Below are positions 1 through 64,000 of a DNA stretch of 64,000 bases, in pieces. The stretch lies in the NCBI GenBank assembly GCA_903911145.1, contig CAIWCD010000032.1, positions 2,448 through 66,447 on the forward strand. The letters run 5' to 3'. This DNA comes from an uncultured delta proteobacterium. GTDB taxonomy: Bacteria; Myxococcota; Myxococcia; Myxococcales; 40CM-4-68-19. The notes below the pieces were generated by a model, which was not told the origin of the DNA, made no database searches, and worked only from the letters and a program-made list of their open reading frames with translations. Made by a program: the position numbers and the translations under genes. Each line of letters starts with the position of its first letter. The stretch's first letter is position 1.

Positions 1-1854
1 CGTCAGCATCACGGTCTGGCCGCTCACGAAGTTGGCCGAGGCCGAGCCGCACGCGGTGCCGCAGTTGATTCCCGCCGGCGTCGAGATGACGGTGCCGTTC
101 GCGTTGCCGCCCGCCTTGGTCAGATTGAGCGCGACCGGCGTTCCGATCGGAAGGCTCACCGTCGCGCTGTTGTTGGTGAGGTTCGGGTCGATGATTCCCG
201 AGGGAGACGAGGCAGTCGCGGTGTTGACCATCGTTCCCGACGCACCGCCTGCGATCGTGCCCCAGACCGTGATCGTGATCTGTCCGCCGTTGTAGCCGAG
301 GCGGGGATTGATCGAGATGTTGCCCGTCGCGTTGGTGACCGTGGTGCAGGTGCCGCCCGAGCAGTCTTTGCACTTGGTCGCCGTGCCGACCTGCGCGATG
401 CCGCTGTTGCTGACAGCGCACGACCAGGTCGCGCCGGTGAGCTGCGCGGGCATCACGTCGGTGAGCGAGAAGCTCTTTCCGAGGCTCGAGCGGAGCTGAT
501 CGGTGGCGCTGTTGTTGGTAACGGTGATTGTGTAGAGCGGGCTGCCCGAGGTGAAGGCCTGGCCCGGCGTGACAGACGAGACGCTCGCCGTCTTGGTGAC
601 GACGATGTCTGCCGTCGCCGCGCCTACGCCGCCGCTCACTGTGGTGGTGACCTTCGAGCCGAGCAGCGTGACGGCGTTGACCGCGCCGATCGTGTAGTTG
701 CCCGCGACGATCGAGCCGGTGGCGCTCCCCGAGACGTTGACCGTGATGGTGAACGTGTCTGATGCGCCGGGAGCGAGCGTGCCGATCGAGCAGGAGATCG
801 TGCCGGCCGTGCTGGCGGTCGGCGTCGTGCAGGTGACGCCGGACGGCAGCGTGCCGATCGACGCGTACGTCGTCTGGGGCGGCGTGGTGAAGTTCACCGA
901 TGTGCCGATCGCGGCCGTGCTGCCACCGTTCGCATAGTGGAGCGTGTAGGTGATGGTCCCGCCCGCAACGACCGAGGTCGGCGCGCTCGCGGAGACGAAC
1001 GGACCGGGAATGCTCGTGCCCGTTCCGTCGACGTAGACGCGGCCGAAGTGTCCACCCAGCGAGCAGCCCGAGCCGACGATCGTCAGCTGCACCTGATCGC
1101 CGACCGAGAGCGCCGCGTTGGCCGGCGAGATGTCGATGAGCTCCCAGTTGAGCCACTGCACCGCGTTGCCGGTCACGATGCTCGTCGTCGTGTTCCACGG
1201 CACACCCGCCTGTCCGGCCACGTTGAAGGCCGTGTAGAGCGTCGTCCCGCGCGTCACGTCGAGCAGCTCGACGTAATAGAAGGGCTGCTGGTTGTAGGCG
1301 TGCGCCGGATTCTCGAGCACCGGCGCGATGGCGAAGCGCACGTGCACCTGGCCGTCGGTCGGGTCGATGTCGCCGAGGCCGAGCGTCATCGACTGGCGCA
1401 GCACGTTGGCGTTCTTGTTGTTGCCGTACGCGCTCGCCGCCTTGTAGTTCACGCGCGCCGAGCGCAGGCCGTAGGCAGGGAAGTGGAACGGCTGGGCCGC
1501 GCCGAGGTCCGGATCGGACTGCGAGGCCGTCGCGCCGCCGACGACGAAGGTCTCGTTGATCGAGGTGCCGAGGCCGGAGAGGTTGAGCGCGGAGAAGCTC
1601 GCCGGGGGCGCGCTGGTCGTGCCGCTCACGCCGGTCGCGTTGAGATAGTCGAGAGTCGTCCAGCCCGTCGGCGGGGTTGCGCCAATGGCGTCTGCTTCCA
1701 TATCGCCGTTGACGAACACTGCGCTTGAACGCCCGCCCGCGTTGGCCGCGAGGCTTCCGGGGTTCGCGCCAGTGTTGCTCGCCTGGGTTCCGTTGCGGCA
1801 ACCGCCAAGGAGCGCGACAGCAACGAGAGAGGATGCGAGGACAATACGATTCAT
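1..1854 (-). CDS. Secreted lipoprotein with DUF11-type repeat domains and InlB-B-repeat-like module (partial; C-terminus runs off the window)
   Basis: Absent from the ORF track because the frame stays open to base 1. Own translation from ATG at 1854..1852 gives MNRIVLASSLVAVALLGGC (lipobox). Later segments include LYTITVTNNSATD and TITYTLHYANGG (DUF11-like). The last residues, GTVISTPAGINCGTACGSASANFVSGQTVMLT, fit the divergent InlB B-repeat pattern. Confidence 0.7.
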   Translation of the reverse strand, partial: MNRIVLASSLVAVALLGGCRNGTQASNTGANPGSLAANAGGRSSAVFVNGDMEADAIGATPPTGWTTLDYLNATGVSGTTSAPPASFSALNLSGLGTSINETFVVGGATASQSDPDLGAAQPFHFPAYGLRSARVNYKAASAYGNNKNANVLRQSMTLGLGDIDPTDGQVHVRFAIAPVLENPAHAYNQQPFYYVELLDVTRGTTLYTAFNVAGQAGVPWNTTTSIVTGNAVQWLNWELIDISPANAALSVGDQVQLTIVGSGCSLGGHFGRVYVDGTGTSIPGPFVSASAPTSVVAGGTITYTLHYANGGSTAAIGTSVNFTTPPQTTYASIGTLPSGVTCTTPTASTAGTISCSIGTLAPGASDTFTITVNVSGSATGSIVAGNYTIGAVNAVTLLGSKVTTTVSGGVGAATADIVVTKTASVSSVTPGQAFTSGSPLYTITVTNNSATDQLRSSLGKSFSLTDVMPAQLTGATWSCAVSNSGIAQVGTATKCKDCSGGTCTTVTNATGNISINPRLGYNGGQITITVWGTIAGGASGTMVNTATASSPSGIIDPNLTNNSATVSLPIGTPVALNLTKAGGNANGTVISTPAGINCGTACGSASANFVSGQTVMLT

Positions 1855-2232
1855 CGGTCGACCATCTTGTGGCGCCTGCAGAGTTGATGGATGGAGCTCC
1901 GCCGCGCAGTCGACGGAAGCGGCGACGCATAACCGTTCACTTGATTTGGAGTCAACAGGCCCGACTTATCTTGCCGCTCACATTAAAAACTCATGAGAAC
2001 AAATTGGTCGGCAGAGCAGGCATCGCGGGTGGATCGGGCTGGGATCACATGCGCCGGTCATTCTCGCGAACACGATTGATTGATTTCTGAGAGCGCCATC
2101 GATCCAATTCTTTGGTCCGTGTACGCCGCAGTGAGATGCTCAGTTTGTTGACCGACTGACGCGCCAGAAGGCCTGGGCAAAGGTTTCGGCTCGCTCGCTT
2201 CACTTCCAGGCCTGCCTGGGAAAACCTCCGAG

Positions 2233-3279
2233 ATGCCGACCATGCGCCCGAACTTTCGTACTCCCGCTCTGCTCGCCACGCTCTGCTCCGCCCTCTTCGC
2301 CGCCGCGTGCGGTGGGCCAAACGACACGACGCTCTGCTACACCAACAGCGATTGCACGGGCGGCACGGTCTGCTTCGATGGCATCTGCCAGAGCGGCAAC
2401 GGAAACGCTGGTGGCAGCGGTGGCGGCAACGCGGGAGCCAACGGCGGTGGCAGCGGTGGCGGAAGTTCATCGCCGGCCGCGCTCGGCGGGGCCTGCTCAG
2501 TGCGCTCCGACTGTGCGTCTCCTCTGAGCTGCATCCCCTCGTCGGTCGGATTCCCGGGCGGCTACTGCTCGGACTCGTGCGGCTCGAGCTCGTGCCCGAA
2601 CAACTCGGCCTGCGTCGATCTGAGCAACACCAGCCTCGGCGGCCAGGCCTGCCTTGAGAGCTGCTCGGGCAACAGCTGCCGCAGCGGCTACGTCTGCTGC
2701 GCCGGATTCGGCAACGTCTGCACGCCGACCGGTATGTGCACCAACTCGGGCGGCGGCTCTGGTGGCGGCTCGGCGGGCGGCAGCGCGGGTGGCTCTGGTG
2801 GCGGCTCGGCGGGCGGCAGCGCAGGCGGCTCTGGTGGCGGCTCAGCAGGCGGCAGCGCAGGCGGCTCTGGTGGCGGCTCGGCAGGCGGCAGCGGTGGCGG
2901 CTCGGCCGGCGGCTCTGGTGGCGGCTCGGCGGGCGGCAGCGGTGGCGGCTCGGCCGGCGGCTCTGGTGGTGGCAGCGGCGGCGGCTCGGCGGGCGGCTCT
3001 GGTGGCGGCTCGGCGGGTGGCAGCGGCGGCGGCGCGGGCGGAGGCAGCGGCGGTGGCTCGGGAACCTGCTCGCAGCACACCTGGGCCAGCGACGTCGGAA
3101 ACGCATTCTCGAACGAGTGTGGCGGCTGCCACGGATGGGCGTCGAGCCAGTCAACCGTGAAGGGGAGCATCAGCTCCATCAAGTCGAGGATCAACAGCGG
3201 GAGCATGCCGCAGGGCGGCTGGAACAACTCCTCTGACAAGACGCTCATCCTCAACTGGATCACCTGCGGCGAGCCGTAG
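2233..3279 (+). CDS. Lipoprotein: Cys-rich N-domain, long Gly/Ser/Ala linker, C-terminal CxxCH haem-c-like domain
   Basis: ORF track 348 aa. Signal/lipobox LCSALFAAAC and the CYTNSDCTGGTVCFDGIC motif. (GGSAGGSGG)n linker. C-terminal end reads NECGGCHGW...INSGSMPQGG...WITCGEP. Confidence 0.75.
   Translation: MPTMRPNFRTPALLATLCSALFAAACGGPNDTTLCYTNSDCTGGTVCFDGICQSGNGNAGGSGGGNAGANGGGSGGGSSSPAALGGACSVRSDCASPLSCIPSSVGFPGGYCSDSCGSSSCPNNSACVDLSNTSLGGQACLESCSGNSCRSGYVCCAGFGNVCTPTGMCTNSGGGSGGGSAGGSAGGSGGGSAGGSAGGSGGGSAGGSAGGSGGGSAGGSGGGSAGGSGGGSAGGSGGGSAGGSGGGSGGGSAGGSGGGSAGGSGGGAGGGSGGGSGTCSQHTWASDVGNAFSNECGGCHGWASSQSTVKGSISSIKSRINSGSMPQGGWNNSSDKTLILNWITCGEP
2747..3063. repeat. Imperfect in-frame tandem repeats encoding the (GGSAGGS/GGSGG)n linker
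   Basis: Repeated ggcggctctggtggcggctcggcgggcggcagcgc units are visible in the DNA. They generate long spurious ORFs in the other five frames. Confidence 0.9.
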
Positions 3280-3308
3280 GCCCGCAGCAGCGGTATCCAT
3301 CGAGGCAA

Positions 3309-3350
3309 AAGAAAACCGCGCCAGGGAGCGATCCCGGCGCGGTTTTTCTT
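3309..3350. terminator. Hairpin terminator between convergent genes (A-run / stem / T-run, could act in both directions)
   Basis: aaaagAAAACCGCGCCaGGG-agcgat-CCCGGCGCGGTTTTtctttg: a roughly 13-bp GC stem with one bulge, flanked by A and T runs. Confidence 0.6.
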
Positions 3351-3410
3351 TGTCGTCGCTTCAGTCCAACGACGCTTCGCGGTCTTGGGGAACGGCCCCT
3401 GGGGCAGTCC

Positions 3411-4208
3411 TTAGTACGCGCTCCACGGCGCCTTGCAGCCGCGCTTGAGCAGCTCCTCGTTGTACGTCTTCGCGTTCGGATCGCTCTTCTCGTTCGGCGC
3501 GGCGTACCAGCGCATCACCACCGGGCCGCGGCCCGATGAGCGGGTGCAGTTGAGCGCGACGTGCGTGACTGGACACATTGACGGCGCAGCGGTCCCGATT
3601 CCAGTGCACGTGCTCTTGATTCCCTCGAAGGAGACCTGATCGCCGGGGAACTCGAAACAGCTCTGCGCGCCAGTGAGCTTCAGGTCGGGCGGGAACGGAG
3701 CGGTGCAGCCACCGTGGCTCGGGCTGCCCAGCGGCTTGGCGGCGCCCTCTTCGCCGTGCGCGGCGACTGGCGCTGCAGATGCGGCGGTCGCAGCTGCGAC
3801 GAGGGGCGTCCACGGCGCCTTGCAGCCGCGCTTGCGGACCTTCTCGTTGTAGTCCCTGGAGAACTCGCTCTCCTCCGCGGTGGCCGCGTACCAGCGCATC
3901 ACGATCAGCCCCGACTTCGACTCCTCCTGGCAGCTCTGCAGGACATGCTCGAGCGGGCAGGGCGTCGCCGCCGTCGTGCCCTCGCCGCACCCTTTCGCGA
4001 CCGCCTGCTCGGTGAACTTCGCGCCGAGGAAATCGATGCAGGTGGCGGGGCCCGCGAACGCCGGATTCACTGTGCCGTCCTCCTTCTTGATGGTCTGCGA
4101 GCAGCTGCCTTTCGTCGGGCTCGGAAGCGCGGGGGCGCTCTCAGCGCGGACGCGCGCGCTGACAAGATTGATCGCCAGAAGAGCAAGCAGCGGAAGCTTT
4201 CGGGTCAT
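3411..4208 (-). CDS. Secreted protein with two tandem ~100-aa six-Cys domains (unknown function)
   Basis: Signal peptide MTRKLPLLALLAINLVSARVRA. Both halves end in the same motif: VMRWYAATAEESEFSRDYNEKVRKRGCKAPW and VMRWYAAPNEKSDPNAKTYNEELLKRGCKAPW. Start chosen at 4208 (GGAG 7 nt upstream); 4220 is an alternative. Confidence 0.7.
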   Translation of the reverse strand: MTRKLPLLALLAINLVSARVRAESAPALPSPTKGSCSQTIKKEDGTVNPAFAGPATCIDFLGAKFTEQAVAKGCGEGTTAATPCPLEHVLQSCQEESKSGLIVMRWYAATAEESEFSRDYNEKVRKRGCKAPWTPLVAAATAASAAPVAAHGEEGAAKPLGSPSHGGCTAPFPPDLKLTGAQSCFEFPGDQVSFEGIKSTCTGIGTAAPSMCPVTHVALNCTRSSGRGPVVMRWYAAPNEKSDPNAKTYNEELLKRGCKAPWSAY

Positions 4209-4333
4209 GGGCAACTCCATCGGGAGGAAAGTCGCGACAGTAGGAGTGCATCCTGGATGGCATCAACTTTCTGAAGTCATGGCGCGAGAAGGGCACCGCG
4301 GCGAGTGGCTGAAAACCGCGATATGGAGAGCCG

Positions 4334-5566
4334 ATGAGCGAGCTGCAGGCGGAGCTGGAGCGGCGGGTGCGCGCGGGCGAGAGCGGGCTGCTCCTGCGGG
4401 AGGGGACGCTCCTGTCGTGCGTCGTGGCGGCGGATGCGGGCGAGCTGCTCTCGCGCCTCTCGGCAGCGCTCGAAGATCTGCGCACGTCGTCGTCGCGGGA
4501 GCGGGTGCGCGGTCTGGGACTCGACCGCGGCTTTCGTCTCGAGGAGTTGACCTCGGCCGCGCTGCGCCTGGGCGAGAACGACGATGCGCAGCTCGCCGAG
4601 AGCTTTCTGCGCCGCAGACTTCCGCGCGAGGCAACGCTGATTCTCTCTCGCGCAGAGGGGCCGCTGGTGCTCGGCGCGCTGCTCGAAGAGCGCATCGGCG
4701 CGGCTCCTTCGCGCACGCACTACGCGCAGGATCCCGACGGGCGACTGCGCGTCGAGGCGTTCGAATTGCACGTCACCGAGCACTGCAATCTGCGCTGCGC
4801 GAACTGCTGCAACATGTCGCCGCTCGTCGCCGAAAAGTTCCTCTCCGTCGAGGAGACGCACGCGCTCTGCGAACGCATGTCGACGGTGCTCGCGGCCGAC
4901 GTCTTCAAGATCATGGGCGGTGAGCCGCTGCTGCATCCCGACATCGCAGGCGTGCTGCGGGCTGTGCGCAGCACCTCGATCGGCGATCGCGTGCGGCTCT
5001 TCACCAACGGGCTGCTGCTGCCGTCGATGAAGGACGAGTTCTGGGAGGCACTCGATGAGCTGACCATCTCCGACTACACGAGCGCGAAGTTGAAACCGCA
5101 CGTTCTCGAGATGGCGCGCGAGCGATCGCGGCGGCACGGATTCGTGCTGAACATCAAGTCGGTGAACGAGTTCAGCCAGGTGCTCTCGCCGCGCTTCCAG
5201 GCGGATGACGCGCGGGTGCAGAAGACGTTCACCGAGTGCTGGCTGCGGCATCGCTGTCTCATCGTTCGCGGTGGCCGCTTCTTCATGTGCACGCGGGCCG
5301 CCTACGCCACGGACTTTCTCGAGCGCGCTGCGCACGAGCCGGTGCCGGGAGGAATCGCGCTCGACCGCTCCCAGGACGGGATTGCGCTCGACAGCCCTGA
5401 GCTCATCGCGCGGCTGACCGACTATCTCAATCGCACGCAGCCGCTGGCGGCTTGCCGCTTCTGCTTCGGGAGCGACGGTGGCGTCGAGCCGCACTACCAG
5501 CTCGGTCGGCTCGAGGTGCGCGACGGAATTCTCTCTCGGCAACTCAGCGAGGGCGTGCGTGGCTGA
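4334..5566 (+). CDS. Radical SAM protein with ~140-aa N-terminal extension and extra C-terminal cysteines
   Basis: CX3CX2C motif HCNLRCANCC (Cys codons at 4784, 4796, 4805). GGEPLL glycine-rich SAM motif. C-terminal cysteines in ECWLRHRC, FFMC and ACRFCFG. GGAGAG RBS 4 nt upstream of the ATG. Confidence 0.85.
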   Translation: MSELQAELERRVRAGESGLLLREGTLLSCVVAADAGELLSRLSAALEDLRTSSSRERVRGLGLDRGFRLEELTSAALRLGENDDAQLAESFLRRRLPREATLILSRAEGPLVLGALLEERIGAAPSRTHYAQDPDGRLRVEAFELHVTEHCNLRCANCCNMSPLVAEKFLSVEETHALCERMSTVLAADVFKIMGGEPLLHPDIAGVLRAVRSTSIGDRVRLFTNGLLLPSMKDEFWEALDELTISDYTSAKLKPHVLEMARERSRRHGFVLNIKSVNEFSQVLSPRFQADDARVQKTFTECWLRHRCLIVRGGRFFMCTRAAYATDFLERAAHEPVPGGIALDRSQDGIALDSPELIARLTDYLNRTQPLAACRFCFGSDGGVEPHYQLGRLEVRDGILSRQLSEGVRG

Positions 5567-6635
5567 AGCGGATCGCGCGCCGCACGTGGTGGCTTCGCGC
5601 GCGTCGCTACGTGATTGGCAAGGCGTGCAGCGGGCCTACCTGCGCGTGCGCGATGGGGCGCAGTCGTTGTCGCTCAAGCCGCTCGTGGAACATCCGCTGC
5701 GCTTCGATCGAGATGGTGTTCGCGCGGCCTTTGGTCTCGCAAATCGGCCACCAGAGCGGCCGAGAGCACCGCGAAGTTTCGACGGCGCGCGCGCGATCGA
5801 CGTGGAGAGCATCGAGTCGTTCGAGCGCACGCCGCTCGCGGGGATCGTGCAGCAGCCGCGCGCGCCGCTCACGCAGACGTCGCGCGATTTTCGCGAGCTG
5901 TTCCTCGACGAGACGGCGCGACTGCATCGGACCAGCGCGGCTGCAGCGCTCGCGCTCGGTGGAGGTCTCGATGCCGCGCTTGTGCTCGCCGCGATTCGTG
6001 AATGCGCGCTTCCGCTGCCGGCGCTGCTGACACTCGAGACAGGCTTCGCCAACTACGACGAAGTCGCGCAGGCCGAGGCGATCGCGCGTCACTTCTCGGC
6101 GCCGCTGATCGTCGTGCGGACCGCGCCTGGCGCGCTCGCGGCGCTGCTTCCTGAAGCGGTCGGGCACGCAGAGGCGCCGCTCTACAACCTCCATCCTGTC
6201 GGTCGCCTCGCGCTTGCGCAGGCAGCCCGCGCGCGCGGATTCGATGCGCTCTTCACGGGGGATGGCGCAGACGCCGCCTGCTGTGGCGCGCCCGATCTCG
6301 ACTACGTCCCGCTGGTCGCGGCGCTCACGACCGGCGCAGGCCTGCCGCTGCTCTCGCCGTTCTTTGAAGCAGAGACGATCGCGGCTGCGCGCGGTGACGA
6401 CAAGCAGCAGCTGCGATCGCTCGCGACCGCTCTGGGCCTGCCTCGCACGCTGATCGATGCGCCAAAGCGCGCGCGCCTGATGCCCGCGATCGATCTCTCG
6501 ATGCACCTCGACCTCGCGACTCTCGCGCTGCTCGCGCGCAATCTCGACGAGCCGTTGCAGCTCGACACCGACCGCGCGTGTGTCTCGTGGATCACGCTCT
6601 CGCTGCTCGCGCGCCAGCTCGAGGGAGCGCGCTGA
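5559..6635 (+). CDS. Asparagine-synthetase C-terminal (synthetase) domain-only protein with degenerate PP-loop
   Basis: LALGGGLDAALVLAA sits where the SGGxDS PP-loop would be. TGDGADAACCG resembles the AsnB GEGADELFGGY motif. There is no N-terminal Ntn glutaminase domain. The GTG at 5559 (8-nt overlap with the rSAM gene) is a guess; the ORF track frame opens at 5478. Confidence 0.65.
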   Translation: MAEADRAPHVVASRASLRDWQGVQRAYLRVRDGAQSLSLKPLVEHPLRFDRDGVRAAFGLANRPPERPRAPRSFDGARAIDVESIESFERTPLAGIVQQPRAPLTQTSRDFRELFLDETARLHRTSAAAALALGGGLDAALVLAAIRECALPLPALLTLETGFANYDEVAQAEAIARHFSAPLIVVRTAPGALAALLPEAVGHAEAPLYNLHPVGRLALAQAARARGFDALFTGDGADAACCGAPDLDYVPLVAALTTGAGLPLLSPFFEAETIAAARGDDKQQLRSLATALGLPRTLIDAPKRARLMPAIDLSMHLDLATLALLARNLDEPLQLDTDRACVSWITLSLLARQLEGAR

Positions 6636-8369
6636 ATGTGCGGGATCGCTGGCATCGTCCGCTTCGACCAACCCGCGAGCGCATTCGCGCAGCGCCTCGC
6701 GCCGATGCGTGCGCGGCTTCGTCACCGCGGGCCGGATGGCGAAGGCGAGCTCGTCACCTCGCACGCTGCGCTCGCGCACACGCGGCTCTCCATGCTCGAT
6801 GCCGCAGGCGGTGCGCAGCCGATGCAGAGCGCCGATGGCCGCTACACGCTCGTCTACAACGGTGAGCTCTACAACGACGCGCAGCTCCGGCAACGGCTTG
6901 CGCAACCCTTCCGCACGCGCAGCGATGCCGAGACGTTGCTCGCTGCGTGGTCTGCGTGGGGCGAGGAGTCGCTCCTCGCTCTCGACGGGATGTTCGCCTT
7001 CTTCATCTGGGACGAGCAGCAGCGCGTTGGCTTTGCCGCCCGCGATCGCCTCGGCGTCAAGCCGTTCGCCTATCTCCACGAGCGGGAAGAGTTCCGCTTT
7101 GCTTCCGAGGCGCGCGCGCTGCTCACCGATCGAACGGCGCACGCGGACGACGAAGCGATCATCGAAAATCTCGTCGCGCCCGCCTTCAGCGGAGTCTCGC
7201 GCTCGCCTTTTCGCGACGTGCGCTATCTCGCTCCAGGCGCGGTCTTGCGCATCGATGCGCGCGGCGTACGGACGCGTCGCTACTGGCGCTGGCGCGTGCA
7301 GGAGAGCGCCGCGACGGTGACGCCCGAGGAGATTCGCGAGACGTTGCAGAAGAGCGTGCACGACTCTCTGCACGCCGATGTTCCGCTCGGACTCTTCTTG
7401 AGTGGCGGAGTCGACTCGACCGCTCTGGGCGCGGCCGCGCGCGATTCGGGTACAGCGCTCGATGCCTTCACAGTGACCTACGAGGATCAGGCGAGCTGGC
7501 ACGACTCGGTGCTGGTGCTCGACGACGACACGCCGCACGCCCGCGTCGCCGCGACCGCGCTGGGCTTGAGATTTCACGAAGTGCCGGTGGCGAGAGCCGC
7601 GCTCGCAGAGGAGCTTGTCGCGCTCGCGAAAGCGAACGACGCGCTGCCCGCGTGGGAGCAGGAGTTGTCGCAGCGGGCGCTTTCCCGCGCGGCCTCGCGA
7701 CTCGTCAAAGGCGTGCTCGTCGGAGACGCCGCCGACGAGACGCACTACGGCTACCACTTCCTCCTCGACGAGCTCGCGACCTCACGGCCCGCGGCGATCT
7801 TCGCGCGCCTCGGCAGCGTGCCGATCGTCCGCACGATCGATCGAGATCCAGTCGCGCGCCTCGACGAGGAGTACCGCACGCTGGTCGCGGAGTCGGGCTG
7901 CACGTTCGATACGCAGGAGGCGCGCACGTTGGCGACGACGCAGTTGATCGTCGAGCGCTGGCTGCCGCGGCTGCTTCACAACGGCGATATCCACACCATG
8001 CAGTTCGGGCTCGAGGCGCGCGTGCCGTTTGCGAGCAATGCGCTGCTCGCCCTTGCTGGGCGCGTTCCTCCGCGAATCGGACTTCGCGGCGGCGTCGAGA
8101 AGGCGCTGCTGCGCGAGTCGCTGCGCGGGCTCATCCCCGAGTCGATCCGCACGCGGCGCAAGTCGGCGCTGCCCAAGGATCAAGGCGCGCAGGCGATCTA
8201 CCAGCGCGAGCTTCTGCGTCTCGAGTTGCATCCGCTCGTGCATCGGCTCGTCGATCTCGCCGCGATGAAGCCGCTGTTGCACGCGACCACTCTGCGCGAG
8301 AGCGAGCGGGCGCAGCTGTTTCGTGTTCTCTCTCTCCACCATTGGGCGATCGCGAACGAGGTCGTTTGA
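6636..8369 (+). CDS. Asparagine synthase (glutamine-hydrolysing)-like amidotransferase
   Basis: MCGIAGIV Ntn-Cys N-terminus and intact PP-loop LFLSGGVDSTALG; 577 aa. The ATG directly abuts the upstream TGA. Confidence 0.9.
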   Translation: MCGIAGIVRFDQPASAFAQRLAPMRARLRHRGPDGEGELVTSHAALAHTRLSMLDAAGGAQPMQSADGRYTLVYNGELYNDAQLRQRLAQPFRTRSDAETLLAAWSAWGEESLLALDGMFAFFIWDEQQRVGFAARDRLGVKPFAYLHEREEFRFASEARALLTDRTAHADDEAIIENLVAPAFSGVSRSPFRDVRYLAPGAVLRIDARGVRTRRYWRWRVQESAATVTPEEIRETLQKSVHDSLHADVPLGLFLSGGVDSTALGAAARDSGTALDAFTVTYEDQASWHDSVLVLDDDTPHARVAATALGLRFHEVPVARAALAEELVALAKANDALPAWEQELSQRALSRAASRLVKGVLVGDAADETHYGYHFLLDELATSRPAAIFARLGSVPIVRTIDRDPVARLDEEYRTLVAESGCTFDTQEARTLATTQLIVERWLPRLLHNGDIHTMQFGLEARVPFASNALLALAGRVPPRIGLRGGVEKALLRESLRGLIPESIRTRRKSALPKDQGAQAIYQRELLRLELHPLVHRLVDLAAMKPLLHATTLRESERAQLFRVLSLHHWAIANEVV

Positions 8370-9548
8370 GTGAAACGCAAACGCGCATTGGTGATCACGC
8401 TGCCTGAGAAGGGCCACTACTACCCGCTGCTCGGGCCGGCGGCCGCGCTCACGCGCCTGGGCTTCGAGGTGATCTTCTCTGCGCCAGCGGACATTCGTGC
8501 GGAGCTGCAGAGCGCGGGCGTGGCTCGCATCGTGCTGCCCGAGGGCGCGCAGCCGTTGTCGCAGGAGTTGCGCGGAGCCGCGCTGGACAAGACTTTGCGC
8601 GATCCCGACAAGCTGCGGAATTGGATTCGCGAACTGCTCGTCGAAGGCACTCCCGCGATGCTCGAGCCGATGCGCGCGGTCCTGCGCGAGGTGCGTCCCG
8701 ACGTCGTCGCGATCGACACGATGTTCGATGCGGGCGCACTCGCGGCAGAGCTGGAAGGAGTCCCGTGGGTCGGCTTCGCGACGTCGCTCAACCCGGTTCT
8801 GCCGGCAGATCTCGACAGCGAACTTCTGCGCACGACGCGCGCGCTCGAGCCGCGTCGGCGTGAGCAGTTTTCGCAGCACGGATTCTCTGCGGCGTTTCGT
8901 TCTGCGGACATTCTCTCGCCGCGCGGCACCGCGGTATTCAGCACCGAGGCGCTCGTCGGCGAGCCTCCTCACAGTGTCTCCCTGGTCGGGCCATCGGTGC
9001 GCTCGTCCGCTCAGGGAGAGGTCGATCTCGATTTCGCGGAAGGCCGCCCGCTCGTCTACGCATCGTTCGGAAGCCAGGCCTGGCACCAACCGCAGCGCTA
9101 CGAACTGCTCATCGATGCGGCCGTTCAACTCGACGTCGCGCTGCTGATTGCGATGGGCGATCTCGCAGGTGAGTTCACGCAGCGCACGCTCCCTGCCCGT
9201 GTCCGCTGTATCCCGTTCGCCGATCAAGTCGCGGTGCTTGCGCACGCCCGCGTCGCCGTCACGCACGGCGGCGCGAACTCGGTGATGGAGGCGCTCACGC
9301 ACGGAGTGCCGATGCTGATCTCGCCGCTCTGCAACGACCAGCCGCACAATCTCCACTTCGTCGCGCGCGCCGGCGCTGGGTGCGGACTTGCGCTCGACAG
9401 CGCCCCCGTCGTGGACACGGTGTCGTGCCTGCGTGAGCTTCTCGCCGACGGGCCGGAACGCCAGGCCGCCGCGCGAATCGCGCACTCCTATCGAGAGCGA
9501 TCAGGCAACGAAGGAGCCGCGCTTCTGGCTGCGCGCGCTGCACGATGA
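8370..9548 (+). CDS. GT1-family (MGT/UDP-glycosyltransferase-like) glycosyltransferase
   Basis: GT-B C-terminal donor motif THGGANSVMEALTHGVPMLISPLCNDQPHN. N-terminal LPEKGHYYPLL. GTG start immediately after the upstream TGA. Confidence 0.85.
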   Translation: MKRKRALVITLPEKGHYYPLLGPAAALTRLGFEVIFSAPADIRAELQSAGVARIVLPEGAQPLSQELRGAALDKTLRDPDKLRNWIRELLVEGTPAMLEPMRAVLREVRPDVVAIDTMFDAGALAAELEGVPWVGFATSLNPVLPADLDSELLRTTRALEPRRREQFSQHGFSAAFRSADILSPRGTAVFSTEALVGEPPHSVSLVGPSVRSSAQGEVDLDFAEGRPLVYASFGSQAWHQPQRYELLIDAAVQLDVALLIAMGDLAGEFTQRTLPARVRCIPFADQVAVLAHARVAVTHGGANSVMEALTHGVPMLISPLCNDQPHNLHFVARAGAGCGLALDSAPVVDTVSCLRELLADGPERQAAARIAHSYRERSGNEGAALLAARAAR

Positions 9549-9579
9549 GCGCACGAATCTGCCCGAGGGCGGGTCGTGC

Positions 9580-10527
9580 ATGACGACGACGATCCCCCTG
9601 ACGATGGTCGCGCGCAACGAAGCGCGGGCGATCGGACCCTGCCTCGATTCGCTGCTCGCCTCCGCACGTGCAGCGCAGGCGCGCCTGCCGATCGTCTTCG
9701 ATCTCCTCGTCGTGCTCGATGACTGCACTGACGAGACGCGGGCGATCGCCCAGACGCGCAACGTGCGTGTGCTCGAGAGCCACGGCGGCAAGGTCGAGGG
9801 CCAGCGGCGCGGCTTTCGCGAGGGTGCGCCATTTCAGATATTCGCAGATGCGGATATTCTCCTCGACGAATATGCGCTCTTCGGGATCTGTGACGCGATG
9901 CTGCGCGATCCGCAGCTGCTCATCGCCTTCCCGCGCCTGGCTCCATTGCCACCGCGCGCACGCACGCCGCTCGCCTGGGCACTCCATCTCTACAATCTGC
10001 GCCGCGGATTCTCTTCAGGGCGCAGCTGGTTCAACGGCCGCCTCTTCGCGCTGCGCGGCCTCGCTCTTCCCTCGCGCGACGAACTCTCCGCGCGCGCGCG
10101 CGACCTGCCGCCGAGTCGCTTCCTCGATCTGCGCGCCGATCTGCTCGCGGAGGACATCCTGCTCAGTCGGCTCGCGCTCATTCGCGGAGGCGAAAATGCG
10201 CTCCGCGAATCGCAAGATGGCCTCGTGCGATATCGCGCGCCCGAGACGCTGCGCGGGATGCATCGCTACCACCGGCGCATGCGGCGCGAGCTTGAGCGCA
10301 CCGACGCGCTCTTCCCCGAGACGCGCGAGGTGCACGCTCGCTTCGGCCATCGCAGTTGCGATCTGCTCGCCGCCGCGCCGCGCTCAGAACGACTCGCCTA
10401 TCGACTCTTTCAAGGCGCGCTCGCGCTCTGCCGCGTGGCGTTTGCATTCGAGCGCATCTGCGTCGAGCGGGGCCTGCGACCGGGCTTTGATCCTTGGCCG
10501 GCGATCGAGGAGACGAAGGCGCTGTGA
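9580..10527 (+). CDS. GT2-family (GT-A fold) glycosyltransferase
   Basis: MTTTIPLTMVARNEARAIGPCLDSLL, VVLDDCTDET, GGKVEGQ and a DAD (DxD) motif. ATG at 9580 lies inside the longer ORF-track frame that opens at 9388. Confidence 0.8.
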   Translation: MTTTIPLTMVARNEARAIGPCLDSLLASARAAQARLPIVFDLLVVLDDCTDETRAIAQTRNVRVLESHGGKVEGQRRGFREGAPFQIFADADILLDEYALFGICDAMLRDPQLLIAFPRLAPLPPRARTPLAWALHLYNLRRGFSSGRSWFNGRLFALRGLALPSRDELSARARDLPPSRFLDLRADLLAEDILLSRLALIRGGENALRESQDGLVRYRAPETLRGMHRYHRRMRRELERTDALFPETREVHARFGHRSCDLLAAAPRSERLAYRLFQGALALCRVAFAFERICVERGLRPGFDPWPAIEETKAL

Positions 10528-11264
10528 AACGACTGCGACCAATCCACGTGCGTCCGCTCGAGATCTGGAATGCGCCAGTGGCGGGTCGGCCGCTCTGCGA
10601 CTGGCAGCTGCGCGAAGAGTTTCCCGAAGCGCTCGCGGAGTTGGTGCAGAGGCTGCGTCACGAACATCGCTTCACGCGCGTTCATCTCCTCGGCGGCGGG
10701 GCGCTGCGGCCCGGTCTTGCGTCGCTGCTCGGTGCCACGGTGTCGACCGATCCGACCTTCGCGGCGGCCCGCGCAGGGAGCGCGCAGGGCATCGCCTGTG
10801 CCGACGTCGGGCAGACCGCGATCAAGCTGGTGGCGGGCGAGAGCACGTTTACTCGCGCACGCGATCTCTCGCGGGCGCCGCTGATCAACGCGCCGACGCG
10901 CACGCCCAATGCCGACGCGACAATCTTGAACGCGCGGGAGTCGACGCTGAATTTTCTCGCCGAGTCACTCGCGCCGCTCGCTCCGCTCTTGTCCTCCTCG
11001 GCGATGCGGCCCGACGCGTGTCTTCTCCTCGCGCTTCCGTGCGAACTCGACGACGCGTGCAATCTTTCGAGCTGCACGTATGCGTGGAACCCGGGCGATC
11101 TCGCAGCGCTGCTGCGCGCGGCAGGGCTTGCGCACGAGCGCGTGCTGGTGCTCAACGACGCGGAGTTGGCTGCCCTCGCGGTCGGCAGCGATCCTCAAAC
11201 GCAGACGGAGAGAACGCTCGTGCTCACTCTCGGATTCGGCGTTGGAGCCGCGCTCTGGCGATGA
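10524..11264 (+). CDS. Hypothetical protein with weak ROK/ASKHA sugar-kinase-like motifs
   Basis: ADVGQTAIK (compare DxGGT), VLNDAELAAL (compare NDANAAALGE), LTLGFGVGAAL (compare GTGIGGG). Only 246 aa, and it stops where ROK proteins continue. GTGA overlap with the GT2 stop. Confidence 0.45.
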   Translation: MKRLRPIHVRPLEIWNAPVAGRPLCDWQLREEFPEALAELVQRLRHEHRFTRVHLLGGGALRPGLASLLGATVSTDPTFAAARAGSAQGIACADVGQTAIKLVAGESTFTRARDLSRAPLINAPTRTPNADATILNARESTLNFLAESLAPLAPLLSSSAMRPDACLLLALPCELDDACNLSSCTYAWNPGDLAALLRAAGLAHERVLVLNDAELAALAVGSDPQTQTERTLVLTLGFGVGAALWR

Positions 11265-12088
11265 CCACGCTCTATCTCTCGCCGCATCTCGACGATGTCG
11301 CGCTCTCCTGCGCAGGGGGGCTGTTGCACGCGCGCGCTCGAGGCGAGCGCGTGATTGTCGCGACGGTGTTTACCGAGGGCCGCGGCCAGGCTGCGCGGCG
11401 ACGAGAAGACATCGCAGCGCTGCGTTCAATCGGGGCTGAGCCGCTTCATCTCGGCTTTCTCGACGCGCCCGATCGCCTCCATCTCAAGCCTGGCTTTGCT
11501 TCGCTCGTGCTCGAGCCTGAGGTCGAACTCGCGCTGGTATCGACGATCTCGCGGCAACTCCGCGCGCTGCTGGCAAACGTGCGCCCGGCGCGGATCTGCT
11601 TCCCTCTGGGTGTGGGTGGACATATCGATCACCGCACGCTCTTTGAATGCGCCGCACGCGTTGCTGCGACGGCAGAGGCGAATGGAGTCGCGCTTCGGTT
11701 CTACGAGGAGCGCCCATATTCGTTCGTACCCGCGCTGCGCGTGCTGCGCCTGCTCGAGCTGCGCGGTGGTCGGCGCCGCGCGTCGCCGGATTCGATTGAT
11801 GCTGAATTGGGCCGGATACCACTGCTCAATTCATTTCCTGGTCGCGCGGCGCGCGCGGATTGCCTCGCGCAGCTCGCGCAACGACTCTCGACCGCGCACC
11901 CGCGCCGGATGCGGCTGTGCGCGCGCATGCAGTCGTTTCAACCGACGGTTCTCGAAGCGGCCGCGCAACTGATCGCGCGATATCAGACCCAGCGAACCGC
12001 GCTCTTCGGCGACCGATCGATTCAATCGCTCTATGCCGAGCATTCGCTCGATCGCAGAGGCCGATTTATCGAGCGCACATTCACTTAA
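11261..12088 (+). CDS. PIG-L/LmbE-family N-acetylglucosaminyl deacetylase
   Basis: MTTLYLSPHLDDVALSCAG (PHxDD metal motif) and GGHIDH. ATGA overlap with the upstream gene. Confidence 0.85.
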   Translation: MTTLYLSPHLDDVALSCAGGLLHARARGERVIVATVFTEGRGQAARRREDIAALRSIGAEPLHLGFLDAPDRLHLKPGFASLVLEPEVELALVSTISRQLRALLANVRPARICFPLGVGGHIDHRTLFECAARVAATAEANGVALRFYEERPYSFVPALRVLRLLELRGGRRRASPDSIDAELGRIPLLNSFPGRAARADCLAQLAQRLSTAHPRRMRLCARMQSFQPTVLEAAAQLIARYQTQRTALFGDRSIQSLYAEHSLDRRGRFIERTFT

Positions 12089-14370
12089 TAACTGAGTGCT
12101 CCCTGCGCGCGCACGGCCGTCATGGCCGCGAGATTCACCACGTCCTGCACGCTCGCGCCCTGCTGGAGAACATTGACCGGCTTGTTCATTCCCATCAGCA
12201 CCGGGCCGATCACTTCTGCACCGCCGAGACGCCAGAGCAGCTTGTAACCAATATTGCCGCTGTTTAGATCGGGGAAGACGAGGACGTTGGCGTCGCCGGT
12301 CAATCGCGCAAAGGGGAACTCCTGCGCGCGCACGCTTTCAATCACGGCAGCATCGACCTGCATCTCGCCTTCAATCTCAAGGTCGGGCCGGCGGGCGCGC
12401 ACGATTTCAACCGCGCGCCGGACCTTGCCGGGAGAGCCTCCGCGATCGGTGCCGAAGTTGGAGTAGGAGAGGCAAGCGATGCGCGGGGTCAATTCAAAGG
12501 CCTGTGCCAACTCTGCCGTTGATATCGCGATATCAGCCAGCTCTTCCGAGGTGGGATCGGCATTCACCGTACAATCGGCGAGCAGCTTGATGCCATCCCG
12601 GAAGGCGAGGATATACGTGCCGCTCGCGCGCTTATCAGGCTGCGTGCGGATGATTTCCAACGCGGGCCGGATAGCTTCCGGATAGGTGCGGGTTAATCCC
12701 GTGACGACGCCGTCGACCGAGCCGTCGGCGAGCATCAATGCCGCGAAGGTATTGCGCTGGCGGACGCGATAGAGCGCCTCGCTATAGGAGACGCCAGAGC
12801 GCTGCCTCAGTTGATAGAACTGCTGTGCGTAATCCGCGAAGCGCTCGGTATCGAGCGGATCGACGATCTCGAGATCGGCAATCGCCGTTAAGCGGGCCTC
12901 CTGCGCGAGGGCGAGAATCTCCTTGCGTCGTCCGAGCAGCACCGGCTTGCAGATCCGCTCGTCCATCAAGGCCTGCGCCGCGCGGAGAATGCGCGGGTGG
13001 TTTCCCTCGGGGAAGCAGATGCGCGTCTGCTGCTTGCGCGCGCGCGATACCACCACGCGCATGACTTCATACGTGCGCCCCTGCCGGCGTCGCAGTTCGT
13101 CGAGGTAGGTCTCGTGATCGAGCTTGATGCGCGCGACGCCGCCGTCCATCGCGGCCTGCGCCACGGCCGGCGCGACCGCAAGCAGCACGCGCGGATCGAA
13201 GGGTTTGGGAATGATGTAATCGCGGCCGAAGGAGAAGTGCTGGCCGCCATAGGCGGAGCTGACGCTTTCGGGAACGTCTTCGCGTGCGAGCTGTGCAAGC
13301 GCACGCGAGGCCGCGAGCTTCATCTCCTCGGTGATCGCGCGGGCGCGAACATCGAGCGCGCCGCGGAAGATTCCGGGAAAGCCGAGAACGTTATTTACTT
13401 GATTGGGATAATCGCTGCGCCCCGTGGCGACGATCGCGTCGGGCCGCACCGCGTGAATCTCCTCGGGCGCGATCTCCGGAACGGGATTTGCGAGCGCGAA
13501 GACGATCGGATCCTTACCCATTGAAACGATATGTTCGGCGCGGATTGCTCCGGCGACCGAGAGACCGACCAGCACATCGGCGCCGCGCACGACGTCCGCA
13601 AGTCCGCGCGGGCCGCCACTTTGCGCGAACGCGCCCTTCCATTCATCCATCTCTTCCGGGCGCCCGCGATAGACGAGGCCATGCTTATCGCAGAGCGATA
13701 TCTGCGCGCGCGGAACGCCGAGACGGACATATTGCTCCGCGCACGCGACCGCCGCGGCTCCTGCGCCGACGAACACCACGCGCACCTGCTCGGCGGTCTT
13801 GCCGACGACGTGCAGCGCATTCACCAGAGCAGCGCCGGTAATGATCGCCGTGCCGTGCTGGTCGTCGTGAAAGACCGGGATATTCATCTCGGCGCGCAGC
13901 CGCCGTTCAATCACGAAGCATTCAGGGCTCTTGATATCCTCGAGATTGATTCCCCCGAAGGTCGGCTCGAGCACGCGCACGGCATTGCAGAACGTGTCGA
14001 TATCCTTGGTATCAACCTCGAGATCGAAGACGTCGATATCAGCGAACTTCTTGAAGAGGACCCCCTTGCCCTCCATGACGGGCTTGCCCGCGAGCGCGCC
14101 GATATCACCGAGGCCGAGCACCGCCGTGCCGTTCGAGATCACGCCGACGAGATTTCCCCGCGCCGTGTACTTGAACGACAGCTCCGGATCGGCTGCGATG
14201 GCGAGGCACGGCTCGGCGACACCGGGCGAATAGGCCAGCGACAGCTCGCGCGCAGTGCCGACCGGCTTGGTGGGCACGACTTCGATCTTTCCCGGCCGAC
14301 CGTGCGCGTGGAAATCGAGCGCCTCCTCGCGCGAGATATGTCCGCCCTTGGTATCGAAGGTTGTCGCCAT
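12085..14370 (-). CDS. maeB: NADP-dependent malic enzyme (malic enzyme plus phosphate-acetyltransferase-like domain)
   Basis: [36 protein letters not shown]..., [12 protein letters not shown], and a long PTA-like C-terminal half. Start placed at the ATG at 14370 (GGAG upstream). The 60 Arg-rich residues upstream in the ORF track are antisense to the neighbouring gene's Lys tail. Confidence 0.92.
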
Positions 14371-14410
14371 GCCGTGATCTCCGCTCGTCCGCGCCCAGCC
14401 TGGTTCAGAA

Positions 14411-14857
14411 CTACTTCTTCGACTTCTTCTTTCCGTCCTTCTTCTGCTTCTTCTCTTTCTTCTCCTTCTTGTCCTTCTTCGACTTCTTCTCCTTCTTCGG
14501 CGCGGCCCAGACACCGAGCGTCGCGCCGGTCGGATCGTTGAAGATTCCAATCGAGCCCATCTCGCCGATCTCCATGAAGGGGACCATCAGAGTCGCGCCG
14601 GCCTTCTGCGCACGCGCCATCGTCTCCTTCACGTCATCGACCTCGACGTAGGGCAGCCAGAGCGTCGGCGCCTCGGGCATCATCTTGACCTGCATTCCGC
14701 CGATGCCGTGCTTGCCCGCCGCGATCATCGTGTAGACGGCGCCGTGATCGAGCGTCTCGTCGTGGAGCGACCAGCCGTCGAAGATCTTCTTGTAGAACTT
14801 CTTGGCCGCGGCGAGATCGCCGGTGTTCAGCTCGATGTGGACAAACGGATTCGACAT
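14411..14857 (-). CDS. VOC (glyoxalase/bleomycin-resistance fold) family protein with poly-Lys C-terminal tail
   Basis: MSNPFVHIELNTGDLAAAKKFYKKIF...GSIGIFNDPTGATLGVW (VOC pattern), followed by KKEKKSKKDKKEKKEKKQKKDGKKKSKK. Confidence 0.85.
   Translation of the reverse strand: MSNPFVHIELNTGDLAAAKKFYKKIFDGWSLHDETLDHGAVYTMIAAGKHGIGGMQVKMMPEAPTLWLPYVEVDDVKETMARAQKAGATLMVPFMEIGEMGSIGIFNDPTGATLGVWAAPKKEKKSKKDKKEKKEKKQKKDGKKKSKK
14414..14497 (-). repeat. Low-complexity AAG/GAA-rich tract encoding a 28-residue Lys-rich tail
   Basis: The plus strand reads cttcttcgacttcttctttcc...; an AT-richer island in otherwise GC-rich DNA. Confidence 0.9.
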
Positions 14858-15003
14858 GTGCCCCTCCCTGGAAATGGTTTTGGGGCCGCACCCTATGCGA
14901 TCGCGCGAGGAGAACGCGCGTGTAGGAGCATCGGACGGTTAGCGGCTGTTCAGTTGCTTGACGCGCTCCCCATTGTGACCGCTCCTCTGCGCACCGAGGC
15001 GCA

Positions 15004-16860
15004 ATGCACGCTCATCGAATCGTTGCAGTCACTCCGTTCGAACTTCCGGATCTCCGGCTCGCTGCAGCGTTGGGGCGCGCTGGAGCTCTCTCTGTGCTCG
15101 ATCTCGGGCGCGATCGCGAGGCGGCGAAGCTCGCGCTGGCGCAGCTGGCGAAGGAGCCATCGCGCGGCGAGTTCGGTGTGCGGCTCGTCGCCTCCGTGCT
15201 GATCGAACCCGCGGAACTTCCTGCGCGCATCGGGACGGTGATCGTCGCTTCCGCAGAGCAGGTCTCGCGCTTTCGTCCGCGCGCAGTTTTCGTTGAGTGC
15301 TCGACTGTTGCTGCGGCCCGAGCGGCGCAGGCTGCAGGCGCAGACGCGATCATCGCAGTCGGCAGCGAGAGCGCGGGACCGTTTTCCGAGGAGACGGCGT
15401 ACGTCCTCCTGCAGCACCTCGTCGCGGCGCAGATCACGCTCCCGATCTATCTGCGCGGCGGCATCGGCCTGCACACAGCAGCAGCGGCGATCGCGGGTGG
15501 CGCTGCCGGTGTGGTGCTCGATTCGCAGCTCGCGCTCCTCGCGGAGTCGTCGGCCTCGCCAGCGATCCGCCAGCAGATCGGCGCGATGGATGGCAGCGAG
15601 ACGGTGATCGTCGAGGGGCGTCGTCGTCTTGTGCGCCCGAGCGCGCCGGGGCAGCCTGCGCCGGCTGAAGCAGAGGCGCTCGTCGTCGGACAGGACGCAT
15701 CCTTCGCGCGCGCACTCGCCGAGCGTTTTCGCACCGCCGCGAATCTCGTCTCGGGGATCGATCAGGCGATCGACGCGCACCTGCGCCAGTCCTGCGCGCT
15801 CAATCCCCTTGCGCCCGAATCGCGCTGGGCCAAGCAGCACAATCTTCGCTACCCGATCGCCCAGGGTCCGATGACGCGCGTCTCCGATCGCGCCTCGTTC
15901 GCGCTCGCTGTCGCCGAGGGTGGAGCCCTGCCTTTTCTCGCGCTCTCGCTGATGCGCGCGAAGGAGGCGCGGCCGCTGCTCGAGGAGACGCGCGCTCGCC
16001 TCGGCTCGCTGGCGTGGGGCGTGGGCGTGCTCGGATTTGTTCCCGCCGAGCTGCGCGATGAGCAGCTCGCACTGCTCCGGGAGTTCAAGCCGCCCGTCGT
16101 GCTGATCGCTGGCGGCCGCCCGGCACAGGCGCGTCCGCTCGAGGACGCAGGCATCCAGACCTATCTGCACGTGCCGTCGCCGGGCCTGCTCGATCTCTTC
16201 GTCAAGGAGGGCGCGCGCCGCTTTGTGCTCGAGGGGCGCGAGTGCGGCGGCCACGTCGGTCCCCGCTCGAGCTTCGTTCTCTGGGAGAGCGCGATCGAGC
16301 GACTCGCTGCGGATCCGCACGCGGGCGAGATGAGCATTCTCTTCGCCGGTGGAATCCACGACGCGCGCTCGACCGCCATGGTGGCCGCTGCGAGCGCTCC
16401 TCTCGCTGGACGCGGCGCGCGCATCGGCGTCTTGATGGGCACCTCGTATCTCTTCACGCACGAGGCTGTTTCCAGCGGCGCGATCCTCCCCGGCTTCCAA
16501 TCCGAGGCGATCGCCTGCGAAGAGACGGTGCTCCTCGACACAGCTCCCGGCCACTCCACGCGCTGTGCCGAGACCGACTACGTGCGCGCCTTTCGCGCCG
16601 AGCAGACGCGCCTTGCGGCCGAGGGAAAAGATTCGCGCGAGGCCTGGGAAGCGCTCGAGAAGCTCAACCTCGGTCGGCTGCGCATCGCCGCGAAGGGGAT
16701 CGTGCGCGACGGCGAGAAGCTCGAGCTTGTCGGCGAGAGCGAGCAGCGCAAGTCGGGGATGTACATGATGGGGCAGGTCGCGGCGCTGCGTGAGCGCACG
16801 CTTTCGATTCGCGAACTGCACGCCGAAGTCAGCGAAGGCGGCGCGCGCATGCTGCAGGCT
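15004..16860 (+). other. PKS1 domain: two NMO/PfaD-like TIM-barrel enoyl-reductase segments
   Basis: First segment: IVAVTPF...YLRGGIGLHTAAAAIAGGAAGVVLDSQ. Second segment: YPIAQGPMTRVSD...LEGRECGGHVGP...FAGGIHDARS. Confidence 0.7.
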
Positions 16861-19800
16861 GCGCGGGATGCGATTGCGACGCCGAGCGATACAGGCCAGC
16901 GCGCGCCGCGCATTGCCATCGTCGGCATGGCGTCGATCTTTCCGGGCGCACCCGATCTCGAGAGCTTCTGGCGCAACATCGTGACTGGCGCGGATGCGGT
17001 GACCGAGGTTCCGCGCGCGCGCTGGAATCCCGAGGCCTACTTTGATCCCGCGGGCGCAGGTGACAAGACGCCGTCGAAGTGGGGCGGCTTCATTCCCGAG
17101 ATCGCGTTCGATCCTGCTGCCTACGGAATTCCTCCGCGCTCGCTTGCGGCCATCGAGCCGGTGCAGTTGCTCGCACTCGAGGTGTCGCGGCGTGCGCTCG
17201 GTGACGCGGGATATCTCTCTCGCGAATTCGAACGCGAGCGCACGAGCGTCATCTTCGGTGCCGAAGCGGGAACAGATCTCTCTGCCGCATATGGCTTTCG
17301 CGCCAGCTATCGGAGCCTGCTCGGCGAGATGCCTGAGGCGCTCGACCAGACGCTGCCGAAGCTCACGGAAGATTCCTTCGCGGGCATTCTCACCAACGTG
17401 ATCGCGGGCCGGATCGCGAACCGGCTCGACCTTGGTGGCGTGAACTACACGGTCGATGCGGCCTGCGCCTCGAGCCTCGCGGCGGTCGATCTCGCCTGCA
17501 AGGAGCTCGCGGCGGGCGAGACCGACATGGTCGTTTGCGGCGGCGCCGATCTGCACAACGGCATCGCTGACTACCTGATGTTCGCGAGCGTGCACGCGCT
17601 CTCGCCGACGGGCCGCTGCCGCACGTTCGATGCGACCGCCGATGGAATCGCACTCGGCGAAGGGGTCGCGGCGATCGTGCTCAAGCGCGTCGAAGATGCA
17701 GAGCGCGACGGCGATCGGATCTACGCGGTGATCGAAGGCGTGGGCGGCTCGTCGGATGGCAAGAGCCTCGGGCTCACGGCTCCGCGCAAAGAGGGACAGA
17801 CGCGCGCGCTCGAGCGGGCTTATCGGCGTGCAGGCGTTTCGCCGAAGGACGTCGAGCTCGTCGAGGCTCACGGCACCGGCACGGTCGTCGGCGATCGGAC
17901 GGAGCTCGCGACGCTGACGGAGATCTTCGGTGGCGCGGGAGCGGCTCCCGGACTGGTCACGCTCGGTTCGGTGAAGTCGAACATCGGCCACACCAAGTGC
18001 GCGGCGGGTCTCGCTGGTGTCATCAAGTCCGCACTCGCGATCCACCGCCGCGTGCTGCCGCCGACGATCCACCTCAAGCGGCCCAATCCCGGTTGGGACG
18101 CGGAGACGAGCCCGTTCGTGTTTCGCGAGCGCGCAGTCGCGTGGACGAGCGAGCGGCGTCGCGCGGGCGTGAGCGCGTTTGGCTTTGGCGGCACGAATTT
18201 CCACGTCGTCCTCGCGGAGCACGCGGGCAGCGCGGCACCTGAGAGTGGTCTGCACGACTGGCCGTGCGAACTGTTCGTCATTCGTGGCGAGACGCGCGCG
18301 GACGCCGACGCGCTCTGCGCGCAGCTCGCGAGCCTGGCGAAGAGCGGAGCGCCGTGGCGGCTTCGCGATCTCGCGTTCAACGCAAATCGCGCCGGATCAG
18401 GACAGGCGCGGGCCTCCTTCCTCGCTCGCGATCTGAACGAACTCGCCGATCGCGCCACGCGGGCGCAGGGCCTGACGAAGTCGGGCGAGGGAATCTTCGT
18501 CGATGATCTGGCGCCGCTCTCGGGCGGCAAGCTCGCGGTCCTCTTCCCGGGCCAGGGAAGTCAGAAGCCGGGGATGCTCGACGAGCTCTTCGTCGCCTTC
18601 CCGTGGCTGCAGACGACGCTCTCTCGCGCGCAGCGTCTCTCGCAGACCATCTATCCTGGCACCGCGTTTTCGCCCGAGATCCGGGCCGCGCAGAAGGCCG
18701 CCATCACCGACACGCGCGTCGCGCAGCCCGCGCTGGGCATGGTCGATCTCGCCGCCGTGAAACTTCTCGAGGCCTGCGGCGTGCGCGGAGAACTCCTCGC
18801 GGGCCACAGCTATGGCGAACTGGTCGCGCTCTCTGTCGCAGGCGTGTTCGACGACGCAGCGCTGCTCTCCATGTCTCACGCGCGCGCGAAGGCGATCCTC
18901 GATGCAGCCGCCGGCGCACCGGGCACGATGGCCGCAGTGAAGGCAAGCCGCGCGGATGTTGAGCGAGCGCTTGCCGGCGTCGCGAATGTCGTGCTCGCCA
19001 ATCACAACTCTCCCGACCAGATCGTCATCGCCGGACCGGTCGAGGCTGTCGATGAAGCAGTCGCGAAGCTGTCGCTCGCGAAGATCGCCGCCAAGCGCAT
19101 TCCGGTGGCCTGCGCGTTTCACAGCCCGGTCGTCGCCGCCGGTGCCGACGCGTTCCTGCGCGAGCTCGAGAAGGTTTCGTTCAGCGAGCCTTCGCGAGTG
19201 GTCTTCGCCAACACCACCGCCGCTCCCTACCCGCGCGAACCTGCGCAAAGCCGCGCCCAGCTTGCTCGCCAGCTCGCCGAGCCTGTCCGTTTCGCCGAGC
19301 AGATCGAAGCGATGTACGCAGCGGGTGCGCGCATCTTCGTCGAGGCCGGACCAGGCCAGGTGCTCTCTGATCTCGTCCGCAGAAATCTCGGAACGCGGCC
19401 GTTTCTCAGTGTCGCGCTCGATTCAGGCGAAGGCTCGCTGGCGTCGTTGCTCCAATTGCTCGCGCGTCTTGCGACCGCGGGCGTTCCCGTTGAACTCGCG
19501 CCGCTCTTTGCTGGACGCGATGCGGCCCTCTTCGATCTCTTCGCGCCGAAGGCGACCGATTCGCACAGCCCGCCGCTGACGGCCTGGATGGTCAACGGCC
19601 AGACTGCGCGGCCGCTGCGTGGGCCGCTGCCCGATTTCGCGATGAAGCCGCTGCTCGAGCCGATTCGCCTGACGCCAGTTGTTGCTCCCGCGCCCGAGAG
19701 TGGCGATGAGCGGCAGGCGGCAGTGCTCGACTATCTGCGCAACATGCGCGAACTGGTCGCCGGCCAGAAAGAGGTGATGCTGCGTCTGCTCGGCACTGCG

Positions 19801-21684
19801 CCGACGGACGCTTCTGCACAGCCCACGGTGATCAACGCGACCGCGACGCGCACGGAATCATTGGTACTCAAAGCATCTGTCGTGTCGTCCTCTCCTGGCG
19901 CGGATGCGAGCGCACTCGTCGTTCCGCAGCGCCCACCGCTCGAGACGCTGATCGGGATTGTCAGCGAGCGCACCGGCTATCCCGCCGACGTGCTCGATCC
20001 CGACCTCGATCTCGAAGCGGAGCTGGGCGTCGATTCGATCAAGCGCATCGAGATCCTCGGGCTGCTTTCCGAGCGGCTCGGACTCGGGATGGGCCGCGGT
20101 GGCGCGAGCGCAGATCTGATCGAAGAGCTCAGCCAGGTGAAGACGCTGCGCGGGATCGCGCGCTGGCTTGAGGCGCGCGATGCAAACAGCGCGGCGAAGG
20201 CCACCGTGATTGCAGAGACGCCGCCCGCGGAACTGCCGCCCGGGCGCGTCGTCGCCGATGAAATTCCTCTCGAGACCGTGCGGCGCTTCGTGCTCCGAAG
20301 GGCGCCGTTGCCGCCTGCGGTGCCGAACGGATTCAAGCTCGATCAGCGCCGCTTCCTCATCACCGACGACGGACGCGGTGTGGCGGTCGCGCTCGCGAAA
20401 CTGCTCACGCAGCTTGGCGCGGTCGCTGAGGTTGTGGCGAAGCGGCCGCCGAGTGCGGAGAGTCCGGCCGCGATCGATGGCGTGATCCATCTCGGGATGC
20501 TCGCGCCGCACGACGGAGAAGATCCGCGCGCGGCTCTCTTCGAGCTTGCGCGCGCAGCGGCGCTCGGCGGCGCGCAGTGGCTGCTCGCGATCACCGGGCA
20601 GAGCGGCGCTCTCGGGTCGGTGCCGACACACGGTGGAGCCGCGGCACTCTTGAAATCGGTCGCGCGCGAGTGGCCGCAACTGCGCTGCCGCGCCGTCGAT
20701 CTCGATCCGACGCGCTCGCCCGATGCGCTAGCCGCGCTGATTCTCGGCGAGCTGCTTGGTCACGACGATTCGGTGCAGGTCATCCACGACGGCGCAGGTC
20801 GCGCGACGCAGCTTCCGATCGAGGCCGCGCTCGAGGGAGAAGCCGTCGCGCCGTTTGCCAAAGGCGATGTCGTGCTGATCACCGGCGGCGGGCGCGGCAT
20901 CACGGCGGGCGCGGCTGTCGCGATCGCCGAGCGCTATGGCTGCGCGGTCGAGTTGGTCGGTCGCTCGCCTCTGCCTGCTGCCGAGGATTCCGCGCTCGCG
21001 TCCTGCGCCGATGCTCCGGCACTGCGGCGGCATTTCCTCGCTCACCTCGAGGGGGCAACGCCAGCGCGCGTGGAGGCTGCCGTGCAGCGCGCGCTCGCTG
21101 ATCGGCAGATCCGCGCGACGATCTCGGCGATCGCGAAGACGGGCGTGCCGCATCGCTACCACGCGCTCGACGTGCGCGACGCGGCCGCGTTCGGCGCGCT
21201 CATCGACGACATCTATGCGCGCCACGGACACCTCGATGTGGTGATCCACGGCGCAGGCGTGATTGAAGACAAGCTGCTCAAGCACAAGACGCGCGAGTCG
21301 TTCGATCGCGTCTTCGAAACGAAGGTTGCTGGCGCATCGGTGCTCGCGAACAAGCTGCGCGCGGGCTGCCGCGTCGTTTTCTTCTCTTCGATCGCGGGCA
21401 CGTTCGGAAACCGCGGGCAGCTCGACTACGCGGCGGCCAACGAAGCGCTCGATCACCTCGCGCACCACTTTGCTGCGAGCGGACGGCGCGCGGTCTCGGT
21501 CGCGTGGGGGCCCTGGGGCGGGACCGGCATGGTCTCGGCGGAGCTCGAGCGCGAATACGCAAGGCGCGGTGTTGGCCTGATTCCTCCGGCGGCAGGATTC
21601 GATCGGCTCTTCGACGAGCTCGCGCGCGGTCGCGACGCGCAGGTGATCCTGATGTGCGCCACACCCGAGAGGCTCGAGGGGTGA
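15004..21684 (+). CDS. Iterative PUFA/HglE-like type I polyketide synthase, ER(NMO/PfaD-like)-KS-AT-ACP-KR
   Basis: 2226 aa. Motifs: IAQGPMTRVSD (NMO); DAACASSLAAV, EAHGTGTVVGD, KSNIGHTKCAAG (KS); FPGQGSQKPGM, GHSYGE (AT); LGVDSIKRIE (ACP); ITGGGRGIT (KR). Confidence 0.93.
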   Translation: MHAHRIVAVTPFELPDLRLAAALGRAGALSVLDLGRDREAAKLALAQLAKEPSRGEFGVRLVASVLIEPAELPARIGTVIVASAEQVSRFRPRAVFVECSTVAAARAAQAAGADAIIAVGSESAGPFSEETAYVLLQHLVAAQITLPIYLRGGIGLHTAAAAIAGGAAGVVLDSQLALLAESSASPAIRQQIGAMDGSETVIVEGRRRLVRPSAPGQPAPAEAEALVVGQDASFARALAERFRTAANLVSGIDQAIDAHLRQSCALNPLAPESRWAKQHNLRYPIAQGPMTRVSDRASFALAVAEGGALPFLALSLMRAKEARPLLEETRARLGSLAWGVGVLGFVPAELRDEQLALLREFKPPVVLIAGGRPAQARPLEDAGIQTYLHVPSPGLLDLFVKEGARRFVLEGRECGGHVGPRSSFVLWESAIERLAADPHAGEMSILFAGGIHDARSTAMVAAASAPLAGRGARIGVLMGTSYLFTHEAVSSGAILPGFQSEAIACEETVLLDTAPGHSTRCAETDYVRAFRAEQTRLAAEGKDSREAWEALEKLNLGRLRIAAKGIVRDGEKLELVGESEQRKSGMYMMGQVAALRERTLSIRELHAEVSEGGARMLQAARDAIATPSDTGQRAPRIAIVGMASIFPGAPDLESFWRNIVTGADAVTEVPRARWNPEAYFDPAGAGDKTPSKWGGFIPEIAFDPAAYGIPPRSLAAIEPVQLLALEVSRRALGDAGYLSREFERERTSVIFGAEAGTDLSAAYGFRASYRSLLGEMPEALDQTLPKLTEDSFAGILTNVIAGRIANRLDLGGVNYTVDAACASSLAAVDLACKELAAGETDMVVCGGADLHNGIADYLMFASVHALSPTGRCRTFDATADGIALGEGVAAIVLKRVEDAERDGDRIYAVIEGVGGSSDGKSLGLTAPRKEGQTRALERAYRRAGVSPKDVELVEAHGTGTVVGDRTELATLTEIFGGAGAAPGLVTLGSVKSNIGHTKCAAGLAGVIKSALAIHRRVLPPTIHLKRPNPGWDAETSPFVFRERAVAWTSERRRAGVSAFGFGGTNFHVVLAEHAGSAAPESGLHDWPCELFVIRGETRADADALCAQLASLAKSGAPWRLRDLAFNANRAGSGQARASFLARDLNELADRATRAQGLTKSGEGIFVDDLAPLSGGKLAVLFPGQGSQKPGMLDELFVAFPWLQTTLSRAQRLSQTIYPGTAFSPEIRAAQKAAITDTRVAQPALGMVDLAAVKLLEACGVRGELLAGHSYGELVALSVAGVFDDAALLSMSHARAKAILDAAAGAPGTMAAVKASRADVERALAGVANVVLANHNSPDQIVIAGPVEAVDEAVAKLSLAKIAAKRIPVACAFHSPVVAAGADAFLRELEKVSFSEPSRVVFANTTAAPYPREPAQSRAQLARQLAEPVRFAEQIEAMYAAGARIFVEAGPGQVLSDLVRRNLGTRPFLSVALDSGEGSLASLLQLLARLATAGVPVELAPLFAGRDAALFDLFAPKATDSHSPPLTAWMVNGQTARPLRGPLPDFAMKPLLEPIRLTPVVAPAPESGDERQAAVLDYLRNMRELVAGQKEVMLRLLGTAPTDASAQPTVINATATRTESLVLKASVVSSSPGADASALVVPQRPPLETLIGIVSERTGYPADVLDPDLDLEAELGVDSIKRIEILGLLSERLGLGMGRGGASADLIEELSQVKTLRGIARWLEARDANSAAKATVIAETPPAELPPGRVVADEIPLETVRRFVLRRAPLPPAVPNGFKLDQRRFLITDDGRGVAVALAKLLTQLGAVAEVVAKRPPSAESPAAIDGVIHLGMLAPHDGEDPRAALFELARAAALGGAQWLLAITGQSGALGSVPTHGGAAALLKSVAREWPQLRCRAVDLDPTRSPDALAALILGELLGHDDSVQVIHDGAGRATQLPIEAALEGEAVAPFAKGDVVLITGGGRGITAGAAVAIAERYGCAVELVGRSPLPAAEDSALASCADAPALRRHFLAHLEGATPARVEAAVQRALADRQIRATISAIAKTGVPHRYHALDVRDAAAFGALIDDIYARHGHLDVVIHGAGVIEDKLLKHKTRESFDRVFETKVAGASVLANKLRAGCRVVFFSSIAGTFGNRGQLDYAAANEALDHLAHHFAASGRRAVSVAWGPWGGTGMVSAELEREYARRGVGLIPPAAGFDRLFDELARGRDAQVILMCATPERLEG
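16905..18225 (+). other. PKS1 domain: ketosynthase (active-site Cys codon 17463..17465)
   Basis: From RIAIVGMASIFPGAPDLESFWRNI through GFGGTNFHVVLAEH; Cys/His/His triad present. Confidence 0.9.
18530..19380 (+). other. PKS1 domain: acyltransferase
   Basis: LAVLFPGQGSQKPGM, GHSYGELVAL, AFHSP. Confidence 0.85.
19936..20175 (+). other. PKS1 domain: single in-line ACP (Ser codon 20035..20037)
   Basis: DLEAELGVDSIKRIEILGLL. Confidence 0.85.
20330..21650 (+). other. PKS1 domain: ketoreductase (PfaA-type)
   Basis: VVLITGGGRGITAGAA, VIHGAGV, SSIAGTFGNRGQLDYAAAN. Confidence 0.8.
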
Positions 21685-24600
21685 CGGGCGAGAACGATGT
21701 CGCGATCGTCGGGATGGCGTGCCTCTTTCCGGGCGCGGCCGATCTCGCGCAGTTCGCGTCGAACCTGGGCGCGGGTGTCGACGCGATCTCGGAGGTGCCC
21801 GCGGGGCGCTGGGACCCGATCTTCTTCGATCCGGCCTCGCACGCGACCGATCGCTTCTATTGCAAGCGCGGCGGTTTCGTCGACGAAGAGGCCTGGTTCG
21901 ACGCGATCGCGCATGGCGTGATGCCGGTCGCGGCAGCCGCGGCAGAGCCTGACCAGCTGCTCGCGCTCGAGATTGCCCACCGTGCGCTTGTTGATGCGGG
22001 CCTTGCTGGGCGCGACTTTGATCGCTCTCGCGCAGGTGTGATCCTCGGCCGAGGCAGCTATCCGGGCGCGGGCCGGACGCGGCTTGATCAGCACGTGCGC
22101 GGAGCCGAGCAGCTCGTGCGCGCGCTGCGCCGTCTCGCGCCTCATCTCGACGAGAAGGCGCTCGCCGAAGTGAAGCGGGACTTTCAATCGCAGCTTGCGG
22201 CTGCTGGTCCCGACGCGGCGATCGGCCTGGTTCCGAATCTTGCTGCCTCGCGCATCGCGCACCGTCTCGATCTGCGCGGTCCCGCGTGGACCGTCGACGC
22301 CGCCTGCGCGAGTGCGCTCATCGCGGTCGAGCAGGCGACGTGGGCGCTGCGTGCGAAGCGGCTCGATCTGGTGCTCTGTGGCGGCGTGCATTTCTGCCAG
22401 GACGAAGCGTTCTGGAGCGTCTTTTCGCAGCTCGGCGCGCTCAGCCGCGCGCAGTCGATCCGTCCCTTCAGCGCCGCGGCAGACGGCCTCCTGATCGGCG
22501 AAGGTGCAGGCATCGTTGCGCTCGTGCGGCGCGAGGATGCCGAGAAGATGGGGCTGCGAATCTATGCGTTGATTCGCGGTGTCGGCAGCTCGTCGGACGG
22601 TCGCGGCGCGAGCCTGATGAGCCCGGCAGTCGAAGGACAGATCGCAGCGCTGGGCCACGCCTGGCGCGATGCGCAGCTCGATCCGGCGACGGCTGGGATG
22701 GTCGAAGCGCACGGAACCGCGACGCCGACCGGTGATGCTGCCGAACTCGAAACCCTGCGCGTCGTCTTCGGTGAAGCGCGCGGCGTCGAGCGGGCCGCGC
22801 TCGGTTCGGTGAAGTCGATGATCGGCCACACCATGCCGGCGGCTGGCGCGGCGGGACTGATCAAGGCCGCGCTCTCGCTGCACCAGCAAACGCTGCATCC
22901 ATCGTTGCACTGCGAAGAGCCGAACCCCGCGCTCGCGGCCACGCGCTTTCGGGTGCTGTCCAAAGCGGAGCCGTGGATCGGCGCGAACCCGCGGCGCGCG
23001 GGCGTGAGCGCGTTTGGCTTCGGCGGAATCAACGCCCACGTCGTGCTCGAAGAGGCTCCCGCGAGCGCGACTCCACGCGCGAAGATCGCAGCCCGTCCGC
23101 GCGCGACGCAGCATCTCCTTCTGCTCGCTGCGGCCGATCCCCAGGCGCTTTCACGCACGCTCGACGATCTCCCGCAAGGACCGCTGGGCCGCGCTGGGAG
23201 CGGGCCGTGGCGAATCGCGATCGTCGATCCGACGCACGAGCGGATCGCGAAAGCGAAGCAGGTGATCGAGCGCGGCAAGGCCTGGCGCGGCCGGGATGGG
23301 ATCTACTTTGGCGCTGGAGGAAATCTCGCGACGTCTTCTGGCATCGCGTTTCTCTATCCGGGCGTCGACACGGCCCAGAAGCTGCGCCTCGCAGAGGTGG
23401 CCGCGCACTTCTCGATGAGCGTGTCGCCCGATGCGCTCGGTGATTCGATCGAGCACCAGGGGATCGCGCTGGTCGAGGCGGGGCGCGTGCTCACGCACGC
23501 TCTTTCTGAACTCGGCGTGAAGCCGGCGCTCGCGATCGGACATTCGGTTGGCGAGTGGACGGCGATGATCGCCGCAGGAATGCTGCGCGAGGATCAGTTC
23601 GCGCCGTTTCTCGAGCGGGCGCGCAGCGAACGACTCGAGGTGCCGGGCGTCGCCTTTGCCGCGCTGGGCGCAAGCGCGCAGAGGGCCGAGTCGCTGCTCG
23701 AAGGCCTGCTGCACGTCGCGGTCTCGCACGACAACTGCCCGCATCAAGTCATCCTCTGCGGCGTCGACGCTGCCGTCGATGAGGCGCTGCGGCGCGCTCG
23801 TGCAGCCGGTCTTCTCGGACAGAAGCTCCCCTTTCGCTCCGGCTTCCACTCGCCGCTCTTCGCTCCATACTTGAGCGCGCACCGCGAGAGCTTCGCGGCT
23901 CTCGCCCTACAGCCGCCTGCGTTTCCGCTCTGGTCGGCGACGAGCTGCGCGCCGTTTCCGCACGACGCAGAGGCGGTCCGCGAGCTCGCGCTGCGCCACC
24001 TCGTCGAGCCGGTGCGCTTTCGCGAGTTGATACGCAACACCTACGCCGCGGGCGCGCGCATCTTCGTGCAGCTCGGGCCGGGGAGCGCGACGGGCTTTGT
24101 CGAGGACACGCTGCGCGGTGAACCGCATGCGGCGATCTCCGCGTGCGCGCAGGATCGAGGAGGCCTCGAGCAGCTCTGGCGTGTCGCTGCGCTGCTCTTC
24201 GCCGAAGGGGCCGACGTCAACGCGGAGCGTCTGCTTCCTCTCGAGGAGCGCCGCACGCGCGCACGAAGTGGACCGCTTCGGCTCAATCTCGGTGTGCCGT
24301 TGGTCGAGCTGCACGAACGTCTCCAGCCGTCGCCGCGCGAGGTGATGCCGGCAACGAATCCTCTGCGGACCGCTCCTGGCGCGGGCGGGCGCGATCCACT
24401 CTCCGCCGCGTTCCACGATCTGCTCGCCGAGGTCCAGAGCGCTTCGGCCGACGTGGTCGCGAAGCTCGCGGAAGCTCCGCAGGCTCCGCAGGCTCCGCAG
24501 GCTCCGCAGGCTCCGCGCCGCGTCGTGCGCCGTCTCTCGGTGGAGACGCACCCGTGGTTGCTCGATCACACGTTCTTCCGCCAGCCGCCCGGCTGGAAGG

Positions 24601-25985
24601 TCGCGAGCGATCGCCATCCCGTCGTGCCGATGACGACGACGATCAAGATGATGATGGACGAGGCCGCGCTGCTCTCGCCGGGCCGCATTCCCGTCGCGGT
24701 CGAGGACGTCAGTGCCTACCGCTGGCTTGCGGTCGGCGCGCCCACCGACGTCACCTTCGAGTTGACCCCACGCGGCCCCGATCGCGTTCACGTCGCGGCG
24801 CTCGGATACGCCGAGGCGACAATTGTTGTTTCTGACAACTATCCGGCCGCGCCACCTCTTCCTGCTGCGCCGAGCGGCGGGCGCGCATCGACGATCAGCG
24901 CATCCGAGATGTATGCGCAGCGCTGGATGTTCCACGGCCCGCTCTACCAGGGCGTGAAGGCGATCGGCCCGCTGCGAGACGATGGGATCAGCGGCGAGAT
25001 CGTGACTGGCGAATCGCCCGGTGCACTGCTCGACAACGCGGGCCAGCTCTACGGCTTCTGGGTCATGCAGCGCGCGACCGAAGATCGTCTGGCGATGCCG
25101 ACGGGCGTTTCGCGCATGCGCTTCTTTGGACCGCACCCAGAGCCAGGTTCCCGCGTTTCGTGCGACGTGCGCATCCGCACCTTTGATGCGCGCCGGGTGG
25201 TGGCGGACCTGGCGCTCGTCGTTCAGGGCCGCGTCTGGTGCGCGATCGAGGCGTGGGAGGATCGCCGCTTCGATTCCGATGAGCGGCTCTGGAATTCGCT
25301 GATCTGGCCCGAGCGATCAGCTCTTGCGGAGACGATCGCCGAAGTTGCCTTGAGCCGCGGGACCGCGCTGGTCGTGCAGTTCCGCGACACCTACCGCGCG
25401 GCTCCAACGCGTGAGCAGCTCTACCGGCGCTATCTCGGTGAAGCAGAACGCGCCGAGTACGACGCACTCTCTCCGCGCAGCCAGCGCTCGTGGCTCAACG
25501 GACGCATCGCTGCCAAGGACGCCGTGCGCGGGCTGCTCAAACAAGTTGGTGTTCAAAACATCTTCCCGATCGAAGTGCGCATCGAAACCGGGCCTGCGGG
25601 CCGTCCGCTCGCGCGCATCGCGGGTGTTCACGACGTGCGCATCTCGATCTCGCACAAAGGTGATCAGGCGGTGGCGATGGCCGCGTTTGGCGAGGACGTC
25701 GGTGTCGATCTCGAGCAGGTTTCTGCGCGGCCCGCCGGTTTTGTCGAGACCGCGTTTCTTCCGGAGGAGCTCGCGCTCAGGCTCGCCGATGAGGACGCGG
25801 ACGAGTTCATGGCGAGGCTCTGGACCGCCAAGGAAGCGGCCGGGAAGCGACAGGGCACAGGCCTCGCCGGCGATCCGAAGCGCTGGCCGATCACCGATCG
25901 CCGGGGCACGACGCTCTTTTGTCGCGGTCAACAAGTTGAGACTCTTCGCAGCTCAGGCATCGTGATCGGATGGACGCAGGGATGA
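21681..25985 (+). CDS. Type I PKS, KS-AT-DH-PPTase
   Basis: GTG at 21681 overlaps the PKS1 stop (GTGA). Motifs: DAACASALIAV, EAHGTATPTGD, KSMIGHTMPAAG (KS); GHSVGEW (AT); HPWLLDHTFF...PVVPM (DH); ISISHKGDQAVA, VGVDLE, WTAKEAAGK (Sfp-type PPTase). Confidence 0.92.
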   Translation: MTGENDVAIVGMACLFPGAADLAQFASNLGAGVDAISEVPAGRWDPIFFDPASHATDRFYCKRGGFVDEEAWFDAIAHGVMPVAAAAAEPDQLLALEIAHRALVDAGLAGRDFDRSRAGVILGRGSYPGAGRTRLDQHVRGAEQLVRALRRLAPHLDEKALAEVKRDFQSQLAAAGPDAAIGLVPNLAASRIAHRLDLRGPAWTVDAACASALIAVEQATWALRAKRLDLVLCGGVHFCQDEAFWSVFSQLGALSRAQSIRPFSAAADGLLIGEGAGIVALVRREDAEKMGLRIYALIRGVGSSSDGRGASLMSPAVEGQIAALGHAWRDAQLDPATAGMVEAHGTATPTGDAAELETLRVVFGEARGVERAALGSVKSMIGHTMPAAGAAGLIKAALSLHQQTLHPSLHCEEPNPALAATRFRVLSKAEPWIGANPRRAGVSAFGFGGINAHVVLEEAPASATPRAKIAARPRATQHLLLLAAADPQALSRTLDDLPQGPLGRAGSGPWRIAIVDPTHERIAKAKQVIERGKAWRGRDGIYFGAGGNLATSSGIAFLYPGVDTAQKLRLAEVAAHFSMSVSPDALGDSIEHQGIALVEAGRVLTHALSELGVKPALAIGHSVGEWTAMIAAGMLREDQFAPFLERARSERLEVPGVAFAALGASAQRAESLLEGLLHVAVSHDNCPHQVILCGVDAAVDEALRRARAAGLLGQKLPFRSGFHSPLFAPYLSAHRESFAALALQPPAFPLWSATSCAPFPHDAEAVRELALRHLVEPVRFRELIRNTYAAGARIFVQLGPGSATGFVEDTLRGEPHAAISACAQDRGGLEQLWRVAALLFAEGADVNAERLLPLEERRTRARSGPLRLNLGVPLVELHERLQPSPREVMPATNPLRTAPGAGGRDPLSAAFHDLLAEVQSASADVVAKLAEAPQAPQAPQAPQAPRRVVRRLSVETHPWLLDHTFFRQPPGWKVASDRHPVVPMTTTIKMMMDEAALLSPGRIPVAVEDVSAYRWLAVGAPTDVTFELTPRGPDRVHVAALGYAEATIVVSDNYPAAPPLPAAPSGGRASTISASEMYAQRWMFHGPLYQGVKAIGPLRDDGISGEIVTGESPGALLDNAGQLYGFWVMQRATEDRLAMPTGVSRMRFFGPHPEPGSRVSCDVRIRTFDARRVVADLALVVQGRVWCAIEAWEDRRFDSDERLWNSLIWPERSALAETIAEVALSRGTALVVQFRDTYRAAPTREQLYRRYLGEAERAEYDALSPRSQRSWLNGRIAAKDAVRGLLKQVGVQNIFPIEVRIETGPAGRPLARIAGVHDVRISISHKGDQAVAMAAFGEDVGVDLEQVSARPAGFVETAFLPEELALRLADEDADEFMARLWTAKEAAGKRQGTGLAGDPKRWPITDRRGTTLFCRGQQVETLRSSGIVIGWTQG
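21696..23053 (+). other. PKS2 domain: ketosynthase with intact Cys (codon 22305..22307), not a CLF
   Basis: From VAIVGMACLFPGAADL through GFGGINAHVVLEE. Confidence 0.88.
23342..24090 (+). other. PKS2 domain: acyltransferase (Ser codon 23544..23546)
   Basis: IAFLYPGV, GHSVGEWTAM, GFHSPLF, IFVQLGPGS. Confidence 0.8.
24474..24518 (+). repeat. 9-nt tandem repeat (gctccgcag x4 plus a variant copy) encoding the APQAPQAPQAPQAPR interdomain linker
   Basis: Directly visible at 24474 onward, between the AT and DH domains. Confidence 0.9.
24524..25315 (+). other. PKS2 domain: PKS-type dehydratase (catalytic His codon 24567..24569)
   Basis: RRLSVETHPWLLDHTFFRQPPGWKVASDRHPVVPMT. The second hotdog half contains LDNAGQLYGFW. 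Confidence 0.72.
25318..25982 (+). other. PKS2 domain: C-terminal Sfp/EntD-type 4'-phosphopantetheinyl transferase
   Basis: RISISHKGDQAVAMAAFGEDVGVDLEQV ... FMARLWTAKEAAGKRQGTG. Confidence 0.78.
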
Positions 25986-26290
25986 ACGAGGCGCAGGTCG
26001 ACGGCGAGGGGGCCGTGCTTGCGAAAGTTGCGAAGTTGCTCCGCGAGGTCATCGGCGAGGAGTGGGCGACGGACGTCGAGATCACGCGCGAGACTTCGTT
26101 CAACGAAGACCTCGAGCTCGAGAGCATCGAATTCGTCGCGCTTGCCGAGAAGCTGCAGAACGAATTCGGCGCGCGCGTGGACTTCGCGGGCTGGCTCGCA
26201 AACCAGGAGCTCGAGCAGATCATCCGATTGCGCGTAGGCGAAGTCGTGGATTTCATCACCCGATGCCTCTCGTCGAGCGACAAGGCTTAA
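25982..26290 (+). CDS. Discrete acyl carrier protein
   Basis: FNEDLELESIEFVALAEKL (phosphopantetheine Ser context); ~102 aa. The ATG at 25982 overlaps the PKS2 stop (ATGA); 25970 is an alternative start. Confidence 0.8.
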   Translation: MNEAQVDGEGAVLAKVAKLLREVIGEEWATDVEITRETSFNEDLELESIEFVALAEKLQNEFGARVDFAGWLANQELEQIIRLRVGEVVDFITRCLSSSDKA

Positions 26291-27021
26291 GCCTTCACGT
26301 GCAGCTCCTCGGCGCTGGGCCGCCGCTGGTGATGCTGCACGGCCTGCTGGTGGGGAGCGTCGCCACCTGGTGGTTCGGCGCGGCGCCGAAGCTTGCGCGT
26401 GCACATCGCGTGCTGCTCGCGGATCTGCGCGGTCATGGGCTCTCGTCGCACGCGGAGTCCGGCTATGGCCTCGCTTCGCTCGCGGACGATCTCGCGGCGC
26501 TGCTTCCTCTCGCTGGCGAGGGAAGAGTGACGCTCGTCGGCCATTCGTGGGGCGCGCTCGTTGCGCTGCGCTTTGCACTCGCGCACCCAGAGCGCGTCGC
26601 GAAGCTCGTCCTCGTCGAGGCGCCGCTGCCGCCGTCGCGATTGACCGAGCTCGAATCATTTCTGAGTGCGACTCCGGCGGAGCAGCTCGCGGCCGTTCCC
26701 GATGCGGTGCGCGCAATGGCCGCGCGAAGTTCGCGTCGTGGCAGCAAGACGCTCGCGCAGGTCGCGCGCCTGGTGACGACGACGACGCTGCTCGAGGATC
26801 TGCGGCGCGAACCGGATTTCGCGGAGAGCGAACTCGCGCGGCTCTCCTGCGAGACGCTGCTGATCTATGGTGATCGCTCAAGCTGTCTTCCCTCTGGCGA
26901 GAGGCTCGCGCGCACGCTGCCGCATGCCGAGTTGATCACGCTTCCCGGAGGACACTTCCTGCCTGCTGAGCAGGCGAGTGCGCTCGCGTCGCTGCTCGAG
27001 GAGCGCCTGTGTCTGACGTGA
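26263..27021 (+). CDS. Alpha/beta-fold hydrolase (candidate thioesterase/release enzyme)
   Basis: LVMLHGLLVGS, RGHGLS, nucleophile elbow GHSWGA, C-terminal GGHFLP. The ATG at 26263 overlaps the ACP gene by 28 nt. Confidence 0.82.
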   Translation: MPLVERQGLSLHVQLLGAGPPLVMLHGLLVGSVATWWFGAAPKLARAHRVLLADLRGHGLSSHAESGYGLASLADDLAALLPLAGEGRVTLVGHSWGALVALRFALAHPERVAKLVLVEAPLPPSRLTELESFLSATPAEQLAAVPDAVRAMAARSSRRGSKTLAQVARLVTTTTLLEDLRREPDFAESELARLSCETLLIYGDRSSCLPSGERLARTLPHAELITLPGGHFLPAEQASALASLLEERLCLT

Positions 27022-27815
27022 TCGTTCGCGGCGCGCGCTTCCACGTCCAGCGGCTTGGCGTGGCGACCGCGTTGCCACCCGTGCTGTTCCTGCACGGGCT
27101 CATCATGGACAACCTCTCGAGTTGGTACTTCACAGTCGCGCACGCGGCTTCGCGAGAGCGCGAAGCGATCCTCTACGATCTGCGCGGCCATGGTCTCTCC
27201 GAGCGGACGCGAACGGGATACGGCCTCTCGGATCAAGTTGCCGATCTGGCCGCGCTCCTCGACGCGCTTGAGGTTCGCGAACCGGTGATGCTCGTCGGCA
27301 ACAGCTTTGGCGGACTGCTCGCGCTTGCGTTTGCGGCCGCGCATCCGCCCCGCGTGGCTGCGCTCGCGCTCGTCGATGGGCATCTCGGCGACGACGGCTT
27401 CGCCGCGCAGATGTCTGCGACGTTGCGCCTCGAGGGAGACGCACGCGATCAGCGGATCGCTTCGTCGTTCGCGAACTGGCTCGGACGCCACAGCGAGCGC
27501 AAGCGCAACCGGCTTGCCGAGCATGCGCGCGCGCTGGTTCACGACACTGCGCTGGTCGACGAGTTGGCGGCGACAGATGCTTTGAGTGCAAACGATCTTG
27601 CCCGCATCACGGTGCCGATTCTTGCGCTCTATGGAGAGACGAGCGATCTGCGTGCGCGCGGCGAAGCCTTGCTGGGCGCGGTCGCCAACGCGCGCGTCGA
27701 GATCCTTCCCGGCTGCACGCACTCGATTCTCTGGGAGGCGACAGACGCCGTGCGCGCGCGAATTCTCGCATTCCTCGCTGCTCCTGCGACCGGTTCGAAC
27801 GGACTGGCGCGATGA
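27009..27815 (+). CDS. Alpha/beta-fold hydrolase, second copy
   Basis: VLFLHGLIMDN, RGHGLS, nucleophile elbow GNSFGG, C-terminal GCTHSILWE. GTG start overlaps the upstream gene by 13 nt. Confidence 0.82.
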   Translation: MSDVIVRGARFHVQRLGVATALPPVLFLHGLIMDNLSSWYFTVAHAASREREAILYDLRGHGLSERTRTGYGLSDQVADLAALLDALEVREPVMLVGNSFGGLLALAFAAAHPPRVAALALVDGHLGDDGFAAQMSATLRLEGDARDQRIASSFANWLGRHSERKRNRLAEHARALVHDTALVDELAATDALSANDLARITVPILALYGETSDLRARGEALLGAVANARVEILPGCTHSILWEATDAVRARILAFLAAPATGSNGLAR

Positions 27816-28984
27816 GCCGTTTCCTCTTCGTCGTGCCGCCGCTCGTCGGTCATCTCAATCCGACCATCGCCGTCGCGCGAGAGCTTTCGCGTCGCGGCCA
27901 CGAGGTCGCCTGGGCCGGTCACGCGGATATCTGCGGCCCGCGTCTGCCGCCAGGGAGCACCCTCTTTTCGCTCGGCGATGCCTCGCGCAACGAGTTCTTT
28001 CGTCCCGCGCTTGAACGTTCGCAGCGCGTGCGCGGATTGGAGAGTCTGCAGTTTCTCTGGGAGTCGCTGCTCGTGCCGCTCGCTCGCGCCACGCGGCCGC
28101 GCATCACCGAGATCATCGCGACGTATGCGCCCGACGTGCTCGTCGTCGATCAGCAGGCGCTCGGTGGTGCGCTCGCAGCGCGGGCGAGCGGGCTGCCATG
28201 GGCCACGTTCGCGACGACTTCCGCAGGCGTGACCGATCCACTCGCTGCGCTGCCGAAGGTGAAGTCGTGGGTCGATGCGCAGCTCGCCGAGCTCGAGCGC
28301 GAAGCGGGCCTGACGCGCGCGGCCGCTCCTGGTGCGGCTGATCTCTCGCCTCGCTGCGCGATCATCTTCTCCACCGACGCGCTGGTCGGTCCGCTCGAGC
28401 AGTTCCCGCCGCACTTCCATTTCGTCGGCCCCTCGATCTCCGATCGCCCCGACGCGACGCCGTTTCCGTTCGAGCAGCTCGCGCCGGCTCAGCGACGCGT
28501 GCTCATCTCGCTCGGCACCGTCAGCCCCGATCGCGCCGGTGATTTCTACGCGACCTGCGTGAGTGCGCTCGCTGGCGGTCCGTGGCAGGCGATCGTCGTC
28601 GCGCCTGACGGACGCATTCCCAATCCTCCGGCGAACTTCATCGTGCGCGCGCGCGTGCCGCAGCTGGCTCTGCTGCCGCACTGCCACGCCGTCATCTGTC
28701 ACGCCGGACACAACACGACGGTGGAAGCGCTCGCGCACGGACTGCCTCTGGTGGTTGCGCCGATCCGCGATGACCAGCCGGTGATCGCCGAGCAGGTCGT
28801 CCGCGCACAGTGCGGCGTGCGCGTGAAGTTCGGTCGACTGACTCCGGCGGCGCTGCGTGAAGCTCTCGTGCGCGTGCTCGATGAGCCCTCGTTCGCGCAG
28901 GCTGCGGCGCGCGTGCGCGCGTCGTTCGAGGCTGCCGGTGGCGCGACCACCGCCGCGAAGCATCTCGAGGGGCTTGCCGCGTGA
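27812..28984 (+). CDS. GT1-family (MGT/UDP-glycosyltransferase-like) glycosyltransferase, paralogue of 8370..9548
   Basis: FVVPPLVGHLNPT; donor motif CHAGHNTTVEALAHGLPLVVAPIRDDQP. ATGA overlap with the upstream gene. Confidence 0.87.
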   Translation: MSRFLFVVPPLVGHLNPTIAVARELSRRGHEVAWAGHADICGPRLPPGSTLFSLGDASRNEFFRPALERSQRVRGLESLQFLWESLLVPLARATRPRITEIIATYAPDVLVVDQQALGGALAARASGLPWATFATTSAGVTDPLAALPKVKSWVDAQLAELEREAGLTRAAAPGAADLSPRCAIIFSTDALVGPLEQFPPHFHFVGPSISDRPDATPFPFEQLAPAQRRVLISLGTVSPDRAGDFYATCVSALAGGPWQAIVVAPDGRIPNPPANFIVRARVPQLALLPHCHAVICHAGHNTTVEALAHGLPLVVAPIRDDQPVIAEQVVRAQCGVRVKFGRLTPAALREALVRVLDEPSFAQAAARVRASFEAAGGATTAAKHLEGLAA

Positions 28985-29895
28985 CCACCCCCGCGACGCG
29001 CCGCGCGCAGAAGGCACCAGCCTCGTCAGAACGCGCGGACCTCGAGCCGACCGCGCTCTACACCGCGGGAGTCTGGGCCTGGGCGCGACTTGCATGCGCG
29101 GAGCTCTTTGACCACGCCGAGTCACGCAACGTCTTCGGCGTCGTGAATTTCGCGCTCTCGCTTGCTGGCATCTTTCGCCTGCGTGCGCCGAGCCTGCGCC
29201 ACTCACTCGTGCAGAGACACGTGATGATCGACCGGTTGCTCGACGAGAGCGGCTGCGCGCAGATTCTCGAGCTGGCCGCCGGTCTCTCGCCACGCGGCGC
29301 ACGCGTCTCGGCAAATCCAGACGTCGTCTACGTCGAGGTCGATCGCAGCACATTGTTCGAGCGCAAGCGCGCGCTGCTTCGGCGCAGCGAGCAGGGCAGA
29401 GTGGTTCTCGCGCGGCCGAACCTCCGTTTCGTCGCGGGCGATCTCACCGAACTCGAGCTCGACTCCGTCGCGCCGCCAGCGTCCGGTCCGCTCTGCGTGA
29501 TCGCCGAAGGTCTCTGCATGTACCTCGATGCGGATTCACTGCAGCGCCTTGCAGCGCAGGTGCATGCACTGCTCCGCGCGCGCGGAGGGTCCTTCCTCTT
29601 CGATCTCGTTCCTGCGATCGAGCAGCCGAAGTCCGGTCTTCTTGGTCGCGCGCTCGGATGGCTCATGCGCATCGTCACGCGTGGCGGCGCGTTCGTTCGT
29701 GATGAGCGCAAGCGAAACGACATCGCGGCGGCGTTGCGCGCAGTCGGATTCTCCAGTGTCGATCTCTACGAGCCGAAGAGTGCGCCAGTCGGCTGGCAGC
29801 TTCCGCATCTCGATCGCCGCACGCAGCAACTCGTCTTTGCCGCGCACGTCGCGCTTCCCGCGCTTGTCTTGGCGACGCCAGGAGTTCCTCAGTGA
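28981..29895 (+). CDS. Class I SAM-dependent methyltransferase, LCMT/TcmP-like (O-/carboxyl-methyltransferase type)
   Basis: ILELAAGLSPRG (compare the LGAGLDTR motif) and VIAEGLCMYL (compare EGLLMYL). GTGA overlap with the upstream gene. Confidence 0.72.
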   Translation: MTTPATRRAQKAPASSERADLEPTALYTAGVWAWARLACAELFDHAESRNVFGVVNFALSLAGIFRLRAPSLRHSLVQRHVMIDRLLDESGCAQILELAAGLSPRGARVSANPDVVYVEVDRSTLFERKRALLRRSEQGRVVLARPNLRFVAGDLTELELDSVAPPASGPLCVIAEGLCMYLDADSLQRLAAQVHALLRARGGSFLFDLVPAIEQPKSGLLGRALGWLMRIVTRGGAFVRDERKRNDIAAALRAVGFSSVDLYEPKSAPVGWQLPHLDRRTQQLVFAAHVALPALVLATPGVPQ

Positions 29896-31181
29896 GCAGC
29901 TCTCGTCCACGACACGCCTTCGTGATTCGCGATCCGCAACTGATCTCGCCGCTCGGCATGACGGCGGCGCAGAGCTGGTTTTCTGCGGGCACGCTCTCAA
30001 GCGAGATGCGCCGCGTGCTCGAATCGTGTGGGCTCGCCGTGGAGACCGTCGATTCGCTCGATGATGCGCTCGCCCGCGCTGGGCGCAGTCCGGCGGGCGC
30101 GCTCGTCACCTACGACTCGGTCGCGTTTTCGAGATCGCTGGTACTCAAACTACTTGCCGCAGCAGCCGACGATGCCCGGCCTGCACTGATCGCGGCGCTG
30201 CCGCAAGCGCTCGCGACGCAGGTGCTCGCGCATCTGGATGGAATGGCCGCGACGACGATCGACGGCAAGCCAGCGTTCACCGCGCCGCTCTGGATCATCC
30301 GCGCCGGCGGAACCACGCAGGACGCGCCCGCGGTGCTGCTGCCGTTCGCTGAACAGGAGTGGAAGCTCCCGACGCCGCCGGGGATGCTCGGCCGCAGCGA
30401 AGAACCGTTCGGCGCGACCGACACGTATCTGGTGCGCGTCGATCACTGGGCGCATGTGCTGCGCGTGAATCTCGCGGTGCTGGTTGCGCACTGGTTCGCG
30501 CGCTGGCAGACGCCGAGCGGAAAGCTCTGGTTCCTCTGGCGTGCGCTGCTCGGCTTTCCCTGGAGCGGCGGCCGCCTCGCGAGAAGTCTGCGCGTCATTC
30601 ATCGCAAGGCGAAGGTCCATCACACAGCGCACGTCGAACTGTCGGTCGTCGAGGAGGGCGCGGAGATTGGCGCGCATGCGATCGTGAAGAACTCGCACAT
30701 CGGTCGCAATGCGCGCATCGACGACAACGCGATCGTCAACGCCTGCGTGCTCGGCGAAGGCGCGAGCGTCGCTTCTGCTTCGTCGATTTTCAGTTGCGTG
30801 CTCTTTCCCGGCGCGTTCGCGGCGCAGCAGAAAATGCAGTTCTCCGTGCTCGGTCCGAACTCGGTCGCGTTCACCGGTTCCTACTTCTACGACCTCAACT
30901 TCGAGCGGAACATTCGCGTCGTCCACCGCGGCCGCGTCGTCGATGCGGGCACTCGTTTCCTCTCGGTCTGCCTCGGCCCGTGGGCGCGCGTCGCCGGCGG
31001 AGTCTGGGTCGCCAGCGGGCGGGAGATCCCCGCGCATGCGCTCCTGGTGCAGCCGCCGACGCTCGTCGCGCAGAGGATCGATGAAGCCTTGGCGGGCACG
31101 CGCATGACGGCCGTGCGCGATGGCGTGCTCGTGGACGTCGGGCCGCTGCCCGCATCCCCGGTGCCGGACACATCACGCTGA
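29892..31181 (+). CDS. Left-handed beta-helix (hexapeptide-repeat) protein, GlmU-C-terminal/acyl- or nucleotidyl-transferase-like
   Basis: VHHTAHVELSVVEEGAEIGAHAIVKNSHIGRNARIDDNAIVNACVLGEGASV shows hexapeptide periodicity. GTGA overlap with the upstream gene. The N-terminal ~230 aa is unassigned. Confidence 0.6.
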   Translation: MSSSRPRHAFVIRDPQLISPLGMTAAQSWFSAGTLSSEMRRVLESCGLAVETVDSLDDALARAGRSPAGALVTYDSVAFSRSLVLKLLAAAADDARPALIAALPQALATQVLAHLDGMAATTIDGKPAFTAPLWIIRAGGTTQDAPAVLLPFAEQEWKLPTPPGMLGRSEEPFGATDTYLVRVDHWAHVLRVNLAVLVAHWFARWQTPSGKLWFLWRALLGFPWSGGRLARSLRVIHRKAKVHHTAHVELSVVEEGAEIGAHAIVKNSHIGRNARIDDNAIVNACVLGEGASVASASSIFSCVLFPGAFAAQQKMQFSVLGPNSVAFTGSYFYDLNFERNIRVVHRGRVVDAGTRFLSVCLGPWARVAGGVWVASGREIPAHALLVQPPTLVAQRIDEALAGTRMTAVRDGVLVDVGPLPASPVPDTSR

Positions 31182-31268
31182 CAACTGTCTCCCGCCGTTC
31201 TTCCGATGCCCCCGCGCGCGATTCATGCGAGCGATCTGCTCTGGCTCTCCTCGAGGTTCACCGTGCGC

Positions 31269-32387
31269 ATGCAGCTCTCCTTGCGACATCTCCCGCTCTG
31301 CTTTGCCGCTGCACTTGTCGTCTCGCTCTGCGTGCTCGCCGCGCCCGGTTGCTCCTCGTCCGACACGCCGCCAGTCTCGCTGACCTGCGGTGATGGCCAC
31401 CGCGACGTGCTCGAGCAGTGCGATGACAGCAACAAGACGGGCCTCGACGGCTGCAGCGCGACCTGCATGTTCGAGCAGGTGCAGCGCATGACGAGCTTCT
31501 CGCCGAAGTACCAGGCCGACACCGTCTGCGGCTACGACGCGTTCGGAAGCGCCATTGGTTCCACCGTGCGCAGCCCGCTGCAGACGCAAATCGACAAGGC
31601 GATCGCCAACGGCTCGTTCTCGCTCTTGATGGAGACGATGAACGCGACCGATCTCACCGGCACGACCCAGGGCTCCGTGACCGTGGGCTTCCTCTCCGCG
31701 ACGCCTGAGCAGACCGATGGCGGCGTGACCTATGATGGGCAGAACGATCTCGACTGGTGGTACTCGCCCGCGGCTGCATCGATCGATTCGAACCGCGTGC
31801 CGAAGACGCAGATGACCGGTTCGATCTCCTCTCATGTGCTGACGCTGGGCCCCTCGTCGGTCCAATTCTCCCTCGGTACGGGCGCGCCAGTGCAGATGTC
31901 GAATCTGCAGATCATCTCGCCGCTCAACTCTTCGTCGACGCCGAAAGTCTCGACCGACGGTCATCCGCCGGGACATCTTTCGACGGAGAATCTCGAGCCG
32001 ACACTGCAATCCTACGAGAGCAGCGGCACCTCGACGTTCTGCGGAAACGTGTCGGCCGCGTCGCTGCAGGGCACCACGCTCCCTGCGATCGTGGCGCAGT
32101 ACTGCACCGACTACACCTCGGCCAACTCGCTGCTCGATCTGATCGTCGGCGGCTGCTCGGTCGCACTTGTTCCCGTGGTCAACGCCACGCAGCCCGATCA
32201 GGTCGACGCGAGCAAACCCGCTGCTGGCGCGGGCGGGCCTTACACGCTGACGGCCGATTCGAACACGCACATCGTCAACGGCTGCAAGGATGCGAACGGC
32301 ACGTCGGCGACGCTCTCGACCTGCATCGCGGCTGCGGCCTACTCGGCCTACTTCACGTTCAGCACCGACCGCGTGATGTTTCACTAG
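31269..32387 (+). CDS. Lipoprotein with Myxococcus cysteine-rich repeat
   Basis: MQLSLRHLPLCFAAALVVSLCVLAAPGC (lipobox), then CGDGHRDVLEQCDDSNKTGLDGCSATC (the CGDG..CDDGN..DGCS..C repeat typical of myxobacteria). Confidence 0.78.
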   Translation: MQLSLRHLPLCFAAALVVSLCVLAAPGCSSSDTPPVSLTCGDGHRDVLEQCDDSNKTGLDGCSATCMFEQVQRMTSFSPKYQADTVCGYDAFGSAIGSTVRSPLQTQIDKAIANGSFSLLMETMNATDLTGTTQGSVTVGFLSATPEQTDGGVTYDGQNDLDWWYSPAAASIDSNRVPKTQMTGSISSHVLTLGPSSVQFSLGTGAPVQMSNLQIISPLNSSSTPKVSTDGHPPGHLSTENLEPTLQSYESSGTSTFCGNVSAASLQGTTLPAIVAQYCTDYTSANSLLDLIVGGCSVALVPVVNATQPDQVDASKPAAGAGGPYTLTADSNTHIVNGCKDANGTSATLSTCIAAAAYSAYFTFSTDRVMFH

Positions 32388-33715
32388 GCGAGCTCGTCGC
32401 GCTCCCCTTGCACGGAGACAGCTCCGCGGCCGAGCGACGCGCCTCCGCGCGCGACCACTCCTGCGGCCCTTCCGAGACCAGCGGCCACCGAGGTGAACGC
32501 GTCTCCTTCGCGCAGCCGCGACTCGCCGAATCTCTGTGCGAAGAGCTGCCGCACGCTGGGGATCTTCGACGTGCCGCCCGTGAGGAAAACCGCGTCAGGC
32601 TTGAGGCCGCCGCTGCTGGCGAGGCAGCGATCGACCGCGCGCGAGAGCTCGTCGCGCAGCGGTTCGGTCCAGTGTTCGAACTCCGCGCGCGTCACGCGCG
32701 CCTCGATGTCGATGTCCGCTTCGTGAAACGAGACGGTCACGCGCTCGCTCGTGCTCAGCTCCCGCTTGGCTGATTCAACCGAGCGGTAGAGATGAAACGG
32801 AAGATTCTCCTCTGCCAGCGTGACGAGGTTCTGCAGCTCGCGTGGGCGATCGCTCGTCTTCACCGCGTTGCGAAGAAAATCGAGATTCGATTTTTCGCGC
32901 AGCATGGAGAGCTCGTGCCAGGCGAGCAGTTTGCGCGTCATCCACGTCGGCACCTCGACGCGCTTGAGCAGGCTGGCAAAGGTCGAGCCGGCGCCGAAGA
33001 GCGTCAGCAGCTTGTGCTCGACGATCGCGGAATCGAAGCGATCTCCTCCGACGTAGACGCCGCTCGAGGAGATCACGTCCTCGCGGCGATCGAGTGCGTT
33101 CCGCCGCGAGGGTCCGAGTTGCATGAGCGTGAAGTCGCTGGTGCCCGCGCCGAAGTCGCCGACGAGCACGACCTCATCGCGCGCGAGCGACTCCTCGTAC
33201 CGCAGCGCCGCCGCGATCGGCTCGATCACGAACGTGGGCGCAGGAAATCCCGCGAGCGTTGCGGCTTGCAGAAGGCGCGCCTCAGCGAGTGCATCGCGCT
33301 CCTTGTCAGGAGAGAAGACCGCGGGTCGTCCGAAGACGACATGCGTGAGCGGGCCGCCTGCCTCGCGCTCGACCGCCTCGCGGATGCGCGTGAGCAGCAG
33401 CGCGATCAGCTGCTCGAGCTTCCACGCTTTGCGACGGATCTCGGTGTGCGTGAACGACGGCGAGGGCAGGAACGTCTTGATCGACTGGAGGAAGCGGCCC
33501 TCGAAATCACCGAGATAACTCTCGATGGCAGCAGCGCCCGCGAGCACGTCGGGGCTGCCCTCGGGGAAGAAGAGCACGCTGCGCAAGAGGCGCGCATCCT
33601 CGGCACGCGCGTCGATCGACAGCACGCGCGCGGGAGAGTTGCCGTCACCGGGAAGTGCGGCCGCGCTGTTGCTGGTGCCGAAGTCGATGCCGGCGCTGCG
33701 CACCTCTGACATCAC
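32384..33715 (-). CDS. Hsp70/actin-fold ATPase (YegD-like putative chaperone)
   Basis: GIDFGTSNSAAA and LVGDFGAGTSDFTLM (phosphate-1/2 motifs), VFLTGGTSKIP; 443 aa, with no long substrate-binding domain. Confidence 0.85.
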   Translation of the reverse strand: MMSEVRSAGIDFGTSNSAAALPGDGNSPARVLSIDARAEDARLLRSVLFFPEGSPDVLAGAAAIESYLGDFEGRFLQSIKTFLPSPSFTHTEIRRKAWKLEQLIALLLTRIREAVEREAGGPLTHVVFGRPAVFSPDKERDALAEARLLQAATLAGFPAPTFVIEPIAAALRYEESLARDEVVLVGDFGAGTSDFTLMQLGPSRRNALDRREDVISSSGVYVGGDRFDSAIVEHKLLTLFGAGSTFASLLKRVEVPTWMTRKLLAWHELSMLREKSNLDFLRNAVKTSDRPRELQNLVTLAEENLPFHLYRSVESAKRELSTSERVTVSFHEADIDIEARVTRAEFEHWTEPLRDELSRAVDRCLASSGGLKPDAVFLTGGTSKIPSVRQLFAQRFGESRLREGDAFTSVAAGLGRAAGVVARGGASLGRGAVSVQGERDELA

Positions 33716-33803
33716 GATTCACCTCGAGTGAGCGAGCGATCTCTCTTCGCATCAGCGGCCCGTACGCGGAAATGAAATGCGCGCGTGCGGTATAAGCCGC
33801 GCC

Positions 33804-34694
33804 ATGCAGCCACGCGCGATCCTCCTCGTCTCCGCTCCCGATCAACCCGGCCTCGTCGCACGCCTCGCCGGATTCTTCTTCGAGCTCGGCCTCAACATCG
33901 TCGACGCCAGCAACCACAGTGACCCTCTCGCCGAGGGTGGCCCGCGCTTCTTCATGCGCATCGTTGTCGATCTCGACGCGCTCACGTCTCCGAAGGCGCA
34001 GAGCGCGCTCGGCGGCTCCTCGACGCGCGCGGCTCTCGAGGAGAGATTCGCGAAACTCTCGCAGCAGCTCGGCGCGACCTTCACGCTTTCGTTTACCGAC
34101 GTGCTTCCGCGGATGGCGATCCTCGTCACCAAAGAGCCGTCCTGTCTCTACGATCTCGTGCTGCGCCAGCGCAGCGGCGAGCTGCCGTGCGAGCTGCCGC
34201 TGGTGATCTCGAATCACGCCGCGCTCGAGTCGGCCGCTCAAGGCTTTCGCATTCCCTTCTTCACGCTGCCGGTCACGCCGGAAACCAAGCGGGCGCAGGA
34301 GCAGCAACTGCTCTCACTGCTCAAGACGCACCAGATCGATCTGGTCGTGCTCGCGCGCTACATGCAGGTGCTCTCGAGCGAGTTCCTCGCTGCCGCGCCG
34401 CCGGTGATCAACATCCACCACGGATTTCTCCCCGCGTTCCAGGGCGCGAAGCCGTACCACCAGGCCTACGCGCGCGGCGTGAAGATGATCGGCGCTACGG
34501 CTCACTACGCGACCGCTGATCTCGATCAGGGTCCGATCATCGAGCAGGACGTCGCGCGCGTGACGCACGAGGCGGGTCCGGAAGAGCTCGTGCGCGTGGG
34601 CCGCGATGTCGAGCGCGTCGTGCTCGCGCGAGCGGTGCGCGCGCATCTCGAGCGGAGAATCCTCCTCGAGAGCCGCCGCACGATCGTGCTGTAA
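33804..34694 (+). CDS. purU: Formyltetrahydrofolate deformylase
   Basis: ACT-like N-terminus ILLVSAPDQPGLVARL. Formyltransferase core INIHHGFLPAFQGAKPYHQA...ATAHYATADLDQGPIIEQD. Confidence 0.92.
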   Translation: MQPRAILLVSAPDQPGLVARLAGFFFELGLNIVDASNHSDPLAEGGPRFFMRIVVDLDALTSPKAQSALGGSSTRAALEERFAKLSQQLGATFTLSFTDVLPRMAILVTKEPSCLYDLVLRQRSGELPCELPLVISNHAALESAAQGFRIPFFTLPVTPETKRAQEQQLLSLLKTHQIDLVVLARYMQVLSSEFLAAAPPVINIHHGFLPAFQGAKPYHQAYARGVKMIGATAHYATADLDQGPIIEQDVARVTHEAGPEELVRVGRDVERVVLARAVRAHLERRILLESRRTIVL

Positions 34695-34734
34695 CCCGCG
34701 CACGGCGTGGCCCTTGCGCGAGCGCACTTCGGGC

Positions 34735-35763
34735 TCAAACGTCGAGCGCGCCTTCTGGCTCCGGCGCGGCCTTGCGACCAATCGTGCTGACTCGATACGC
34801 AGCGCTGCGTGCGCGCATGATCTCTCCGAGCGGGCGGAACTCCTCGCACGCGTGCCACGGATCGAACGAGAGCGTCTCGATGCGCGCTTCCAGTTTCGCG
34901 CCTTCTTCGCTCAGCAGATCCTGCTGCAGCACGACCAGCTCGGCGATCGGCACGAACGGCGCGATCTCTTCGCGCCACTCGATCGTCGGATCTTCAATCG
35001 GCGTCGTCGTCTCGTCGCGGAAGAGCTGCGCCCCGAGCTGGTAGCGAACCGGACCGGCCTGGAGGCGCGCGATCAGATCGCCGCGCAGAGGGTTTTCGCC
35101 CTTGGTCGGGCCCACCGCCACGGTCGACGCAATCGGCGTCAGCGAGAACTTCGCGGCATACGCGCCGAAGCGAGTCGGCACCGCCGTCCAGAGCCGGAGT
35201 GTCGCCATCGACACAACCGGCTTGCTGACGCTCGCGGCCAGCTTTCGCAAGAGTGAGATCGCGCCGAAGAATCCGAAGCGGCCGATCATGCGCGGCACGA
35301 GCGTCGCGGGACTGAGCCCCGCGTTGGCGAAGAAGATGAAATCGTCCGCCGTGCGAAACAGAAACGACGCGGCGTCGATGAAGAGAAAGTCCTGCGTGCG
35401 CGCGCTCTCCATTCCCGGAATCACCTTCATGCCGTCGACGCCGAGCAGCTTGACCGCGAGCCCGCGCACGTCCCTGCGGTGATCGTTTGCGCGCTTGGGC
35501 CCGCCGTTTGAATAGCGCACGCACGCGTCATACGTGCGCGCGGTCGCGAAGATTCCGACGCGAAACTCCACCGGTAGATCGGCGCGCACGATCAGCTGCG
35601 CGCGCGCGCCCACGTGGGGCTTGTTGTGCAGCGTGCGCGGCACCTGGTCGTTCCTGGTGAACCGCTGCTGGATCTGCGCGATCACCGCCGCGTAGCCCTC
35701 AAAGCGCGCGGCCTCATCGGGGGCGATGATCTCTTTCCAATCGGTCGAGGGCGCGGCGGGCAT
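34735..35763 (-). CDS. Catalase-related haem protein (small catalase-family, y4iL-like)
   Basis: RTLHNKPHVG (distal His context), VRYSNGGP...DVRGLAVKL, proximal RARSAAYRVS (RxxxY haem ligand context). Confidence 0.75.
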   Translation of the reverse strand: MPAAPSTDWKEIIAPDEAARFEGYAAVIAQIQQRFTRNDQVPRTLHNKPHVGARAQLIVRADLPVEFRVGIFATARTYDACVRYSNGGPKRANDHRRDVRGLAVKLLGVDGMKVIPGMESARTQDFLFIDAASFLFRTADDFIFFANAGLSPATLVPRMIGRFGFFGAISLLRKLAASVSKPVVSMATLRLWTAVPTRFGAYAAKFSLTPIASTVAVGPTKGENPLRGDLIARLQAGPVRYQLGAQLFRDETTTPIEDPTIEWREEIAPFVPIAELVVLQQDLLSEEGAKLEARIETLSFDPWHACEEFRPLGEIMRARSAAYRVSTIGRKAAPEPEGALDV

Positions 35764-35892
35764 CGGGACACTCCTTCACTCTGGATGAACAGTGAGGATC
35801 CATACAGGAAAGAGCCAGGCTCGTCGGATGTTCTACGGCTCGCCTCTGCCGCATTGTTCGGGCGGCCAACGGGAAGAAGGAGCCGTACGCGC

Positions 35893-36423
35893 ATGCTGAG
35901 AATCTGCTTCGTCTGTCTGGGAAACATCTGCCGCTCGCCCACAGCGCAAGGCGTGATGGAGCGCCTCGTGCGGGAGCGCTCTCTCGAGGCGCACCTCGAA
36001 ATCGAGAGCGCCGGGACGGGCAACTGGCACGTTGGATCGCTGCCCGATCCGCGCACCCGGCGAGCGGCGAAGCGCCGTGGATATGAGCTGGTGAGCCGCG
36101 CCCAGCAGTTCACCGCGAGCTCGTTTGCACGCTTTGATCTCGTGCTCGCCGCCGACACGCAGAATGCGCGCACCCTTGCCCAGCTTGCTCCGGATGATTC
36201 CGCGCGCGGGAAGATCCAGCTGCTGCGCAGCTTCGATCCTGCGTCGCCGCGCGGCGCGAGCGTCCCCGATCCCTACGAGGGTGGCGAGGAAGGATTCGAG
36301 GAGGTGCTGGAGATCTGCGAGGCTGCCTGCGCAGGTCTGCTTGATCGACTCATCGAGGCGGCGGGGCCCTCTTTCGAAAACTTGACCCGCCTTGCGAAGG
36401 TCGGCACGCTCGACACATGGTGA
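35893..36423 (+). CDS. Low-molecular-weight protein-tyrosine phosphatase
   Basis: MLRICFVCLGNICRSP (CX5R(S/T) P-loop) and the DPY motif VPDPYEG. Confidence 0.92.
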   Translation: MLRICFVCLGNICRSPTAQGVMERLVRERSLEAHLEIESAGTGNWHVGSLPDPRTRRAAKRRGYELVSRAQQFTASSFARFDLVLAADTQNARTLAQLAPDDSARGKIQLLRSFDPASPRGASVPDPYEGGEEGFEEVLEICEAACAGLLDRLIEAAGPSFENLTRLAKVGTLDTW

Positions 36424-37364
36424 CTGACAACTCGTCCATCGACGATCTTCCTGAAGGGGAAGATGACGACGAGAACGAGTCCACTGACGTCAATATGCTG
36501 CCCATCCTGCCGCCCGAGTTGCGGCCGGAAGAAAAGACCGCGTACCTCGTGGTGCTCGCGGGCGCGAACGTCGGTCAGATGTACAAACTCGCCGATGTCG
36601 AGACGGTGATCGGGCGCGCGGAGGGCAACCAGATCCGGCTGACCGACAACGGAGTCTCCCGTCGGCACGCCCGCTTCGTGGCGCAGCGCGGGCAGATCGT
36701 CATCGAGGATCTGCAGAGCGCGAACGGCACGCTGGTGAACGGTCAGAAGATCGATCAGCGCACGCTCAACGACGGCGACAAGATCCGCATCGGCTCGACG
36801 ACGATGCTGAAGTTCACCTACCAGGACAAGCTCGATGAGTCGTTCCAGCAGCAGATGTACGACGCGGCGCTGCGCGATGGACTCACGGGTGCGTTCAACA
36901 AGAAATATCTGATCGATCGTCTGGAGACCGAGTTCGCCTACGCGCAGCGGCACAAGACGATGCTCTCGCTGGTGATGCTCGACGTCGATCACTTCAAGCG
37001 GGTCAACGACACGCACGGACACCTCGCCGGCGACGAGGTGCTCATTCGCCTCGCAGAGTTGGTGCAGAAGCTCTGCCGCGCTGAGGACGTGGTCGCGCGC
37101 TACGGTGGCGAGGAGTTCTCGATCATCTGCCGCGGCATCCCGCTCATCAACACGGCGGTGCTTGCGGAGCGACTGCGCGGCGGCGTGGAGCAGGCGGCGA
37201 TCTCGTACGGCGAGATTCGCTTGCCCATCACGATCAGCCTCGGCGTCGCAGCGTTCAGCGAAACACCGGCGGAGAACGCGACTGAACTGATCGCGGCGGC
37301 GGATGCGGCGCTCTACGACGCCAAGCACGGCGGGCGAAACCGCGTCTGCATCAAGCGCAATTGA
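36417..37364 (+). CDS. FHA-domain diguanylate cyclase (FHA-GGDEF)
   Basis: FHA motif: VIGRAEGNQIRLTDNGVSRRHARF...SANGTLVNG. GGDEF motif: RYGGEEF, with an RAED I-site 5 residues upstream. 7-nt overlap with the PTP gene. Confidence 0.9.
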   Translation: MVTDNSSIDDLPEGEDDDENESTDVNMLPILPPELRPEEKTAYLVVLAGANVGQMYKLADVETVIGRAEGNQIRLTDNGVSRRHARFVAQRGQIVIEDLQSANGTLVNGQKIDQRTLNDGDKIRIGSTTMLKFTYQDKLDESFQQQMYDAALRDGLTGAFNKKYLIDRLETEFAYAQRHKTMLSLVMLDVDHFKRVNDTHGHLAGDEVLIRLAELVQKLCRAEDVVARYGGEEFSIICRGIPLINTAVLAERLRGGVEQAAISYGEIRLPITISLGVAAFSETPAENATELIAAADAALYDAKHGGRNRVCIKRN

Positions 37365-37377
37365 GAACCCGCGGCCG

Positions 37378-38112
37378 ATGAACGAGCCGACTCTTCCGCA
37401 GACCGAAGAGGTCGCGCAGGCAGCTCCTTCATTCTGGCCGGGCAGCCGCTCCCGACTCAACGAGCACGACCTCAAGCACTTCCCTGGCGACTCACTCTTC
37501 GAGCGGATCGCGCGGGCGGTGTGCCGCGCAAACTGTCTGCCGCGCAAAGAGCTCTACGAATCCTGGGAGGTGGCGCGGCGTGCGCGGCGTCGACTGCGCG
37601 GCGGTCGCGTCGTCGATCTCGCGTGCGGGCACGGACTGACGGCGCAGCTGATGCTGCTCATCGATGATTCGTCGCCGAGCGCGCTGGCTGTGGATCGGCG
37701 CATCCCGTTGAGCGCGTCGCGGCTGCACGAGGAGCTCGTGCGCACCTGGCCGCGGCTCGATGGGCGCGTGCGGTTTCAAGAGGCGCGTCTGCAGGAGGCC
37801 ACGCTCGAGGCGAGCGATCGAATCGTCTCGGTGCATGCGTGCGGCGCGCTCACCGATCGCGTGCTCGACGCGGCTCTTGCTGCGCGCGCGTCCGTCGCGG
37901 TGCTGCCCTGCTGCCACGATAAGAAGCGCAGCGACCTCGGCGGTCTCGGCGGCTGGCTCGATGAAGCGATGGCCATCGATGCGACGCGCGCGCTGCGGCT
38001 GCGCGCGGCCGGATATGCGGTGCACACGCAGCAGATCCCCGATTCAATCACGCCGAAGAATCGACTGCTGCTTGGCGTCGGGCCTGACGCGGGCGCAACG
38101 GACACGCGATGA
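37378..38112 (+). CDS. Class I SAM-dependent methyltransferase-like protein
   Basis: VVDLACGHGLTAQ (GxGxG SAM-binding loop) and VHACGALTD; 244 aa. Confidence 0.6.
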   Translation: MNEPTLPQTEEVAQAAPSFWPGSRSRLNEHDLKHFPGDSLFERIARAVCRANCLPRKELYESWEVARRARRRLRGGRVVDLACGHGLTAQLMLLIDDSSPSALAVDRRIPLSASRLHEELVRTWPRLDGRVRFQEARLQEATLEASDRIVSVHACGALTDRVLDAALAARASVAVLPCCHDKKRSDLGGLGGWLDEAMAIDATRALRLRAAGYAVHTQQIPDSITPKNRLLLGVGPDAGATDTR

Positions 38113-38720
38113 AGCTGAACATTCCCGAAGGTGATTTCGCCGGATACATCTTCGATTGCGACGGCACGCTGATCGATTCGATGCCCGCGCATTTTCGCGC
38201 GTGGGATCAGGCGCTGCGCCAACTCGGCAGCCCGGCGCCGCTTCCGGAAGATCTCTTCTATTCGCTCGGCGGCGTTCCCACGCGTCGCGTGGCGCAACTG
38301 CTGCTCGCGCACTTCGCGCTCTCCTCCGATCCTCTGGACCTGTTCCACCTCAAGGAGCAGCTCTTCGTCTCGATGCTCAACGAGGTGCCGCTGCTTGAGC
38401 CCGTCGTCGCGTTCGCCCGGAGCGTGGCGCCGCACCGTCCGATCAGTGTCGCGTCGGGTGGCCCGCGCGACGTCGTGCTCCACTCTCTCGAGCGCGCGGG
38501 GCTGCGTGCGCTCTTTCCCGTCATCATCACTGCCGACGACGTCATCCACGGCAAGCCCGCACCCGATATGTTCCTGCTCGCCGCCGAGCGCATGGGCGTT
38601 CCGCCGGCTCGCTGCCTCGTCTTCGAAGACGCCGTGCCGGGCATTGAAGCGGCTCACGCGGCGGGAATGCAGGTCGTCCACGTCGACAGCCGCGTCGACA
38701 GGCGTGGCGCCGCGATATGA
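38109..38720 (+). CDS. HAD-superfamily hydrolase (beta-phosphoglucomutase-like subfamily IA)
   Basis: YIFDCDGTLIDS (DxDxT), VASGG, GKPAPDMF, FEDAVPGIEAA. ATGA overlap with the upstream gene. Confidence 0.88.
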   Translation: MKLNIPEGDFAGYIFDCDGTLIDSMPAHFRAWDQALRQLGSPAPLPEDLFYSLGGVPTRRVAQLLLAHFALSSDPLDLFHLKEQLFVSMLNEVPLLEPVVAFARSVAPHRPISVASGGPRDVVLHSLERAGLRALFPVIITADDVIHGKPAPDMFLLAAERMGVPPARCLVFEDAVPGIEAAHAAGMQVVHVDSRVDRRGAAI

Positions 38721-39961
38721 GCGCAATGAATTCGGCGCCTGCTCCTGCGCAGGGCAACTATGCCGATGGATATGAGCCGGTTGCGAGACAGTTCGCCCGG
38801 CAACTGCGCGACGGCTCCGAGATTGGCGCGTCGTTCTGCGTCTATCGCGCCGGCGAATGCGTCGTCGATCTCTGGGGTGGATACGCCGACCTTTCGACGC
38901 AGCGGGAATGGACGGCCGATACCCGCGTCGTCGTCTTTTCGGTAACCAAGGGCCTCGCGTCAATGGCGCTCAATCTGCTTTCCGACCGCGCCCAGCTTGA
39001 TTGGGATGCTCCGGTCGCGACGTATTGGCCGGCCTTTGCGCAGGCGGGAAAGGAGGCGATGACGCTTCGCACGCTCTTGAATCACCAGGGCGGATTGGCG
39101 TCGCTCGACCGCTCGTTCACGCTCTCTGATTGCACGGATGAATCAAGCGCAGTGGCGCTCCGCGAGGCGCTTGAGAAGCAATCACCTGCCTGGATTCCGG
39201 GCACGAGTCAGGGATATCACGCGATTACCTTCGGGATGTATGCGCGAGAGTTGTTCGAGCGAATCGCGGGCGAGCCGGTGGGGCCGTTTCTTCAGCGCGA
39301 GCTCTTTGGCCCATTGCAGGCCGACGTCTCTGTCGGCACGCGCGAATCGCACGATGCGCAGATGGCGCGTCTCTATCCGCCTGCGACTGCCGCGCGCGTG
39401 GTTCATATGCTCGGTGCATTGGTGCGCGGTGATTCAAATGAAGCGCGCGTGGCGCGGGCTGCGCTCGGCCGCGATCCCCTGCTGCGCCGTGCATTCGGAA
39501 ATCCCAGTCTGGGGCCGCGCGGACTGCAGGCCTACAACGAGCCGCCGGTGCGGCGCGCGAGTCTGCTCTGGGCTTCGGCGACGGCGAGCGCGCGAGGGCT
39601 TGCGCGCGCCTATCTTCCGTTCGCCGCCGATGGAACCATCAATGGACGTCGATATCTGAAGCAATCGACGCTCAATCCGCTCCACCAGCGCCAGGGCTGG
39701 TCGGAGCGCGACCGCGTCCTGCAGAAGCCGCTCGGCTGGTCGCAGGGATTTCTCAAGGAGGAGGAGACAATCTTCTCTCCTGCCCGAGAGTCATTTGGTC
39801 ACGCAGGAATGGGCGGCGCGCTCGGCTGGTGCGATCCCGTTCAGCAGCTCACGATTGGATATGTCCCCAATCGAATGGATTGGCGCGTCCGCTCCCCGCG
39901 CGCTCTCGCGCTCTGCCACGCGCTCTACGCGTGCGAGCCGCTGCGTTCTGCGCGCAGCTGA
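38717..39961 (+). CDS. Serine hydrolase, beta-lactamase/esterase (class C-like) family
   Basis: VFSVTKGLASM (SxxK) and HAGMGG near the C-terminus. ATGA overlap with the upstream gene. Confidence 0.82.
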   Translation: MSAMNSAPAPAQGNYADGYEPVARQFARQLRDGSEIGASFCVYRAGECVVDLWGGYADLSTQREWTADTRVVVFSVTKGLASMALNLLSDRAQLDWDAPVATYWPAFAQAGKEAMTLRTLLNHQGGLASLDRSFTLSDCTDESSAVALREALEKQSPAWIPGTSQGYHAITFGMYARELFERIAGEPVGPFLQRELFGPLQADVSVGTRESHDAQMARLYPPATAARVVHMLGALVRGDSNEARVARAALGRDPLLRRAFGNPSLGPRGLQAYNEPPVRRASLLWASATASARGLARAYLPFAADGTINGRRYLKQSTLNPLHQRQGWSERDRVLQKPLGWSQGFLKEEETIFSPARESFGHAGMGGALGWCDPVQQLTIGYVPNRMDWRVRSPRALALCHALYACEPLRSARS

Positions 39962-39978
39962 TCAAGCTGGAATACGAG

Positions 39979-41493
39979 CTATGCCGAGGCGAGCCGGCGC
40001 GAGGCCATCGTCGAGATGGCCATGATGCTGTGCTGGGGATTGACGCCCGTGTTGGTGGGAAAGACCGACGCATCCATCACGTAGAGATTGGGCGTGCCGT
40101 GAACTTGAAGATGCGCATCGACGACGGAATGCTTCGGATCGGTTCCCGCGCGGCAGGTGCCGAAGAGATGCGTCGCGATGATTCCATAGCCGGTTCCATC
40201 GAGCGGCGCGGAATCAAAGACGGAGAGCTGATCGGCCGTGATTGTCCCAGGCAGGCCATGCACGCCCGGGAGCACCGCGGTGGCGCCAGCGAGGAAATGC
40301 ATCTCGGCGGCGCGCTTGAGTCCCTGCCGCATCCGCTCGAAATCGCCGCTGGTCATCTCATATCGGATGATATCGCCGCCCAAGAGCCAGGACGGACGGA
40401 CGTTCCCTTCTGCTTCCGATTTAAGCGCCACCGACCAGATCGCCATATATGGCAGACGGTCGAGCATGCTCAGATACTTCTCGCCAAAGCCGGGGAGTCG
40501 CGACGCGGCCACTTCGGGCGGCACATTGATCGTCTCGATCTTCACGCCGAGGGTATCGCGCAACCCATAAGCCTCATATCCCTGCGATGCGCCGGACCAG
40601 GGATTCATCGGCTCGGAATAGAGACCGACGAGCGAGGTGCCGGGATGGGCCATGAAATGATTTCCCAGCGCGCTGTTGTCCAGACCGATGCGGCTGCGGC
40701 GCAGGAGGTTGGGCGATTGAATCACCGAGGCCGCGATAATCACCGCCCGCTTCGCATGCGCGCGGAAGGGCTTGCCTGCTTGCGGGCCTTTTCCCCGAAT
40801 GGTGCCGGTGACGCCGACGGCCTTGCTGCCCTCGCGGAGAATGCGCTCGACGCGCGCGTGGCTGAAGACCTGCGCGCCTGATTCGGTCGCGCGGCGAAGA
40901 TAGTTGATCGTGGTGCTCTGCTTGGCGTCGTTGTGGCAGCCGTGAAGGCAACGGCCGCTGCCCTTGCAGTCCTTCTCATTGCGGTGAATCGCGCGATGTT
41001 CAATGCCCGCGCGCTCGGCCCCCAGCGCGAGTTTGCGGTCGGAGCCGGTCGCGACCGAATCGGTGACGGGCCTGACGAACATATCCTTTTCAATCAACGC
41101 ATAGGCGTCATCGAGTTCATTGGCGCGAAAGCCATCGGCGAGGCCATGTTCGGCGTGCCACTTCGCGAGCACCTTCTCGGGCAGGCGCCAGATGATCGCG
41201 GAGTTGACGAAGGTGGTGCCGCCGACGACGCAGGCCTGCACCACCGGTACCGCCGCTTTGCCGAACGCCGCCTGCTGGCCACCGTTGCGCATCAACGCGT
41301 GGAGCGAATCAAACGTCTTGTATCCGAGCGATGCGGACGGCAGATACGGACCCTCTTCGAGGACGAGCACCGACAGCCCCGCGTCGGCGAGCGTGCGTGC
41401 CGCTGCACCGCCACCCGCGCCGCTTCCGACGATGATCACGTCAGCATCGACCGCGATTCCATTCTCCGCGGCATCGTGGAATCCGGCGCTCAC
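39979..41493 (-). CDS. GMC-family FAD-dependent oxidoreductase
   Basis: DADVIIVGSGAGGGAAARTLA (GxGxxG) and a C-terminal GMC signature region GTCRAG...VVDAHLQVHGTPNLYVMDASVFPT. GTG start overlaps the upstream stop (GTGA). Confidence 0.9.
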   Translation of the reverse strand: MSAGFHDAAENGIAVDADVIIVGSGAGGGAAARTLADAGLSVLVLEEGPYLPSASLGYKTFDSLHALMRNGGQQAAFGKAAVPVVQACVVGGTTFVNSAIIWRLPEKVLAKWHAEHGLADGFRANELDDAYALIEKDMFVRPVTDSVATGSDRKLALGAERAGIEHRAIHRNEKDCKGSGRCLHGCHNDAKQSTTINYLRRATESGAQVFSHARVERILREGSKAVGVTGTIRGKGPQAGKPFRAHAKRAVIIAASVIQSPNLLRRSRIGLDNSALGNHFMAHPGTSLVGLYSEPMNPWSGASQGYEAYGLRDTLGVKIETINVPPEVAASRLPGFGEKYLSMLDRLPYMAIWSVALKSEAEGNVRPSWLLGGDIIRYEMTSGDFERMRQGLKRAAEMHFLAGATAVLPGVHGLPGTITADQLSVFDSAPLDGTGYGIIATHLFGTCRAGTDPKHSVVDAHLQVHGTPNLYVMDASVFPTNTGVNPQHSIMAISTMASRRLASA

Positions 41494-41903
41494 GAACGGC
41501 TCCGCTTGAGCTGAACGCTCTGCCCGAAATCATATGCGCCGAGGTATCGCATCACGGCCTCACCCGACATTCCCGCATTGCAGGCATTCATCTTCAGAAT
41601 CATCGACATCTCCCGCACCCAATAGTTCGGCGAGTGGGCGAGGCGCTCGAGAATGCTCTGCTGATCCGCGACCGCAATGCCGCCGAACGTGCGCAGCTTG
41701 CGCAGGAGGAAGAGCGGCGAATACCAGACGACGAAGATTCCAATGCGCGTGATGATCGCGGACCACCAGGGCGTCAGCGAGAATTGCCGACCGATCTCCG
41801 CGCCGAGATCGCAATCGTCGGTCGTGCCGCCGAGCGCGCCTTTGGGAAGAATCACGCGCGAGATGCAATCGGCGCGGCGCTGCTCGGTACGGGAGAATTT
41901 CAT
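41490..41903 (-). CDS. Hypothetical small membrane protein translationally coupled to the GMC oxidoreductase
   Basis: 137 aa with one hydrophobic span, WWSAIITRIGIFVVWYSPLFLL. No family recognised. Confidence 0.5.
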   Translation of the reverse strand: MKFSRTEQRRADCISRVILPKGALGGTTDDCDLGAEIGRQFSLTPWWSAIITRIGIFVVWYSPLFLLRKLRTFGGIAVADQQSILERLAHSPNYWVREMSMILKMNACNAGMSGEAVMRYLGAYDFGQSVQLKRSRS

Positions 41904-41917
41904 GGGGGCCCTGCCGA

Positions 41918-42592
41918 TCAGAAGGCGACGAAACCGAATTGAAGGACGGCGCGGAAGCCGGACATATCGAGATGGACGGGCAGCGTGGCCCCTGGCGACG
42001 CGCCGCTGCTGGTGTGCAGCGCACTGCTGGTGAGCACGCGATATCCGAGCTCGACGCCGATCGAGAAGCCGGGGGTCACGAAGAATTGGCCCTTCAGTTC
42101 GTCGTCGAATCCCACCGAGACGTCGCCGTAGAGCTGGTCGTTGTTATCGATATTCAATCCGGCGCTGGTATAGACGGCAATGCCCGGTCCGAGTCCGAGT
42201 TCGAGAATCAACCGATTGTCGAGCAGCGCATAGTGGCCGCCGAGGAGAATCGGTACCTCGACGATACCTCCATAGTTGGTTGCGCTCTTCCCGCCGACCA
42301 TTCCCGAGGGAAAGAAATAGGCCGCCTCTGCACCGGTGCGCAGCTGGAGATAATAAGGGAAATAGTAGGTCAGCGAGACAGGGACGTGGAGCGCAGTGGA
42401 GGCGCGCACCGAAGCGTTCCCACCAGAGAGCACGTCGGTGAGCCCGTTGTATTCGCTCGGCGAGATCGCGTCGACGCCGATACCCAGGCCGATGACGAGA
42501 TGGTTGCGGAATCCCTCGCCCGGAAGATCGGCGCGTGCGCCGGTCGAGAGGGCAAGGCAGAGAGCGGCCGCGGCGACGAGGATTCGATTCAC
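41918..42592 (-). CDS. Outer-membrane beta-barrel protein
   Basis: Signal peptide MNRILVAAAALCLALSTGARA. Alternating hydrophobic/Gly-Tyr-rich strands. C-terminal ...LQFGFVAF aromatic terminus. Confidence 0.7.
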   Translation of the reverse strand: MNRILVAAAALCLALSTGARADLPGEGFRNHLVIGLGIGVDAISPSEYNGLTDVLSGGNASVRASTALHVPVSLTYYFPYYLQLRTGAEAAYFFPSGMVGGKSATNYGGIVEVPILLGGHYALLDNRLILELGLGPGIAVYTSAGLNIDNNDQLYGDVSVGFDDELKGQFFVTPGFSIGVELGYRVLTSSALHTSSGASPGATLPVHLDMSGFRAVLQFGFVAF

Positions 42593-42698
42593 AGGGCGAA
42601 CTAGTACTGCGACCGTGGTCCCGCACTATCCGCACTCTGCCGGAGATCTCGGAGTCATCCCGAAAGTCCGGCCGAGGACGGTTTTCGCGGACGGGGCG

Positions 42699-43142
42699 CT
42701 ACGGGTCGACCGAGGGCGGCGGTGGCGGCTCGGGAGGCAGGCCTTCCGGCGTCCCCTCGGGCGGTGCGCCCTCGGGAGCGGCGACCGCAGGGGAGAGGGC
42801 AATCCACCGGCCCGGCACCAGTCGCCAACGCCCCCTGGGATCGGAAACCCAATGCGTCGGCGACCAGCGATATCCCGGATAGTTCGGGACCCAATTTCCT
42901 TCGACCCACTCCCAATCGCCATCCTCGCGCGTCCAATATCCGGGCTGCCACGTGTAGCCCGTGTGTGGCTGGGGCGCGTAGACGATCACCGGCGCTGGTG
43001 GCCGCTCGGAGCTCACGATGGCGGTCGTCATGATCGCCGTCCAGGCCATCGCATTGAAGAGATGTCCTGCTCCGCGGAAACATCCCGTCGTGCTGCACGC
43101 GAGCGCCAGCGCGACGACCAACGAAGTTGCGGACCGGTTCAT
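42699..43142 (-). CDS. Lipoprotein with YXWGXW/WxxGxW repeats and Pro-rich tail
   Basis: MNRSATSLVVALALACSTTGC (lipobox) and GYTWQPGYWTREDGDWEWVEGNWV. GCAGGAGG RBS just upstream of the ATG at 43142. The longer ORF-track versions are rejected. Confidence 0.75.
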   Translation of the reverse strand: MNRSATSLVVALALACSTTGCFRGAGHLFNAMAWTAIMTTAIVSSERPPAPVIVYAPQPHTGYTWQPGYWTREDGDWEWVEGNWVPNYPGYRWSPTHWVSDPRGRWRLVPGRWIALSPAVAAPEGAPPEGTPEGLPPEPPPPPSVDP

Positions 43143-43177
43143 CGAACACCTCCTGCGAACATTGTGGAGTGCTGCTT

Positions 43178-44782
43178 CTAATCGTGAGCCGCAGCGCGCG
43201 CTCGACTGCGCAGGCGATAAAGACCGAAGAGAAGCACGAGCGCGATGCCGTCGACGAGACCTGCATTGCTCGTCGTGCAGCCGCAGCCGCCGCCATCGAG
43301 CTGCGTGATGTTTCCGCCGTCTGCGCTCGGGCTTCCTGCGTCTCGATTCCCCGCATCGCTGCTGCCCGCATCGGGGATTCCGGCATCGGGAATTCCCGCG
43401 TCGACCGGGCCCGCGTCGCCTCCGCCATCGGCGACACCTGCATCCGTTTGCGTGCCGCCGTCCGTTCCTGCATCGAGTTCGCTGCCTGCGTCGGAGCCTG
43501 CGTCGCTGGTGCCGCAACCCGGGTCGGGGACGCTGAACGTCAGGCTATCGATTGAATTGCCGTTGGTATCCTTGACCACCATCGACGCGCTGCCATTCGC
43601 CGTGACCGAGACGACCATATACGAGAGGGTCTGGACGCCAATCGCGACGCCCGCTGCGCCATCATCCGGCGCATATCGAGGTGCACCGCCTCCGCCGAGG
43701 ACCAGGTAATCAATGCAGCCCTCGTGGCCACGCTGGTAATAGTGATCGTGTCCCGCGAACGTCGCGAGCGCGCCATATTGAACCATCGACGGCACGAGCT
43801 TGAGCACGACGTCGGCGAGGCCGCCGTGGCCCTTCGAATCATTGGTATGGCTATAGGGCCCCTGGTGAATCGCGACGAAGCTCGCCTGGTGCGCGGAGTG
43901 GGCTGCTTGCAGGTCGGCATTGAGCCACTGCGCCTGCGCGTCGCTGATTGCAGGATTGAGCCCACCGAGTCCGAGCGTCGTCGAAGAGCCCTCGAAGCTA
44001 TCGCCCATCGCGATATGAACCTTTCCCCAATCAAACGACGAATAATAGGGGTGCGACGAGCCATCGAATCGCGCCGGATCGAACATCGCATCATAGAAGG
44101 TCGTATCGATCGTCTCGTGATTTCCCAGCACGACGAAGAGCGGGTGATTGGCCATCAGCGCGCGCTCGACCGTGAAGAACTCGGTATATCCCTTGTCGTC
44201 GCCGGAGACGGCCGGGAGGTTGAGTGCCATATCTCCGGTATGCACGATGAACTCGGCATCCGACTCATTGGTGATGATGGCATTGACCACCGCCTGGTGA
44301 TCGGGCTCGGTATTGGCCCCGCCGAGCTGCTGGTCATTGCGGGTATCGCCATAGACGACGAATTTCACTGCCGCGCCCGAGCCCGCAGGTGGCGCGGTCT
44401 TGAATGAACCAGCGGCCGTTGTGCCGTTCTTCGAATCCCAGGGCTTATCGAGCGTGAAGGTATAGCTCGTCGAGGCAGAGAGGCCCGTGACATGGACGAG
44501 GTGTTCGCGGGAGCAGTTGGTATCGCTGAATTGCGCGTTGGTATTCAGCGTGAGCGTCGGGGTGTCGGTGTTGTGATCGCCCAGAATCGGTGTGTTCTCC
44601 TCGAATGTGCACTCGGTGCCGCTGCCCTCATGGTGCGCGGTGTACCAGCTCACCCAGGCGTCTGTGGCCGTGACACCCGTGATCACCGGGCCACCCTGCA
44701 CGAAGGGGAAATTGCTCGACAGGGCGAGTGCCCGCGACGAGACGAGCGAGCAGAGGGCGAGGAGCAACAGACGCTGGCGCAT
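43178..44782 (-). CDS. Secreted purple-acid-phosphatase-like metallophosphoesterase with MYXO-CTERM-like tail
   Basis: Signal peptide MRQRLLLLALCSLVSSRALA. Motifs: GDTRND, HTGDMA, GNHE, GHDHYY. A DAG-rich spacer is followed by GGCGCTTSNAGLVDGIALVLLFGLYRLRSRAR. Confidence 0.85.
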   Translation of the reverse strand: MRQRLLLLALCSLVSSRALALSSNFPFVQGGPVITGVTATDAWVSWYTAHHEGSGTECTFEENTPILGDHNTDTPTLTLNTNAQFSDTNCSREHLVHVTGLSASTSYTFTLDKPWDSKNGTTAAGSFKTAPPAGSGAAVKFVVYGDTRNDQQLGGANTEPDHQAVVNAIITNESDAEFIVHTGDMALNLPAVSGDDKGYTEFFTVERALMANHPLFVVLGNHETIDTTFYDAMFDPARFDGSSHPYYSSFDWGKVHIAMGDSFEGSSTTLGLGGLNPAISDAQAQWLNADLQAAHSAHQASFVAIHQGPYSHTNDSKGHGGLADVVLKLVPSMVQYGALATFAGHDHYYQRGHEGCIDYLVLGGGGAPRYAPDDGAAGVAIGVQTLSYMVVSVTANGSASMVVKDTNGNSIDSLTFSVPDPGCGTSDAGSDAGSELDAGTDGGTQTDAGVADGGGDAGPVDAGIPDAGIPDAGSSDAGNRDAGSPSADGGNITQLDGGGCGCTTSNAGLVDGIALVLLFGLYRLRSRARAAAHD

Positions 44783-44920
44783 GAATAAACTCCGCGAGGA
44801 CTATGAATTGGCGAACGCAGGAAGGCGCAATCGAATCGGGGCAGACTTTGTATCGACGCTGGATGGAGGCTGTCGACTGAGGCGCAGCTCCTAGCCGTCG
44901 AAGAGCGGAGCGATGTTCGT

Positions 44921-45997
44921 TCATGCGACCGCGACGCGATCGCGGCCCGCGACCTTGGCGGCATAAAGCGCGCTGTCTGCTCGCGCAAGCCAGGCCGCGG
45001 GCAGTTCGCCGGGGATCATCTCGGTGACGCCGACGGACGCCGTGAGGTGGAGCACCTTTCCCTCGTAGAGAACGCGATGGGCGCGAAGCGACTCGACGAA
45101 TCGCGCTCCGACGCGGCGCGCTTCATCGAGGCCCGAGTCGCGCATGATCACCGCGAACTCATCGCCGCCGAAGCGGGCCACGCAATCGCCTCTCCGCGGA
45201 AAGGAGCGCGTGAGCACATTGGCCGCGGCCTTGAGCGCCGCGTCACCCGCGGGATGTCCCGAGGTGTCGTTGATCGTCTTGAAGTGATCGAGATCGATCA
45301 GCAGCAGCGCCGATGGCACCTTGAACTGATCGGAGAGGCTCACCGCCTTCGAGAGCTCGGAGTCGAACCCGCGCCGATTGACCAGACCCGTGAGCGAATC
45401 CTCCTCGGCGGCCTGCTCGGCGCTCTGCAAGCGCGCGCCCATCGCGGTCAGGCGCGCGGTCATCTCGGTTTCCTGCGCGGCCTGGCGCGTGCGGTGCGCG
45501 TCGAGCACGACCGAGACCGCATCGGCTGCCTGCGCGGCCGCCGCCTTGAGCGCGCGCAGATCGTTGCCGGCTGCGGCCTCTCTCAGACGATCGAGCTGCG
45601 CGGCGAGTTTCGAATCGAGGACCCGCTCCTCGGCGATCGCCTCTCGAACGCGCGAGACGAGGCCGTGCACCGTTTCCTGGAAATCGCTGACCGCCTGCTG
45701 GACGAACTCGGACTCCTCTCCGCGCAGCGCCGCGATGAAGTTGCGCACGCCCGCCCAGTCGCGCCGCGCCATCGCACCGCGCGGCGCCGACTCGTCGGGT
45801 TCACCTGGACGCGGCTGGCCGAGCAGAAGATGCGTCGCCCACGCCTCCAGCTCGCGCGCGGTATCGACTGCATTTCTCGAGGGCAGATTGAACGCGTGCC
45901 GCGCCCAGATCCGCAGGAACGTGCCGACTGTATCGAGCCCGCGATCGATCTCTTCCTGGTTCAACTTGAGCCTCGCTCCGTCACTGCCAGGGCGCAT
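44921..45997 (-). CDS. Diguanylate cyclase (GGDEF) with coiled-coil-like N-terminal sensor region
   Basis: DSLTGLVNRRGF, DLDHFKTINDTSGH, RFGGDEF with an RRGD I-site. Confidence 0.88.
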   Translation of the reverse strand: MRPGSDGARLKLNQEEIDRGLDTVGTFLRIWARHAFNLPSRNAVDTARELEAWATHLLLGQPRPGEPDESAPRGAMARRDWAGVRNFIAALRGEESEFVQQAVSDFQETVHGLVSRVREAIAEERVLDSKLAAQLDRLREAAAGNDLRALKAAAAQAADAVSVVLDAHRTRQAAQETEMTARLTAMGARLQSAEQAAEEDSLTGLVNRRGFDSELSKAVSLSDQFKVPSALLLIDLDHFKTINDTSGHPAGDAALKAAANVLTRSFPRRGDCVARFGGDEFAVIMRDSGLDEARRVGARFVESLRAHRVLYEGKVLHLTASVGVTEMIPGELPAAWLARADSALYAAKVAGRDRVAVA

Positions 45998-46030
45998 CCG
46001 GTCCGCGTCCAGTGCAGGTGCGCACTCATA

Positions 46031-46477
46031 TCAACGAACGGGCGCGATCAGCGTCTTCATCATCTCGCGGTGATCCAGGCCGACCTCCACGAACGGCTCT
46101 CCGCGCACGCGATAGCCGAGCCGCTCATAGAAGCCCACGGCCGTCGCGCGCGCATGCAGCGTGATCTCGCGAACACCGCGCCGCTGGGTTTCCGCCTCGA
46201 GCGCGCGCACCAGTTGCTGCCCGACGCCCTGCCTCTGCAGCATCGGCTCAACTGCCATCGCACGCATGCGACCGCTCGCCGGATCGAACAGCACGCATCC
46301 GACAAGCGCACTCGCCGCGTCACTCTCCTGCGCGATGACGTGCAGCGCGTCCTGCTCGCCTGCGAAGCCCGCCTGCTCGCGACTCATGCCCAGCGGCGCG
46401 CGCAGCACGCGATATCGCAACTCGAGCTCTTCGGCGTAGCGCGCGTCCGTGCGCGGATCGATGATCGAGATCAACAT
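46031..46477 (-). CDS. GNAT-family N-acetyltransferase
   Basis: MLISIIDPRTDARY...; acetyl-CoA motif LQRQGVGQQLVRALE. Start placed at the internal ATG at 46477. Confidence 0.8.
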   Translation of the reverse strand: MLISIIDPRTDARYAEELELRYRVLRAPLGMSREQAGFAGEQDALHVIAQESDAASALVGCVLFDPASGRMRAMAVEPMLQRQGVGQQLVRALEAETQRRGVREITLHARATAVGFYERLGYRVRGEPFVEVGLDHREMMKTLIAPVR

Positions 46478-46584
46478 CGCGTGCGCTCCCTCTGAATCGC
46501 GATTGCTGCCGCGGCCGATCGGCACACAGCGCGCGTCCTGCATCGCACGATTCTCGCTCTGCACAGATCGGTTAGATTCCGCGC

Positions 46585-47931
46585 ATGCTCCTGCTTCTCT
46601 CTCTGCTCATCGCTGCTCCCGCGCCCGCAAAAGCAGATCTCTCGAGCGGCCTCGTCGCCGTGCTCGAGTTTCGCAACAAGCTCAAGGGCGACGCGCAGAC
46701 GAATGTCGACGCGGGATTCCTCGCCGATGAGGTGCGCGAGCTGATGCTCAAGGCGATGCCGGGCCTGCACGTGATGACGCGCGAGAACATGCTGGTGCTG
46801 CTGCAGGCGAGCGGGAAGAAGCTCGAGGATTGCGAGGGCGAGTGCGAAGTGGAGACGGGGCGGCGCATCGGTGCGGACCTGGTGGTCAGCGGTGAGCTGC
46901 TTCGCTTTGGCTCCTCATTCAAGCTCGATCTCAAGCTGCACGAGACGCGCGAAGGCAGACTGATCGCGGGCGGGATCGCGAGCGGCAAGACGATCGATGA
47001 GCTCGACGCTGGCACGGGCGCGGCCGTGGCGCAGCTGATCGGTCCGCTCAAGGCGAACGTGCAGAACGCGGCGAATCCTCCGTCGGGCAGCGCGCAGAAT
47101 CCGGCGGCTGGAAATCCGCAGACGAGCACGAAACCCGCGCCCAGCAAGGCTTCGCCGCCGCCCGCAAAGGCAAACGCGACGCACGATCATCCGATCATGC
47201 GGATCGAAGAGAAGAGTGGCCTGTCGTTCGTGCGGGTCTTCGATGGCAGCGGACACGTCGGCTGCGCGAGCGGCGACAGCGCGTGCACCGCGAACGAGAA
47301 GCCGGAGCGCGAACTGGGCATCGGCGGATTCTGGATCGGGCAGACCGAAGTGACCGTTGCTGCCTATGCCGCCTGCGCGAAGGCGCGCGCGTGCGGCAAG
47401 CAGGCGCAGAAGCGCGACGTCAAGGAGACGTTCGTGTGCAACTGGCACAACCATCGACACAAGCATCCGATGAACTGCATCAAGTGGGACGAGGCGGCGC
47501 AGTTCTGCAGCTGGATCGGCGGGCGGCTTCCGACGGCGATGGAGTGGGAGTACGCGGCGCGCAGCGGCGAGGACGTGATCTTCCCGTGGGGCAACGATCC
47601 CGTGACGGGCACGCGCGCGAATCTCTGCGACAAGAACTGCCAGCGCGCGCTCATCCGCGCCGCGCGCATCAAGCCAGAACTCTCCGTCGATGATGGCTGG
47701 GCCGGTACCGCTCCGGTCGGCTCGTACAAAGAGGGCGCGAGCCGCTGGGGCCTGCTGGATATGGCCGGGAACGTCGCGGAGTGGACGGCGAGCACGCTCG
47801 AAGGGACGAACGAGAAAGAGATCCGCGGCGGCAGTTGGGCCTCTCCCGCGCGCGATCTGCGCAGCTCGCGACGCAGCAGCGCGCCCGCGCAGAGGACCGA
47901 GGCGTCGCTCGGATTCCGCTGCGCGCTTTGA
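46585..47931 (+). CDS. Secreted protein: LpoB/CsgG-like N-domain plus formylglycine-generating-enzyme (SUMF1/FGE-sulfatase) fold domain
   Basis: Signal peptide MLLLLSLLIAAPAPAKA. LVAVLEFRNK...GADLVVSGELLRFG. The FGE-like part has GFWIGQTEVT, NVAEWT, RGGSWASP, GFRC. Confidence 0.8.
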   Translation: MLLLLSLLIAAPAPAKADLSSGLVAVLEFRNKLKGDAQTNVDAGFLADEVRELMLKAMPGLHVMTRENMLVLLQASGKKLEDCEGECEVETGRRIGADLVVSGELLRFGSSFKLDLKLHETREGRLIAGGIASGKTIDELDAGTGAAVAQLIGPLKANVQNAANPPSGSAQNPAAGNPQTSTKPAPSKASPPPAKANATHDHPIMRIEEKSGLSFVRVFDGSGHVGCASGDSACTANEKPERELGIGGFWIGQTEVTVAAYAACAKARACGKQAQKRDVKETFVCNWHNHRHKHPMNCIKWDEAAQFCSWIGGRLPTAMEWEYAARSGEDVIFPWGNDPVTGTRANLCDKNCQRALIRAARIKPELSVDDGWAGTAPVGSYKEGASRWGLLDMAGNVAEWTASTLEGTNEKEIRGGSWASPARDLRSSRRSSAPAQRTEASLGFRCAL

Positions 47932-47945
47932 GCAGACAGCGAGCG

Positions 47946-49133
47946 ATGGTGGCGAACGCGAAGATCAGCGCTGCGCAGGCGCGGCGGCTCTTCCTAGGCG
48001 CGACCGGTCTGCTCGATGATCCGAAGCGTCGCGCGACCACGCAGGGCCTGCTCGCGCTCGTCGAGCAACTCGGTTTCGTCCAGGTCGACAGCATCAACGT
48101 CGTCGAGCGTGCGCACCACCTGACTCTGCGTATTCGCCTGGACGGATATCGTCCTGAGCTGCTGCGCGAGCTAATCGAGGAGCAGCGCAGCCTCTTTGAA
48201 CATTGGACCCACGATGCGTCGATCGTGCCGACGCGCTGGTTTGCGCATTGGAAGCCGCGCTTCCGACGAGACCGCAAGCGGATGCAGGAGAACGCCTGGT
48301 GGAAGCAGCACCTCGGCGACGAGGGCGCGCGCGTGGTGACCGCGGTGCGCGCGCGCATTGCGAAGGAGGGGCCGCTGCGCTCCGAAGATTTCGAGCACGC
48401 ACAGACGCGCGGTGCGTGGTGGGACTGGAAGCCGCAGAAGGCCGCGCTCGACTTCCTCTGGCGCAGCGGCGAGCTGATGGTCCCGCGGCGCGACAAGTTC
48501 GCGAAGCTCTACGATCTCACCGCGCGCGTGCTCCCGGAGCATCACGCGCTCGCCGCGCCCACGGCGGCTGAGCAGCGCGCGTGGGCCTGCAGCACCGCAG
48601 CAGAGCGTCTCGCGATCTTCACGCCGCGCGAACTCGCACAGTTCTGGAACGCGATCGAACTGAAGGATGCGCAGGCCGAGTGCTTGCGCGCGACCAAGCT
48701 GGGCCTGCTTGCGCGCGTGCAGGTCGCGCATGCCGATGGAAGCGTTGCGCAGGCGTTCGCCCTCGCGGATTGGGAAGAGCGGCTGCGGCGATTGCCCGAG
48801 CCGAGCGCGCGGCTACGGCTTCTCTGCCCGTTCGATCCGCTCCTGCGCGATCGCGCGCGTGCGCTGCGCCGATTTGGATTCGACTATCGCTTCGAGGCGT
48901 TCGTGCCCGCGGCGAAGCGGCTCCACGGATATTTCGTCATGCCGATTCTCGAGGGAGAAACGCTCGTGGGTCGTCTCGATCCGAAGCTGCATCGAGGCAC
49001 CGGCGTGCTGGAGATTCGTGGGCTCTGGTGGGAGCCGAACGTGCGCGCGACGAAGGCGCGGCGACGCGCGCTGCACGACGAGCTTGCGCGGTTCGCAGCG
49101 TTTCTCGGCGCGACGCAGATCGACGGGATCTGA
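47946..49133 (+). CDS. YcaQ-family winged-helix protein (DNA interstrand-crosslink glycosylase family)
   Basis: ISAAQARRLFLGATGL, VQVDSINVVERAHHL, HGYFVMPIL. Confidence 0.78.
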   Translation: MVANAKISAAQARRLFLGATGLLDDPKRRATTQGLLALVEQLGFVQVDSINVVERAHHLTLRIRLDGYRPELLRELIEEQRSLFEHWTHDASIVPTRWFAHWKPRFRRDRKRMQENAWWKQHLGDEGARVVTAVRARIAKEGPLRSEDFEHAQTRGAWWDWKPQKAALDFLWRSGELMVPRRDKFAKLYDLTARVLPEHHALAAPTAAEQRAWACSTAAERLAIFTPRELAQFWNAIELKDAQAECLRATKLGLLARVQVAHADGSVAQAFALADWEERLRRLPEPSARLRLLCPFDPLLRDRARALRRFGFDYRFEAFVPAAKRLHGYFVMPILEGETLVGRLDPKLHRGTGVLEIRGLWWEPNVRATKARRRALHDELARFAAFLGATQIDGI

Positions 49134-49150
49134 GCCGCGTCGCGCTCTCT

Positions 49151-50635
49151 CTACTGCTGGGCCGAGAGACGCAGCGGGACTTCGACGGTCAGCGCGTCGC
49201 CGATCGAGGGGAGATGCAGCCGCGTGGCCGCGCTCGCGAAGCAGTCCTCGGTCTCGTCGGGGAGGATGAGGCCCTTCGCGCCGACGCGCTGCACGCCGCC
49301 GTCCGCGCGGATCTCCAGCACCAGCACGATCGTTCCCGCCGCGCGCAGATCGCGCTTGAGCCAGCGCTCGTAGCAGCCGCGCACTTCGCCGAGTTGCGAC
49401 TTGATCGCTGCCGTCAGTTCGCGCGGATCGACCGGAGGAGCGGCAACCTCGACGTGCACGCGCTGCGGTACAGGCGCGGGTGTCGGCATCGAAAGAGAGA
49501 ACTGGCCCAGGCGCGCGATCGAGCCGCCCGGGTTCACGTCGACAAAGCCGCTGCGCGCAGGCTCGCCCGCGATCTGCGTCTCGATGTGGTGCTTGCCGAT
49601 CGCGAGCATTCCTGTCCACGGCGCGGGGCCGAATCCGAGATCGTCGATGTTGATGCGCGCGCCCGCCGGGAGGTCCGCAAACGTGAAGCGTGCGAGAGGC
49701 TTCTGCGACGGCGTTGCGAGCTGCCATTCGGTCGAGCGGGCGAGCACGAGTGTCTCCTCGGGCGTCAGTTCCGTCGCGGGCGTAGACGCGATCGTCTCGC
49801 CCGCGATCACTTCCCGGCGGCCAGGGCCGCGGACTTCCGCACGCTGCGCCGGATCTGCAGCATCACCGAGTGCGACGACGCCGTGCTGGACTTCGACGAG
49901 CATTCGCTCAGGCGAATATGCAACCGCGAAGGCAGTGCCGACGACGTAGACCTCGCGCGAGCCTGCGCTGACGGTGAAGCTGGCATCGCCCGTGAGCGGC
50001 CTGACTTCGCAGGCGACGCGGCCGGAGGAGAGCGCGAGATGGGTCTTGCCGTCGCGCAACGAAGCAAACGCCAGCGTGCTGTTCGCCTCGAGGAGAATTC
50101 CCGTGCCGGGGCCGAGCGCGATGGAGGCCTGGCCCTCGGTCGTGCGCAGTTGCGCGCCCTCGGTGAGCGCGGCGCCCGCCTCGAGCGGCTGCCACTCGGC
50201 CTGCGCATCGGCGCGCATCGAGACGACACCCTGCACAATCGTCGCGTGGCCCTGCACCAACGGCCGCTCCGCGGAGGCGACGAGAGCCGGGCGCGATTCG
50301 CCGCCTGTGATCGTCGGAGCGCGAAGCGCGAAGAGACCCGCAGCGAGCGCGGCCGCGAGCGCAAATCCTGCGACGGGAACGAGCCGCGGAATCGCGAACC
50401 AGCTCGGCTTCGCTTGCGCCTCATCGAGCGCGGCAAAGACGCGTGCTTCGATCCGGCGAGACTCCATCTCGGTCAACTCGCTGGCCGGGATCGCGCGCAG
50501 CAGATCCTTGCGGGCCTTCGCGTGGGCGACCTCGGAAGCGCAGCGAGCGCATGAGCTCAAGTGCGGCGAACCCGCGCCGGAGAAGGCCACGCGCTCGATC
50601 TCTTCCGCCAGGAGGTGTCGCGACGTCTCGCTCAT
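49151..50635 (-). CDS. Anti-sigma factor: zf-HC2-like N-terminus, TM, FecR domain, AgmX/PglI (TonB-C-like) C-terminal domain
   Basis: HLSSCARCASEVAH; TM segment LVPVAGFALAAALAAGLFAL; FecR-like GRVACEV...FTVSAGSREVYVVGTAFAV. C-terminus: LGEVRGCYERWLKRDLRAAGTIVLVLEIRADGGV...EDCF. ATGA overlap with the sigma gene. Confidence 0.82.
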   Translation of the reverse strand: MSETSRHLLAEEIERVAFSGAGSPHLSSCARCASEVAHAKARKDLLRAIPASELTEMESRRIEARVFAALDEAQAKPSWFAIPRLVPVAGFALAAALAAGLFALRAPTITGGESRPALVASAERPLVQGHATIVQGVVSMRADAQAEWQPLEAGAALTEGAQLRTTEGQASIALGPGTGILLEANSTLAFASLRDGKTHLALSSGRVACEVRPLTGDASFTVSAGSREVYVVGTAFAVAYSPERMLVEVQHGVVALGDAADPAQRAEVRGPGRREVIAGETIASTPATELTPEETLVLARSTEWQLATPSQKPLARFTFADLPAGARINIDDLGFGPAPWTGMLAIGKHHIETQIAGEPARSGFVDVNPGGSIARLGQFSLSMPTPAPVPQRVHVEVAAPPVDPRELTAAIKSQLGEVRGCYERWLKRDLRAAGTIVLVLEIRADGGVQRVGAKGLILPDETEDCFASAATRLHLPSIGDALTVEVPLRLSAQQ

Positions 50636-51246
50636 GACGCCACCTCCTTCGTCTTGAAATAGTCGGCGAGCGCGGGATCTTCCTGCGCCAGCTTCTCGAA
50701 TTCGCGGCGCGCATAGAAGAGCCGCGTGCGCACAGTCAGGATGTTGCTGCCGAGCGTCTTCGCGATCTGCGCGGCATCCATTCCGCGGATGTCGTGGAGC
50801 ACCAGCACGGCGCGCTTCTTGGGCGCGAGCTTCTCGAGAAGCGCTTCGGCACGCGCCGCCCGCTCGCGCGAGAGCATCTCGCTGGCAGGGTCGGGGGCCG
50901 GATCGCTCATCTCATCCTCTTCGCGCGGCTCGCCCGCTTGCACTGCCTGTCCGGGGCGCGACGCCTGCCGCCGGTGCTTCATCGCCACATTGAACGACAA
51001 CCGATACAGCCACGTCGTGAACGCGCTCCGGCCTTCAAACCGCTGCACTGACCGGAACACCTCCACGAAAACCTCCTGCACCACGTCGGGCAAATCTGCT
51101 CTCGGAACCACATGGGACAGCTGGGATGCGACTTTGCGGTGGTACGCCGCGTAGAGCTCGCGAAAGGCTGCGCGATCTCCCTTGCGACAGCGTTCGACCA
51201 GCTCCTCGGCTGGCGGCGTTTCGGCGGTCTCCTGTGCGTCGTGCAT
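50632..51246 (-). CDS. ECF-type RNA polymerase sigma-70 family factor
   Basis: Region 2: FRELYAAYHRKV...DVVQEVFVEVFRS. Region 4: MDAAQIAKTLGSNILTVRTRLFYARREF. Start placed at 51246 because the upstream in-frame extension runs through a terminator hairpin. Confidence 0.88.
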   Translation of the reverse strand: MHDAQETAETPPAEELVERCRKGDRAAFRELYAAYHRKVASQLSHVVPRADLPDVVQEVFVEVFRSVQRFEGRSAFTTWLYRLSFNVAMKHRRQASRPGQAVQAGEPREEDEMSDPAPDPASEMLSRERAARAEALLEKLAPKKRAVLVLHDIRGMDAAQIAKTLGSNILTVRTRLFYARREFEKLAQEDPALADYFKTKEVAS

Positions 51247-51287
51247 GGACCTGGGTGCCCGCCAAACGAGATGAGAGGCGGTGGATG

Positions 51288-51327
51288 AAAACTGGCCGGC
51301 GGAGAAAGTCAACTCTCCGCCGGCCAG
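51288..51327 (-). terminator. Intrinsic terminator/attenuator hairpin between the lipoprotein and sigma genes
   Basis: Perfect 14-bp stem CTGGCCGGCGGAGA (51292-51305) / TCTCCGCCGGCCAG (51314-51327) with an 8-nt loop. It is followed on the minus strand by TTTT and starts 10 nt after the lipoprotein stop. Confidence 0.7.
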
Positions 51328-51337
51328 CAAGGGGCAG

Positions 51338-52756
51338 CTACTGGATGTCGAAGGTCGCCGTCGCGGTGCCTCCGTTGTCGAACGTGGCCGACACGGTTCC
51401 GATGAGGCCGCCTGCGTTGCGGCTCGCGAAGGTGACCGTTCCGCCCGTGGCCTTCGCCTCTGCGTAGAGCACGAGGTTGGCGTTCGCCTGGACGGTCGAG
51501 ATCGCGAAGATCTGGACGCCGCTGCCGATCGTCAATGTCGTGGAGGCGCTCGGGCAGACGTCGAGCTCGATGCCCAGCTCTGCGCGGCTCGCGTTGGACG
51601 AGTCACCGAGGATGATGGTCGGTTTGCCGCTCTCGTCGATCTGGGTCATGGCCAGCGAGGCCGCGGAGACCGTCGTGGTGGCCGCGGGGAGCGCCGAGCA
51701 GAGAGCGCTCGCACCGGTCGTGATGGTGAACGAGCCGCTTCCCTGTAGCTCCGCGCAGCCGGGCGAAGACGAAACACAGACGCCGTTCTCGCAGCTCCCA
51801 CCCGAGCCACAGTCCGCGTTCGTGCTGCATGCAGGCGGGGGAGGAGGCGGCTGCGAGCCCGTGCATGCGCCGTTGATGCAGCTCTGGCCGTTCGTGCAGT
51901 CGCGATCAGATGAGCAGGTCGTCGGCTGCGTCTCGCATCCGCAGATCGGGTTGCCGCTCGAGTCGACCGAGCACGAGCAAGTTCCCGGGACGCAGTTCAG
52001 CGACGCCGGGCAGCTGCCATTCGTCGAGGTGTTCTCGCAGGTGCCGGCGACGCACGTCTGGCCGCTCGCGCAGTCGCGGTCGGTGCTGCAGGTCGGGTTG
52101 GTCTGCGTGGGAGGAGCGACCTGGAACTGTCCGGTGAGCGAGCCCGTGATGCGCGTCCCGACCGCGCTGCCAGCGGCCGAGAGCGTCAGCGAGCCGCTGA
52201 TGGCATCGGCGAGATCGTTGCCGGTCGCGATGTCGATGAGGCCGGCGAAGACGTGCGTGTTGTCGATCGTGAGCGTGCCAGTTGCGAACGTCGCGTCGTC
52301 GATCTCCACGAACAGCGCGTTTCCAGTCCGCGCCGAGAAGTCGCCGATGACCACCTGGTGCCAGAGCGTCGTTCCGTCGGAGCCCGACGCGCTGGCGCTC
52401 TGCGGTCCGCCGCTCACCGTGCCGCTGGCGAGTCCGAGCGAGTAGCTGCCGGTGCCCGCGGGCGTGCCCTGCCAGGTGCTCGGGTCGATCACCGGCGCGT
52501 CGAACTGCGCGGTGCCCGCGTCGGCGGTGCCGTCTGCAGCGCGGACGGTGTGCTTCGTCGAGCTGTTCTTGGCCAGCGCGGTCTTGACCGCGGCAGCGCC
52601 TGCGGCCTGCGTCTTGTTGGGCTGGCTCGACTGGTTCCCCTGCGCGCAGGCGACGCCGAAGAGCGTGGCAAGCAGGAGGGACGGGAAGATGCGCGCTGGC
52701 GGCAGCGCAGCGCGCGTCGCGAGAGAGGAAGCGAGGTGTCGGGTCGAGGCGTTCAT
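51338..52756 (-). CDS. Lipoprotein with three Cys-knot repeats (CS[TS]DRDC..G..C..G.C) between beta-rich domains
   Basis: MNASTRHLASS...LLLATLFGVAC (lipobox). CSTDRDCASGQTCVAGTCE, CSSDRDCTNGQSCINGACT, CSTNADCGSGGSCENGVCV. Start placed at the internal ATG at 52756. Confidence 0.75.
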   Translation of the reverse strand: MNASTRHLASSLATRAALPPARIFPSLLLATLFGVACAQGNQSSQPNKTQAAGAAAVKTALAKNSSTKHTVRAADGTADAGTAQFDAPVIDPSTWQGTPAGTGSYSLGLASGTVSGGPQSASASGSDGTTLWHQVVIGDFSARTGNALFVEIDDATFATGTLTIDNTHVFAGLIDIATGNDLADAISGSLTLSAAGSAVGTRITGSLTGQFQVAPPTQTNPTCSTDRDCASGQTCVAGTCENTSTNGSCPASLNCVPGTCSCSVDSSGNPICGCETQPTTCSSDRDCTNGQSCINGACTGSQPPPPPPACSTNADCGSGGSCENGVCVSSSPGCAELQGSGSFTITTGASALCSALPAATTTVSAASLAMTQIDESGKPTIILGDSSNASRAELGIELDVCPSASTTLTIGSGVQIFAISTVQANANLVLYAEAKATGGTVTFASRNAGGLIGTVSATFDNGGTATATFDIQ

Positions 52757-53028
52757 GGGTGGAGACTCCAAAGGGGTTGAAAGTGGGCTTCGCTTCCTTT
52801 GTGCCGCGGTGTGTGCGGCGCATTCATCGCGATCGAAAAAAAGATCGACGCGTGCGCAAGCCCGCGCCCAGCCTGGTCTCTCTGCACGAGGAGCGCGCGA
52901 TGCTGATGGGTGGAAGCTCCAGAGCATCGAGGTGGGCTTCGCTGCATTGGTTCCGAAGCGGGCCCGGCCCACTCATTCGCGTGCGAAAAAGTCGCGCTGC
53001 TCGCAAACACGCCCGATGATCGTCCGCC

Positions 53029-53574
53029 ATGCGCACCCGAATCGCCCTCGCCCTCGCTGTCGCTCTCCTCGCTGCCACCGCGCCCGCGCGCGCCAACCCC
53101 CAGCCGTGGAACGGTTCGTGGAACACCGCGAGCGGCGTCGGTCTTGGCGTCGCCATCGGCGCGGACATTCCGAGCAGCGCGCGCGACTTCAAGGTCTCAC
53201 CCGACTGGGGATTCTTCGTCGATATCCCGCTGCTCGAGAGCTTCCACATCACGCCCTCGACGATGCTCTACACGCTGCGGCCCTCGAACAGCGCCGTGAA
53301 CGGCCCCGGTTCGCAGGCCACCGACGTCTCGCTCAACTTCAAGTTCAACATCCCGGTCAACCGCGTCGATATCTTCGCGGGCGTGACCGTCGGCATCACC
53401 TCGACCGAGAGCCTCGACCCTCATATGGGCCTGCTCGCGGGCGCGACGTATCACTTCCTGCCCAACCTCGGCCTCTTCGCGCAGGTCAACTACAAGTATC
53501 TGTTCCGCAGCGATGACGTCGGCGGCAATGTCCACAACGTGCAGATCTACGCAGGACCGATGTTCCGTTTTTAA
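53029..53574 (+). CDS. Small outer-membrane beta-barrel protein
   Basis: Signal peptide MRTRIALALAVALLAATAPARA. Alternating strand pattern. C-terminal YAGPMFRF. Confidence 0.7.
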   Translation: MRTRIALALAVALLAATAPARANPQPWNGSWNTASGVGLGVAIGADIPSSARDFKVSPDWGFFVDIPLLESFHITPSTMLYTLRPSNSAVNGPGSQATDVSLNFKFNIPVNRVDIFAGVTVGITSTESLDPHMGLLAGATYHFLPNLGLFAQVNYKYLFRSDDVGGNVHNVQIYAGPMFRF

Positions 53575-53643
53575 TCAGCGCGATTTGGATTCGCGCCAGT
53601 TGGCCGATTGCCGCCCACCCGAGCGGCCGTCGAGTTTATCGGC

Positions 53644-55293
53644 ATGCGAATCATCTTCTGCCTTGCGGCGCTGGTCCTCTCTGCCTCTTCGGCCGCCGTC
53701 GCCCGCCCGCGCAATTCCGGCCACAATTTCCCCGGACACGCGCGAGCGACGCAGCCCACCAGCGGGCTGCTCTATTACGGCGGCCGGGTGATTTCGAATC
53801 CCAAGGTCTATGTCGTCTGGTGGGGCGCCGCGGCGAACATCTCCGCGGAGATCACGAAGTCACCTGGCGGGATCGATTCGTTCTTCGAAGGGGTGCTTGA
53901 TTCCCCCTATATCGATTCGTGGGCGCAATATGCGACGAATATTCCCGTGCAGGCTGGGAGCGCTCTCGGCGACGCCGGGACCAATCAACTCCTCGGCCGG
54001 GGGAACTATGCCGGCACCTATACCCTCAGCCCGGTTCCCGCAGGCAACGTCACCGACGCGCAGATCCAGACTGCGCTCGAGAATGCATTGAACGCGGGCA
54101 CGCTGCCGCCGCGCGACGCGAATACCATCTATGCGATCTATTTCCCCGGCTCGGTCTCGATCAACCTCGACCAGAATACGGCGAGCTGCTCCCAGCAAGG
54201 GTTTGGCGGATATCACGACCTGTCGGCCAATCTATCGGCGGGATATCTGGTGATCCCCGATTGCAACTACAGCTTCGCCTCCTTCTGCGCAGTGAGCAGC
54301 CATGAACTGGCCGAAGCGGCGACCGATCTGATTCCAACCCCGGGTTCCAATCCCGACTATCCGCAGGCGTGGAATGATTCGCAGGGAAATGAGGCAGGAG
54401 ATCTCTGCGAGACGTCGGGTGGGCATCTCGATACGGGCAGCGGCACGTTCGCGGTGCAGGGGATCTGGGACCAGCGCTCGATGGGCTGCAAGTTGACCGC
54501 GCACGCGGCGCAGGATTTCAGCGTCGCCGCAGCGCCGCATGCGTGGAAACTGGCCGTCGGCGCGACCGCGACGATCAACGTCCAGACCGCGCTGGTGGCG
54601 GGCGCGGCGCAACCGATTGCCCTCTCGGTGCAAGCGCCGGCGGGGGTGACGGCGCAGCTTGCTGCCAGCAGCGTCGACGCGGGCGAGAGCACGACTCTGA
54701 CGCTCACCGGCGCGCAGGTCGTCGAGGATGCGCAGCTGATCGTGACCGCAACGGAAGGCAGCGGACCGACCGCCATCACGCATACCGCGGCGCTGCTCGT
54801 CGGCGTCGTTGCCTCGGCCGCGGACTATTCGATCGCGCTCTCTCCCTCGACGCAGCAGGTGACGGCAGGGACGACCGCGACCTATCAAGTGCAAAGCTCG
54901 AGCGATGCAGGCACGCCTCCGCAGCTTGCCCTGCGCGCGATCGGTCTGCCCACCGGTGCGACAGCGACCTTCTCTCCCGCGACCATCGCGGCCGGTGCGA
55001 ACAGCACGCTCTCGCTCGCGACCGCTGGTTCGCTGCGCGGCTCCATCGCCTTCGACGTGGTTGCGACGTCCGACACGACGCGCACGGCGAGCGCGTCGCT
55101 GGCTCTGGTTGCGCCCCAGAGCGACGCGGGGCCGGGCACCGATGGCGGGGTCACCGACGGCGGCACGGGAGGCCAGACGAAGGCGTCGAGCGGCTGCAAC
55201 GAAGCTCCGATCGAGAGTCTGGCGCTGCCTCTGATCGGCGCGCTTCTGCTCGTGGGGCGGAGCCGTCGGCGCGCTGCCGCCCGTCCCGCGTAA
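53644..55293 (+). CDS. Secreted protein of unknown function with two Ig-like repeats and MYXO-CTERM-like tail
   Basis: Signal peptide MRIIFCLAALVLSASSAAVA. N-domain: YYGGRVISNPKVYVVWWG...GGYHDLS...SSHELAEAATD. Repeats of the DFSVAAAP.../DYSIALSP... type. Tail: SSGCNEAPIESLALPLIGALLLVGRSRRR. Confidence 0.7.
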   Translation: MRIIFCLAALVLSASSAAVARPRNSGHNFPGHARATQPTSGLLYYGGRVISNPKVYVVWWGAAANISAEITKSPGGIDSFFEGVLDSPYIDSWAQYATNIPVQAGSALGDAGTNQLLGRGNYAGTYTLSPVPAGNVTDAQIQTALENALNAGTLPPRDANTIYAIYFPGSVSINLDQNTASCSQQGFGGYHDLSANLSAGYLVIPDCNYSFASFCAVSSHELAEAATDLIPTPGSNPDYPQAWNDSQGNEAGDLCETSGGHLDTGSGTFAVQGIWDQRSMGCKLTAHAAQDFSVAAAPHAWKLAVGATATINVQTALVAGAAQPIALSVQAPAGVTAQLAASSVDAGESTTLTLTGAQVVEDAQLIVTATEGSGPTAITHTAALLVGVVASAADYSIALSPSTQQVTAGTTATYQVQSSSDAGTPPQLALRAIGLPTGATATFSPATIAAGANSTLSLATAGSLRGSIAFDVVATSDTTRTASASLALVAPQSDAGPGTDGGVTDGGTGGQTKASSGCNEAPIESLALPLIGALLLVGRSRRRAAARPA

Positions 55294-55376
55294 TCCGAAA
55301 TCCGTCGCAATCCGTCGCACCTATCGCAAGCAGGGAAATGCTTGCTGGCGGCGAAACGCGCGGATACACGTCGGGG

Positions 55377-55862
55377 ATGAAACAGCGATTGAAGTGGGCG
55401 GGGATTGGCTTGGTGGTGCTGTTGGTTGGGGCCCAGTTCTTCCGGCCCTCCTACAGCAACCCCGAGTCGAGCGTCGACAATGAGTTCACGCATAAGATCA
55501 CGGTGCCGCCCGAGATCGCGCAGTCGCTGAATCAAGCCTGCGGTGATTGCCATTCCAATCAGACGGTATGGCCCTGGTATTCGAAGATCGCGCCGCTCAG
55601 CTGGTGGATTGCCAGTCACGTCAAAGAGGGTCGCCGCGAGCTGAACCTCTCCGAGTGGACCTATTCGGATGATCGGATCCGCCGCAAGCTCGAGGCGATC
55701 GCAGGCGAGGTCAAGGAGGGTGAAATGCCGCCGGGATATTACCTCCCGATGCATGCGAATGCCCGCCTGACCGACGCGCAGAAAGCGGCGATTGTCGAGT
55801 GGGCCACTGCCGAACTGAACCGCCGCGGTGGTCCGCTGCCGAGACGCAATCGCCCCCATTAG
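55377..55862 (+). CDS. Haem-binding domain (Haem_bd-type, CxxCH) membrane-anchored protein
   Basis: TM segment WAGIGLVVLLVGAQFF, then CGDCHSNQTVWPWYSKIAPLSWWIASHVKEGRRELNLSEW...EMPP. Confidence 0.8.
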   Translation: MKQRLKWAGIGLVVLLVGAQFFRPSYSNPESSVDNEFTHKITVPPEIAQSLNQACGDCHSNQTVWPWYSKIAPLSWWIASHVKEGRRELNLSEWTYSDDRIRRKLEAIAGEVKEGEMPPGYYLPMHANARLTDAQKAAIVEWATAELNRRGGPLPRRNRPH

Positions 55863-55915
55863 TCGACCGAGCTGGATAGTTCGTTCGCGCCCGTGAATTG
55901 TGCCTATGCTCCTGC

Positions 55916-56617
55916 ATGGGCAAGACTCCTCGCGCGCTTGCGTTGCTCCTCTTCTTCGGGCCGATGACCACCGGTCTCGAAGCAGAAGGGCAGGGCGGCT
56001 TCGGGAATTTCCAATACGGCGGCTGCGCGAGCCAGGATTACAACGTGCGCGCGCTCTCTGCGGCCGCCGCGATTCGCGTCAAGACACCGGTCGGCTTCAC
56101 CGCGGAGCTCGATGGCTCGACCGTCGGAGGACGCGTCCGCTCGACCCGCACGGGTGTATCGCCCGATATGTCCGGTCTCGACGTTCAAACCGGCGCTGGT
56201 ATGGCCCGCATCGGATGGCAATGGAGATATGGAGGCGCGGAACTCGGCGCCGGCCTTGCCTCGACCGCACCCGATTCCTATTCGCAGTCCCATATACCGG
56301 CCGCGACACCCATGCGGATATTCCCATCAGCATCCGGTTGGGTCGGCATTCCCGATTATGCGTATCTCTGGGGCTCGTTCGCTGCCGAGCCATTTGTATT
56401 CCCGGATAACGCCCGCCCGCCGTTCTTCGTCGGCATCGGGCACACGAGCGAATGGATTGATATCCGCGCGGGATATCTATTGGGCGCGCTCTTTCGCGCG
56501 ACCCTCAAGGTCGATCCCCTGTTTCAACCGGGGATCGACGTTCGATATCTCGATGCGCGCAATTGGCAGGCCGCGCTGACGCTGCGGTTTACCGTTGCGC
56601 TCTTCGATGCGCCCTAG
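55916..56617 (+). CDS. Hypothetical secreted/outer-membrane protein
   Basis: MGKTPRALALLLFFGPMTTGLEA signal-like N-terminus; Gly/aromatic-rich; no family recognised. Start uncertain (55898 in the ORF track). Confidence 0.5.
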   Translation: MGKTPRALALLLFFGPMTTGLEAEGQGGFGNFQYGGCASQDYNVRALSAAAAIRVKTPVGFTAELDGSTVGGRVRSTRTGVSPDMSGLDVQTGAGMARIGWQWRYGGAELGAGLASTAPDSYSQSHIPAATPMRIFPSASGWVGIPDYAYLWGSFAAEPFVFPDNARPPFFVGIGHTSEWIDIRAGYLLGALFRATLKVDPLFQPGIDVRYLDARNWQAALTLRFTVALFDAP

Positions 56618-57078
56618 GCCCGCAGCGTCAGGTCCGAGGGGATCACATCCGAGAGCTGCTTGCGCAGCTCATCCGGCGCGAGATGCACATAATCCTTGCT
56701 GACCTCCGCAACGACCTTGTCGAGCAGACCGCGGCTCAGGTTCTCCCGCAGCTCGCCCAGCAGGCGCGCCTGCGCGACGAGCACGAGACGCCCGAACGCC
56801 TTCTCGGTGAGGCCGCGCTCGAGAACGTGCGACAGCTGGTGCGCGAATCGCCGCTCCGCCGTCTCTTTCGGATCGTTCTTTCGCTCGCCGTGCGCGTGAA
56901 GCGCGCCCTTATGCTCGGACGCTTTCGTGCCGAAATCGCGCGTGCCCGTGTCCTTCGTGCTGCCGTCGCCCGCCACGGTCTCGACCAGCTTCCACGGCTC
57001 ATTCTTCATGTCGTACTTGAAGATGCGTGCACCGCTTGCGTCGCCCACCACCACCCAGCTGATGTTTGATTGGCTCAT
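56614..57078 (-). CDS. Host-attachment-protein family (eRF1-like fold) protein
   Basis: SWVVVGDASGARIFKYD...RLVLVAQARLLGELR...DYVHLAPDELRKQL matches my recollection of the Host_attach family. AAGAGGAG RBS upstream of the ATG at 57078. Confidence 0.65.
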   Translation of the reverse strand: MSQSNISWVVVGDASGARIFKYDMKNEPWKLVETVAGDGSTKDTGTRDFGTKASEHKGALHAHGERKNDPKETAERRFAHQLSHVLERGLTEKAFGRLVLVAQARLLGELRENLSRGLLDKVVAEVSKDYVHLAPDELRKQLSDVIPSDLTLRA

Positions 57079-57222
57079 TGAATTGTCTCCTCTTGGAAGT
57101 TCGCGAGGAAGGGAATCCAGGCCCGCGCGACCGATCTGCTAACGGCGCAATCGGCTGCGCGCATGTCAATCGTCGAAGTCCGAATGCCGCGGCCCAGCTG
57201 CAGTTGATTGGAGAGAAGCCGA

Positions 57223-57720
57223 TTATTCGAACGAGATATATCGGCGCACTGCGACGATATTGCGCTCGATGGTCGCGAGGGTCTGCGGAGAGAGCGGCTC
57301 TCCTTCCGGCACAGTCCAGCTCTTGACCGTGCTCGCATTGCAGATCATCGGCCCGACAGGCTGGAGCCGCACCGGCAATACGAGGATATGCGCGCCGTCG
57401 ATATATCGGAGCGTAAACGTCTCATCCACCTTGTCGAGAAGCACCTGGTAGGGCGCATCCCGGCGTCGCAGATAATCGGCCTCCTGCACGGAGAAGCGCG
57501 TGTTCTGCGCACGCAGCGTGTCGAGGAGAAACTGCATGATCTCCTCCCGCTTCTCTGGCGCAATCGGCTCGCCGTGCGGGACCGTCCAATGATCGGTGTC
57601 ATTGGCGTAGATATCGATCTCGTCGAGCATTGGACTGACGAACTCGATGGGGATCTCGAGCATATGCCCGTCGTCATCATATCGAACATAGGTGCGGCTG
57701 AAGTTGAGCGTCGGGGGCAT
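57223..57720 (-). CDS. Hypothetical protein made of two tandem ~80-aa repeats
   Basis: Repeat 1: YVRYDDDGHMLEIP...WTVPHGEPIAPEKREEIMQFL. Repeat 2: LRYIDGAHILVLP...WTVPEGEPLSPQTLATIERNI. AAGAGGAG RBS 5-8 nt upstream of the ATG at 57720; the longer ORF-track start at 57843 is rejected. Confidence 0.6.
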   Translation of the reverse strand: MPPTLNFSRTYVRYDDDGHMLEIPIEFVSPMLDEIDIYANDTDHWTVPHGEPIAPEKREEIMQFLLDTLRAQNTRFSVQEADYLRRRDAPYQVLLDKVDETFTLRYIDGAHILVLPVRLQPVGPMICNASTVKSWTVPEGEPLSPQTLATIERNIVAVRRYISFE

Positions 57721-57849
57721 GTCACTCCTCTTCCGCGATCGAGCGCCGTGCTTGAAAACACCGCTGCCGACATTCGCGAAGAAGAGTCTAGTCATCGCGA
57801 AACCCTTTGCCGATTGTGACCGACGGTCGCAGGCGATCGGCACGTACCG

Positions 57850-59208
57850 ATGCGCGGCGGGCGCGGTTCGCGTATGAGGAGTGGCCTCGACGAGGGGAGG
57901 GCCGCTTTGAACATCTCAACCAAGACGACGCTGACGACCCTCGTCGTCGTGGGCACGACGTTCACGTTGGCGGGCGCGCTGCTGCTGCGCGAGGTGCGCG
58001 TGACGGCGCTCGAGGAGAGCCACGAACAGGCGCTCCTGCTCTCGCGCACACTGGCCGGTTCGTTCGCCGTCCCGCTCGCGCAGGGGCAGCACGAGACCAT
58101 CCAGCGGCAGCTCGATCAGATCGCCGAGCTGCCTGCGCAATATCCCGACGTGGTGAGCGTGCTGGTCGCGGATGAGGCGGGCCTCATCGTCGCTGCGACC
58201 GACCCTCTGCGCTTCGGCGATCCGTGGCCAGGCGAGGTGCCCCATGCGGAGTCGCTGCGCGAGACGGAGGGCGAGCCGCTTCCGCGCATCGTCGTGCGGA
58301 TGCCGATTCAATCGCTGGTGCGCGCAGGCAGCCTCGAGGTCGTGCTCTCGGTGCGCGAGCCGTGGCGCGCAGCCCGCGAGGCTTCGCGCGGAATCCTCCT
58401 GTCGCTGTTTGTCGGCATGATCGTCTTCATGGCGACGCTGACGCTCTTGCTCAATCGCCTGGTCGTGCGGCCGGTGAAGCAGCTCGCGCATGCCGCGATC
58501 GCCTTCTCGCCCGGCCAGGCCGGGCTGGGCCTGTCGCTCGAAGGGCCGCGTGAGATGCGGCAGCTCGCTGGCGCGTTCGACGGCATGGCCGCCCGTCTGC
58601 ACGACTACACCGACACGCTCGAGGCGAAAGTCGCAGAGCGCACGCAGGAGCTCAGAAACGCGCTCGAGGCGCTGCAGGGCGCGAATCATCGGCTGCAGGA
58701 GCTGGCCACCACCGACGCGCTGACCAGCGTGGGCAACCGGCGCGTCTTCACCGACCGGCTTGCGCTCGAGCTTGATCGCGCGCGGCGCTCGAGCTCTCCG
58801 CTCTCGCTGGTGCTCTTCGATCTCGATCATTTCAAGCGGCTCAACGATACGCTCGGGCACCAGGAGGGCGATCGGGCGCTGGTGCGCGTGGCCGCGCTGC
58901 TGGCGGACGGGCGGCGTTCCATCGATCTGGTGGCTCGATTCGGCGGCGAGGAGTTCGTGCTGCTCTTGCCCGACACGGCCCACGCCGATGCGTTGCGCCT
59001 CGCCGATCGGCTGCGCGAGGCGATTGCGGAGAAGATCGTCGGCTGCACCGCGAGCGCGGGAGTCTCGACGTTTCCCGACCAGGCGTCCGATGGTGCCTCG
59101 CTGGTCCGCGCCGCCGACCAGGCGATGTACGCGGCCAAGAGCGGTGGGCGCAATCGCGTCGTCGGTGCACAGCCGGCCGCGGCAGTCACTGCAGGAGCTG
59201 CGTCATGA
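57850..59208 (+). CDS. Membrane HAMP-GGDEF diguanylate cyclase
   Basis: Two TM spans (TTLVVVGTTFTLAGALLL; ILLSLFVGMIVFMATLTLLL). HAMP: LNRLVVRPVKQLAHAA. TDALTSVGNRR, RFGGEEF with an RSID I-site. Alternative starts at ATG 57874 or TTG 57907 (GGGGAGGG RBS). Confidence 0.88.
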   Translation: MRGGRGSRMRSGLDEGRAALNISTKTTLTTLVVVGTTFTLAGALLLREVRVTALEESHEQALLLSRTLAGSFAVPLAQGQHETIQRQLDQIAELPAQYPDVVSVLVADEAGLIVAATDPLRFGDPWPGEVPHAESLRETEGEPLPRIVVRMPIQSLVRAGSLEVVLSVREPWRAAREASRGILLSLFVGMIVFMATLTLLLNRLVVRPVKQLAHAAIAFSPGQAGLGLSLEGPREMRQLAGAFDGMAARLHDYTDTLEAKVAERTQELRNALEALQGANHRLQELATTDALTSVGNRRVFTDRLALELDRARRSSSPLSLVLFDLDHFKRLNDTLGHQEGDRALVRVAALLADGRRSIDLVARFGGEEFVLLLPDTAHADALRLADRLREAIAEKIVGCTASAGVSTFPDQASDGASLVRAADQAMYAAKSGGRNRVVGAQPAAAVTAGAAS

Positions 59209-60134
59209 AACGCGGCTCGACCAGTCCAGGCGCGGATTTGCGGCCCTCGGGCCTTGTGCTGGTGCTCCTCGCCGCGCTCTCGTTCGCCTGCGATGGGTCT
59301 CCGAAACAGGCCACGGCGCTGCCCGCCGCGCAGCAGCACGTCTCGGTGCGGCGACTCGTCTTCGGCATGCCGCTCTATCGCCAGAACGACGATGGCACCG
59401 CGCTGCGCCCGTTCGCGGATTACCTCTCGCACTCGCTCGGCGTGCCGGTGGAGATCCGCGTCGCCGAGCCGTACCAGCAGCTACCGGCCCTGCTGCTCAG
59501 TGGTGCGGTCGATATCGCAGAGCTGCCGCCGCTCGCCTATGTGCGCGCACGCACAGCCAATGGAGAGGTGCGGGTGGTCGCGACCGTGGTGATCTCCGGC
59601 AATCCGACCTATCTCGGCCATCTCTATGTGAAGAGCGATTCCCGCTTTCATTCGCTCGCAGACCTGCAGGGAGCGCGGATTGGATATGTCAATCCCGATT
59701 CAAGCTCGGGATATCTCTTCCCCCGCGATCTTCTCCGGCAGAAGGGATTCAATCCCGATCAGTTCTTCTCGTCGTCGCGCATGCTCGGCAAGCATTCGCT
59801 CGTGCTCGATGCGGTGCTCGCGGGCGACGTCGAGGTCGGCGCCGCCGAGGATGTCACCAGCGAGTGGCTCGGTCCGACCGTGCGCCCGGAAGGGCTGCGC
59901 GTGATCGCCAAGACCGAGCGGATTCCCAACGACTGTGTCGCGGCGCGGCCAGGTCTCGACGCGGCGACGCAGCAAGCGCTGCTGCGTGTGCTGCAGGAGC
60001 TGCATCCTCCAGTGCGAGACGCGGCAGCGATCATGAGCGCGATCGGCGTCAACGGTTGGATCGCAGCCGATGAGGCGCGCTACGACCGCGTGCGCGCAGT
60101 GCTCGCTCGCGAGACGCAATCGCCAGCGAAGTAG
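59205..60134 (+). CDS. PhnD-like (phosphonate/phosphite ABC-type) periplasmic substrate-binding lipoprotein, orphan
   Basis: Lipobox LLAALSFAC; YVNPDSSSGYLFPR. ATGA overlap with the DGC gene. No permease or ATPase gene nearby. Confidence 0.75.
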   Translation: MKRGSTSPGADLRPSGLVLVLLAALSFACDGSPKQATALPAAQQHVSVRRLVFGMPLYRQNDDGTALRPFADYLSHSLGVPVEIRVAEPYQQLPALLLSGAVDIAELPPLAYVRARTANGEVRVVATVVISGNPTYLGHLYVKSDSRFHSLADLQGARIGYVNPDSSSGYLFPRDLLRQKGFNPDQFFSSSRMLGKHSLVLDAVLAGDVEVGAAEDVTSEWLGPTVRPEGLRVIAKTERIPNDCVAARPGLDAATQQALLRVLQELHPPVRDAAAIMSAIGVNGWIAADEARYDRVRAVLARETQSPAK

Positions 60135-60216
60135 GGACACTCCGCGGTCGCGGCGCACGTTTCAATCCAGCCGACGTGCCTTGCTGCGACTCGACAATCG
60201 GGATAGTCGACCCGAT

Positions 60217-61179
60217 ATGCGCGCCTATGCCATCGAACGCCGAGGAACCATCGCTGACCTGCGGGTGATGGAGTTGCCCAGACCCGTGCCAGCGGCCAAC
60301 GAGCTGCTCGTCCGTGTTCGCGCGGCGGCGCTCAATCCTGCGGACCTCAAGGTGCTCGCAGGCCGCGATGGCGGCGGCTTTCTCCACGCCACGAACTTTC
60401 CCTTCGCGCTCGGCTTCGACTTCAGCGGCGTCGTTGAATCGGTCGGCGCGGCGGCGACGGGATATGTCGCGGGCGACGAGGTCTTCGGTTTTCTCCCCTA
60501 TGCGCGCAGCACGCGCGGCGGCTCCTTCGCGGAATACCTGGCTGTCGCCGCGGATTCGGTCGGGAAGAAGCCGAAGATGCTCTCTCATGAGGAGGCCGCC
60601 TCTGCGGCCACGGCGGCCATGACCGCGCTCTGCGCGCTGCGCGAGAAGGGGCGGCTTGCGGCGGGCCAGACCGTGCTGATCAACGGCGCATCGGGCGGCG
60701 TCGGTAGCTACGCGGTGCAGATTGCGCGGAATCTCGGCGCGAATGTTCTCGCCATCGCCAGCGCCGCCAAAGCCGACGCGGTCAAGAGCCTCGGTGCCTC
60801 GCAGGTCTATGATTACAAAGCGACGCCGATTTCAGAGATTAAAACGCAGGTGGAGATGGTCCTCGATGTCGCTTCAAACTCCACCTTTGGCGCCTGCCTT
60901 CACTTATTAAAACCGGGCGGCTCTTATGTCTCGCTGTTGCCTTCGCCTGCGATGTTTCTCGGCATGGCCCGGGCGTTATTCTCCTCGCGGCGGTGCGCGT
61001 TCGTGATGGTCAAGCCGCATGCGAGCGACTTCGCCGAAATTGCGCGCTGGTTCGACGAGGGCAAGCTCAAGCCGATGCTCGAGCGGTCGTATCCGTTCAA
61101 TGAGCTGCCGATCGCGCTCGAGCGGCTGCAGCGCGGCGACGTGCGCGGGAAGCTCGCGCTGACAGTCGATGCTGGTTAG
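60217..61179 (+). CDS. Medium-chain (zinc-type/quinone oxidoreductase-like) NAD(P)-dependent dehydrogenase
   Basis: ELLVRVRAAALNPADLKVL, INGASGGVGSYAVQIA (Rossmann), C-terminal GDVRGKLALTV. Confidence 0.85.
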   Translation: MRAYAIERRGTIADLRVMELPRPVPAANELLVRVRAAALNPADLKVLAGRDGGGFLHATNFPFALGFDFSGVVESVGAAATGYVAGDEVFGFLPYARSTRGGSFAEYLAVAADSVGKKPKMLSHEEAASAATAAMTALCALREKGRLAAGQTVLINGASGGVGSYAVQIARNLGANVLAIASAAKADAVKSLGASQVYDYKATPISEIKTQVEMVLDVASNSTFGACLHLLKPGGSYVSLLPSPAMFLGMARALFSSRRCAFVMVKPHASDFAEIARWFDEGKLKPMLERSYPFNELPIALERLQRGDVRGKLALTVDAG

Positions 61180-61229
61180 CGCACGTCGCACAACCTGACC
61201 GGGCGCGCGCGGAGGCGGTCCAGCCCCCG

Positions 61230-61256
61230 CTTCCTGCGCCAGAGGCGCAGCGGAAG
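61230..61256. terminator. Possible hairpin between convergent genes
   Basis: CTTCCTGCGCC-aga-GGCGCAGcGGAAG: perfect 7-bp core stem CTGCGCC/GGCGCAG plus flanking pairs. No T-run. Confidence 0.35.
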
Positions 61257-61272
61257 TGGGCAGGCGTGCATT

Positions 61273-61476
61273 CTACTTGCGCTTCGTCGGCTGCCCTCTC
61301 GAATAGGGATTGAACTTCGTCAAGCCTGCTCGCCCGACCTCTCCCTTCGCGGATTGCGGCGGGTGCCTGGCTGCATTGGTCGGTGCGACGAGCTGGATGT
61401 TGCCGTTGAACGCGACGCCGCGCGCGGAGGCGGCGGTCGTTGTCACGAGCAACGCAGCGAAGAGAATGTGGCGCAT
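61273..61476 (-). CDS. Possible small secreted protein (67 aa)
   Basis: MRHILFAALLVTTTAASARG signal-like N-terminus, with AAAGGGA upstream of the ATG at 61476. No family recognised. Confidence 0.35.
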   Translation of the reverse strand: MRHILFAALLVTTTAASARGVAFNGNIQLVAPTNAARHPPQSAKGEVGRAGLTKFNPYSRGQPTKRK

Positions 61477-61729
61477 TCGGGATCCCTTTCGTTCAGATCG
61501 ACGGACTGCAAGCAGCCCTGCAACGCAATCGGCGTGCCGCGTCGATCTGGCCGCAGGAGGCACCATGAGGGCGATCTGCCGTCAGGAATCCGCTCGCGCC
61601 AGAGGCGTGACGTGTCATCCTCCCAGCTGGTATAGGGCTGCGGCCGCCGCACTTCGCGCAGAGACGTGGACTGCTCGCTCGGCGAATCCCAACGCAGTCG
61701 AAGCGCCTGTTCGCGCATGAGCTGAATCG

Positions 61730-63121
61730 ATGACCCTTCGCGTCCGAATGATCTCCGCTTGCGTTCTTGCTCTGGTCGTCTCCTCCTGCGGGAACGAGTA
61801 CGGGCCGAACAACCCCGGTGGCGGCAGCGCCGGAGGATCGGGCGGCGGCAGCGCAGGAGGATCTGGCGGCGGCAGCGCGGGCGGATCAGGCGGCGGCAGC
61901 GCAGGAGGGTCTGGCGGCGGCAGCGCAGGAGGATCAGGCGGCGGCAGCGCGGGCGGATCAGGCGGCGGCAGCGCAGGCGGATCAGGCGGCGGCAGCGCGG
62001 GCGGATCAGGCGGCGGCAGCGCAGGCGGTGCTGCGGGCGGCGCTGGTGGCGGCTCTCCGCTCGAACTCGATGGCGGAACGACGATCGTGGTGATGCAGCC
62101 GATCTCGGGAACCTTCGCGCCGACTGCAGGCGCGCTGCACGGCCCCGGTACTCTGCTGATGGGCGGCGGGACCGATGTCGACGCGGCTTTCGTCTGGATG
62201 CACGACACGCTGGCCGGTTCGCCCTCGACGAAGATGGGTAACCTCGTGGTGCTGCGCGCCGACGTGAATACCGACAACGCCTATACGCCGTATATCTACG
62301 CGCTCGCGCCGTTCCAGTCGGTGATGTCGATCTATCTCGGCGGCGCTGGCGGCAATGGCGCGCGCGCGACAACGCGAGACCTCACGATTGCCGCGGCCAT
62401 CGTCGATGCCGCTGATGCCGTCTTCTTCGCAGGCGGAGATCAGGCCGATTACGTCTCGTGGAAAGGAACCGCAGTGATGGACGCGGTCGCGCGTCTCTAT
62501 GCCCGCGGCGGAATCATCGGCGGCACCAGCGCAGGCTGCGTGATTCAAGGCCAGTTCATCTTCGATTCCGTCGCGGCGGATACCACGGGTGCGAGCGTGG
62601 TGACTGCCGACGCGGTGGCGAATCCCTATGAATCGACCATCTCGTTCACGCGCGGGCTGCTCAACAATCCGCAGCTCCCGACCGTGCTGACCGATATGCA
62701 CTTCGTTACGCGCGATCGGTTCGGTCGAATGGCGGCGTTCGTGGCGCGCCAATATGCCGATGGCTTCGCGCCCAGTGGCGTCATCGGGGTTGGTATCGAT
62801 GAATCGAATGCACTGCTGGTTGATAAGAACGGCGTCGCGAAGCTCGTGCAACAACCTGGTGGCAGCGAGGCCTCGTCGGGAACGGGCGCATATATCTTCC
62901 AACCGACCGGCGCGGCCGATACCTGCCAGTCGGGAAAGGCGCTTGTCTACAGCTCGGTGAAAGTCACGCGCCTCTCCGCGCCAGCGACCGACTCGTTCGA
63001 CTTCTCGCGCGGCTGCGGCACGGGCAAGCTGTTCAATCTGACCGTCAACGGCGCTCATCCGTCGAGCCCCTATTCGCCGAGTCCCTACACAACCTCCGGC
63101 AGCGCCACCACCTGCCCCTGA
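61730..63121 (+). CDS. Lipoprotein: Gly/Ser tether plus cyanophycinase-like peptidase S51 / class-I glutamine-amidotransferase-like domain
   Basis: Lipobox LALVVSSC; (GGSAGGSG)n; LMGGGTDVD, FFAGGDQADY, IIGGTSAGCVIQG (GTSAG nucleophile context). Confidence 0.78.
   Translation: MTLRVRMISACVLALVVSSCGNEYGPNNPGGGSAGGSGGGSAGGSGGGSAGGSGGGSAGGSGGGSAGGSGGGSAGGSGGGSAGGSGGGSAGGSGGGSAGGAAGGAGGGSPLELDGGTTIVVMQPISGTFAPTAGALHGPGTLLMGGGTDVDAAFVWMHDTLAGSPSTKMGNLVVLRADVNTDNAYTPYIYALAPFQSVMSIYLGGAGGNGARATTRDLTIAAAIVDAADAVFFAGGDQADYVSWKGTAVMDAVARLYARGGIIGGTSAGCVIQGQFIFDSVAADTTGASVVTADAVANPYESTISFTRGLLNNPQLPTVLTDMHFVTRDRFGRMAAFVARQYADGFAPSGVIGVGIDESNALLVDKNGVAKLVQQPGGSEASSGTGAYIFQPTGAADTCQSGKALVYSSVKVTRLSAPATDSFDFSRGCGTGKLFNLTVNGAHPSSPYSPSPYTTSGSATTCP
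61817..62055. repeat. 24-nt tandem repeat (about 9-10 copies) encoding GGGSAGGS units
   Basis: ggcggcggcagcgc[ag]gg[ac]ggatc[agt] is repeated head to tail, with wobble-position variation only. Confidence 0.9.
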
Positions 63122-63142
63122 TGCATCTCTCGATGATCGCCG

Positions 63143-63194
63143 GTGATTTCACTTCGGGTTGACACATAAATATCGAAGTGATATCACTTTGACA
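63143..63194 (+). promoter_or_regulatory. Candidate sigma-70-type promoter flanked and overlapped by two copies of a GTGAT[T/A]TCACTT palindromic operator-like motif
   Basis: GTGATTTCACTT at 63143-63154. TTGACA at 63159-63164, a 17-bp spacer, then TATCAC at 63182-63187. Perfect 14-bp palindrome AAGTGATATCACTT at 63176-63189. GGGAGG RBS at 63204-63209, ATG at 63219. Confidence 0.5.
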
Positions 63195-63218
63195 TCAGAG
63201 GCAGGGAGGCCTCTCGTC

Positions 63219-64000
63219 ATGGCGAATCAATCCGAGTATCGATCGACCAGCGGATTTCCGTTCCTCGTGCTGGGCATCCTCTTCGTGCTGACCAGCTTCA
63301 TCGCGATCATCGCGCTGGCCGGTCAGCGCGATCCGGCCGCGGCGCCGATTCTCGTCTGCGTGGGCGGGATTCTGCTCGGCGTGCTGCTGCTCGCCGGTCT
63401 CTTCATCGTGCAGCCGAATGAGGGGCGCGTGCTGCAGTTCTTCGGGCATTACATCGGCTGCGCGAGCGAAGCGGGATTGCGCTGGGCGAACCCGTTCTAT
63501 ACCAAGCGCCAACTCAGCCTTCGCGTGCGCAGCTTCGAGGGAAGCAAGCTGAAGGTGAATGACCTCGACGGCAATCCGGTCGAGATCGCCGCCGTGATCA
63601 TGTGGAAGGTGACCAATCCTTTCGACGCGGTCTTTCATGTCGATAACTACGAGAAGTTCGTGCAGACGCAGGCCGAGACCGCCGTGCGCAATCTCGCCAG
63701 CCGCTTCCCGTACGACGTGCACGACGACGAGAAGGTCTCGCTGCGCGGCCAGACCGCGGTGGTGGCGGATCATCTCAAGAGCGAGATCCAGGATCGTCTG
63801 ACGCAGGCGGGAGTTCAGGTGCAGGAGGCGCGCATCAGCCACCTCGCTTATGCGCCGGAGATCGCGCAGGCGATGCTGCAGCGGCAGCAGGCCGGTGCGA
63901 TCATCGCGGCCCGCACGCGCATCGTCGAAGGGGCCGTGGGCATGGTCGAGATGGCGCTGGCGATGCTCAGCCAGAAGAAGGTCGTGGAGCTCGACGAGGA
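63219..64000 (+). CDS. SPFH/Band-7 (stomatin/prohibitin-like) membrane protein (partial; 3' end beyond the window)
   Basis: Own translation (frame open to the window end, so not in the ORF track): [33 protein letters not shown]...[16 protein letters not shown]...[22 protein letters not shown]...[20 protein letters not shown]. Confidence 0.85.

Follow-up and report, generated by a model that had tools for sequence, protein, structure and literature searches.

The spectinomycin twitch dehydrogenase SpeY, a radical SAM enzyme, closes a dioxane bridge by oxidising the 2'-carbinol of a sugar. In the pathways to mycothiol (MshA/B/C), bacillithiol (BshA/B/C), hopanoid cyclitol ethers (HpnI/K/J) and pactamycin (PtmJ/G/C), GlcNAc is attached by a glycosyltransferase (GT) and its amine unmasked by a deacetylase, after which remodelling falls to a ligase or to a radical SAM enzyme. 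Moenomycin, a membrane-anchored phosphoglycolipid whose pathway includes prenyl and many GT genes, employs two AsnB-family enzymes, MoeF5 and MoeH5, within one glycoside pathway to convert carboxylates carried by sugars into carboxamides or amides.

Here we analyze a 64-kb stretch of DNA (the window) with seven tightly packed, co-directional genes at 4334-12088. They encode, in order, a radical SAM protein, a short AsnB-like protein without glutaminase domain, a full AsnB, a GT1 and a GT2 glycosyltransferase, a kinase-like (ASKHA/ROK-like) protein and a PIG-L deacetylase. The cassette has the overall scheme of the mycothiol, bacillithiol, hopanoid and pactamycin pathways, but the GT families differ, inositol, malate, hopanoid and ACP genes are absent from it, and the family-specific NCBIfam models score far below their cut-offs (BshB1, 22 versus 182 bits; HpnH, 31 versus 225; HpnB, a weak match on the cassette GT2, 16 versus 379). 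Two AsnB-family enzymes are shared with moenomycin biosynthesis as commonly described, whereas the prenyl and many GT genes of that pathway are missing. As in the cassette, a GT1 and a PIG-L-family deacetylase occur together in teicoplanin (GtfA/B and Orf2*) and A40926 (Dbv21) biosynthesis, where the deacetylase substrate is a small-molecule GlcNAc-glycoside; unlike these pathways, the cassette has neither a subsequent acyltransferase nor an NRPS aglycone, and its PIG-L is accessory. In line with the preliminary description, which did not recognise the gene combination, we found no described pathway that matches it in the literature, nor any report on the cassette's product. Every reaction assigned below is assigned by homology.

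Operon structure and conservation

The radical SAM gene stops at 5566, beyond the GTG start of the next gene at 5559, an 8-nt overlap read directly from the sequence. The two AsnB genes meet at TGA-ATG (6633-6638), the full AsnB and GT1 genes at TGA-GTG (8367-8372), the GT2 and ASKHA genes at GTGA (10524-10527), and the ASKHA and PIG-L genes at ATGA (11261-11264). GT1 and GT2 are separated by a 31-nt gap (9549-9579), a junction absent from the list in the preliminary description. Apart from that omission, its claim of seven co-directional genes with abutting or overlapping junctions was verified in the sequence, and independent gene calling for the source contig returned the same seven genes. 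The gene identities that it proposed also hold, with Pfam in agreement for six, NCBIfam also for the full AsnB, and ROK/ASKHA motifs for the kinase-like gene; in orthologue alignments, all seven families keep their conserved catalytic motifs. We conclude that the seven genes are one operon of identified and translationally coupled genes.

Upstream lies a divergent gene (3411-4208, minus strand). The 125-nt intergenic region between it and the operon (4209-4333) is presumed, from its position, to be the promoter region; it contains no sigma-70 consensus and no Rfam match. At the downstream end, the PIG-L stop codon overlaps that of a convergent gene. Neither inside the operon nor adjoining it is there a transporter, a regulator or a conserved small ORF, which bears out the earlier view of a cassette devoid of transporter, regulator and precursor-peptide genes. 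Transmembrane segments and signal peptides are absent from all seven proteins, and membrane-helix hydrophobicity in 19-residue windows was reached only by two short internal stretches, in the AsnBs and GT1, within soluble domains.

A neighbourhood check of the kind proposed earlier showed that the set is conserved: 14 other Myxococcota-type genomes, Nannocystis exedens DSM 71 among them, carry all seven genes in unchanged order at 30-70% protein identity, and the cassette is also kept on a 39%-GC contig of a relative, at 24-41% identity. The flanks differ at every locus compared, and no flanking gene is conserved. With gene order recurring in 14 genomes and flanks never, the arrangement is far beyond chance. 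Of 15 metagenome loci collected around the ASKHA gene, 14 contain GT1, seven GT2 and five PIG-L. Four members make up the core of the cassette: GT1, its most constant partner, the ASKHA protein, the radical SAM enzyme and the short AsnB-like protein. Conservation is lowest for GT2 and PIG-L. PIG-L is missing from L016, L018, L026, L028, L029 and L086, and the full AsnB from the six-gene variants L007, L084 and L085.

A SpeY-like radical SAM core carrying a chorismatase relic

The radical SAM core and its twitch-type auxiliary-cluster domain (4739-5566, plus strand, as for all seven genes) match Pfam Radical_SAM at 40.5 bits, and the CNLRCANC motif (C151, C155, C158) is invariant among orthologues. 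A phmmer comparison with PDB 7wzv gave E 2.2e-40. The AF2 model (mean pLDDT 95.8) matched 7wzv, 7wzx and 7x0b, 'Twitch Radical SAM Dehydrogenase SpeY', in Foldseek with a target-normalised TM of 0.81 at 32-34% identity, and cysteines 302, 319, 374 and 377 line up with those of SpeY. Structurally, this region is closely related to SpeY (7WZV/7WZX/7X0B), sharing the radical SAM core, the twitch domain, the CX3CX2C motif and the four aligned auxiliary cysteines. By analogy, the enzyme would be a sugar or cyclitol carbinol dehydrogenase or epimerase. SpeY-like genes in Streptomyces loci have a GT2 gene immediately downstream and lie amid aminotransferase and NDP-sugar dehydratase genes. Because the cassette has none of the inositol, aminotransferase and methyltransferase genes of aminocyclitol pathways, the substrate must differ from that of SpeY.

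In contrast to SpeY, the window protein has an extra N-terminal domain (residues 1-135; 4334-4738). This domain is RidA/YjgF-like and is the relic of a chorismatase, corresponding to its C-terminal third. Its residues 36-133 align with residues 222-324 of chorismatase-radical SAM fusions (hhalign probability 97.3%, E 2e-11), the window ORF matches a four-sequence chorismatase HMM with E 1.5e-9, and scores against this HMM form a graded series. For this domain, the AF2 model resembles the RidA-like structures 3gtz and 3k12 (TM 0.64-0.67). In distant versions of the cassette the chorismatase is complete, either fused to the radical SAM protein (L033-L035) or encoded separately as the first gene (L087). 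These chorismatases contain Pfam FkbO_Hyg5-like_N, and the L035 protein matches Hyg5 (5AG3) with E 2e-34 and FkbO (4BPS) with E 2e-30. We found no description of a chorismatase-radical SAM fusion in the searchable literature.

The catalytic-Glu motif VE[IV]EG, in which the intact chorismatases of L035 and L087 end, is reduced to its second Glu in L034 and L033 and replaced by LVLGAL in the window. Compared with FkbO, Hyg5 and XanB2, the window protein retains about 100 of about 340 residues, without the Glu motif, and would not be expected to act as a chorismatase. R50, R68, E70 and Y130 are nonetheless invariant, and R94, R95 and R120 near-invariant, which suggests that the relic retains a ligand-binding role. 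No chorismatase gene is encoded within the 64-kb window, and many cassette variants with a core-only radical SAM protein have no chorismatase nearby. The relic hints at an aglycone that was ancestrally chorismate-derived; in the window, the aglycone may have stopped deriving from chorismate.

AsnB-like, glycosyl-transferring, kinase-like and deacetylase proteins

The short AsnB-like protein (5559-6635, 358 aa) consists of a PP-loop synthetase domain only, matching the first 137 of 354 positions of Pfam Asn_synthase (66 bits), with no GATase domain. Its PP-loop is non-canonical, GGGLDA where SGGxDS is expected, and the protein might thus be non-catalytic; the degenerate loop is conserved as ALxGGxDxA among 27 orthologues, as are TGDGAD and PLYNLHPV. 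All homologues found are unnamed, hypothetical or generically annotated 'asparagine synthase(-related)', and several lie on cassette contigs; one of the homologues is Hoch_5688 of Haliangium ochraceum. The protein is specific to the cassette. The full-length, glutamine-hydrolysing AsnB-type amidotransferase (6636-8369, 577 aa) begins MCGIAG, with Cys2 as nucleophile, and has a canonical PP-loop, LSGGVDST. It matches Pfam GATase_7 and Asn_synthase (170 bits) and NCBIfam TIGR01536, asparagine synthase (342.7 versus a cut-off of 267.1).

GT1 (8370-9548) is a GT-B glycosyltransferase of the small-molecule, natural-product type. It matches Pfam UDPGT, EryCIII-like_C and Glyco_tran_28_C, its nearest solved structures are CalG1, YjiC, Kcn28 and OleD, and it conserves the GH dyad (GHYYP) and the HGGANS...NDQ donor motif. 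The GT2-like GT-A enzyme (9580-10527, 315 aa) matches Pfam Glycos_transf_2 at the borderline (24.6 versus 23.3), with an invariant DxD motif (D90-A91-D92) and an invariant D51. Its profile aligns with solved GT2 enzymes over the nucleotide-binding half only, and the C-terminal half is family-specific.

The kinase-like protein (10524-11264, 246 aa) has no Pfam match, ROK included, yet carries motifs of the ROK/ASKHA kind (DVGQTxxK, NDAELAA, TLGFGVGGA). D94xGQTxxK101 (phosphate-1), N211-D212-A213 (the ROK NDA) and T235xGxGxG241 (phosphate-2, at the very C-terminus) are invariant, as is GG57-58 near the N-terminus. Profile residues 200-262 align with ROK residues 100-158, and profile residues 30-109 with MreB residues 246-326. 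The best Foldseek matches of the AF2 model (mean pLDDT 93.4) were EutJ, the putative kinase 3lm2 and a ROK hexokinase, all weak (TM 0.35-0.42). ROK kinases such as the polyphosphate/ATP glucomannokinase 1WOQ share the phosphate-1, NDA (catalytic Asp) and phosphate-2 motifs, whereas the cassette protein has neither the zinc/CxCGxxGCxE nor the ExGH sugar motif, and its elements follow a permuted order that opens with the adenosine-type GG segment and places phosphate-2 at the extreme C-terminus. It apparently has a circularly permuted ASKHA/ROK fold. Its family has 434 representatives, nearly all of 230-290 aa, and in one lineage (P0338/L087) the GT2 and ASKHA genes are fused.

The last gene (11261-12088) encodes a 275-aa PIG-L/LmbE-family deacetylase (Pfam 50.1 versus a cut-off of 28.2) with its metal-site motifs, SPHLDD and GHxDHR, conserved in 18 orthologues. 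Its nearest solved relatives are the GlcNAc-pseudoaglycone deacetylases Dbv21 of A40926 and Orf2* of teicoplanin (E 4.5e-12 to 5.5e-9). That a GT and PIG-L follow the usual logic of glucosamine installation, as proposed earlier, is reasonable given these relatives and the natural-product relatives of GT1. However, because no members of the cassette are less conserved than GT2 and PIG-L, installing a free glucosamine is an accessory branch and not the core. GlcNAc as the transferred sugar is suggested only by the presence of PIG-L.

Candidate functions of the cassette

We favour, with modest confidence, a self-contained soluble cytoplasmic pathway that combines a small carboxylated aglycone with amides and sugars, the aglycone being ancestrally a chorismate-derived ring compound. 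The preliminary description instead pointed to a head group: a GT would add GlcNAc, PIG-L would deacetylate it and an AsnB-like enzyme would acylate the amine. In the reading weighed here, this head group would end up on the lipid or polyketide of a neighbouring PKS operon. All these genes are present and look active by their motifs, the deacetylases that PIG-L resembles, those of teicoplanin and A40926, act ahead of N-acylation, and the PKS operon begins 3 kb downstream. Yet two opposite-strand genes separate that operon from the cassette, it has its own GT1 paralogue, PIG-L and GT2 show the lowest conservation, PIG-L-less cassettes are common, and about 30 other loci have no PKS homologue within 10 kb of the cassette. 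The PKS operon is missing from every other cassette locus, the head-group claim fails when read as a PKS link, and we regard this explanation as unlikely. It is quite unlikely that the cassette acts on a glycan of the cell envelope (LPS, EPS or capsule), for instance through uronic acid amidation and sugar epimerisation or deacetylation. The conserved set lacks a flippase, polymerase, polyprenyl-phosphate transferase or nucleotide-sugar synthesis gene, the proteins lack membrane segments and signal peptides, GT1 is of the small-molecule-acceptor type, and a chorismatase association is not a glycan trait. In favour of this explanation are a Lachnospiraceae surface-glycopolymer locus, where distant members of the radical SAM clade occur with AsnB, GT2, GT4, LicD and a TupA-like ATP-grasp protein, and the second-best NCBIfam match of the full AsnB, the XrtA/PEP-CTERM EPS amidotransferase, although it lies far below cut-off (264 versus 817 bits).

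A mycothiol- or bacillithiol-like thiol, or another GlcN-based housekeeping cofactor or osmolyte, would make the short AsnB-like protein an amino acid-to-sugar amine ligase. A GT, a PIG-L and an ATP-dependent ligase do parallel MshA/B/C and BshA/B/C, and broad conservation in Polyangia without transporter, resistance or regulator genes fits an intracellular physiological metabolite. This explanation is nevertheless decidedly unlikely: MshA and BshA are GT4 enzymes whereas the cassette has GT1 and GT2, the BshB1 model is far from reached, the cassette lacks a ligase of the MshC or BshC type, many variants do without PIG-L, and the sulfur donor, the radical SAM enzyme and the chorismatase are left unexplained. 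Radical SAM, AsnB-like (lasso-cyclase type) and GT enzymes are all known in RiPP pathways, and sub-threshold NCBIfam matches to lasso cyclase (178 versus 525 bits) and to sactipeptide maturases were found. However, a radical SAM maturase, an AsnB-like cyclase and GTs acting on a peptide encoded elsewhere would be a highly improbable arrangement, given that the cassette has no RRE/PqqD domain, peptidase or exporter, that 33 loci have no conserved small ORF within 2 kb of either cassette end, and that the radical SAM protein is specifically SpeY-like (E 2e-40), resembling peptide maturases at the level of the core only.

In the soluble aglycone pathway that we favour, the intact chorismatase would supply the aglycone in L087 and L033-L035. 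In the window, the aglycone would be supplied from elsewhere, because the catalytic motif is gone from the relic, whose role is probably limited to binding a carboxylate ligand. The short AsnB-like protein would adenylate a carboxylate and couple it to an amine or ammonia, the full AsnB, where present, would provide a further carboxamide from glutamine, and GT1 would place a sugar on one of the aglycone's hydroxyls. Next, the twitch radical SAM enzyme would abstract hydrogen at a secondary carbinol of the sugar or a carbocycle, giving a ketone or an epimer. In accessory branches, the GT2-ASKHA pair would attach a second sugar, probably a HexNAc, and phosphorylate it, and PIG-L would remove the N-acetyl group to expose an amine.

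Operon structure and distribution of the cassette

The cassette spans 7.8 kb of the window (4334-12088), whose G+C content is 64-69%. Its seven plus-strand genes encode a radical SAM enzyme (rSAM; 4334-5566, 410 aa), a short AsnB-like protein (5559-6635, 358 aa), a full AsnB (6636-8369, 577 aa), a GT1 (8370-9548, 392 aa), a GT2 (9580-10527, 315 aa), an ASKHA-like protein (10524-11264, 246 aa) and a PIG-L protein (11261-12088, 275 aa). Independent gene calls came from a 336-kb metagenome scaffold that matches the window (ENA ERZ18667900 BUCK21-1 scaffold_2). Direct reading of the sequence bore out the close junctions of the preliminary description: an 8-nt overlap (5559-5566), TGA-ATG (6633-6638), TGA-GTG (8367-8372), GTGA (10524) and ATGA (11261); the sole intergenic gap, of 31 nt, separates GT1 from GT2. 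The gene labels proposed there also agreed with Pfam and NCBIfam (Radical_SAM, AsnB-types, GT1 and PIG-L, with a borderline Pfam assignment for GT2), except for the 'kinase-like' gene discussed below.

A divergent gene bounds the operon upstream. Downstream lies a convergent malic-enzyme/phosphotransacetylase (PTA) fusion gene (12085-14370, minus strand), whose stop codon overlaps the PIG-L stop TAA (12086-12088). There is no terminator between these two genes, a promoter and terminator scan gave no signal exceeding shuffled expectation, and an Rfam search for a riboswitch or leader RNA returned no match. An 806-aa ORF that runs in the PIG-L frame back across the GT2 and ASKHA-like genes (9668-12088, plus strand) was rejected as a high-GC shadow ORF, because orthologue conservation backs three separate genes, each in its own frame. 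Two upstream genes, at 2242-3279 (plus strand) and 3411-4208 (minus strand), have lipoprotein- or signal-peptide-like N-termini; neither has a Pfam or NCBIfam match or is kept beside the cassette elsewhere.

The window rSAM has hundreds of homologues, the closest of which (56-74% identity) come from Myxococcales, Polyangiaceae and other Myxococcota. One genome per species was retained, giving 80 loci, which were then searched by tblastn and HMM. The gene set first described from the window alone recurs as a unit, with all seven genes in identical order in 14 other genomes. Carriers include Nannocystis exedens DSM 71 (L025), N. bainbridge (L023/L083), a Nannocystis MAG, Haliangiales, several Polyangiaceae and Polyangia MAGs, and one MAG labelled Planctomycetota; beyond the myxobacteria, carriers occur sporadically in other phyla. 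The locus tag Hoch_5688 (Haliangium ochraceum) belongs to one of the homologues of the short AsnB-like protein. Culturable strains with the cassette are thus N. exedens DSM 71 and N. bainbridge, and also H. ochraceum DSM 14365 on the evidence of this locus tag.

Apart from the cassette genes themselves, no flanking gene recurred in an all-against-all clustering of the ORFs of 35 loci, and upstream neighbours vary from locus to locus. In N. bainbridge (L083, 6627-9864), genes for a heme oxygenase and a bacteriophytochrome histidine kinase immediately precede the cassette in the same orientation, a hint of control by light in this species; a general bacteriophytochrome linkage was rejected, as the gene is not conserved beside the cassette elsewhere. 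At other loci the cassette is preceded by chemoreceptors (L084), by a NUDIX/NrtR-like regulator directly before the rSAM gene (L085, 9242-9991), or by CsoS1D-like, BMC-H and EutN microcompartment shell genes with an aldehyde dehydrogenase, which abut the cassette start on the same strand (L086, 6744-9983). At L035, a NadR-like protein (cytidylyltransferase-like plus AAA_28; 4018-5208) adjoins AsnB, and a MacB/HlyD exporter lies upstream. NAD-related neighbours are thereby present at two unrelated cassette loci, L085 and L035.

The radical SAM enzyme and its N-terminal domain

The rSAM protein matches PF04055 (40.5 vs cut-off 29.5), and its SAM-cluster motif C151-x3-C155-x2-C158 (CX3CX2C) is invariant across 54 homologues. 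Its core (residues 122-392) matches PDB 7wzv with an E value of 2e-40, and its AF2 model (pLDDT 95.8) aligns by Foldseek with a TM of 0.81 to 7wzv, 7wzx and 7x0b, which are titled 'Twitch Radical SAM Dehydrogenase SpeY'. Consistent with this, the C-terminal auxiliary [4Fe-4S] cluster cysteines of SpeY have counterparts in cysteines 302, 319, 374 and 377, which are invariant in homologues. Taken together, sequence and model place the window protein as a predicted twitch-subclass, SpeY-like member of the radical SAM superfamily. SpeY oxidizes a sugar secondary alcohol in spectinomycin biosynthesis; to our knowledge, it is the single characterized member of its clade. Streptomyces members of the clade sit in aminocyclitol-like clusters with a GT2 gene directly after them, while Lachnospiraceae members lie in a surface-glycan locus with AsnB, and both contexts fit a clade acting on sugars or cyclitols. 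The window GT2 was considered as an orthologue of the Streptomyces GT2 and rejected, since the two have no significant similarity.

One Lachnospiraceae MAG locus (L046, 4862-19947) is a surface-glycopolymer locus with two tandem SpeY-clade genes, together with LicD, a glycyl-radical enzyme, GT2, AsnB, GT4, an FkbM methyltransferase and a TupA-like ATP-grasp enzyme; it suggests that modifying glycans is a widespread role of the clade in gut Firmicutes. Among the cassette loci, L024, L026, L029 and L030 carry a second, tandem SpeY-like rSAM that has no N-terminal domain. An anti-phage function was rejected: the PADLOC match, pVip, covers only the generic rSAM core (its first ~100 residues, 144-252), and the other six proteins have no match.

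The N-terminal region of the window enzyme is related to chorismatases. In four orthologues (at L033, L034 and L035, and P0112), the rSAM carries the Pfam FkbO/Hyg5-like chorismatase N domain, and the N-terminal 336 residues of the L035 protein match Hyg5 (5AG3, E 2e-34) and FkbO (4BPS, E 2e-30) over almost their full length. In the window protein this domain is 135 aa, compared with ~340 residues for a full chorismatase fold (FkbO_Hyg5-like_N), and has no Pfam match. Profile-profile comparison aligned only its residues 36-133, to residues 222-324 of the fused chorismatase domain, the last third of the fold (probability 97.3%, E 2e-11), and a small chorismatase HMM matched the window rSAM ORF (E 1.5e-9) with graded scores across cassette rSAMs. 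In the AF2 model, the domain resembles RidA/YjgF proteins.

The glutamate of the C-terminal VE[IV]EG motif of chorismatases is catalytic. This motif is intact in L035 (VEVEG) and L087 (VEIE), L034 and L033 retain just one Glu of it, and LVLGAL replaces it in the window protein. The window domain nonetheless keeps several Arg, Glu and Tyr residues that are invariant or nearly so among homologues. From these alignments, we infer that residues 1-135 are a catalytically dead chorismatase relic, which may still bind a carboxylate ligand. No stand-alone chorismatase was found within the window.

A different arrangement is present at L087, a 39%-GC metagenome contig, where the genes run in the order intact stand-alone chorismatase, core-only rSAM, short AsnB-like, AsnB, GT1, P0338 and PIG-L. 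Each of the seven window proteins has a homologue on this contig, at 24-41% identity and with the gene order preserved, and P0338 is a single 549-aa protein in which GT2 is fused to the ASKHA-like protein. The gene set of L087 indicates that the chorismatase belonged ancestrally to this pathway, and the P0338 fusion indicates that GT2 and the ASKHA-like protein act together. At L033 and L035, an extra rSAM-SPASM protein precedes the chorismatase fusion. At L034 (a Verrucomicrobia MAG), a 772-aa protein with isochorismatase, TCAD9 and dual-specificity phosphatase domains is encoded just downstream of the fusion (11697-14015).

Remaining proteins and the constant part of the cassette

The full AsnB begins with MCGIAG, which contains the N-terminal Cys nucleophile, carries the PP-loop LSGGVDST and scores 342.7 against TIGR01536 (cut-off 267.1). 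It is thus predicted to be a canonical class II glutamine amidotransferase/asparagine synthetase B. The short AsnB-like protein has no GATase match and scores 40 vs 267 for TIGR01536; its PP-loop, GGGLDA, is conserved as GGxDxA without the flanking serines, while TGDGAD and other synthetase-domain motifs are kept. It is a relative of bona fide AsnB rather than a member. All of the matches recovered for it are uncharacterized or generic asparagine-synthase-like proteins, and several are encoded on cassette contigs.

GT1 belongs to the GT1/UDPGT superfamily (UDPGT 58.8 vs 19.5; UDPGT/EryCIII type), with the GH dyad and donor motif in place, and its nearest solved structures are CalG1, YjiC, Kcn28 and OleD; assignment to the macrolide-type MGT subfamily was rejected (TIGR01426 113 vs cut-off 260). 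PIG-L matches PF02585 (50.1 vs 28.2), and its metal-binding SPHLDD and GHIDHR motifs are conserved in orthologues. Its nearest solved relatives are the teicoplanin and A40926 pseudoaglycone deacetylases.

For the ASKHA-like protein, labelled 'kinase-like', only weak ROK/glucokinase matches were recovered and no Pfam match. Its AF2 model (pLDDT 93.4) retrieved ASKHA proteins as the top Foldseek matches (EutJ, 3lm2 and ROK hexokinase; probability 0.97-0.99), with a TM of only 0.35-0.42. The invariant motifs correspond to a phosphate-1 DxGQTxxK, a ROK NDA catalytic region and, right at the C-terminal end, a phosphate-2 TLGFGVGGA; near the N-terminus lies an adenosine-type LLGGGA segment that resembles MreB residues 246-326. 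This motif order suggests a circularly permuted minimal ASKHA fold, and such a permutation would explain the weak global TM. Identification as a ROK kinase was rejected, given the permuted order, the missing Pfam match and the presence of PF00480 on only 1 of 120 homologues. Among 1.84 billion cluster representatives, 434 belong to this family, and almost all of these are 230-290 aa long.

To separate core from accessory genes, components were counted in metagenome loci sampled around the ASKHA gene, limited to the 15 with enough flanking sequence. GT1 was present at 14 of the 15, the short AsnB-like protein at 12, rSAM at 11, AsnB at 9, GT2 at 7 and PIG-L at 5. Six-gene variants without AsnB (L007, L084 and L085), variants without PIG-L (L016, L018, L026, L028, L029 and L086) and minimal variants comprising rSAM, short AsnB-like, GT1 and ASKHA genes (L106, L111, L113-115 and L127) were also found. 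These counts and variants indicate that the constant chemistry is carboxylate activation/amidation, GT1 glycosylation, radical oxidation/epimerization and probably phosphorylation. The GT2 and PIG-L branch, earlier taken to install a free hexosamine, is indeed in the window, but at the frequencies above it is an add-on rather than core.

A candidate amidated-glycoside pathway

The cassette is an orphan biosynthetic gene set in which several domain architectures are unusual. It can be likened to small-molecule glycoside tailoring, in that a SpeY-type rSAM is combined with a glycopeptide-type GT1/PIG-L pair. From the protein identities, conservation, fusions and motif integrity observed here, we propose an order of reactions and substrates. 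A chorismate-derived ring carboxylate, or in the window an aglycone supplied in trans, would be amidated by the AsnB-type enzymes. GT1 would glycosylate it, the SpeY-like rSAM would oxidize or epimerize a secondary carbinol, GT2 with the ASKHA-like protein would extend and phosphorylate, and PIG-L would deacetylate; the product may then stay in the cell or leave by a generic exporter. We lean, by a modest degree, towards this general amidated-glycoside model, and hold a chorismate origin of the window's own product with less confidence.

Several other products were weighed. A PKS head group was suggested by the neighbouring PKS operon, a tie that the preliminary description had considered. When the window PKS-operon proteins were searched by tblastn against the ~80 loci, no PKS was found within 10 kb of any other cassette, and their sole matches near other cassettes were GT1 paralogues. 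The adjacency in the window is incidental, and the head-group reading is disfavoured. A mycothiol-type thiol or cofactor would also employ a glycosyltransferase with a PIG-L protein; it is disfavoured, and the bacillithiol/mycothiol pathway was rejected on a BshB1 score of 22.3 vs 182.5, on glycosyltransferases that are GT1 and GT2, not GT4, and on an operon without a Cys ligase. The hopanoid side-chain pathway (HpnH/I/J/K) was likewise rejected (HpnH 31.2 vs 225; HpnB 16 vs 379), and no hopanoid genes are conserved near the cassette.

An envelope glycan, as in the surface-glycan loci of the Lachnospiraceae relatives, is disfavoured as well; none of the seven cassette proteins has a membrane-spanning segment. 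The same holds for a RiPP, which the rSAM gene might bring to mind: small-ORF clustering at both cassette ends gave only low-complexity noise, with no conserved precursor peptide. Because flanks are not conserved and RNA families, end ORFs and membrane segments are lacking, we conclude that the cassette is a self-contained soluble module. As it is also small and present in culturable strains, the amidated-glycoside model is testable by deletion, heterologous expression and metabolomics.

A bolder form of this model, which we consider unlikely, is a new class of chorismate-derived glycosides. Here a chorismatase product (a hydroxybenzoate or vicinal-diol cyclohexadiene carboxylate) would be amidated, glycosylated, oxidized by the SpeY-like rSAM, possibly to a spectinomycin-like bridged ring, and phosphorylated, giving a conserved intracellular Polyangia metabolite (a cofactor, redox buffer, protectant or signal) and not a secreted antibiotic.

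If the general amidated-glycoside model is right, an entire lineage of myxobacteria from soil and sea would have a common undescribed metabolite, and the reactions known for the SpeY clade, which is widespread in glycan loci of gut Firmicutes, would be extended. The pathway would unite enzyme types not known in combination before: a chorismatase-derived domain on a sugar-type twitch rSAM, a relative of AsnB that lacks the glutaminase and is specific to the cassette, and an apparently permuted, minimal ASKHA protein fusible to a glycosyltransferase. A literature search with most subscription journals outside its reach, in which absence is not proof, found no paper on the gene set, the chorismatase-rSAM fusion or the Haliangium locus.

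The separate PKS operon occupies 15004-31181 (plus strand). It encodes an ER(NMO)-KS-AT-ACP-KR protein (2226 aa) and then a KS-AT-...-PPTase protein (1493 aa), along with two alpha/beta hydrolases, an LCM-type methyltransferase, a hexapeptide-repeat protein and a GT1 paralogue (27812-28984) that shares about 30% identity with the cassette GT1s. Downstream of it, a 443-aa Hsp70/MreB-like ASKHA protein (32384-33715, minus strand) adjoins a 403-aa ORF without assigned function. The PKS operon itself resembles an independent pathway for a glycosylated polyketide or lipid.

Follow-up and report, generated by a model that had tools for sequence, protein, structure and literature searches.

A Type M-like secondary lipid synthase operon with a conserved, putatively glycolipid-forming cassette in an uncultured myxobacterium

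A 64,000-nucleotide stretch of the genome of an uncultured myxobacterium (the window) carries an operon in which two multidomain synthase genes are followed by genes for a carrier protein, two hydrolases, a glycosyltransferase and further tailoring functions. Does this operon represent an undescribed glycolipid pathway that mixes two synthase logics, as the original prediction held, or does it belong to a known class, and what would it make? We consider it fairly probable that the operon specifies an iterative type I fatty acid/polyketide synthase (FAS/PKS) made up of two proteins and belonging to the "secondary lipid synthases", together with the glycolipid-forming steps that had been proposed. 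The most likely product is a long-chain lipid, saturated or hydroxylated, that carries a sugar and possibly a methyl group.

The eight-gene operon

The locus is a real, intact eight-gene operon with intact catalytic motifs (Table 1). Eight plus-strand ORFs lie in positions 15004-31181, and all seven junctions between neighbors overlap as originally described (GTGA, ATGA, 28 nt, 13 nt, ATGA, GTGA and GTGA, in order). The count of nine genes given earlier has to be corrected, since the ninth plus-strand ORF lies beyond position 31181. A plus-strand gene of comparable size is present at that position only in the closest relative, locus L081 (PKS2 76% identical), whose gene calls show identical overlaps. 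Start and stop codons that overlap are common within operons of a 67% G+C genome and unremarkable alone. The flanks of the operon are housekeeping genes, no transporter is encoded within it, and an Rfam search of the window gave no matches.

Pfam and NCBIfam searches reproduced the domain orders originally read for PKS1 and PKS2 and the nature of the downstream genes, which encode a PP-binding protein, two Abhydrolase proteins, an MGT-family GT1, an LCM methyltransferase and a hexapeptide-repeat protein. The hydrolase motifs GHSWGA and GNSFGG are likewise found in the sequence. PKS1 carries the motifs DAACASS, HGTGT, GHT, GHSYGE..CAFHS, GVDSI and YAAAN, and its ER domain carries YPIAQGPMTRVSD. 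Pfam finds one PP-binding stretch in PKS1, in agreement with the single in-line ACP that had been claimed. Over most of its length the protein is 44-54% identical to its counterparts in 60+ loci from other phyla; its residues 1-270 show 32-51% identity to relatives of several phyla (tblastn).

PKS2 contains the AT2 motifs GHSVGE..GFHS, the DH motif HPWLLDH, and the PPTase motifs GVDLE, WTAKEA and ISISH. The catalytic Cys predicted for both KS domains is present, and Cys-His-His is intact in KS1 and in KS2 (DAACASA, HGTAT, GHT in the latter); therefore, neither domain is a chain length factor (CLF). There is no room in PKS2 for a second KS-like domain, and its DH matches PKS-type models only. 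PKS2 homologues number in the thousands at E<=1e-20; the best 120 are nearly all full-length, with about 46-58% identity, and PF14765 PS-DH and PF01648 are present in PKS2 homologues.

Table 1. Features of the operon and of the adjoining ninth ORF (window positions)
Feature	Position	Strand	Evidence or remark
PKS1, 2226 aa: NMO-like domain (N-terminal), PfaD/FabK-type ER, KS, AT, ACP, KR; fused "pfaDA"	15004..21684	+	Pfam, NCBIfam
PKS1 residues 1-270, degenerate second NMO/TIM-barrel-like segment preceding ER	15004..15813	+	Pfam NMO match in two stretches
PKS1 ER domain, NMO/FabK/PfaD type, residues about 280-615	15841..16848	+	PF03060 best stretch 309-608; TIGR03151 FabK 280-615
PKS1 KS1-AT1, residues 636-1462	16909..19389	+	PF00109, PF02801, PF00698
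PKS1 in-line ACP, single, residues 1648-1695, Ser in GVDSIK	19945..20088	+	PF00550, one stretch
PKS1 KR domain, residues 1957-2172	20872..21519	+	PF08659; motifs TGGGRGIT, YAAAN
PKS2, 1434 aa: KS, AT, PKS-type DH (weak match), Sfp-type ACPS PPTase	21681..25985	+	Pfam, NCBIfam
Discrete acyl carrier protein, 102 aa; alternative start ATG at 25970	25982..26290	+	PF00550 26.5 bits
ABH1, alpha/beta-hydrolase, GHSWG, 252 aa	26263..27021	+	Extra paralogue, mainly in non-actinobacterial loci
ABH2, alpha/beta-hydrolase, GNSFG, 268 aa	27009..27815	+	Universally conserved hydrolase of the cassette
GT1/MGT-family glycosyltransferase, 390 aa	27812..28984	+	TIGR01426 186 bits
LCM/TIGR00027-type SAM methyltransferase, 304 aa	28981..29895	+	PF04072
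LbH protein, 429 aa, nucleotidyltransferase-like N-domain and left-handed beta-helix	29892..31181	+	Cassette-specific accessory
Possible ninth gene, lipoprotein-like, weak DUF4215 match	31206..32387	+	Operon membership uncertain

Type M layout and its conserved partners

Type M is a class of secondary lipid synthase catalogued by Shulse and Allen in 2011, with members in Frankia, Actinosynnema mirum, Renibacterium salmoninarum and Streptomyces avermitilis (PMC3098273). As in the present operon, it consists of two genes, ER-KS-AT-ACP-KR and KS-AT-DH-PPTase, with a single ACP. In PKS1 the ER is fused N-terminally to KS-AT-ACP-KR, and PKS2 joins KS-AT-DH to an integrated PPTase whose ISISH fits the P1b' motif hShxH assigned to Types M-T, as opposed to (F/S)NxSH (PMC3098273). 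The operon thus appears to match Type M, an assignment made by domain layout and PPTase motif. The solved structures ranked highest for KS-AT are those of a trans-AT PKS and CurL, a ranking that does not separate Pfa from modular PKS. The S. coelicolor "EPA" cluster SCO0124-0129 was considered as an equivalent and rejected, as it is assigned to Type L and has pfaD as a separate gene alongside KS-CLF-DH2-AT (PMC3098273).

In 2026 the same layout was given as a fused pfaDA with a pfaBC-PPTase and was still called uncharacterised (PMC13291983); the question of its product dates from the 2011 cataloguing. We found no reported product for this cluster type, and no characterised member in the literature on hglE-KS glycolipids, on PUFA-like clusters of Frankia and on PUFA-synthase glycosides of Streptomyces. 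The pathway can therefore still be called undescribed in terms of its product, but not as a gene cluster, because the family is widespread and already catalogued. The conserved ACP-hydrolase-GT genes downstream are not discussed in the Type M papers, and compared with Type M as described there, the present lineage adds a second hydrolase, the LCM methyltransferase and the cassette-specific LbH protein.

A genome scan with PKS2 yielded at least 574 relatives, of which the best 80 loci were kept for synteny, and locus ORFs were compared by a representative-locus search. PKS1-PKS2-ACP-hydrolase-GT is syntenic in essentially all of these 80 loci (best 80 of at least 574), which come from Myxococcota, Acidobacteriota, Gemmatimonadota, Proteobacteria and Bacteroidota, and from many Streptomyces and Amycolatopsis. 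The two-protein layout with the same partners occurs in at least six phyla; hence, what had been taken for a unique mixture of PUFA/HglE and PKSE logic is the recurrent arrangement of a catalogued class. The predicted linkage of hydrolase and GT to the synthase is borne out: behind the synthase, essentially every related locus has the ACP, a hydrolase and the GT, making a glycolipid a reasonable product. A Streptomyces plasmid carries one copy of the cassette, and IS elements lie close downstream of it. Across at least six phyla and on a plasmid, the synthase keeps one constant set of partners, namely its own carrier protein, a Ser-His hydrolase and a GT1, which strongly suggests a conserved glycolipid.

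Could the synthase instead be a type I FAS that supplies (very) long-chain fatty acids to ordinary membrane or storage lipids, with the GT and hydrolases only loosely linked or unrelated? The complete KR-DH-ER set would suit such a role, and in Renibacterium the Type M pathway has been suggested as perhaps the sole complete fatty-acid pathway (PMC3098273). However, the ACP, hydrolase and GT share an overlapping operon with the synthase and are kept alongside it across phyla, and the Streptomyces plasmid carries the cassette as an accessory element close to IS elements. We consider this explanation quite unlikely.

The genes that neighbor the relatives' cassettes encode exporters (ABC, MFS, HlyD), SDRs, methyltransferases and sulfotransferases, as would be expected for an exported, tailored lipid, and such add-ons mark lineage-specific variants. 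The comparison defines a minimal unit of five genes for expression. It adds to the earlier catalogue the conserved cassette partners, the lineage-specific add-ons and a small LbH family seemingly confined to the cassette context. As the window holds one of hundreds of equivalent loci, its own value is that of a well-defined, compact and intact example for heterologous expression.

Hydrolases, tailoring genes and related synthases

The Ser of L-E-S-I-[DE] is present in all 80 homologues of the discrete ACP. Among 80 homologues of ABH2, the nucleophile is Ser in 76 and Cys in 4, and the His is invariant. Actinobacterial loci have a single hydrolase, of the GNS[FY]G type. ABH1 is missing from actinobacterial and Bacteroidota cassettes; both paralogues occur in the window, in L081/L082 and in 11 further loci (one of them an Acidimicrobiales MAG). 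Both hydrolases match generic esterase, PcaD and MenH families only, and no link to RhlA is seen among the top hydrolase matches.

In the PDB, ABH1 best matches the CurM thioesterase (3qit). Together with the Sulfotransfer_3 genes that adjoin the cassette in L083, L084 and L085, this could point to a release step that decarboxylates the chain and leaves a terminal olefin or hydrocarbon, as a sulfotransferase and a TE do in CurM or olefin synthase, with glycosylation elsewhere on the chain. Yet the match covers residues 20-138 only and is no better than that of generic esterases, so the CurM lead was dropped as non-specific. Moreover, there is no sulfotransferase in the operon, in the scanned window ORFs or in most loci, and the absence of ABH1 from actinobacterial and Bacteroidota cassettes also speaks against an olefin, which we regard as very unlikely.

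The closest solved relatives of the GT1 are the UDP-glucosyltransferase YjiC and OleD/OleI, the nearest solved enzymes being UDP-glucosyltransferases with lipophilic aglycones, and the gene is found in every locus whose contig reaches that far. The methyltransferase and the LbH protein had been counted as parts of the pathway; comparison of related loci places them outside the core, as lineage-specific additions. A methyltransferase homologue is present only in L001, L004, L012, L038, L043, L081, L084 and L085, and in L004 and L012 it sits upstream of PKS1. The enzyme thus seems to be an optional accessory, and a sequence search found no solved-structure relative of it. Methyl-esterification by an enzyme of this LCM/TcmP type, as originally suggested, is plausible.

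The LbH protein has 54 homologues in total, and in L081, L083, L084 and L085 its gene comes immediately after the cassette; it appears to form a small family seen solely in this position. Residues D75, H185 and R228 of the protein are invariant. Its AF2 model (pLDDT 91.8) consists of a Rossmann-like NTP-transferase domain and a C-terminal left-handed beta-helix, as in GlmU-like bifunctional enzymes, and the top Foldseek matches are ST0452, GlmU, GMPPA/B and AGPase (probability 1.0, TM about 0.5). The N-terminus reads HAFVIRDPQLISPLG, with the family consensus RHAFVVRDxAxIPPLG; neither contains a G-x-G-T-R nucleotide-binding signature, and the protein has no Pfam NTP_transferase match.

The Type M layout is a sister arrangement to the ArsA/ArsD fatty acid synthase of Azotobacter vinelandii (Type P), which likewise works iteratively as a FAS-like pair, has a single ACP and carries the PPTase on its second protein. 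Miyanaga et al. 2008 reportedly gave ArsA/ArsD the same domain order as PKS1/PKS2. ArsA/ArsD-type genes yield long saturated C22-C26 acyl chains. In the phenolic-lipid operon ars (arsABCD), two type III PKS genes between the synthase genes encode enzymes that take the acyl chain directly to alkylresorcinols and alkylpyrones. In contrast, the reading frames of PKS1 and PKS2 share 4 nt, no type III PKS is found among the operon ORFs, and the synthase is followed by the ACP, hydrolases and GT.

PKS2 resembles enediyne PKSE (SgcE, CalE8) in its iterative KS-AT...DH-PPTase order and C-terminal Sfp-type PPTase, and a PKSE relative would be expected to yield a conjugated polyene. The likeness is superficial: PKSE is one chain with ACP and KR and without ER, whereas the present system has two proteins, an ER and two KS-AT pairs. 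Identity to SgcE is 31.6% over KS-AT alone (residues 7-846), and we noticed no solved enediyne PKSE when looking over the 60 best matches to solved structures. The operon contains neither a hot-dog thioesterase nor other conserved enediyne cassette genes, and its flanks are housekeeping genes. The PKSE logic of the original prediction thus has almost nothing to commend it.

That the system is a true orthologue of PUFA synthases or of heterocyst-glycolipid (Hgl) synthases is scarcely credible either. TIGR02813 PfaA is the best NCBIfam model for both synthase proteins, which upholds the prediction of an iterative PfaA-like synthase, and a PfaD-type ER and a linked GT (compare HglT in cyanobacteria) are present; however, the scores (904.6 bits for PKS1, 444.2 bits for PKS2) fall below the cut-off of 1010.1. 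Tandem ACPs, a KS-CLF pair and a FabA-type DH/isomerase are absent from PKS1 and PKS2, and the PPTase has a P1b' motif of the non-PUFA type. The hgl island of Nostocales also uses a Pfa-like iterative synthase, and its long hydroxylated chain is glucosylated by a glycosyltransferase to give a product for a specialised envelope. Nevertheless, HglC KS-CLF-AT, the separate ER and reductase genes, the tandem ACPs and the dedicated Hgd exporters have no counterpart in the present system. The operon contains no CLF and no thioester-reductase or NAD-binding release domain (Pfam) for the reductive release to a fatty alcohol or diol that precedes glycosylation in Hgl systems, and the proposed heterocyst-glycolipid-like membership is not sustained.

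Proposed route and product

For the preferred reading, a Type M-like synthase feeding glycolipid formation, the analysis shows the gene and domain content, the intactness of the catalytic motifs and the synteny across phyla; we infer every chemical step, including chain length, hydroxylation pattern, release chemistry and sugar identity. The built-in PPTase would activate the in-line and the discrete ACP, and AT1 would load malonyl units. From these, both active KS domains, together with KR, PKS-type DH and FabK-type ER, would assemble an acyl chain that is long and mostly saturated and probably keeps one or more hydroxyls. This expectation is based on the ArsA/ArsD analogy and on the absence of a FabA-type DH and of a CLF.

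The chain may be passed to or through the discrete ACP and released by ABH2, with its conserved Ser-His, through hydrolysis or transesterification, and ABH1 may be a clade-specific helper. The GT1 would glycosylate the lipid with a hexose, for which UDP-glucose is the probable donor, as the homology and strict synteny of the enzyme suggest. Since the operon contains no thioester reductase or obvious hydroxylase, the glycosyl acceptor could be either a hydroxyl or a carboxyl. In this lineage, the LCM-type methyltransferase might methylate a carboxylate or hydroxyl, and, also speculatively, the GlmU-fold LbH protein might modify the sugar or help to supply it.

A comparable logic operates in rhamnolipid formation, where the alpha/beta-hydrolase acyltransferase RhlA acts on ACP-bound 3-hydroxyacyl chains together with the GT1 RhlB. 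In the actinobacterial macrocyclic dilactones glucolipsin, fattiviracin and cycloviracin, the building blocks are 3-hydroxy fatty acids of C17-C33 that bear glucose, and O-methyl sugars occur in some cases. Their enzyme requirement fits the cassette; their producer species lie outside the loci examined, and we found no gene cluster assigned to glycolipid dilactones in the literature. We put forward, as a proposal that is rather unlikely to hold as a whole, that the cross-phylum cassette is the missing machinery for glucosylated long-chain 3-hydroxy-fatty-acid lipids of this type. The hydrolase would then release the chain by esterification, possibly by dimerising macrolactonisation, and the methylated variant of this lineage would be new and further modified by the LbH protein, which in that case would represent a new family of tailoring enzymes.

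Operon layout and synthase domains

The operon is real and intact and, with lineage-specific accessories of its own, belongs to a widespread, catalogued and chemically uncharacterised cassette family. Eight co-directional ORFs fill 15004-31181 in a window of about 67% G+C. The original prediction described the operon accurately except for its gene count, which was nine: Pfam and NCBIfam gave the same domain assignments, and the overlap at each gene junction matched exactly when checked on the sequence. The same gene-call overlaps are seen in L081, the closest related locus (PKS2 76% identical). The boundaries are clear because of the flanking genes, namely malic enzyme/PTA and glyoxalase upstream (both minus strand) and a minus-strand Hsp70-like gene and PurU downstream. 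A lipoprotein-like ORF starts 25 nt past the operon, beyond the predicted interval, in convergent orientation with the Hsp70-like gene; a similar-sized gene occupies this position in L081 only.

Genes and domains of the operon and of other groups in the window
Feature	Coordinates	Strand	Length	Assignment
PKS1	15004-21684	+	2226 aa	NMO/FabK/PfaD-type ER (two stretches), then KS, AT, one ACP, KR (Pfam, NCBIfam)
PKS2	21681-25985	+	1434 aa	KS, AT, PKS-type DH, Sfp-type PPTase (Pfam, NCBIfam)
Discrete ACP	25982-26290	+	102 aa	Carrier protein (Pfam)
ABH1	26263-27021	+		Alpha/beta-hydrolase, motif GHSWG (Pfam, NCBIfam)
ABH2	27009-27815	+		Alpha/beta-hydrolase, motif GNSFG (Pfam, NCBIfam)
GT	27812-28984	+		MGT-family GT1 (Pfam, NCBIfam)
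Methyltransferase	28981-29895	+		LCM/TIGR00027 type (Pfam, NCBIfam)
LbH protein	29892-31181	+		Hexapeptide-repeat protein
Lipoprotein-like ORF	31206-32387	+		Weak DUF4215 (cysteine-rich-repeat) match; signal peptide ending ...LAAPGC
Radical-SAM protein	4334-5566	+		
Asparagine-synthase-like amidotransferase	6636-8369	+		
Second MGT-type GT1	8370-9548	+		29% identical to operon GT
PIG-L-type deacetylase domain	~11270-11660, in ORF ending 12088	+		
FHA-GGDEF diguanylate cyclase	36417-37364	+		

The ER of PKS1 is matched twice, by a degenerate N-terminal copy (about residues 1-270) and a canonical copy (about 280-615). The degenerate NMO/TIM-barrel-like domain (15004-15813) shows 32-51% identity in relatives of several phyla. 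The DH match of PKS2 is weak in the window protein, and PF14765 is found in its homologues. The motifs read DAACASS, HGTGT and GHT in KS1, GHSYGE...CAFHS in AT1, GHSVGE...GFHS in AT2, GVDSI in the PKS1 in-line ACP, TGGGRGIT and YAAAN in the KR, HPWLLDH in the DH, and GVDLE, WTAKEA and ISISH in the PKS2 PPTase. KS2 carries DAACASA, HGTAT and GHT and is therefore a true KS, not a chain-length factor.

Place among Pfa-like lipid synthases

The synthase pair had been taken for an unusual hybrid mixing PUFA/Hgl and enediyne logics. It is better read as having the layout that is normal for a separate, widespread Pfa-like branch, because PfaA, the top NCBIfam model for each of the two proteins, scores below its cut-off of 1010.1 bits (904.6 for PKS1, 444.2 for PKS2). 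In addition, PKS1/PKS2 lack the tandem ACPs, KS-CLF and FabA-type DH that mark PUFA synthases, and the operon lacks the KS-CLF-AT and reductive release that mark Hgl systems. Moreover, SgcE, the enediyne PKSE of an S. globisporus plasmid, is 31.6% identical and aligns over KS-AT only. No solved enediyne PKSE was noticed in an informal look at the top 60 structure-sequence matches.

In the catalogue of Shulse and Allen (PMC3098273), "secondary lipid synthase" clusters resembling pfa are divided into Types A-T. Types M-T make up a single branch in the KS tree and share the PPTase motif hShxH, which window PKS2 likewise has, as ISISH. Type P is Azotobacter ars, where a pair of FAS/PKS genes, placed on either side of two type III PKS genes, makes the C22-C26 chain of phenolic lipids. 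Type M, known from Frankia, Actinosynnema, Renibacterium and S. avermitilis, is uncharacterised. The fused pfaDA and pfaBC-PPTase layout given for a Type M synthase (PMC13291983) is the architecture of PKS1 and PKS2, which makes this two-protein arrangement one already known and catalogued. S. coelicolor SCO0124-0129, considered as an equivalent, is of a different type, Type L (PMC3098273). No product assignment for the cassette was found in the literature searched, which is no proof of absence since subscription journals lie mostly outside its coverage.

Distribution of the cassette and its tailoring genes

With PKS2 as the query of a protein search, thousands of homologues came up at E<=1e-20; the best 120 are nearly all full-length (about 46-58% identity), and nearly all have the identical KS-AT-DH-PPTase Pfam set. 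Across GTDB species, with a single genome scanned for each, at least 574 relatives were found. The best 80 are from Myxococcales MAGs, Sulfidibacter (Acidobacteriota), Gemmatimonadota, Burkholderiales, Cellvibrionales, Paraperlucidibaca, Aquimarina (Bacteroidota), Planctomycetota, many Streptomyces, Amycolatopsis and Kitasatospora. When all window proteins were compared with these 80 loci by tblastn, the order PKS1, PKS2, ACP, hydrolase, GT was kept in essentially every locus with a long enough contig, whereas the genes flanking the operon were not conserved. One copy (L086, Streptomyces sp. NBC_01243) lies at 114850-129824 on an 869-kb linear plasmid, NZ_CP108492.1, in the order PKS1-PKS2-ACP-ABH-GT-methyltransferase (class I SAM), with hypothetical genes upstream and IS3 and IS6 transposases close downstream; its PGAP gene names are generic only. 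This context is consistent with horizontal spread. Taken with the synteny, the plasmid copy therefore indicates that the conserved functional unit is the five-gene cassette, which appears to move horizontally. The window operon is this cassette plus a second hydrolase, the LCM methyltransferase and the LbH protein.

The discrete ACP has an unusual attachment motif, L-E-S-I-[D/E] (usually D-S-L), whose Ser is invariant in 80/80 homologues; its PF00550 score is weak or absent in several relatives. Among 80 homologues of the cassette hydrolase, the nucleophile is Ser in 76 and Cys in four, and the His is invariant. Family matches of ABH1 and ABH2 are generic (esterase, PcaD, MenH), and the solved structure that ABH1 matches best is that of the CurM thioesterase, over residues 20-138 only. 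Among the loci compared, two hydrolase paralogues occur in the window, L081/L082 and 11 others, all non-actinobacterial save an Acidimicrobiales MAG; other Actinobacteria, Bacteroidota and some Gammaproteobacteria have a single hydrolase of the GNS[FY]G (ABH2) type. The nearest solved relatives of the GT are the Bacillus UDP-glucosyltransferase YjiC and OleD/OleI. TcmP and LCMT, both carboxyl methyltransferases, belong to the LCM-type family; by tblastn, homologues of the window enzyme occur in only a handful of loci, upstream of PKS1 in L004 and L012.

For the LbH protein only 54 homologues could be detected, and none of them carries a name that indicates function. A homologue immediately follows the cassette GT or methyltransferase in all four places examined (L081, L083, L084, L085), sometimes duplicated. 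The contigs of three other homologues match those of PKS2 hits in length. Its AlphaFold2 model (pLDDT 91.8) resembles the sugar-1-phosphate nucleotidylyltransferase/acetyltransferase folds of ST0452, GlmU, GMPPA/B and AGPase at about 10-12% sequence identity, and the G-x-G-T-R signature is absent from the sequence and the family consensus. The predicted fold suggests that its role may be sugar-related.

Beside the cassette, relatives encode sulfotransferases, SDRs, ABC, MFS or HlyD exporters and a Methyltransf_23 protein of 600 aa, which fits an exported, variably tailored lipid. In the LbH-bearing L083 (11266-12342), L084 (15966-19189) and L085 (13394-16608), Sulfotransfer_3 genes adjoin the cassette, one product being a two-domain protein of 714-718 aa, and a Methyltransf_23 protein of about 617 aa also lies beside the cassette in this group. 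This suggests sulfated or further methylated lipid variants in these relatives; neither family was found in the window ORFs scanned. A MAG locus, L004, has about 4.3 kb of extra sequence between PKS2 and ACP (14066-18390), including a 457-aa ORF without a Pfam match, and an arylsulfotransferase-like ORF after the GT.

Proposed pathway and other window genes

Reading the operon as a pathway in which a Pfa-like synthase builds a lipid iteratively and the lipid is glycosylated, as originally predicted, is reasonable. Judging from the domains, we propose that the PPTase would prime the in-line and discrete ACPs, AT1 would load malonyl units, and the two KS, with KR, DH and ER, would build a long chain iteratively. 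The chain would be largely saturated, because a cis-forming FabA-type DH is absent and by analogy with ArsA/ArsD; analogy also suggests that it probably keeps one hydroxyl or more. Conservation suggests that ABH2 may free the chain from a carrier protein, by hydrolysis or transesterification, and that the GT may add a hexose. More speculatively, the LCM-type enzyme could methylate a carboxylate or hydroxyl, and the LbH protein could modify the sugar. As a lead only, this minimal enzyme set suits a class of macrocyclic dilactones from actinobacteria (glucolipsin, fattiviracin and cycloviracin), which are ester-joined glucosylated C17-C33 3-hydroxy fatty acids with some sugars O-methylated; no gene cluster for any of them was found in the literature searched. 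For identifying what the family makes, the compact window operon, one of hundreds of equivalent loci, is a good test case.

A second co-directional group (4334-12088, + strand) lies upstream, with the minus-strand malic-enzyme/PTA gene between it and the operon, and may be a separate glycoside pathway. Downstream of its cassette, L083 carries one gene of the PIG-L type and one of the GT4 type. After the diguanylate cyclase come a Methyltransf_32 protein, a HAD hydrolase and a beta-lactamase-family protein, and the opposite strand encodes a GMC oxidoreductase; the cyclase and these neighbours look unrelated to the operon.
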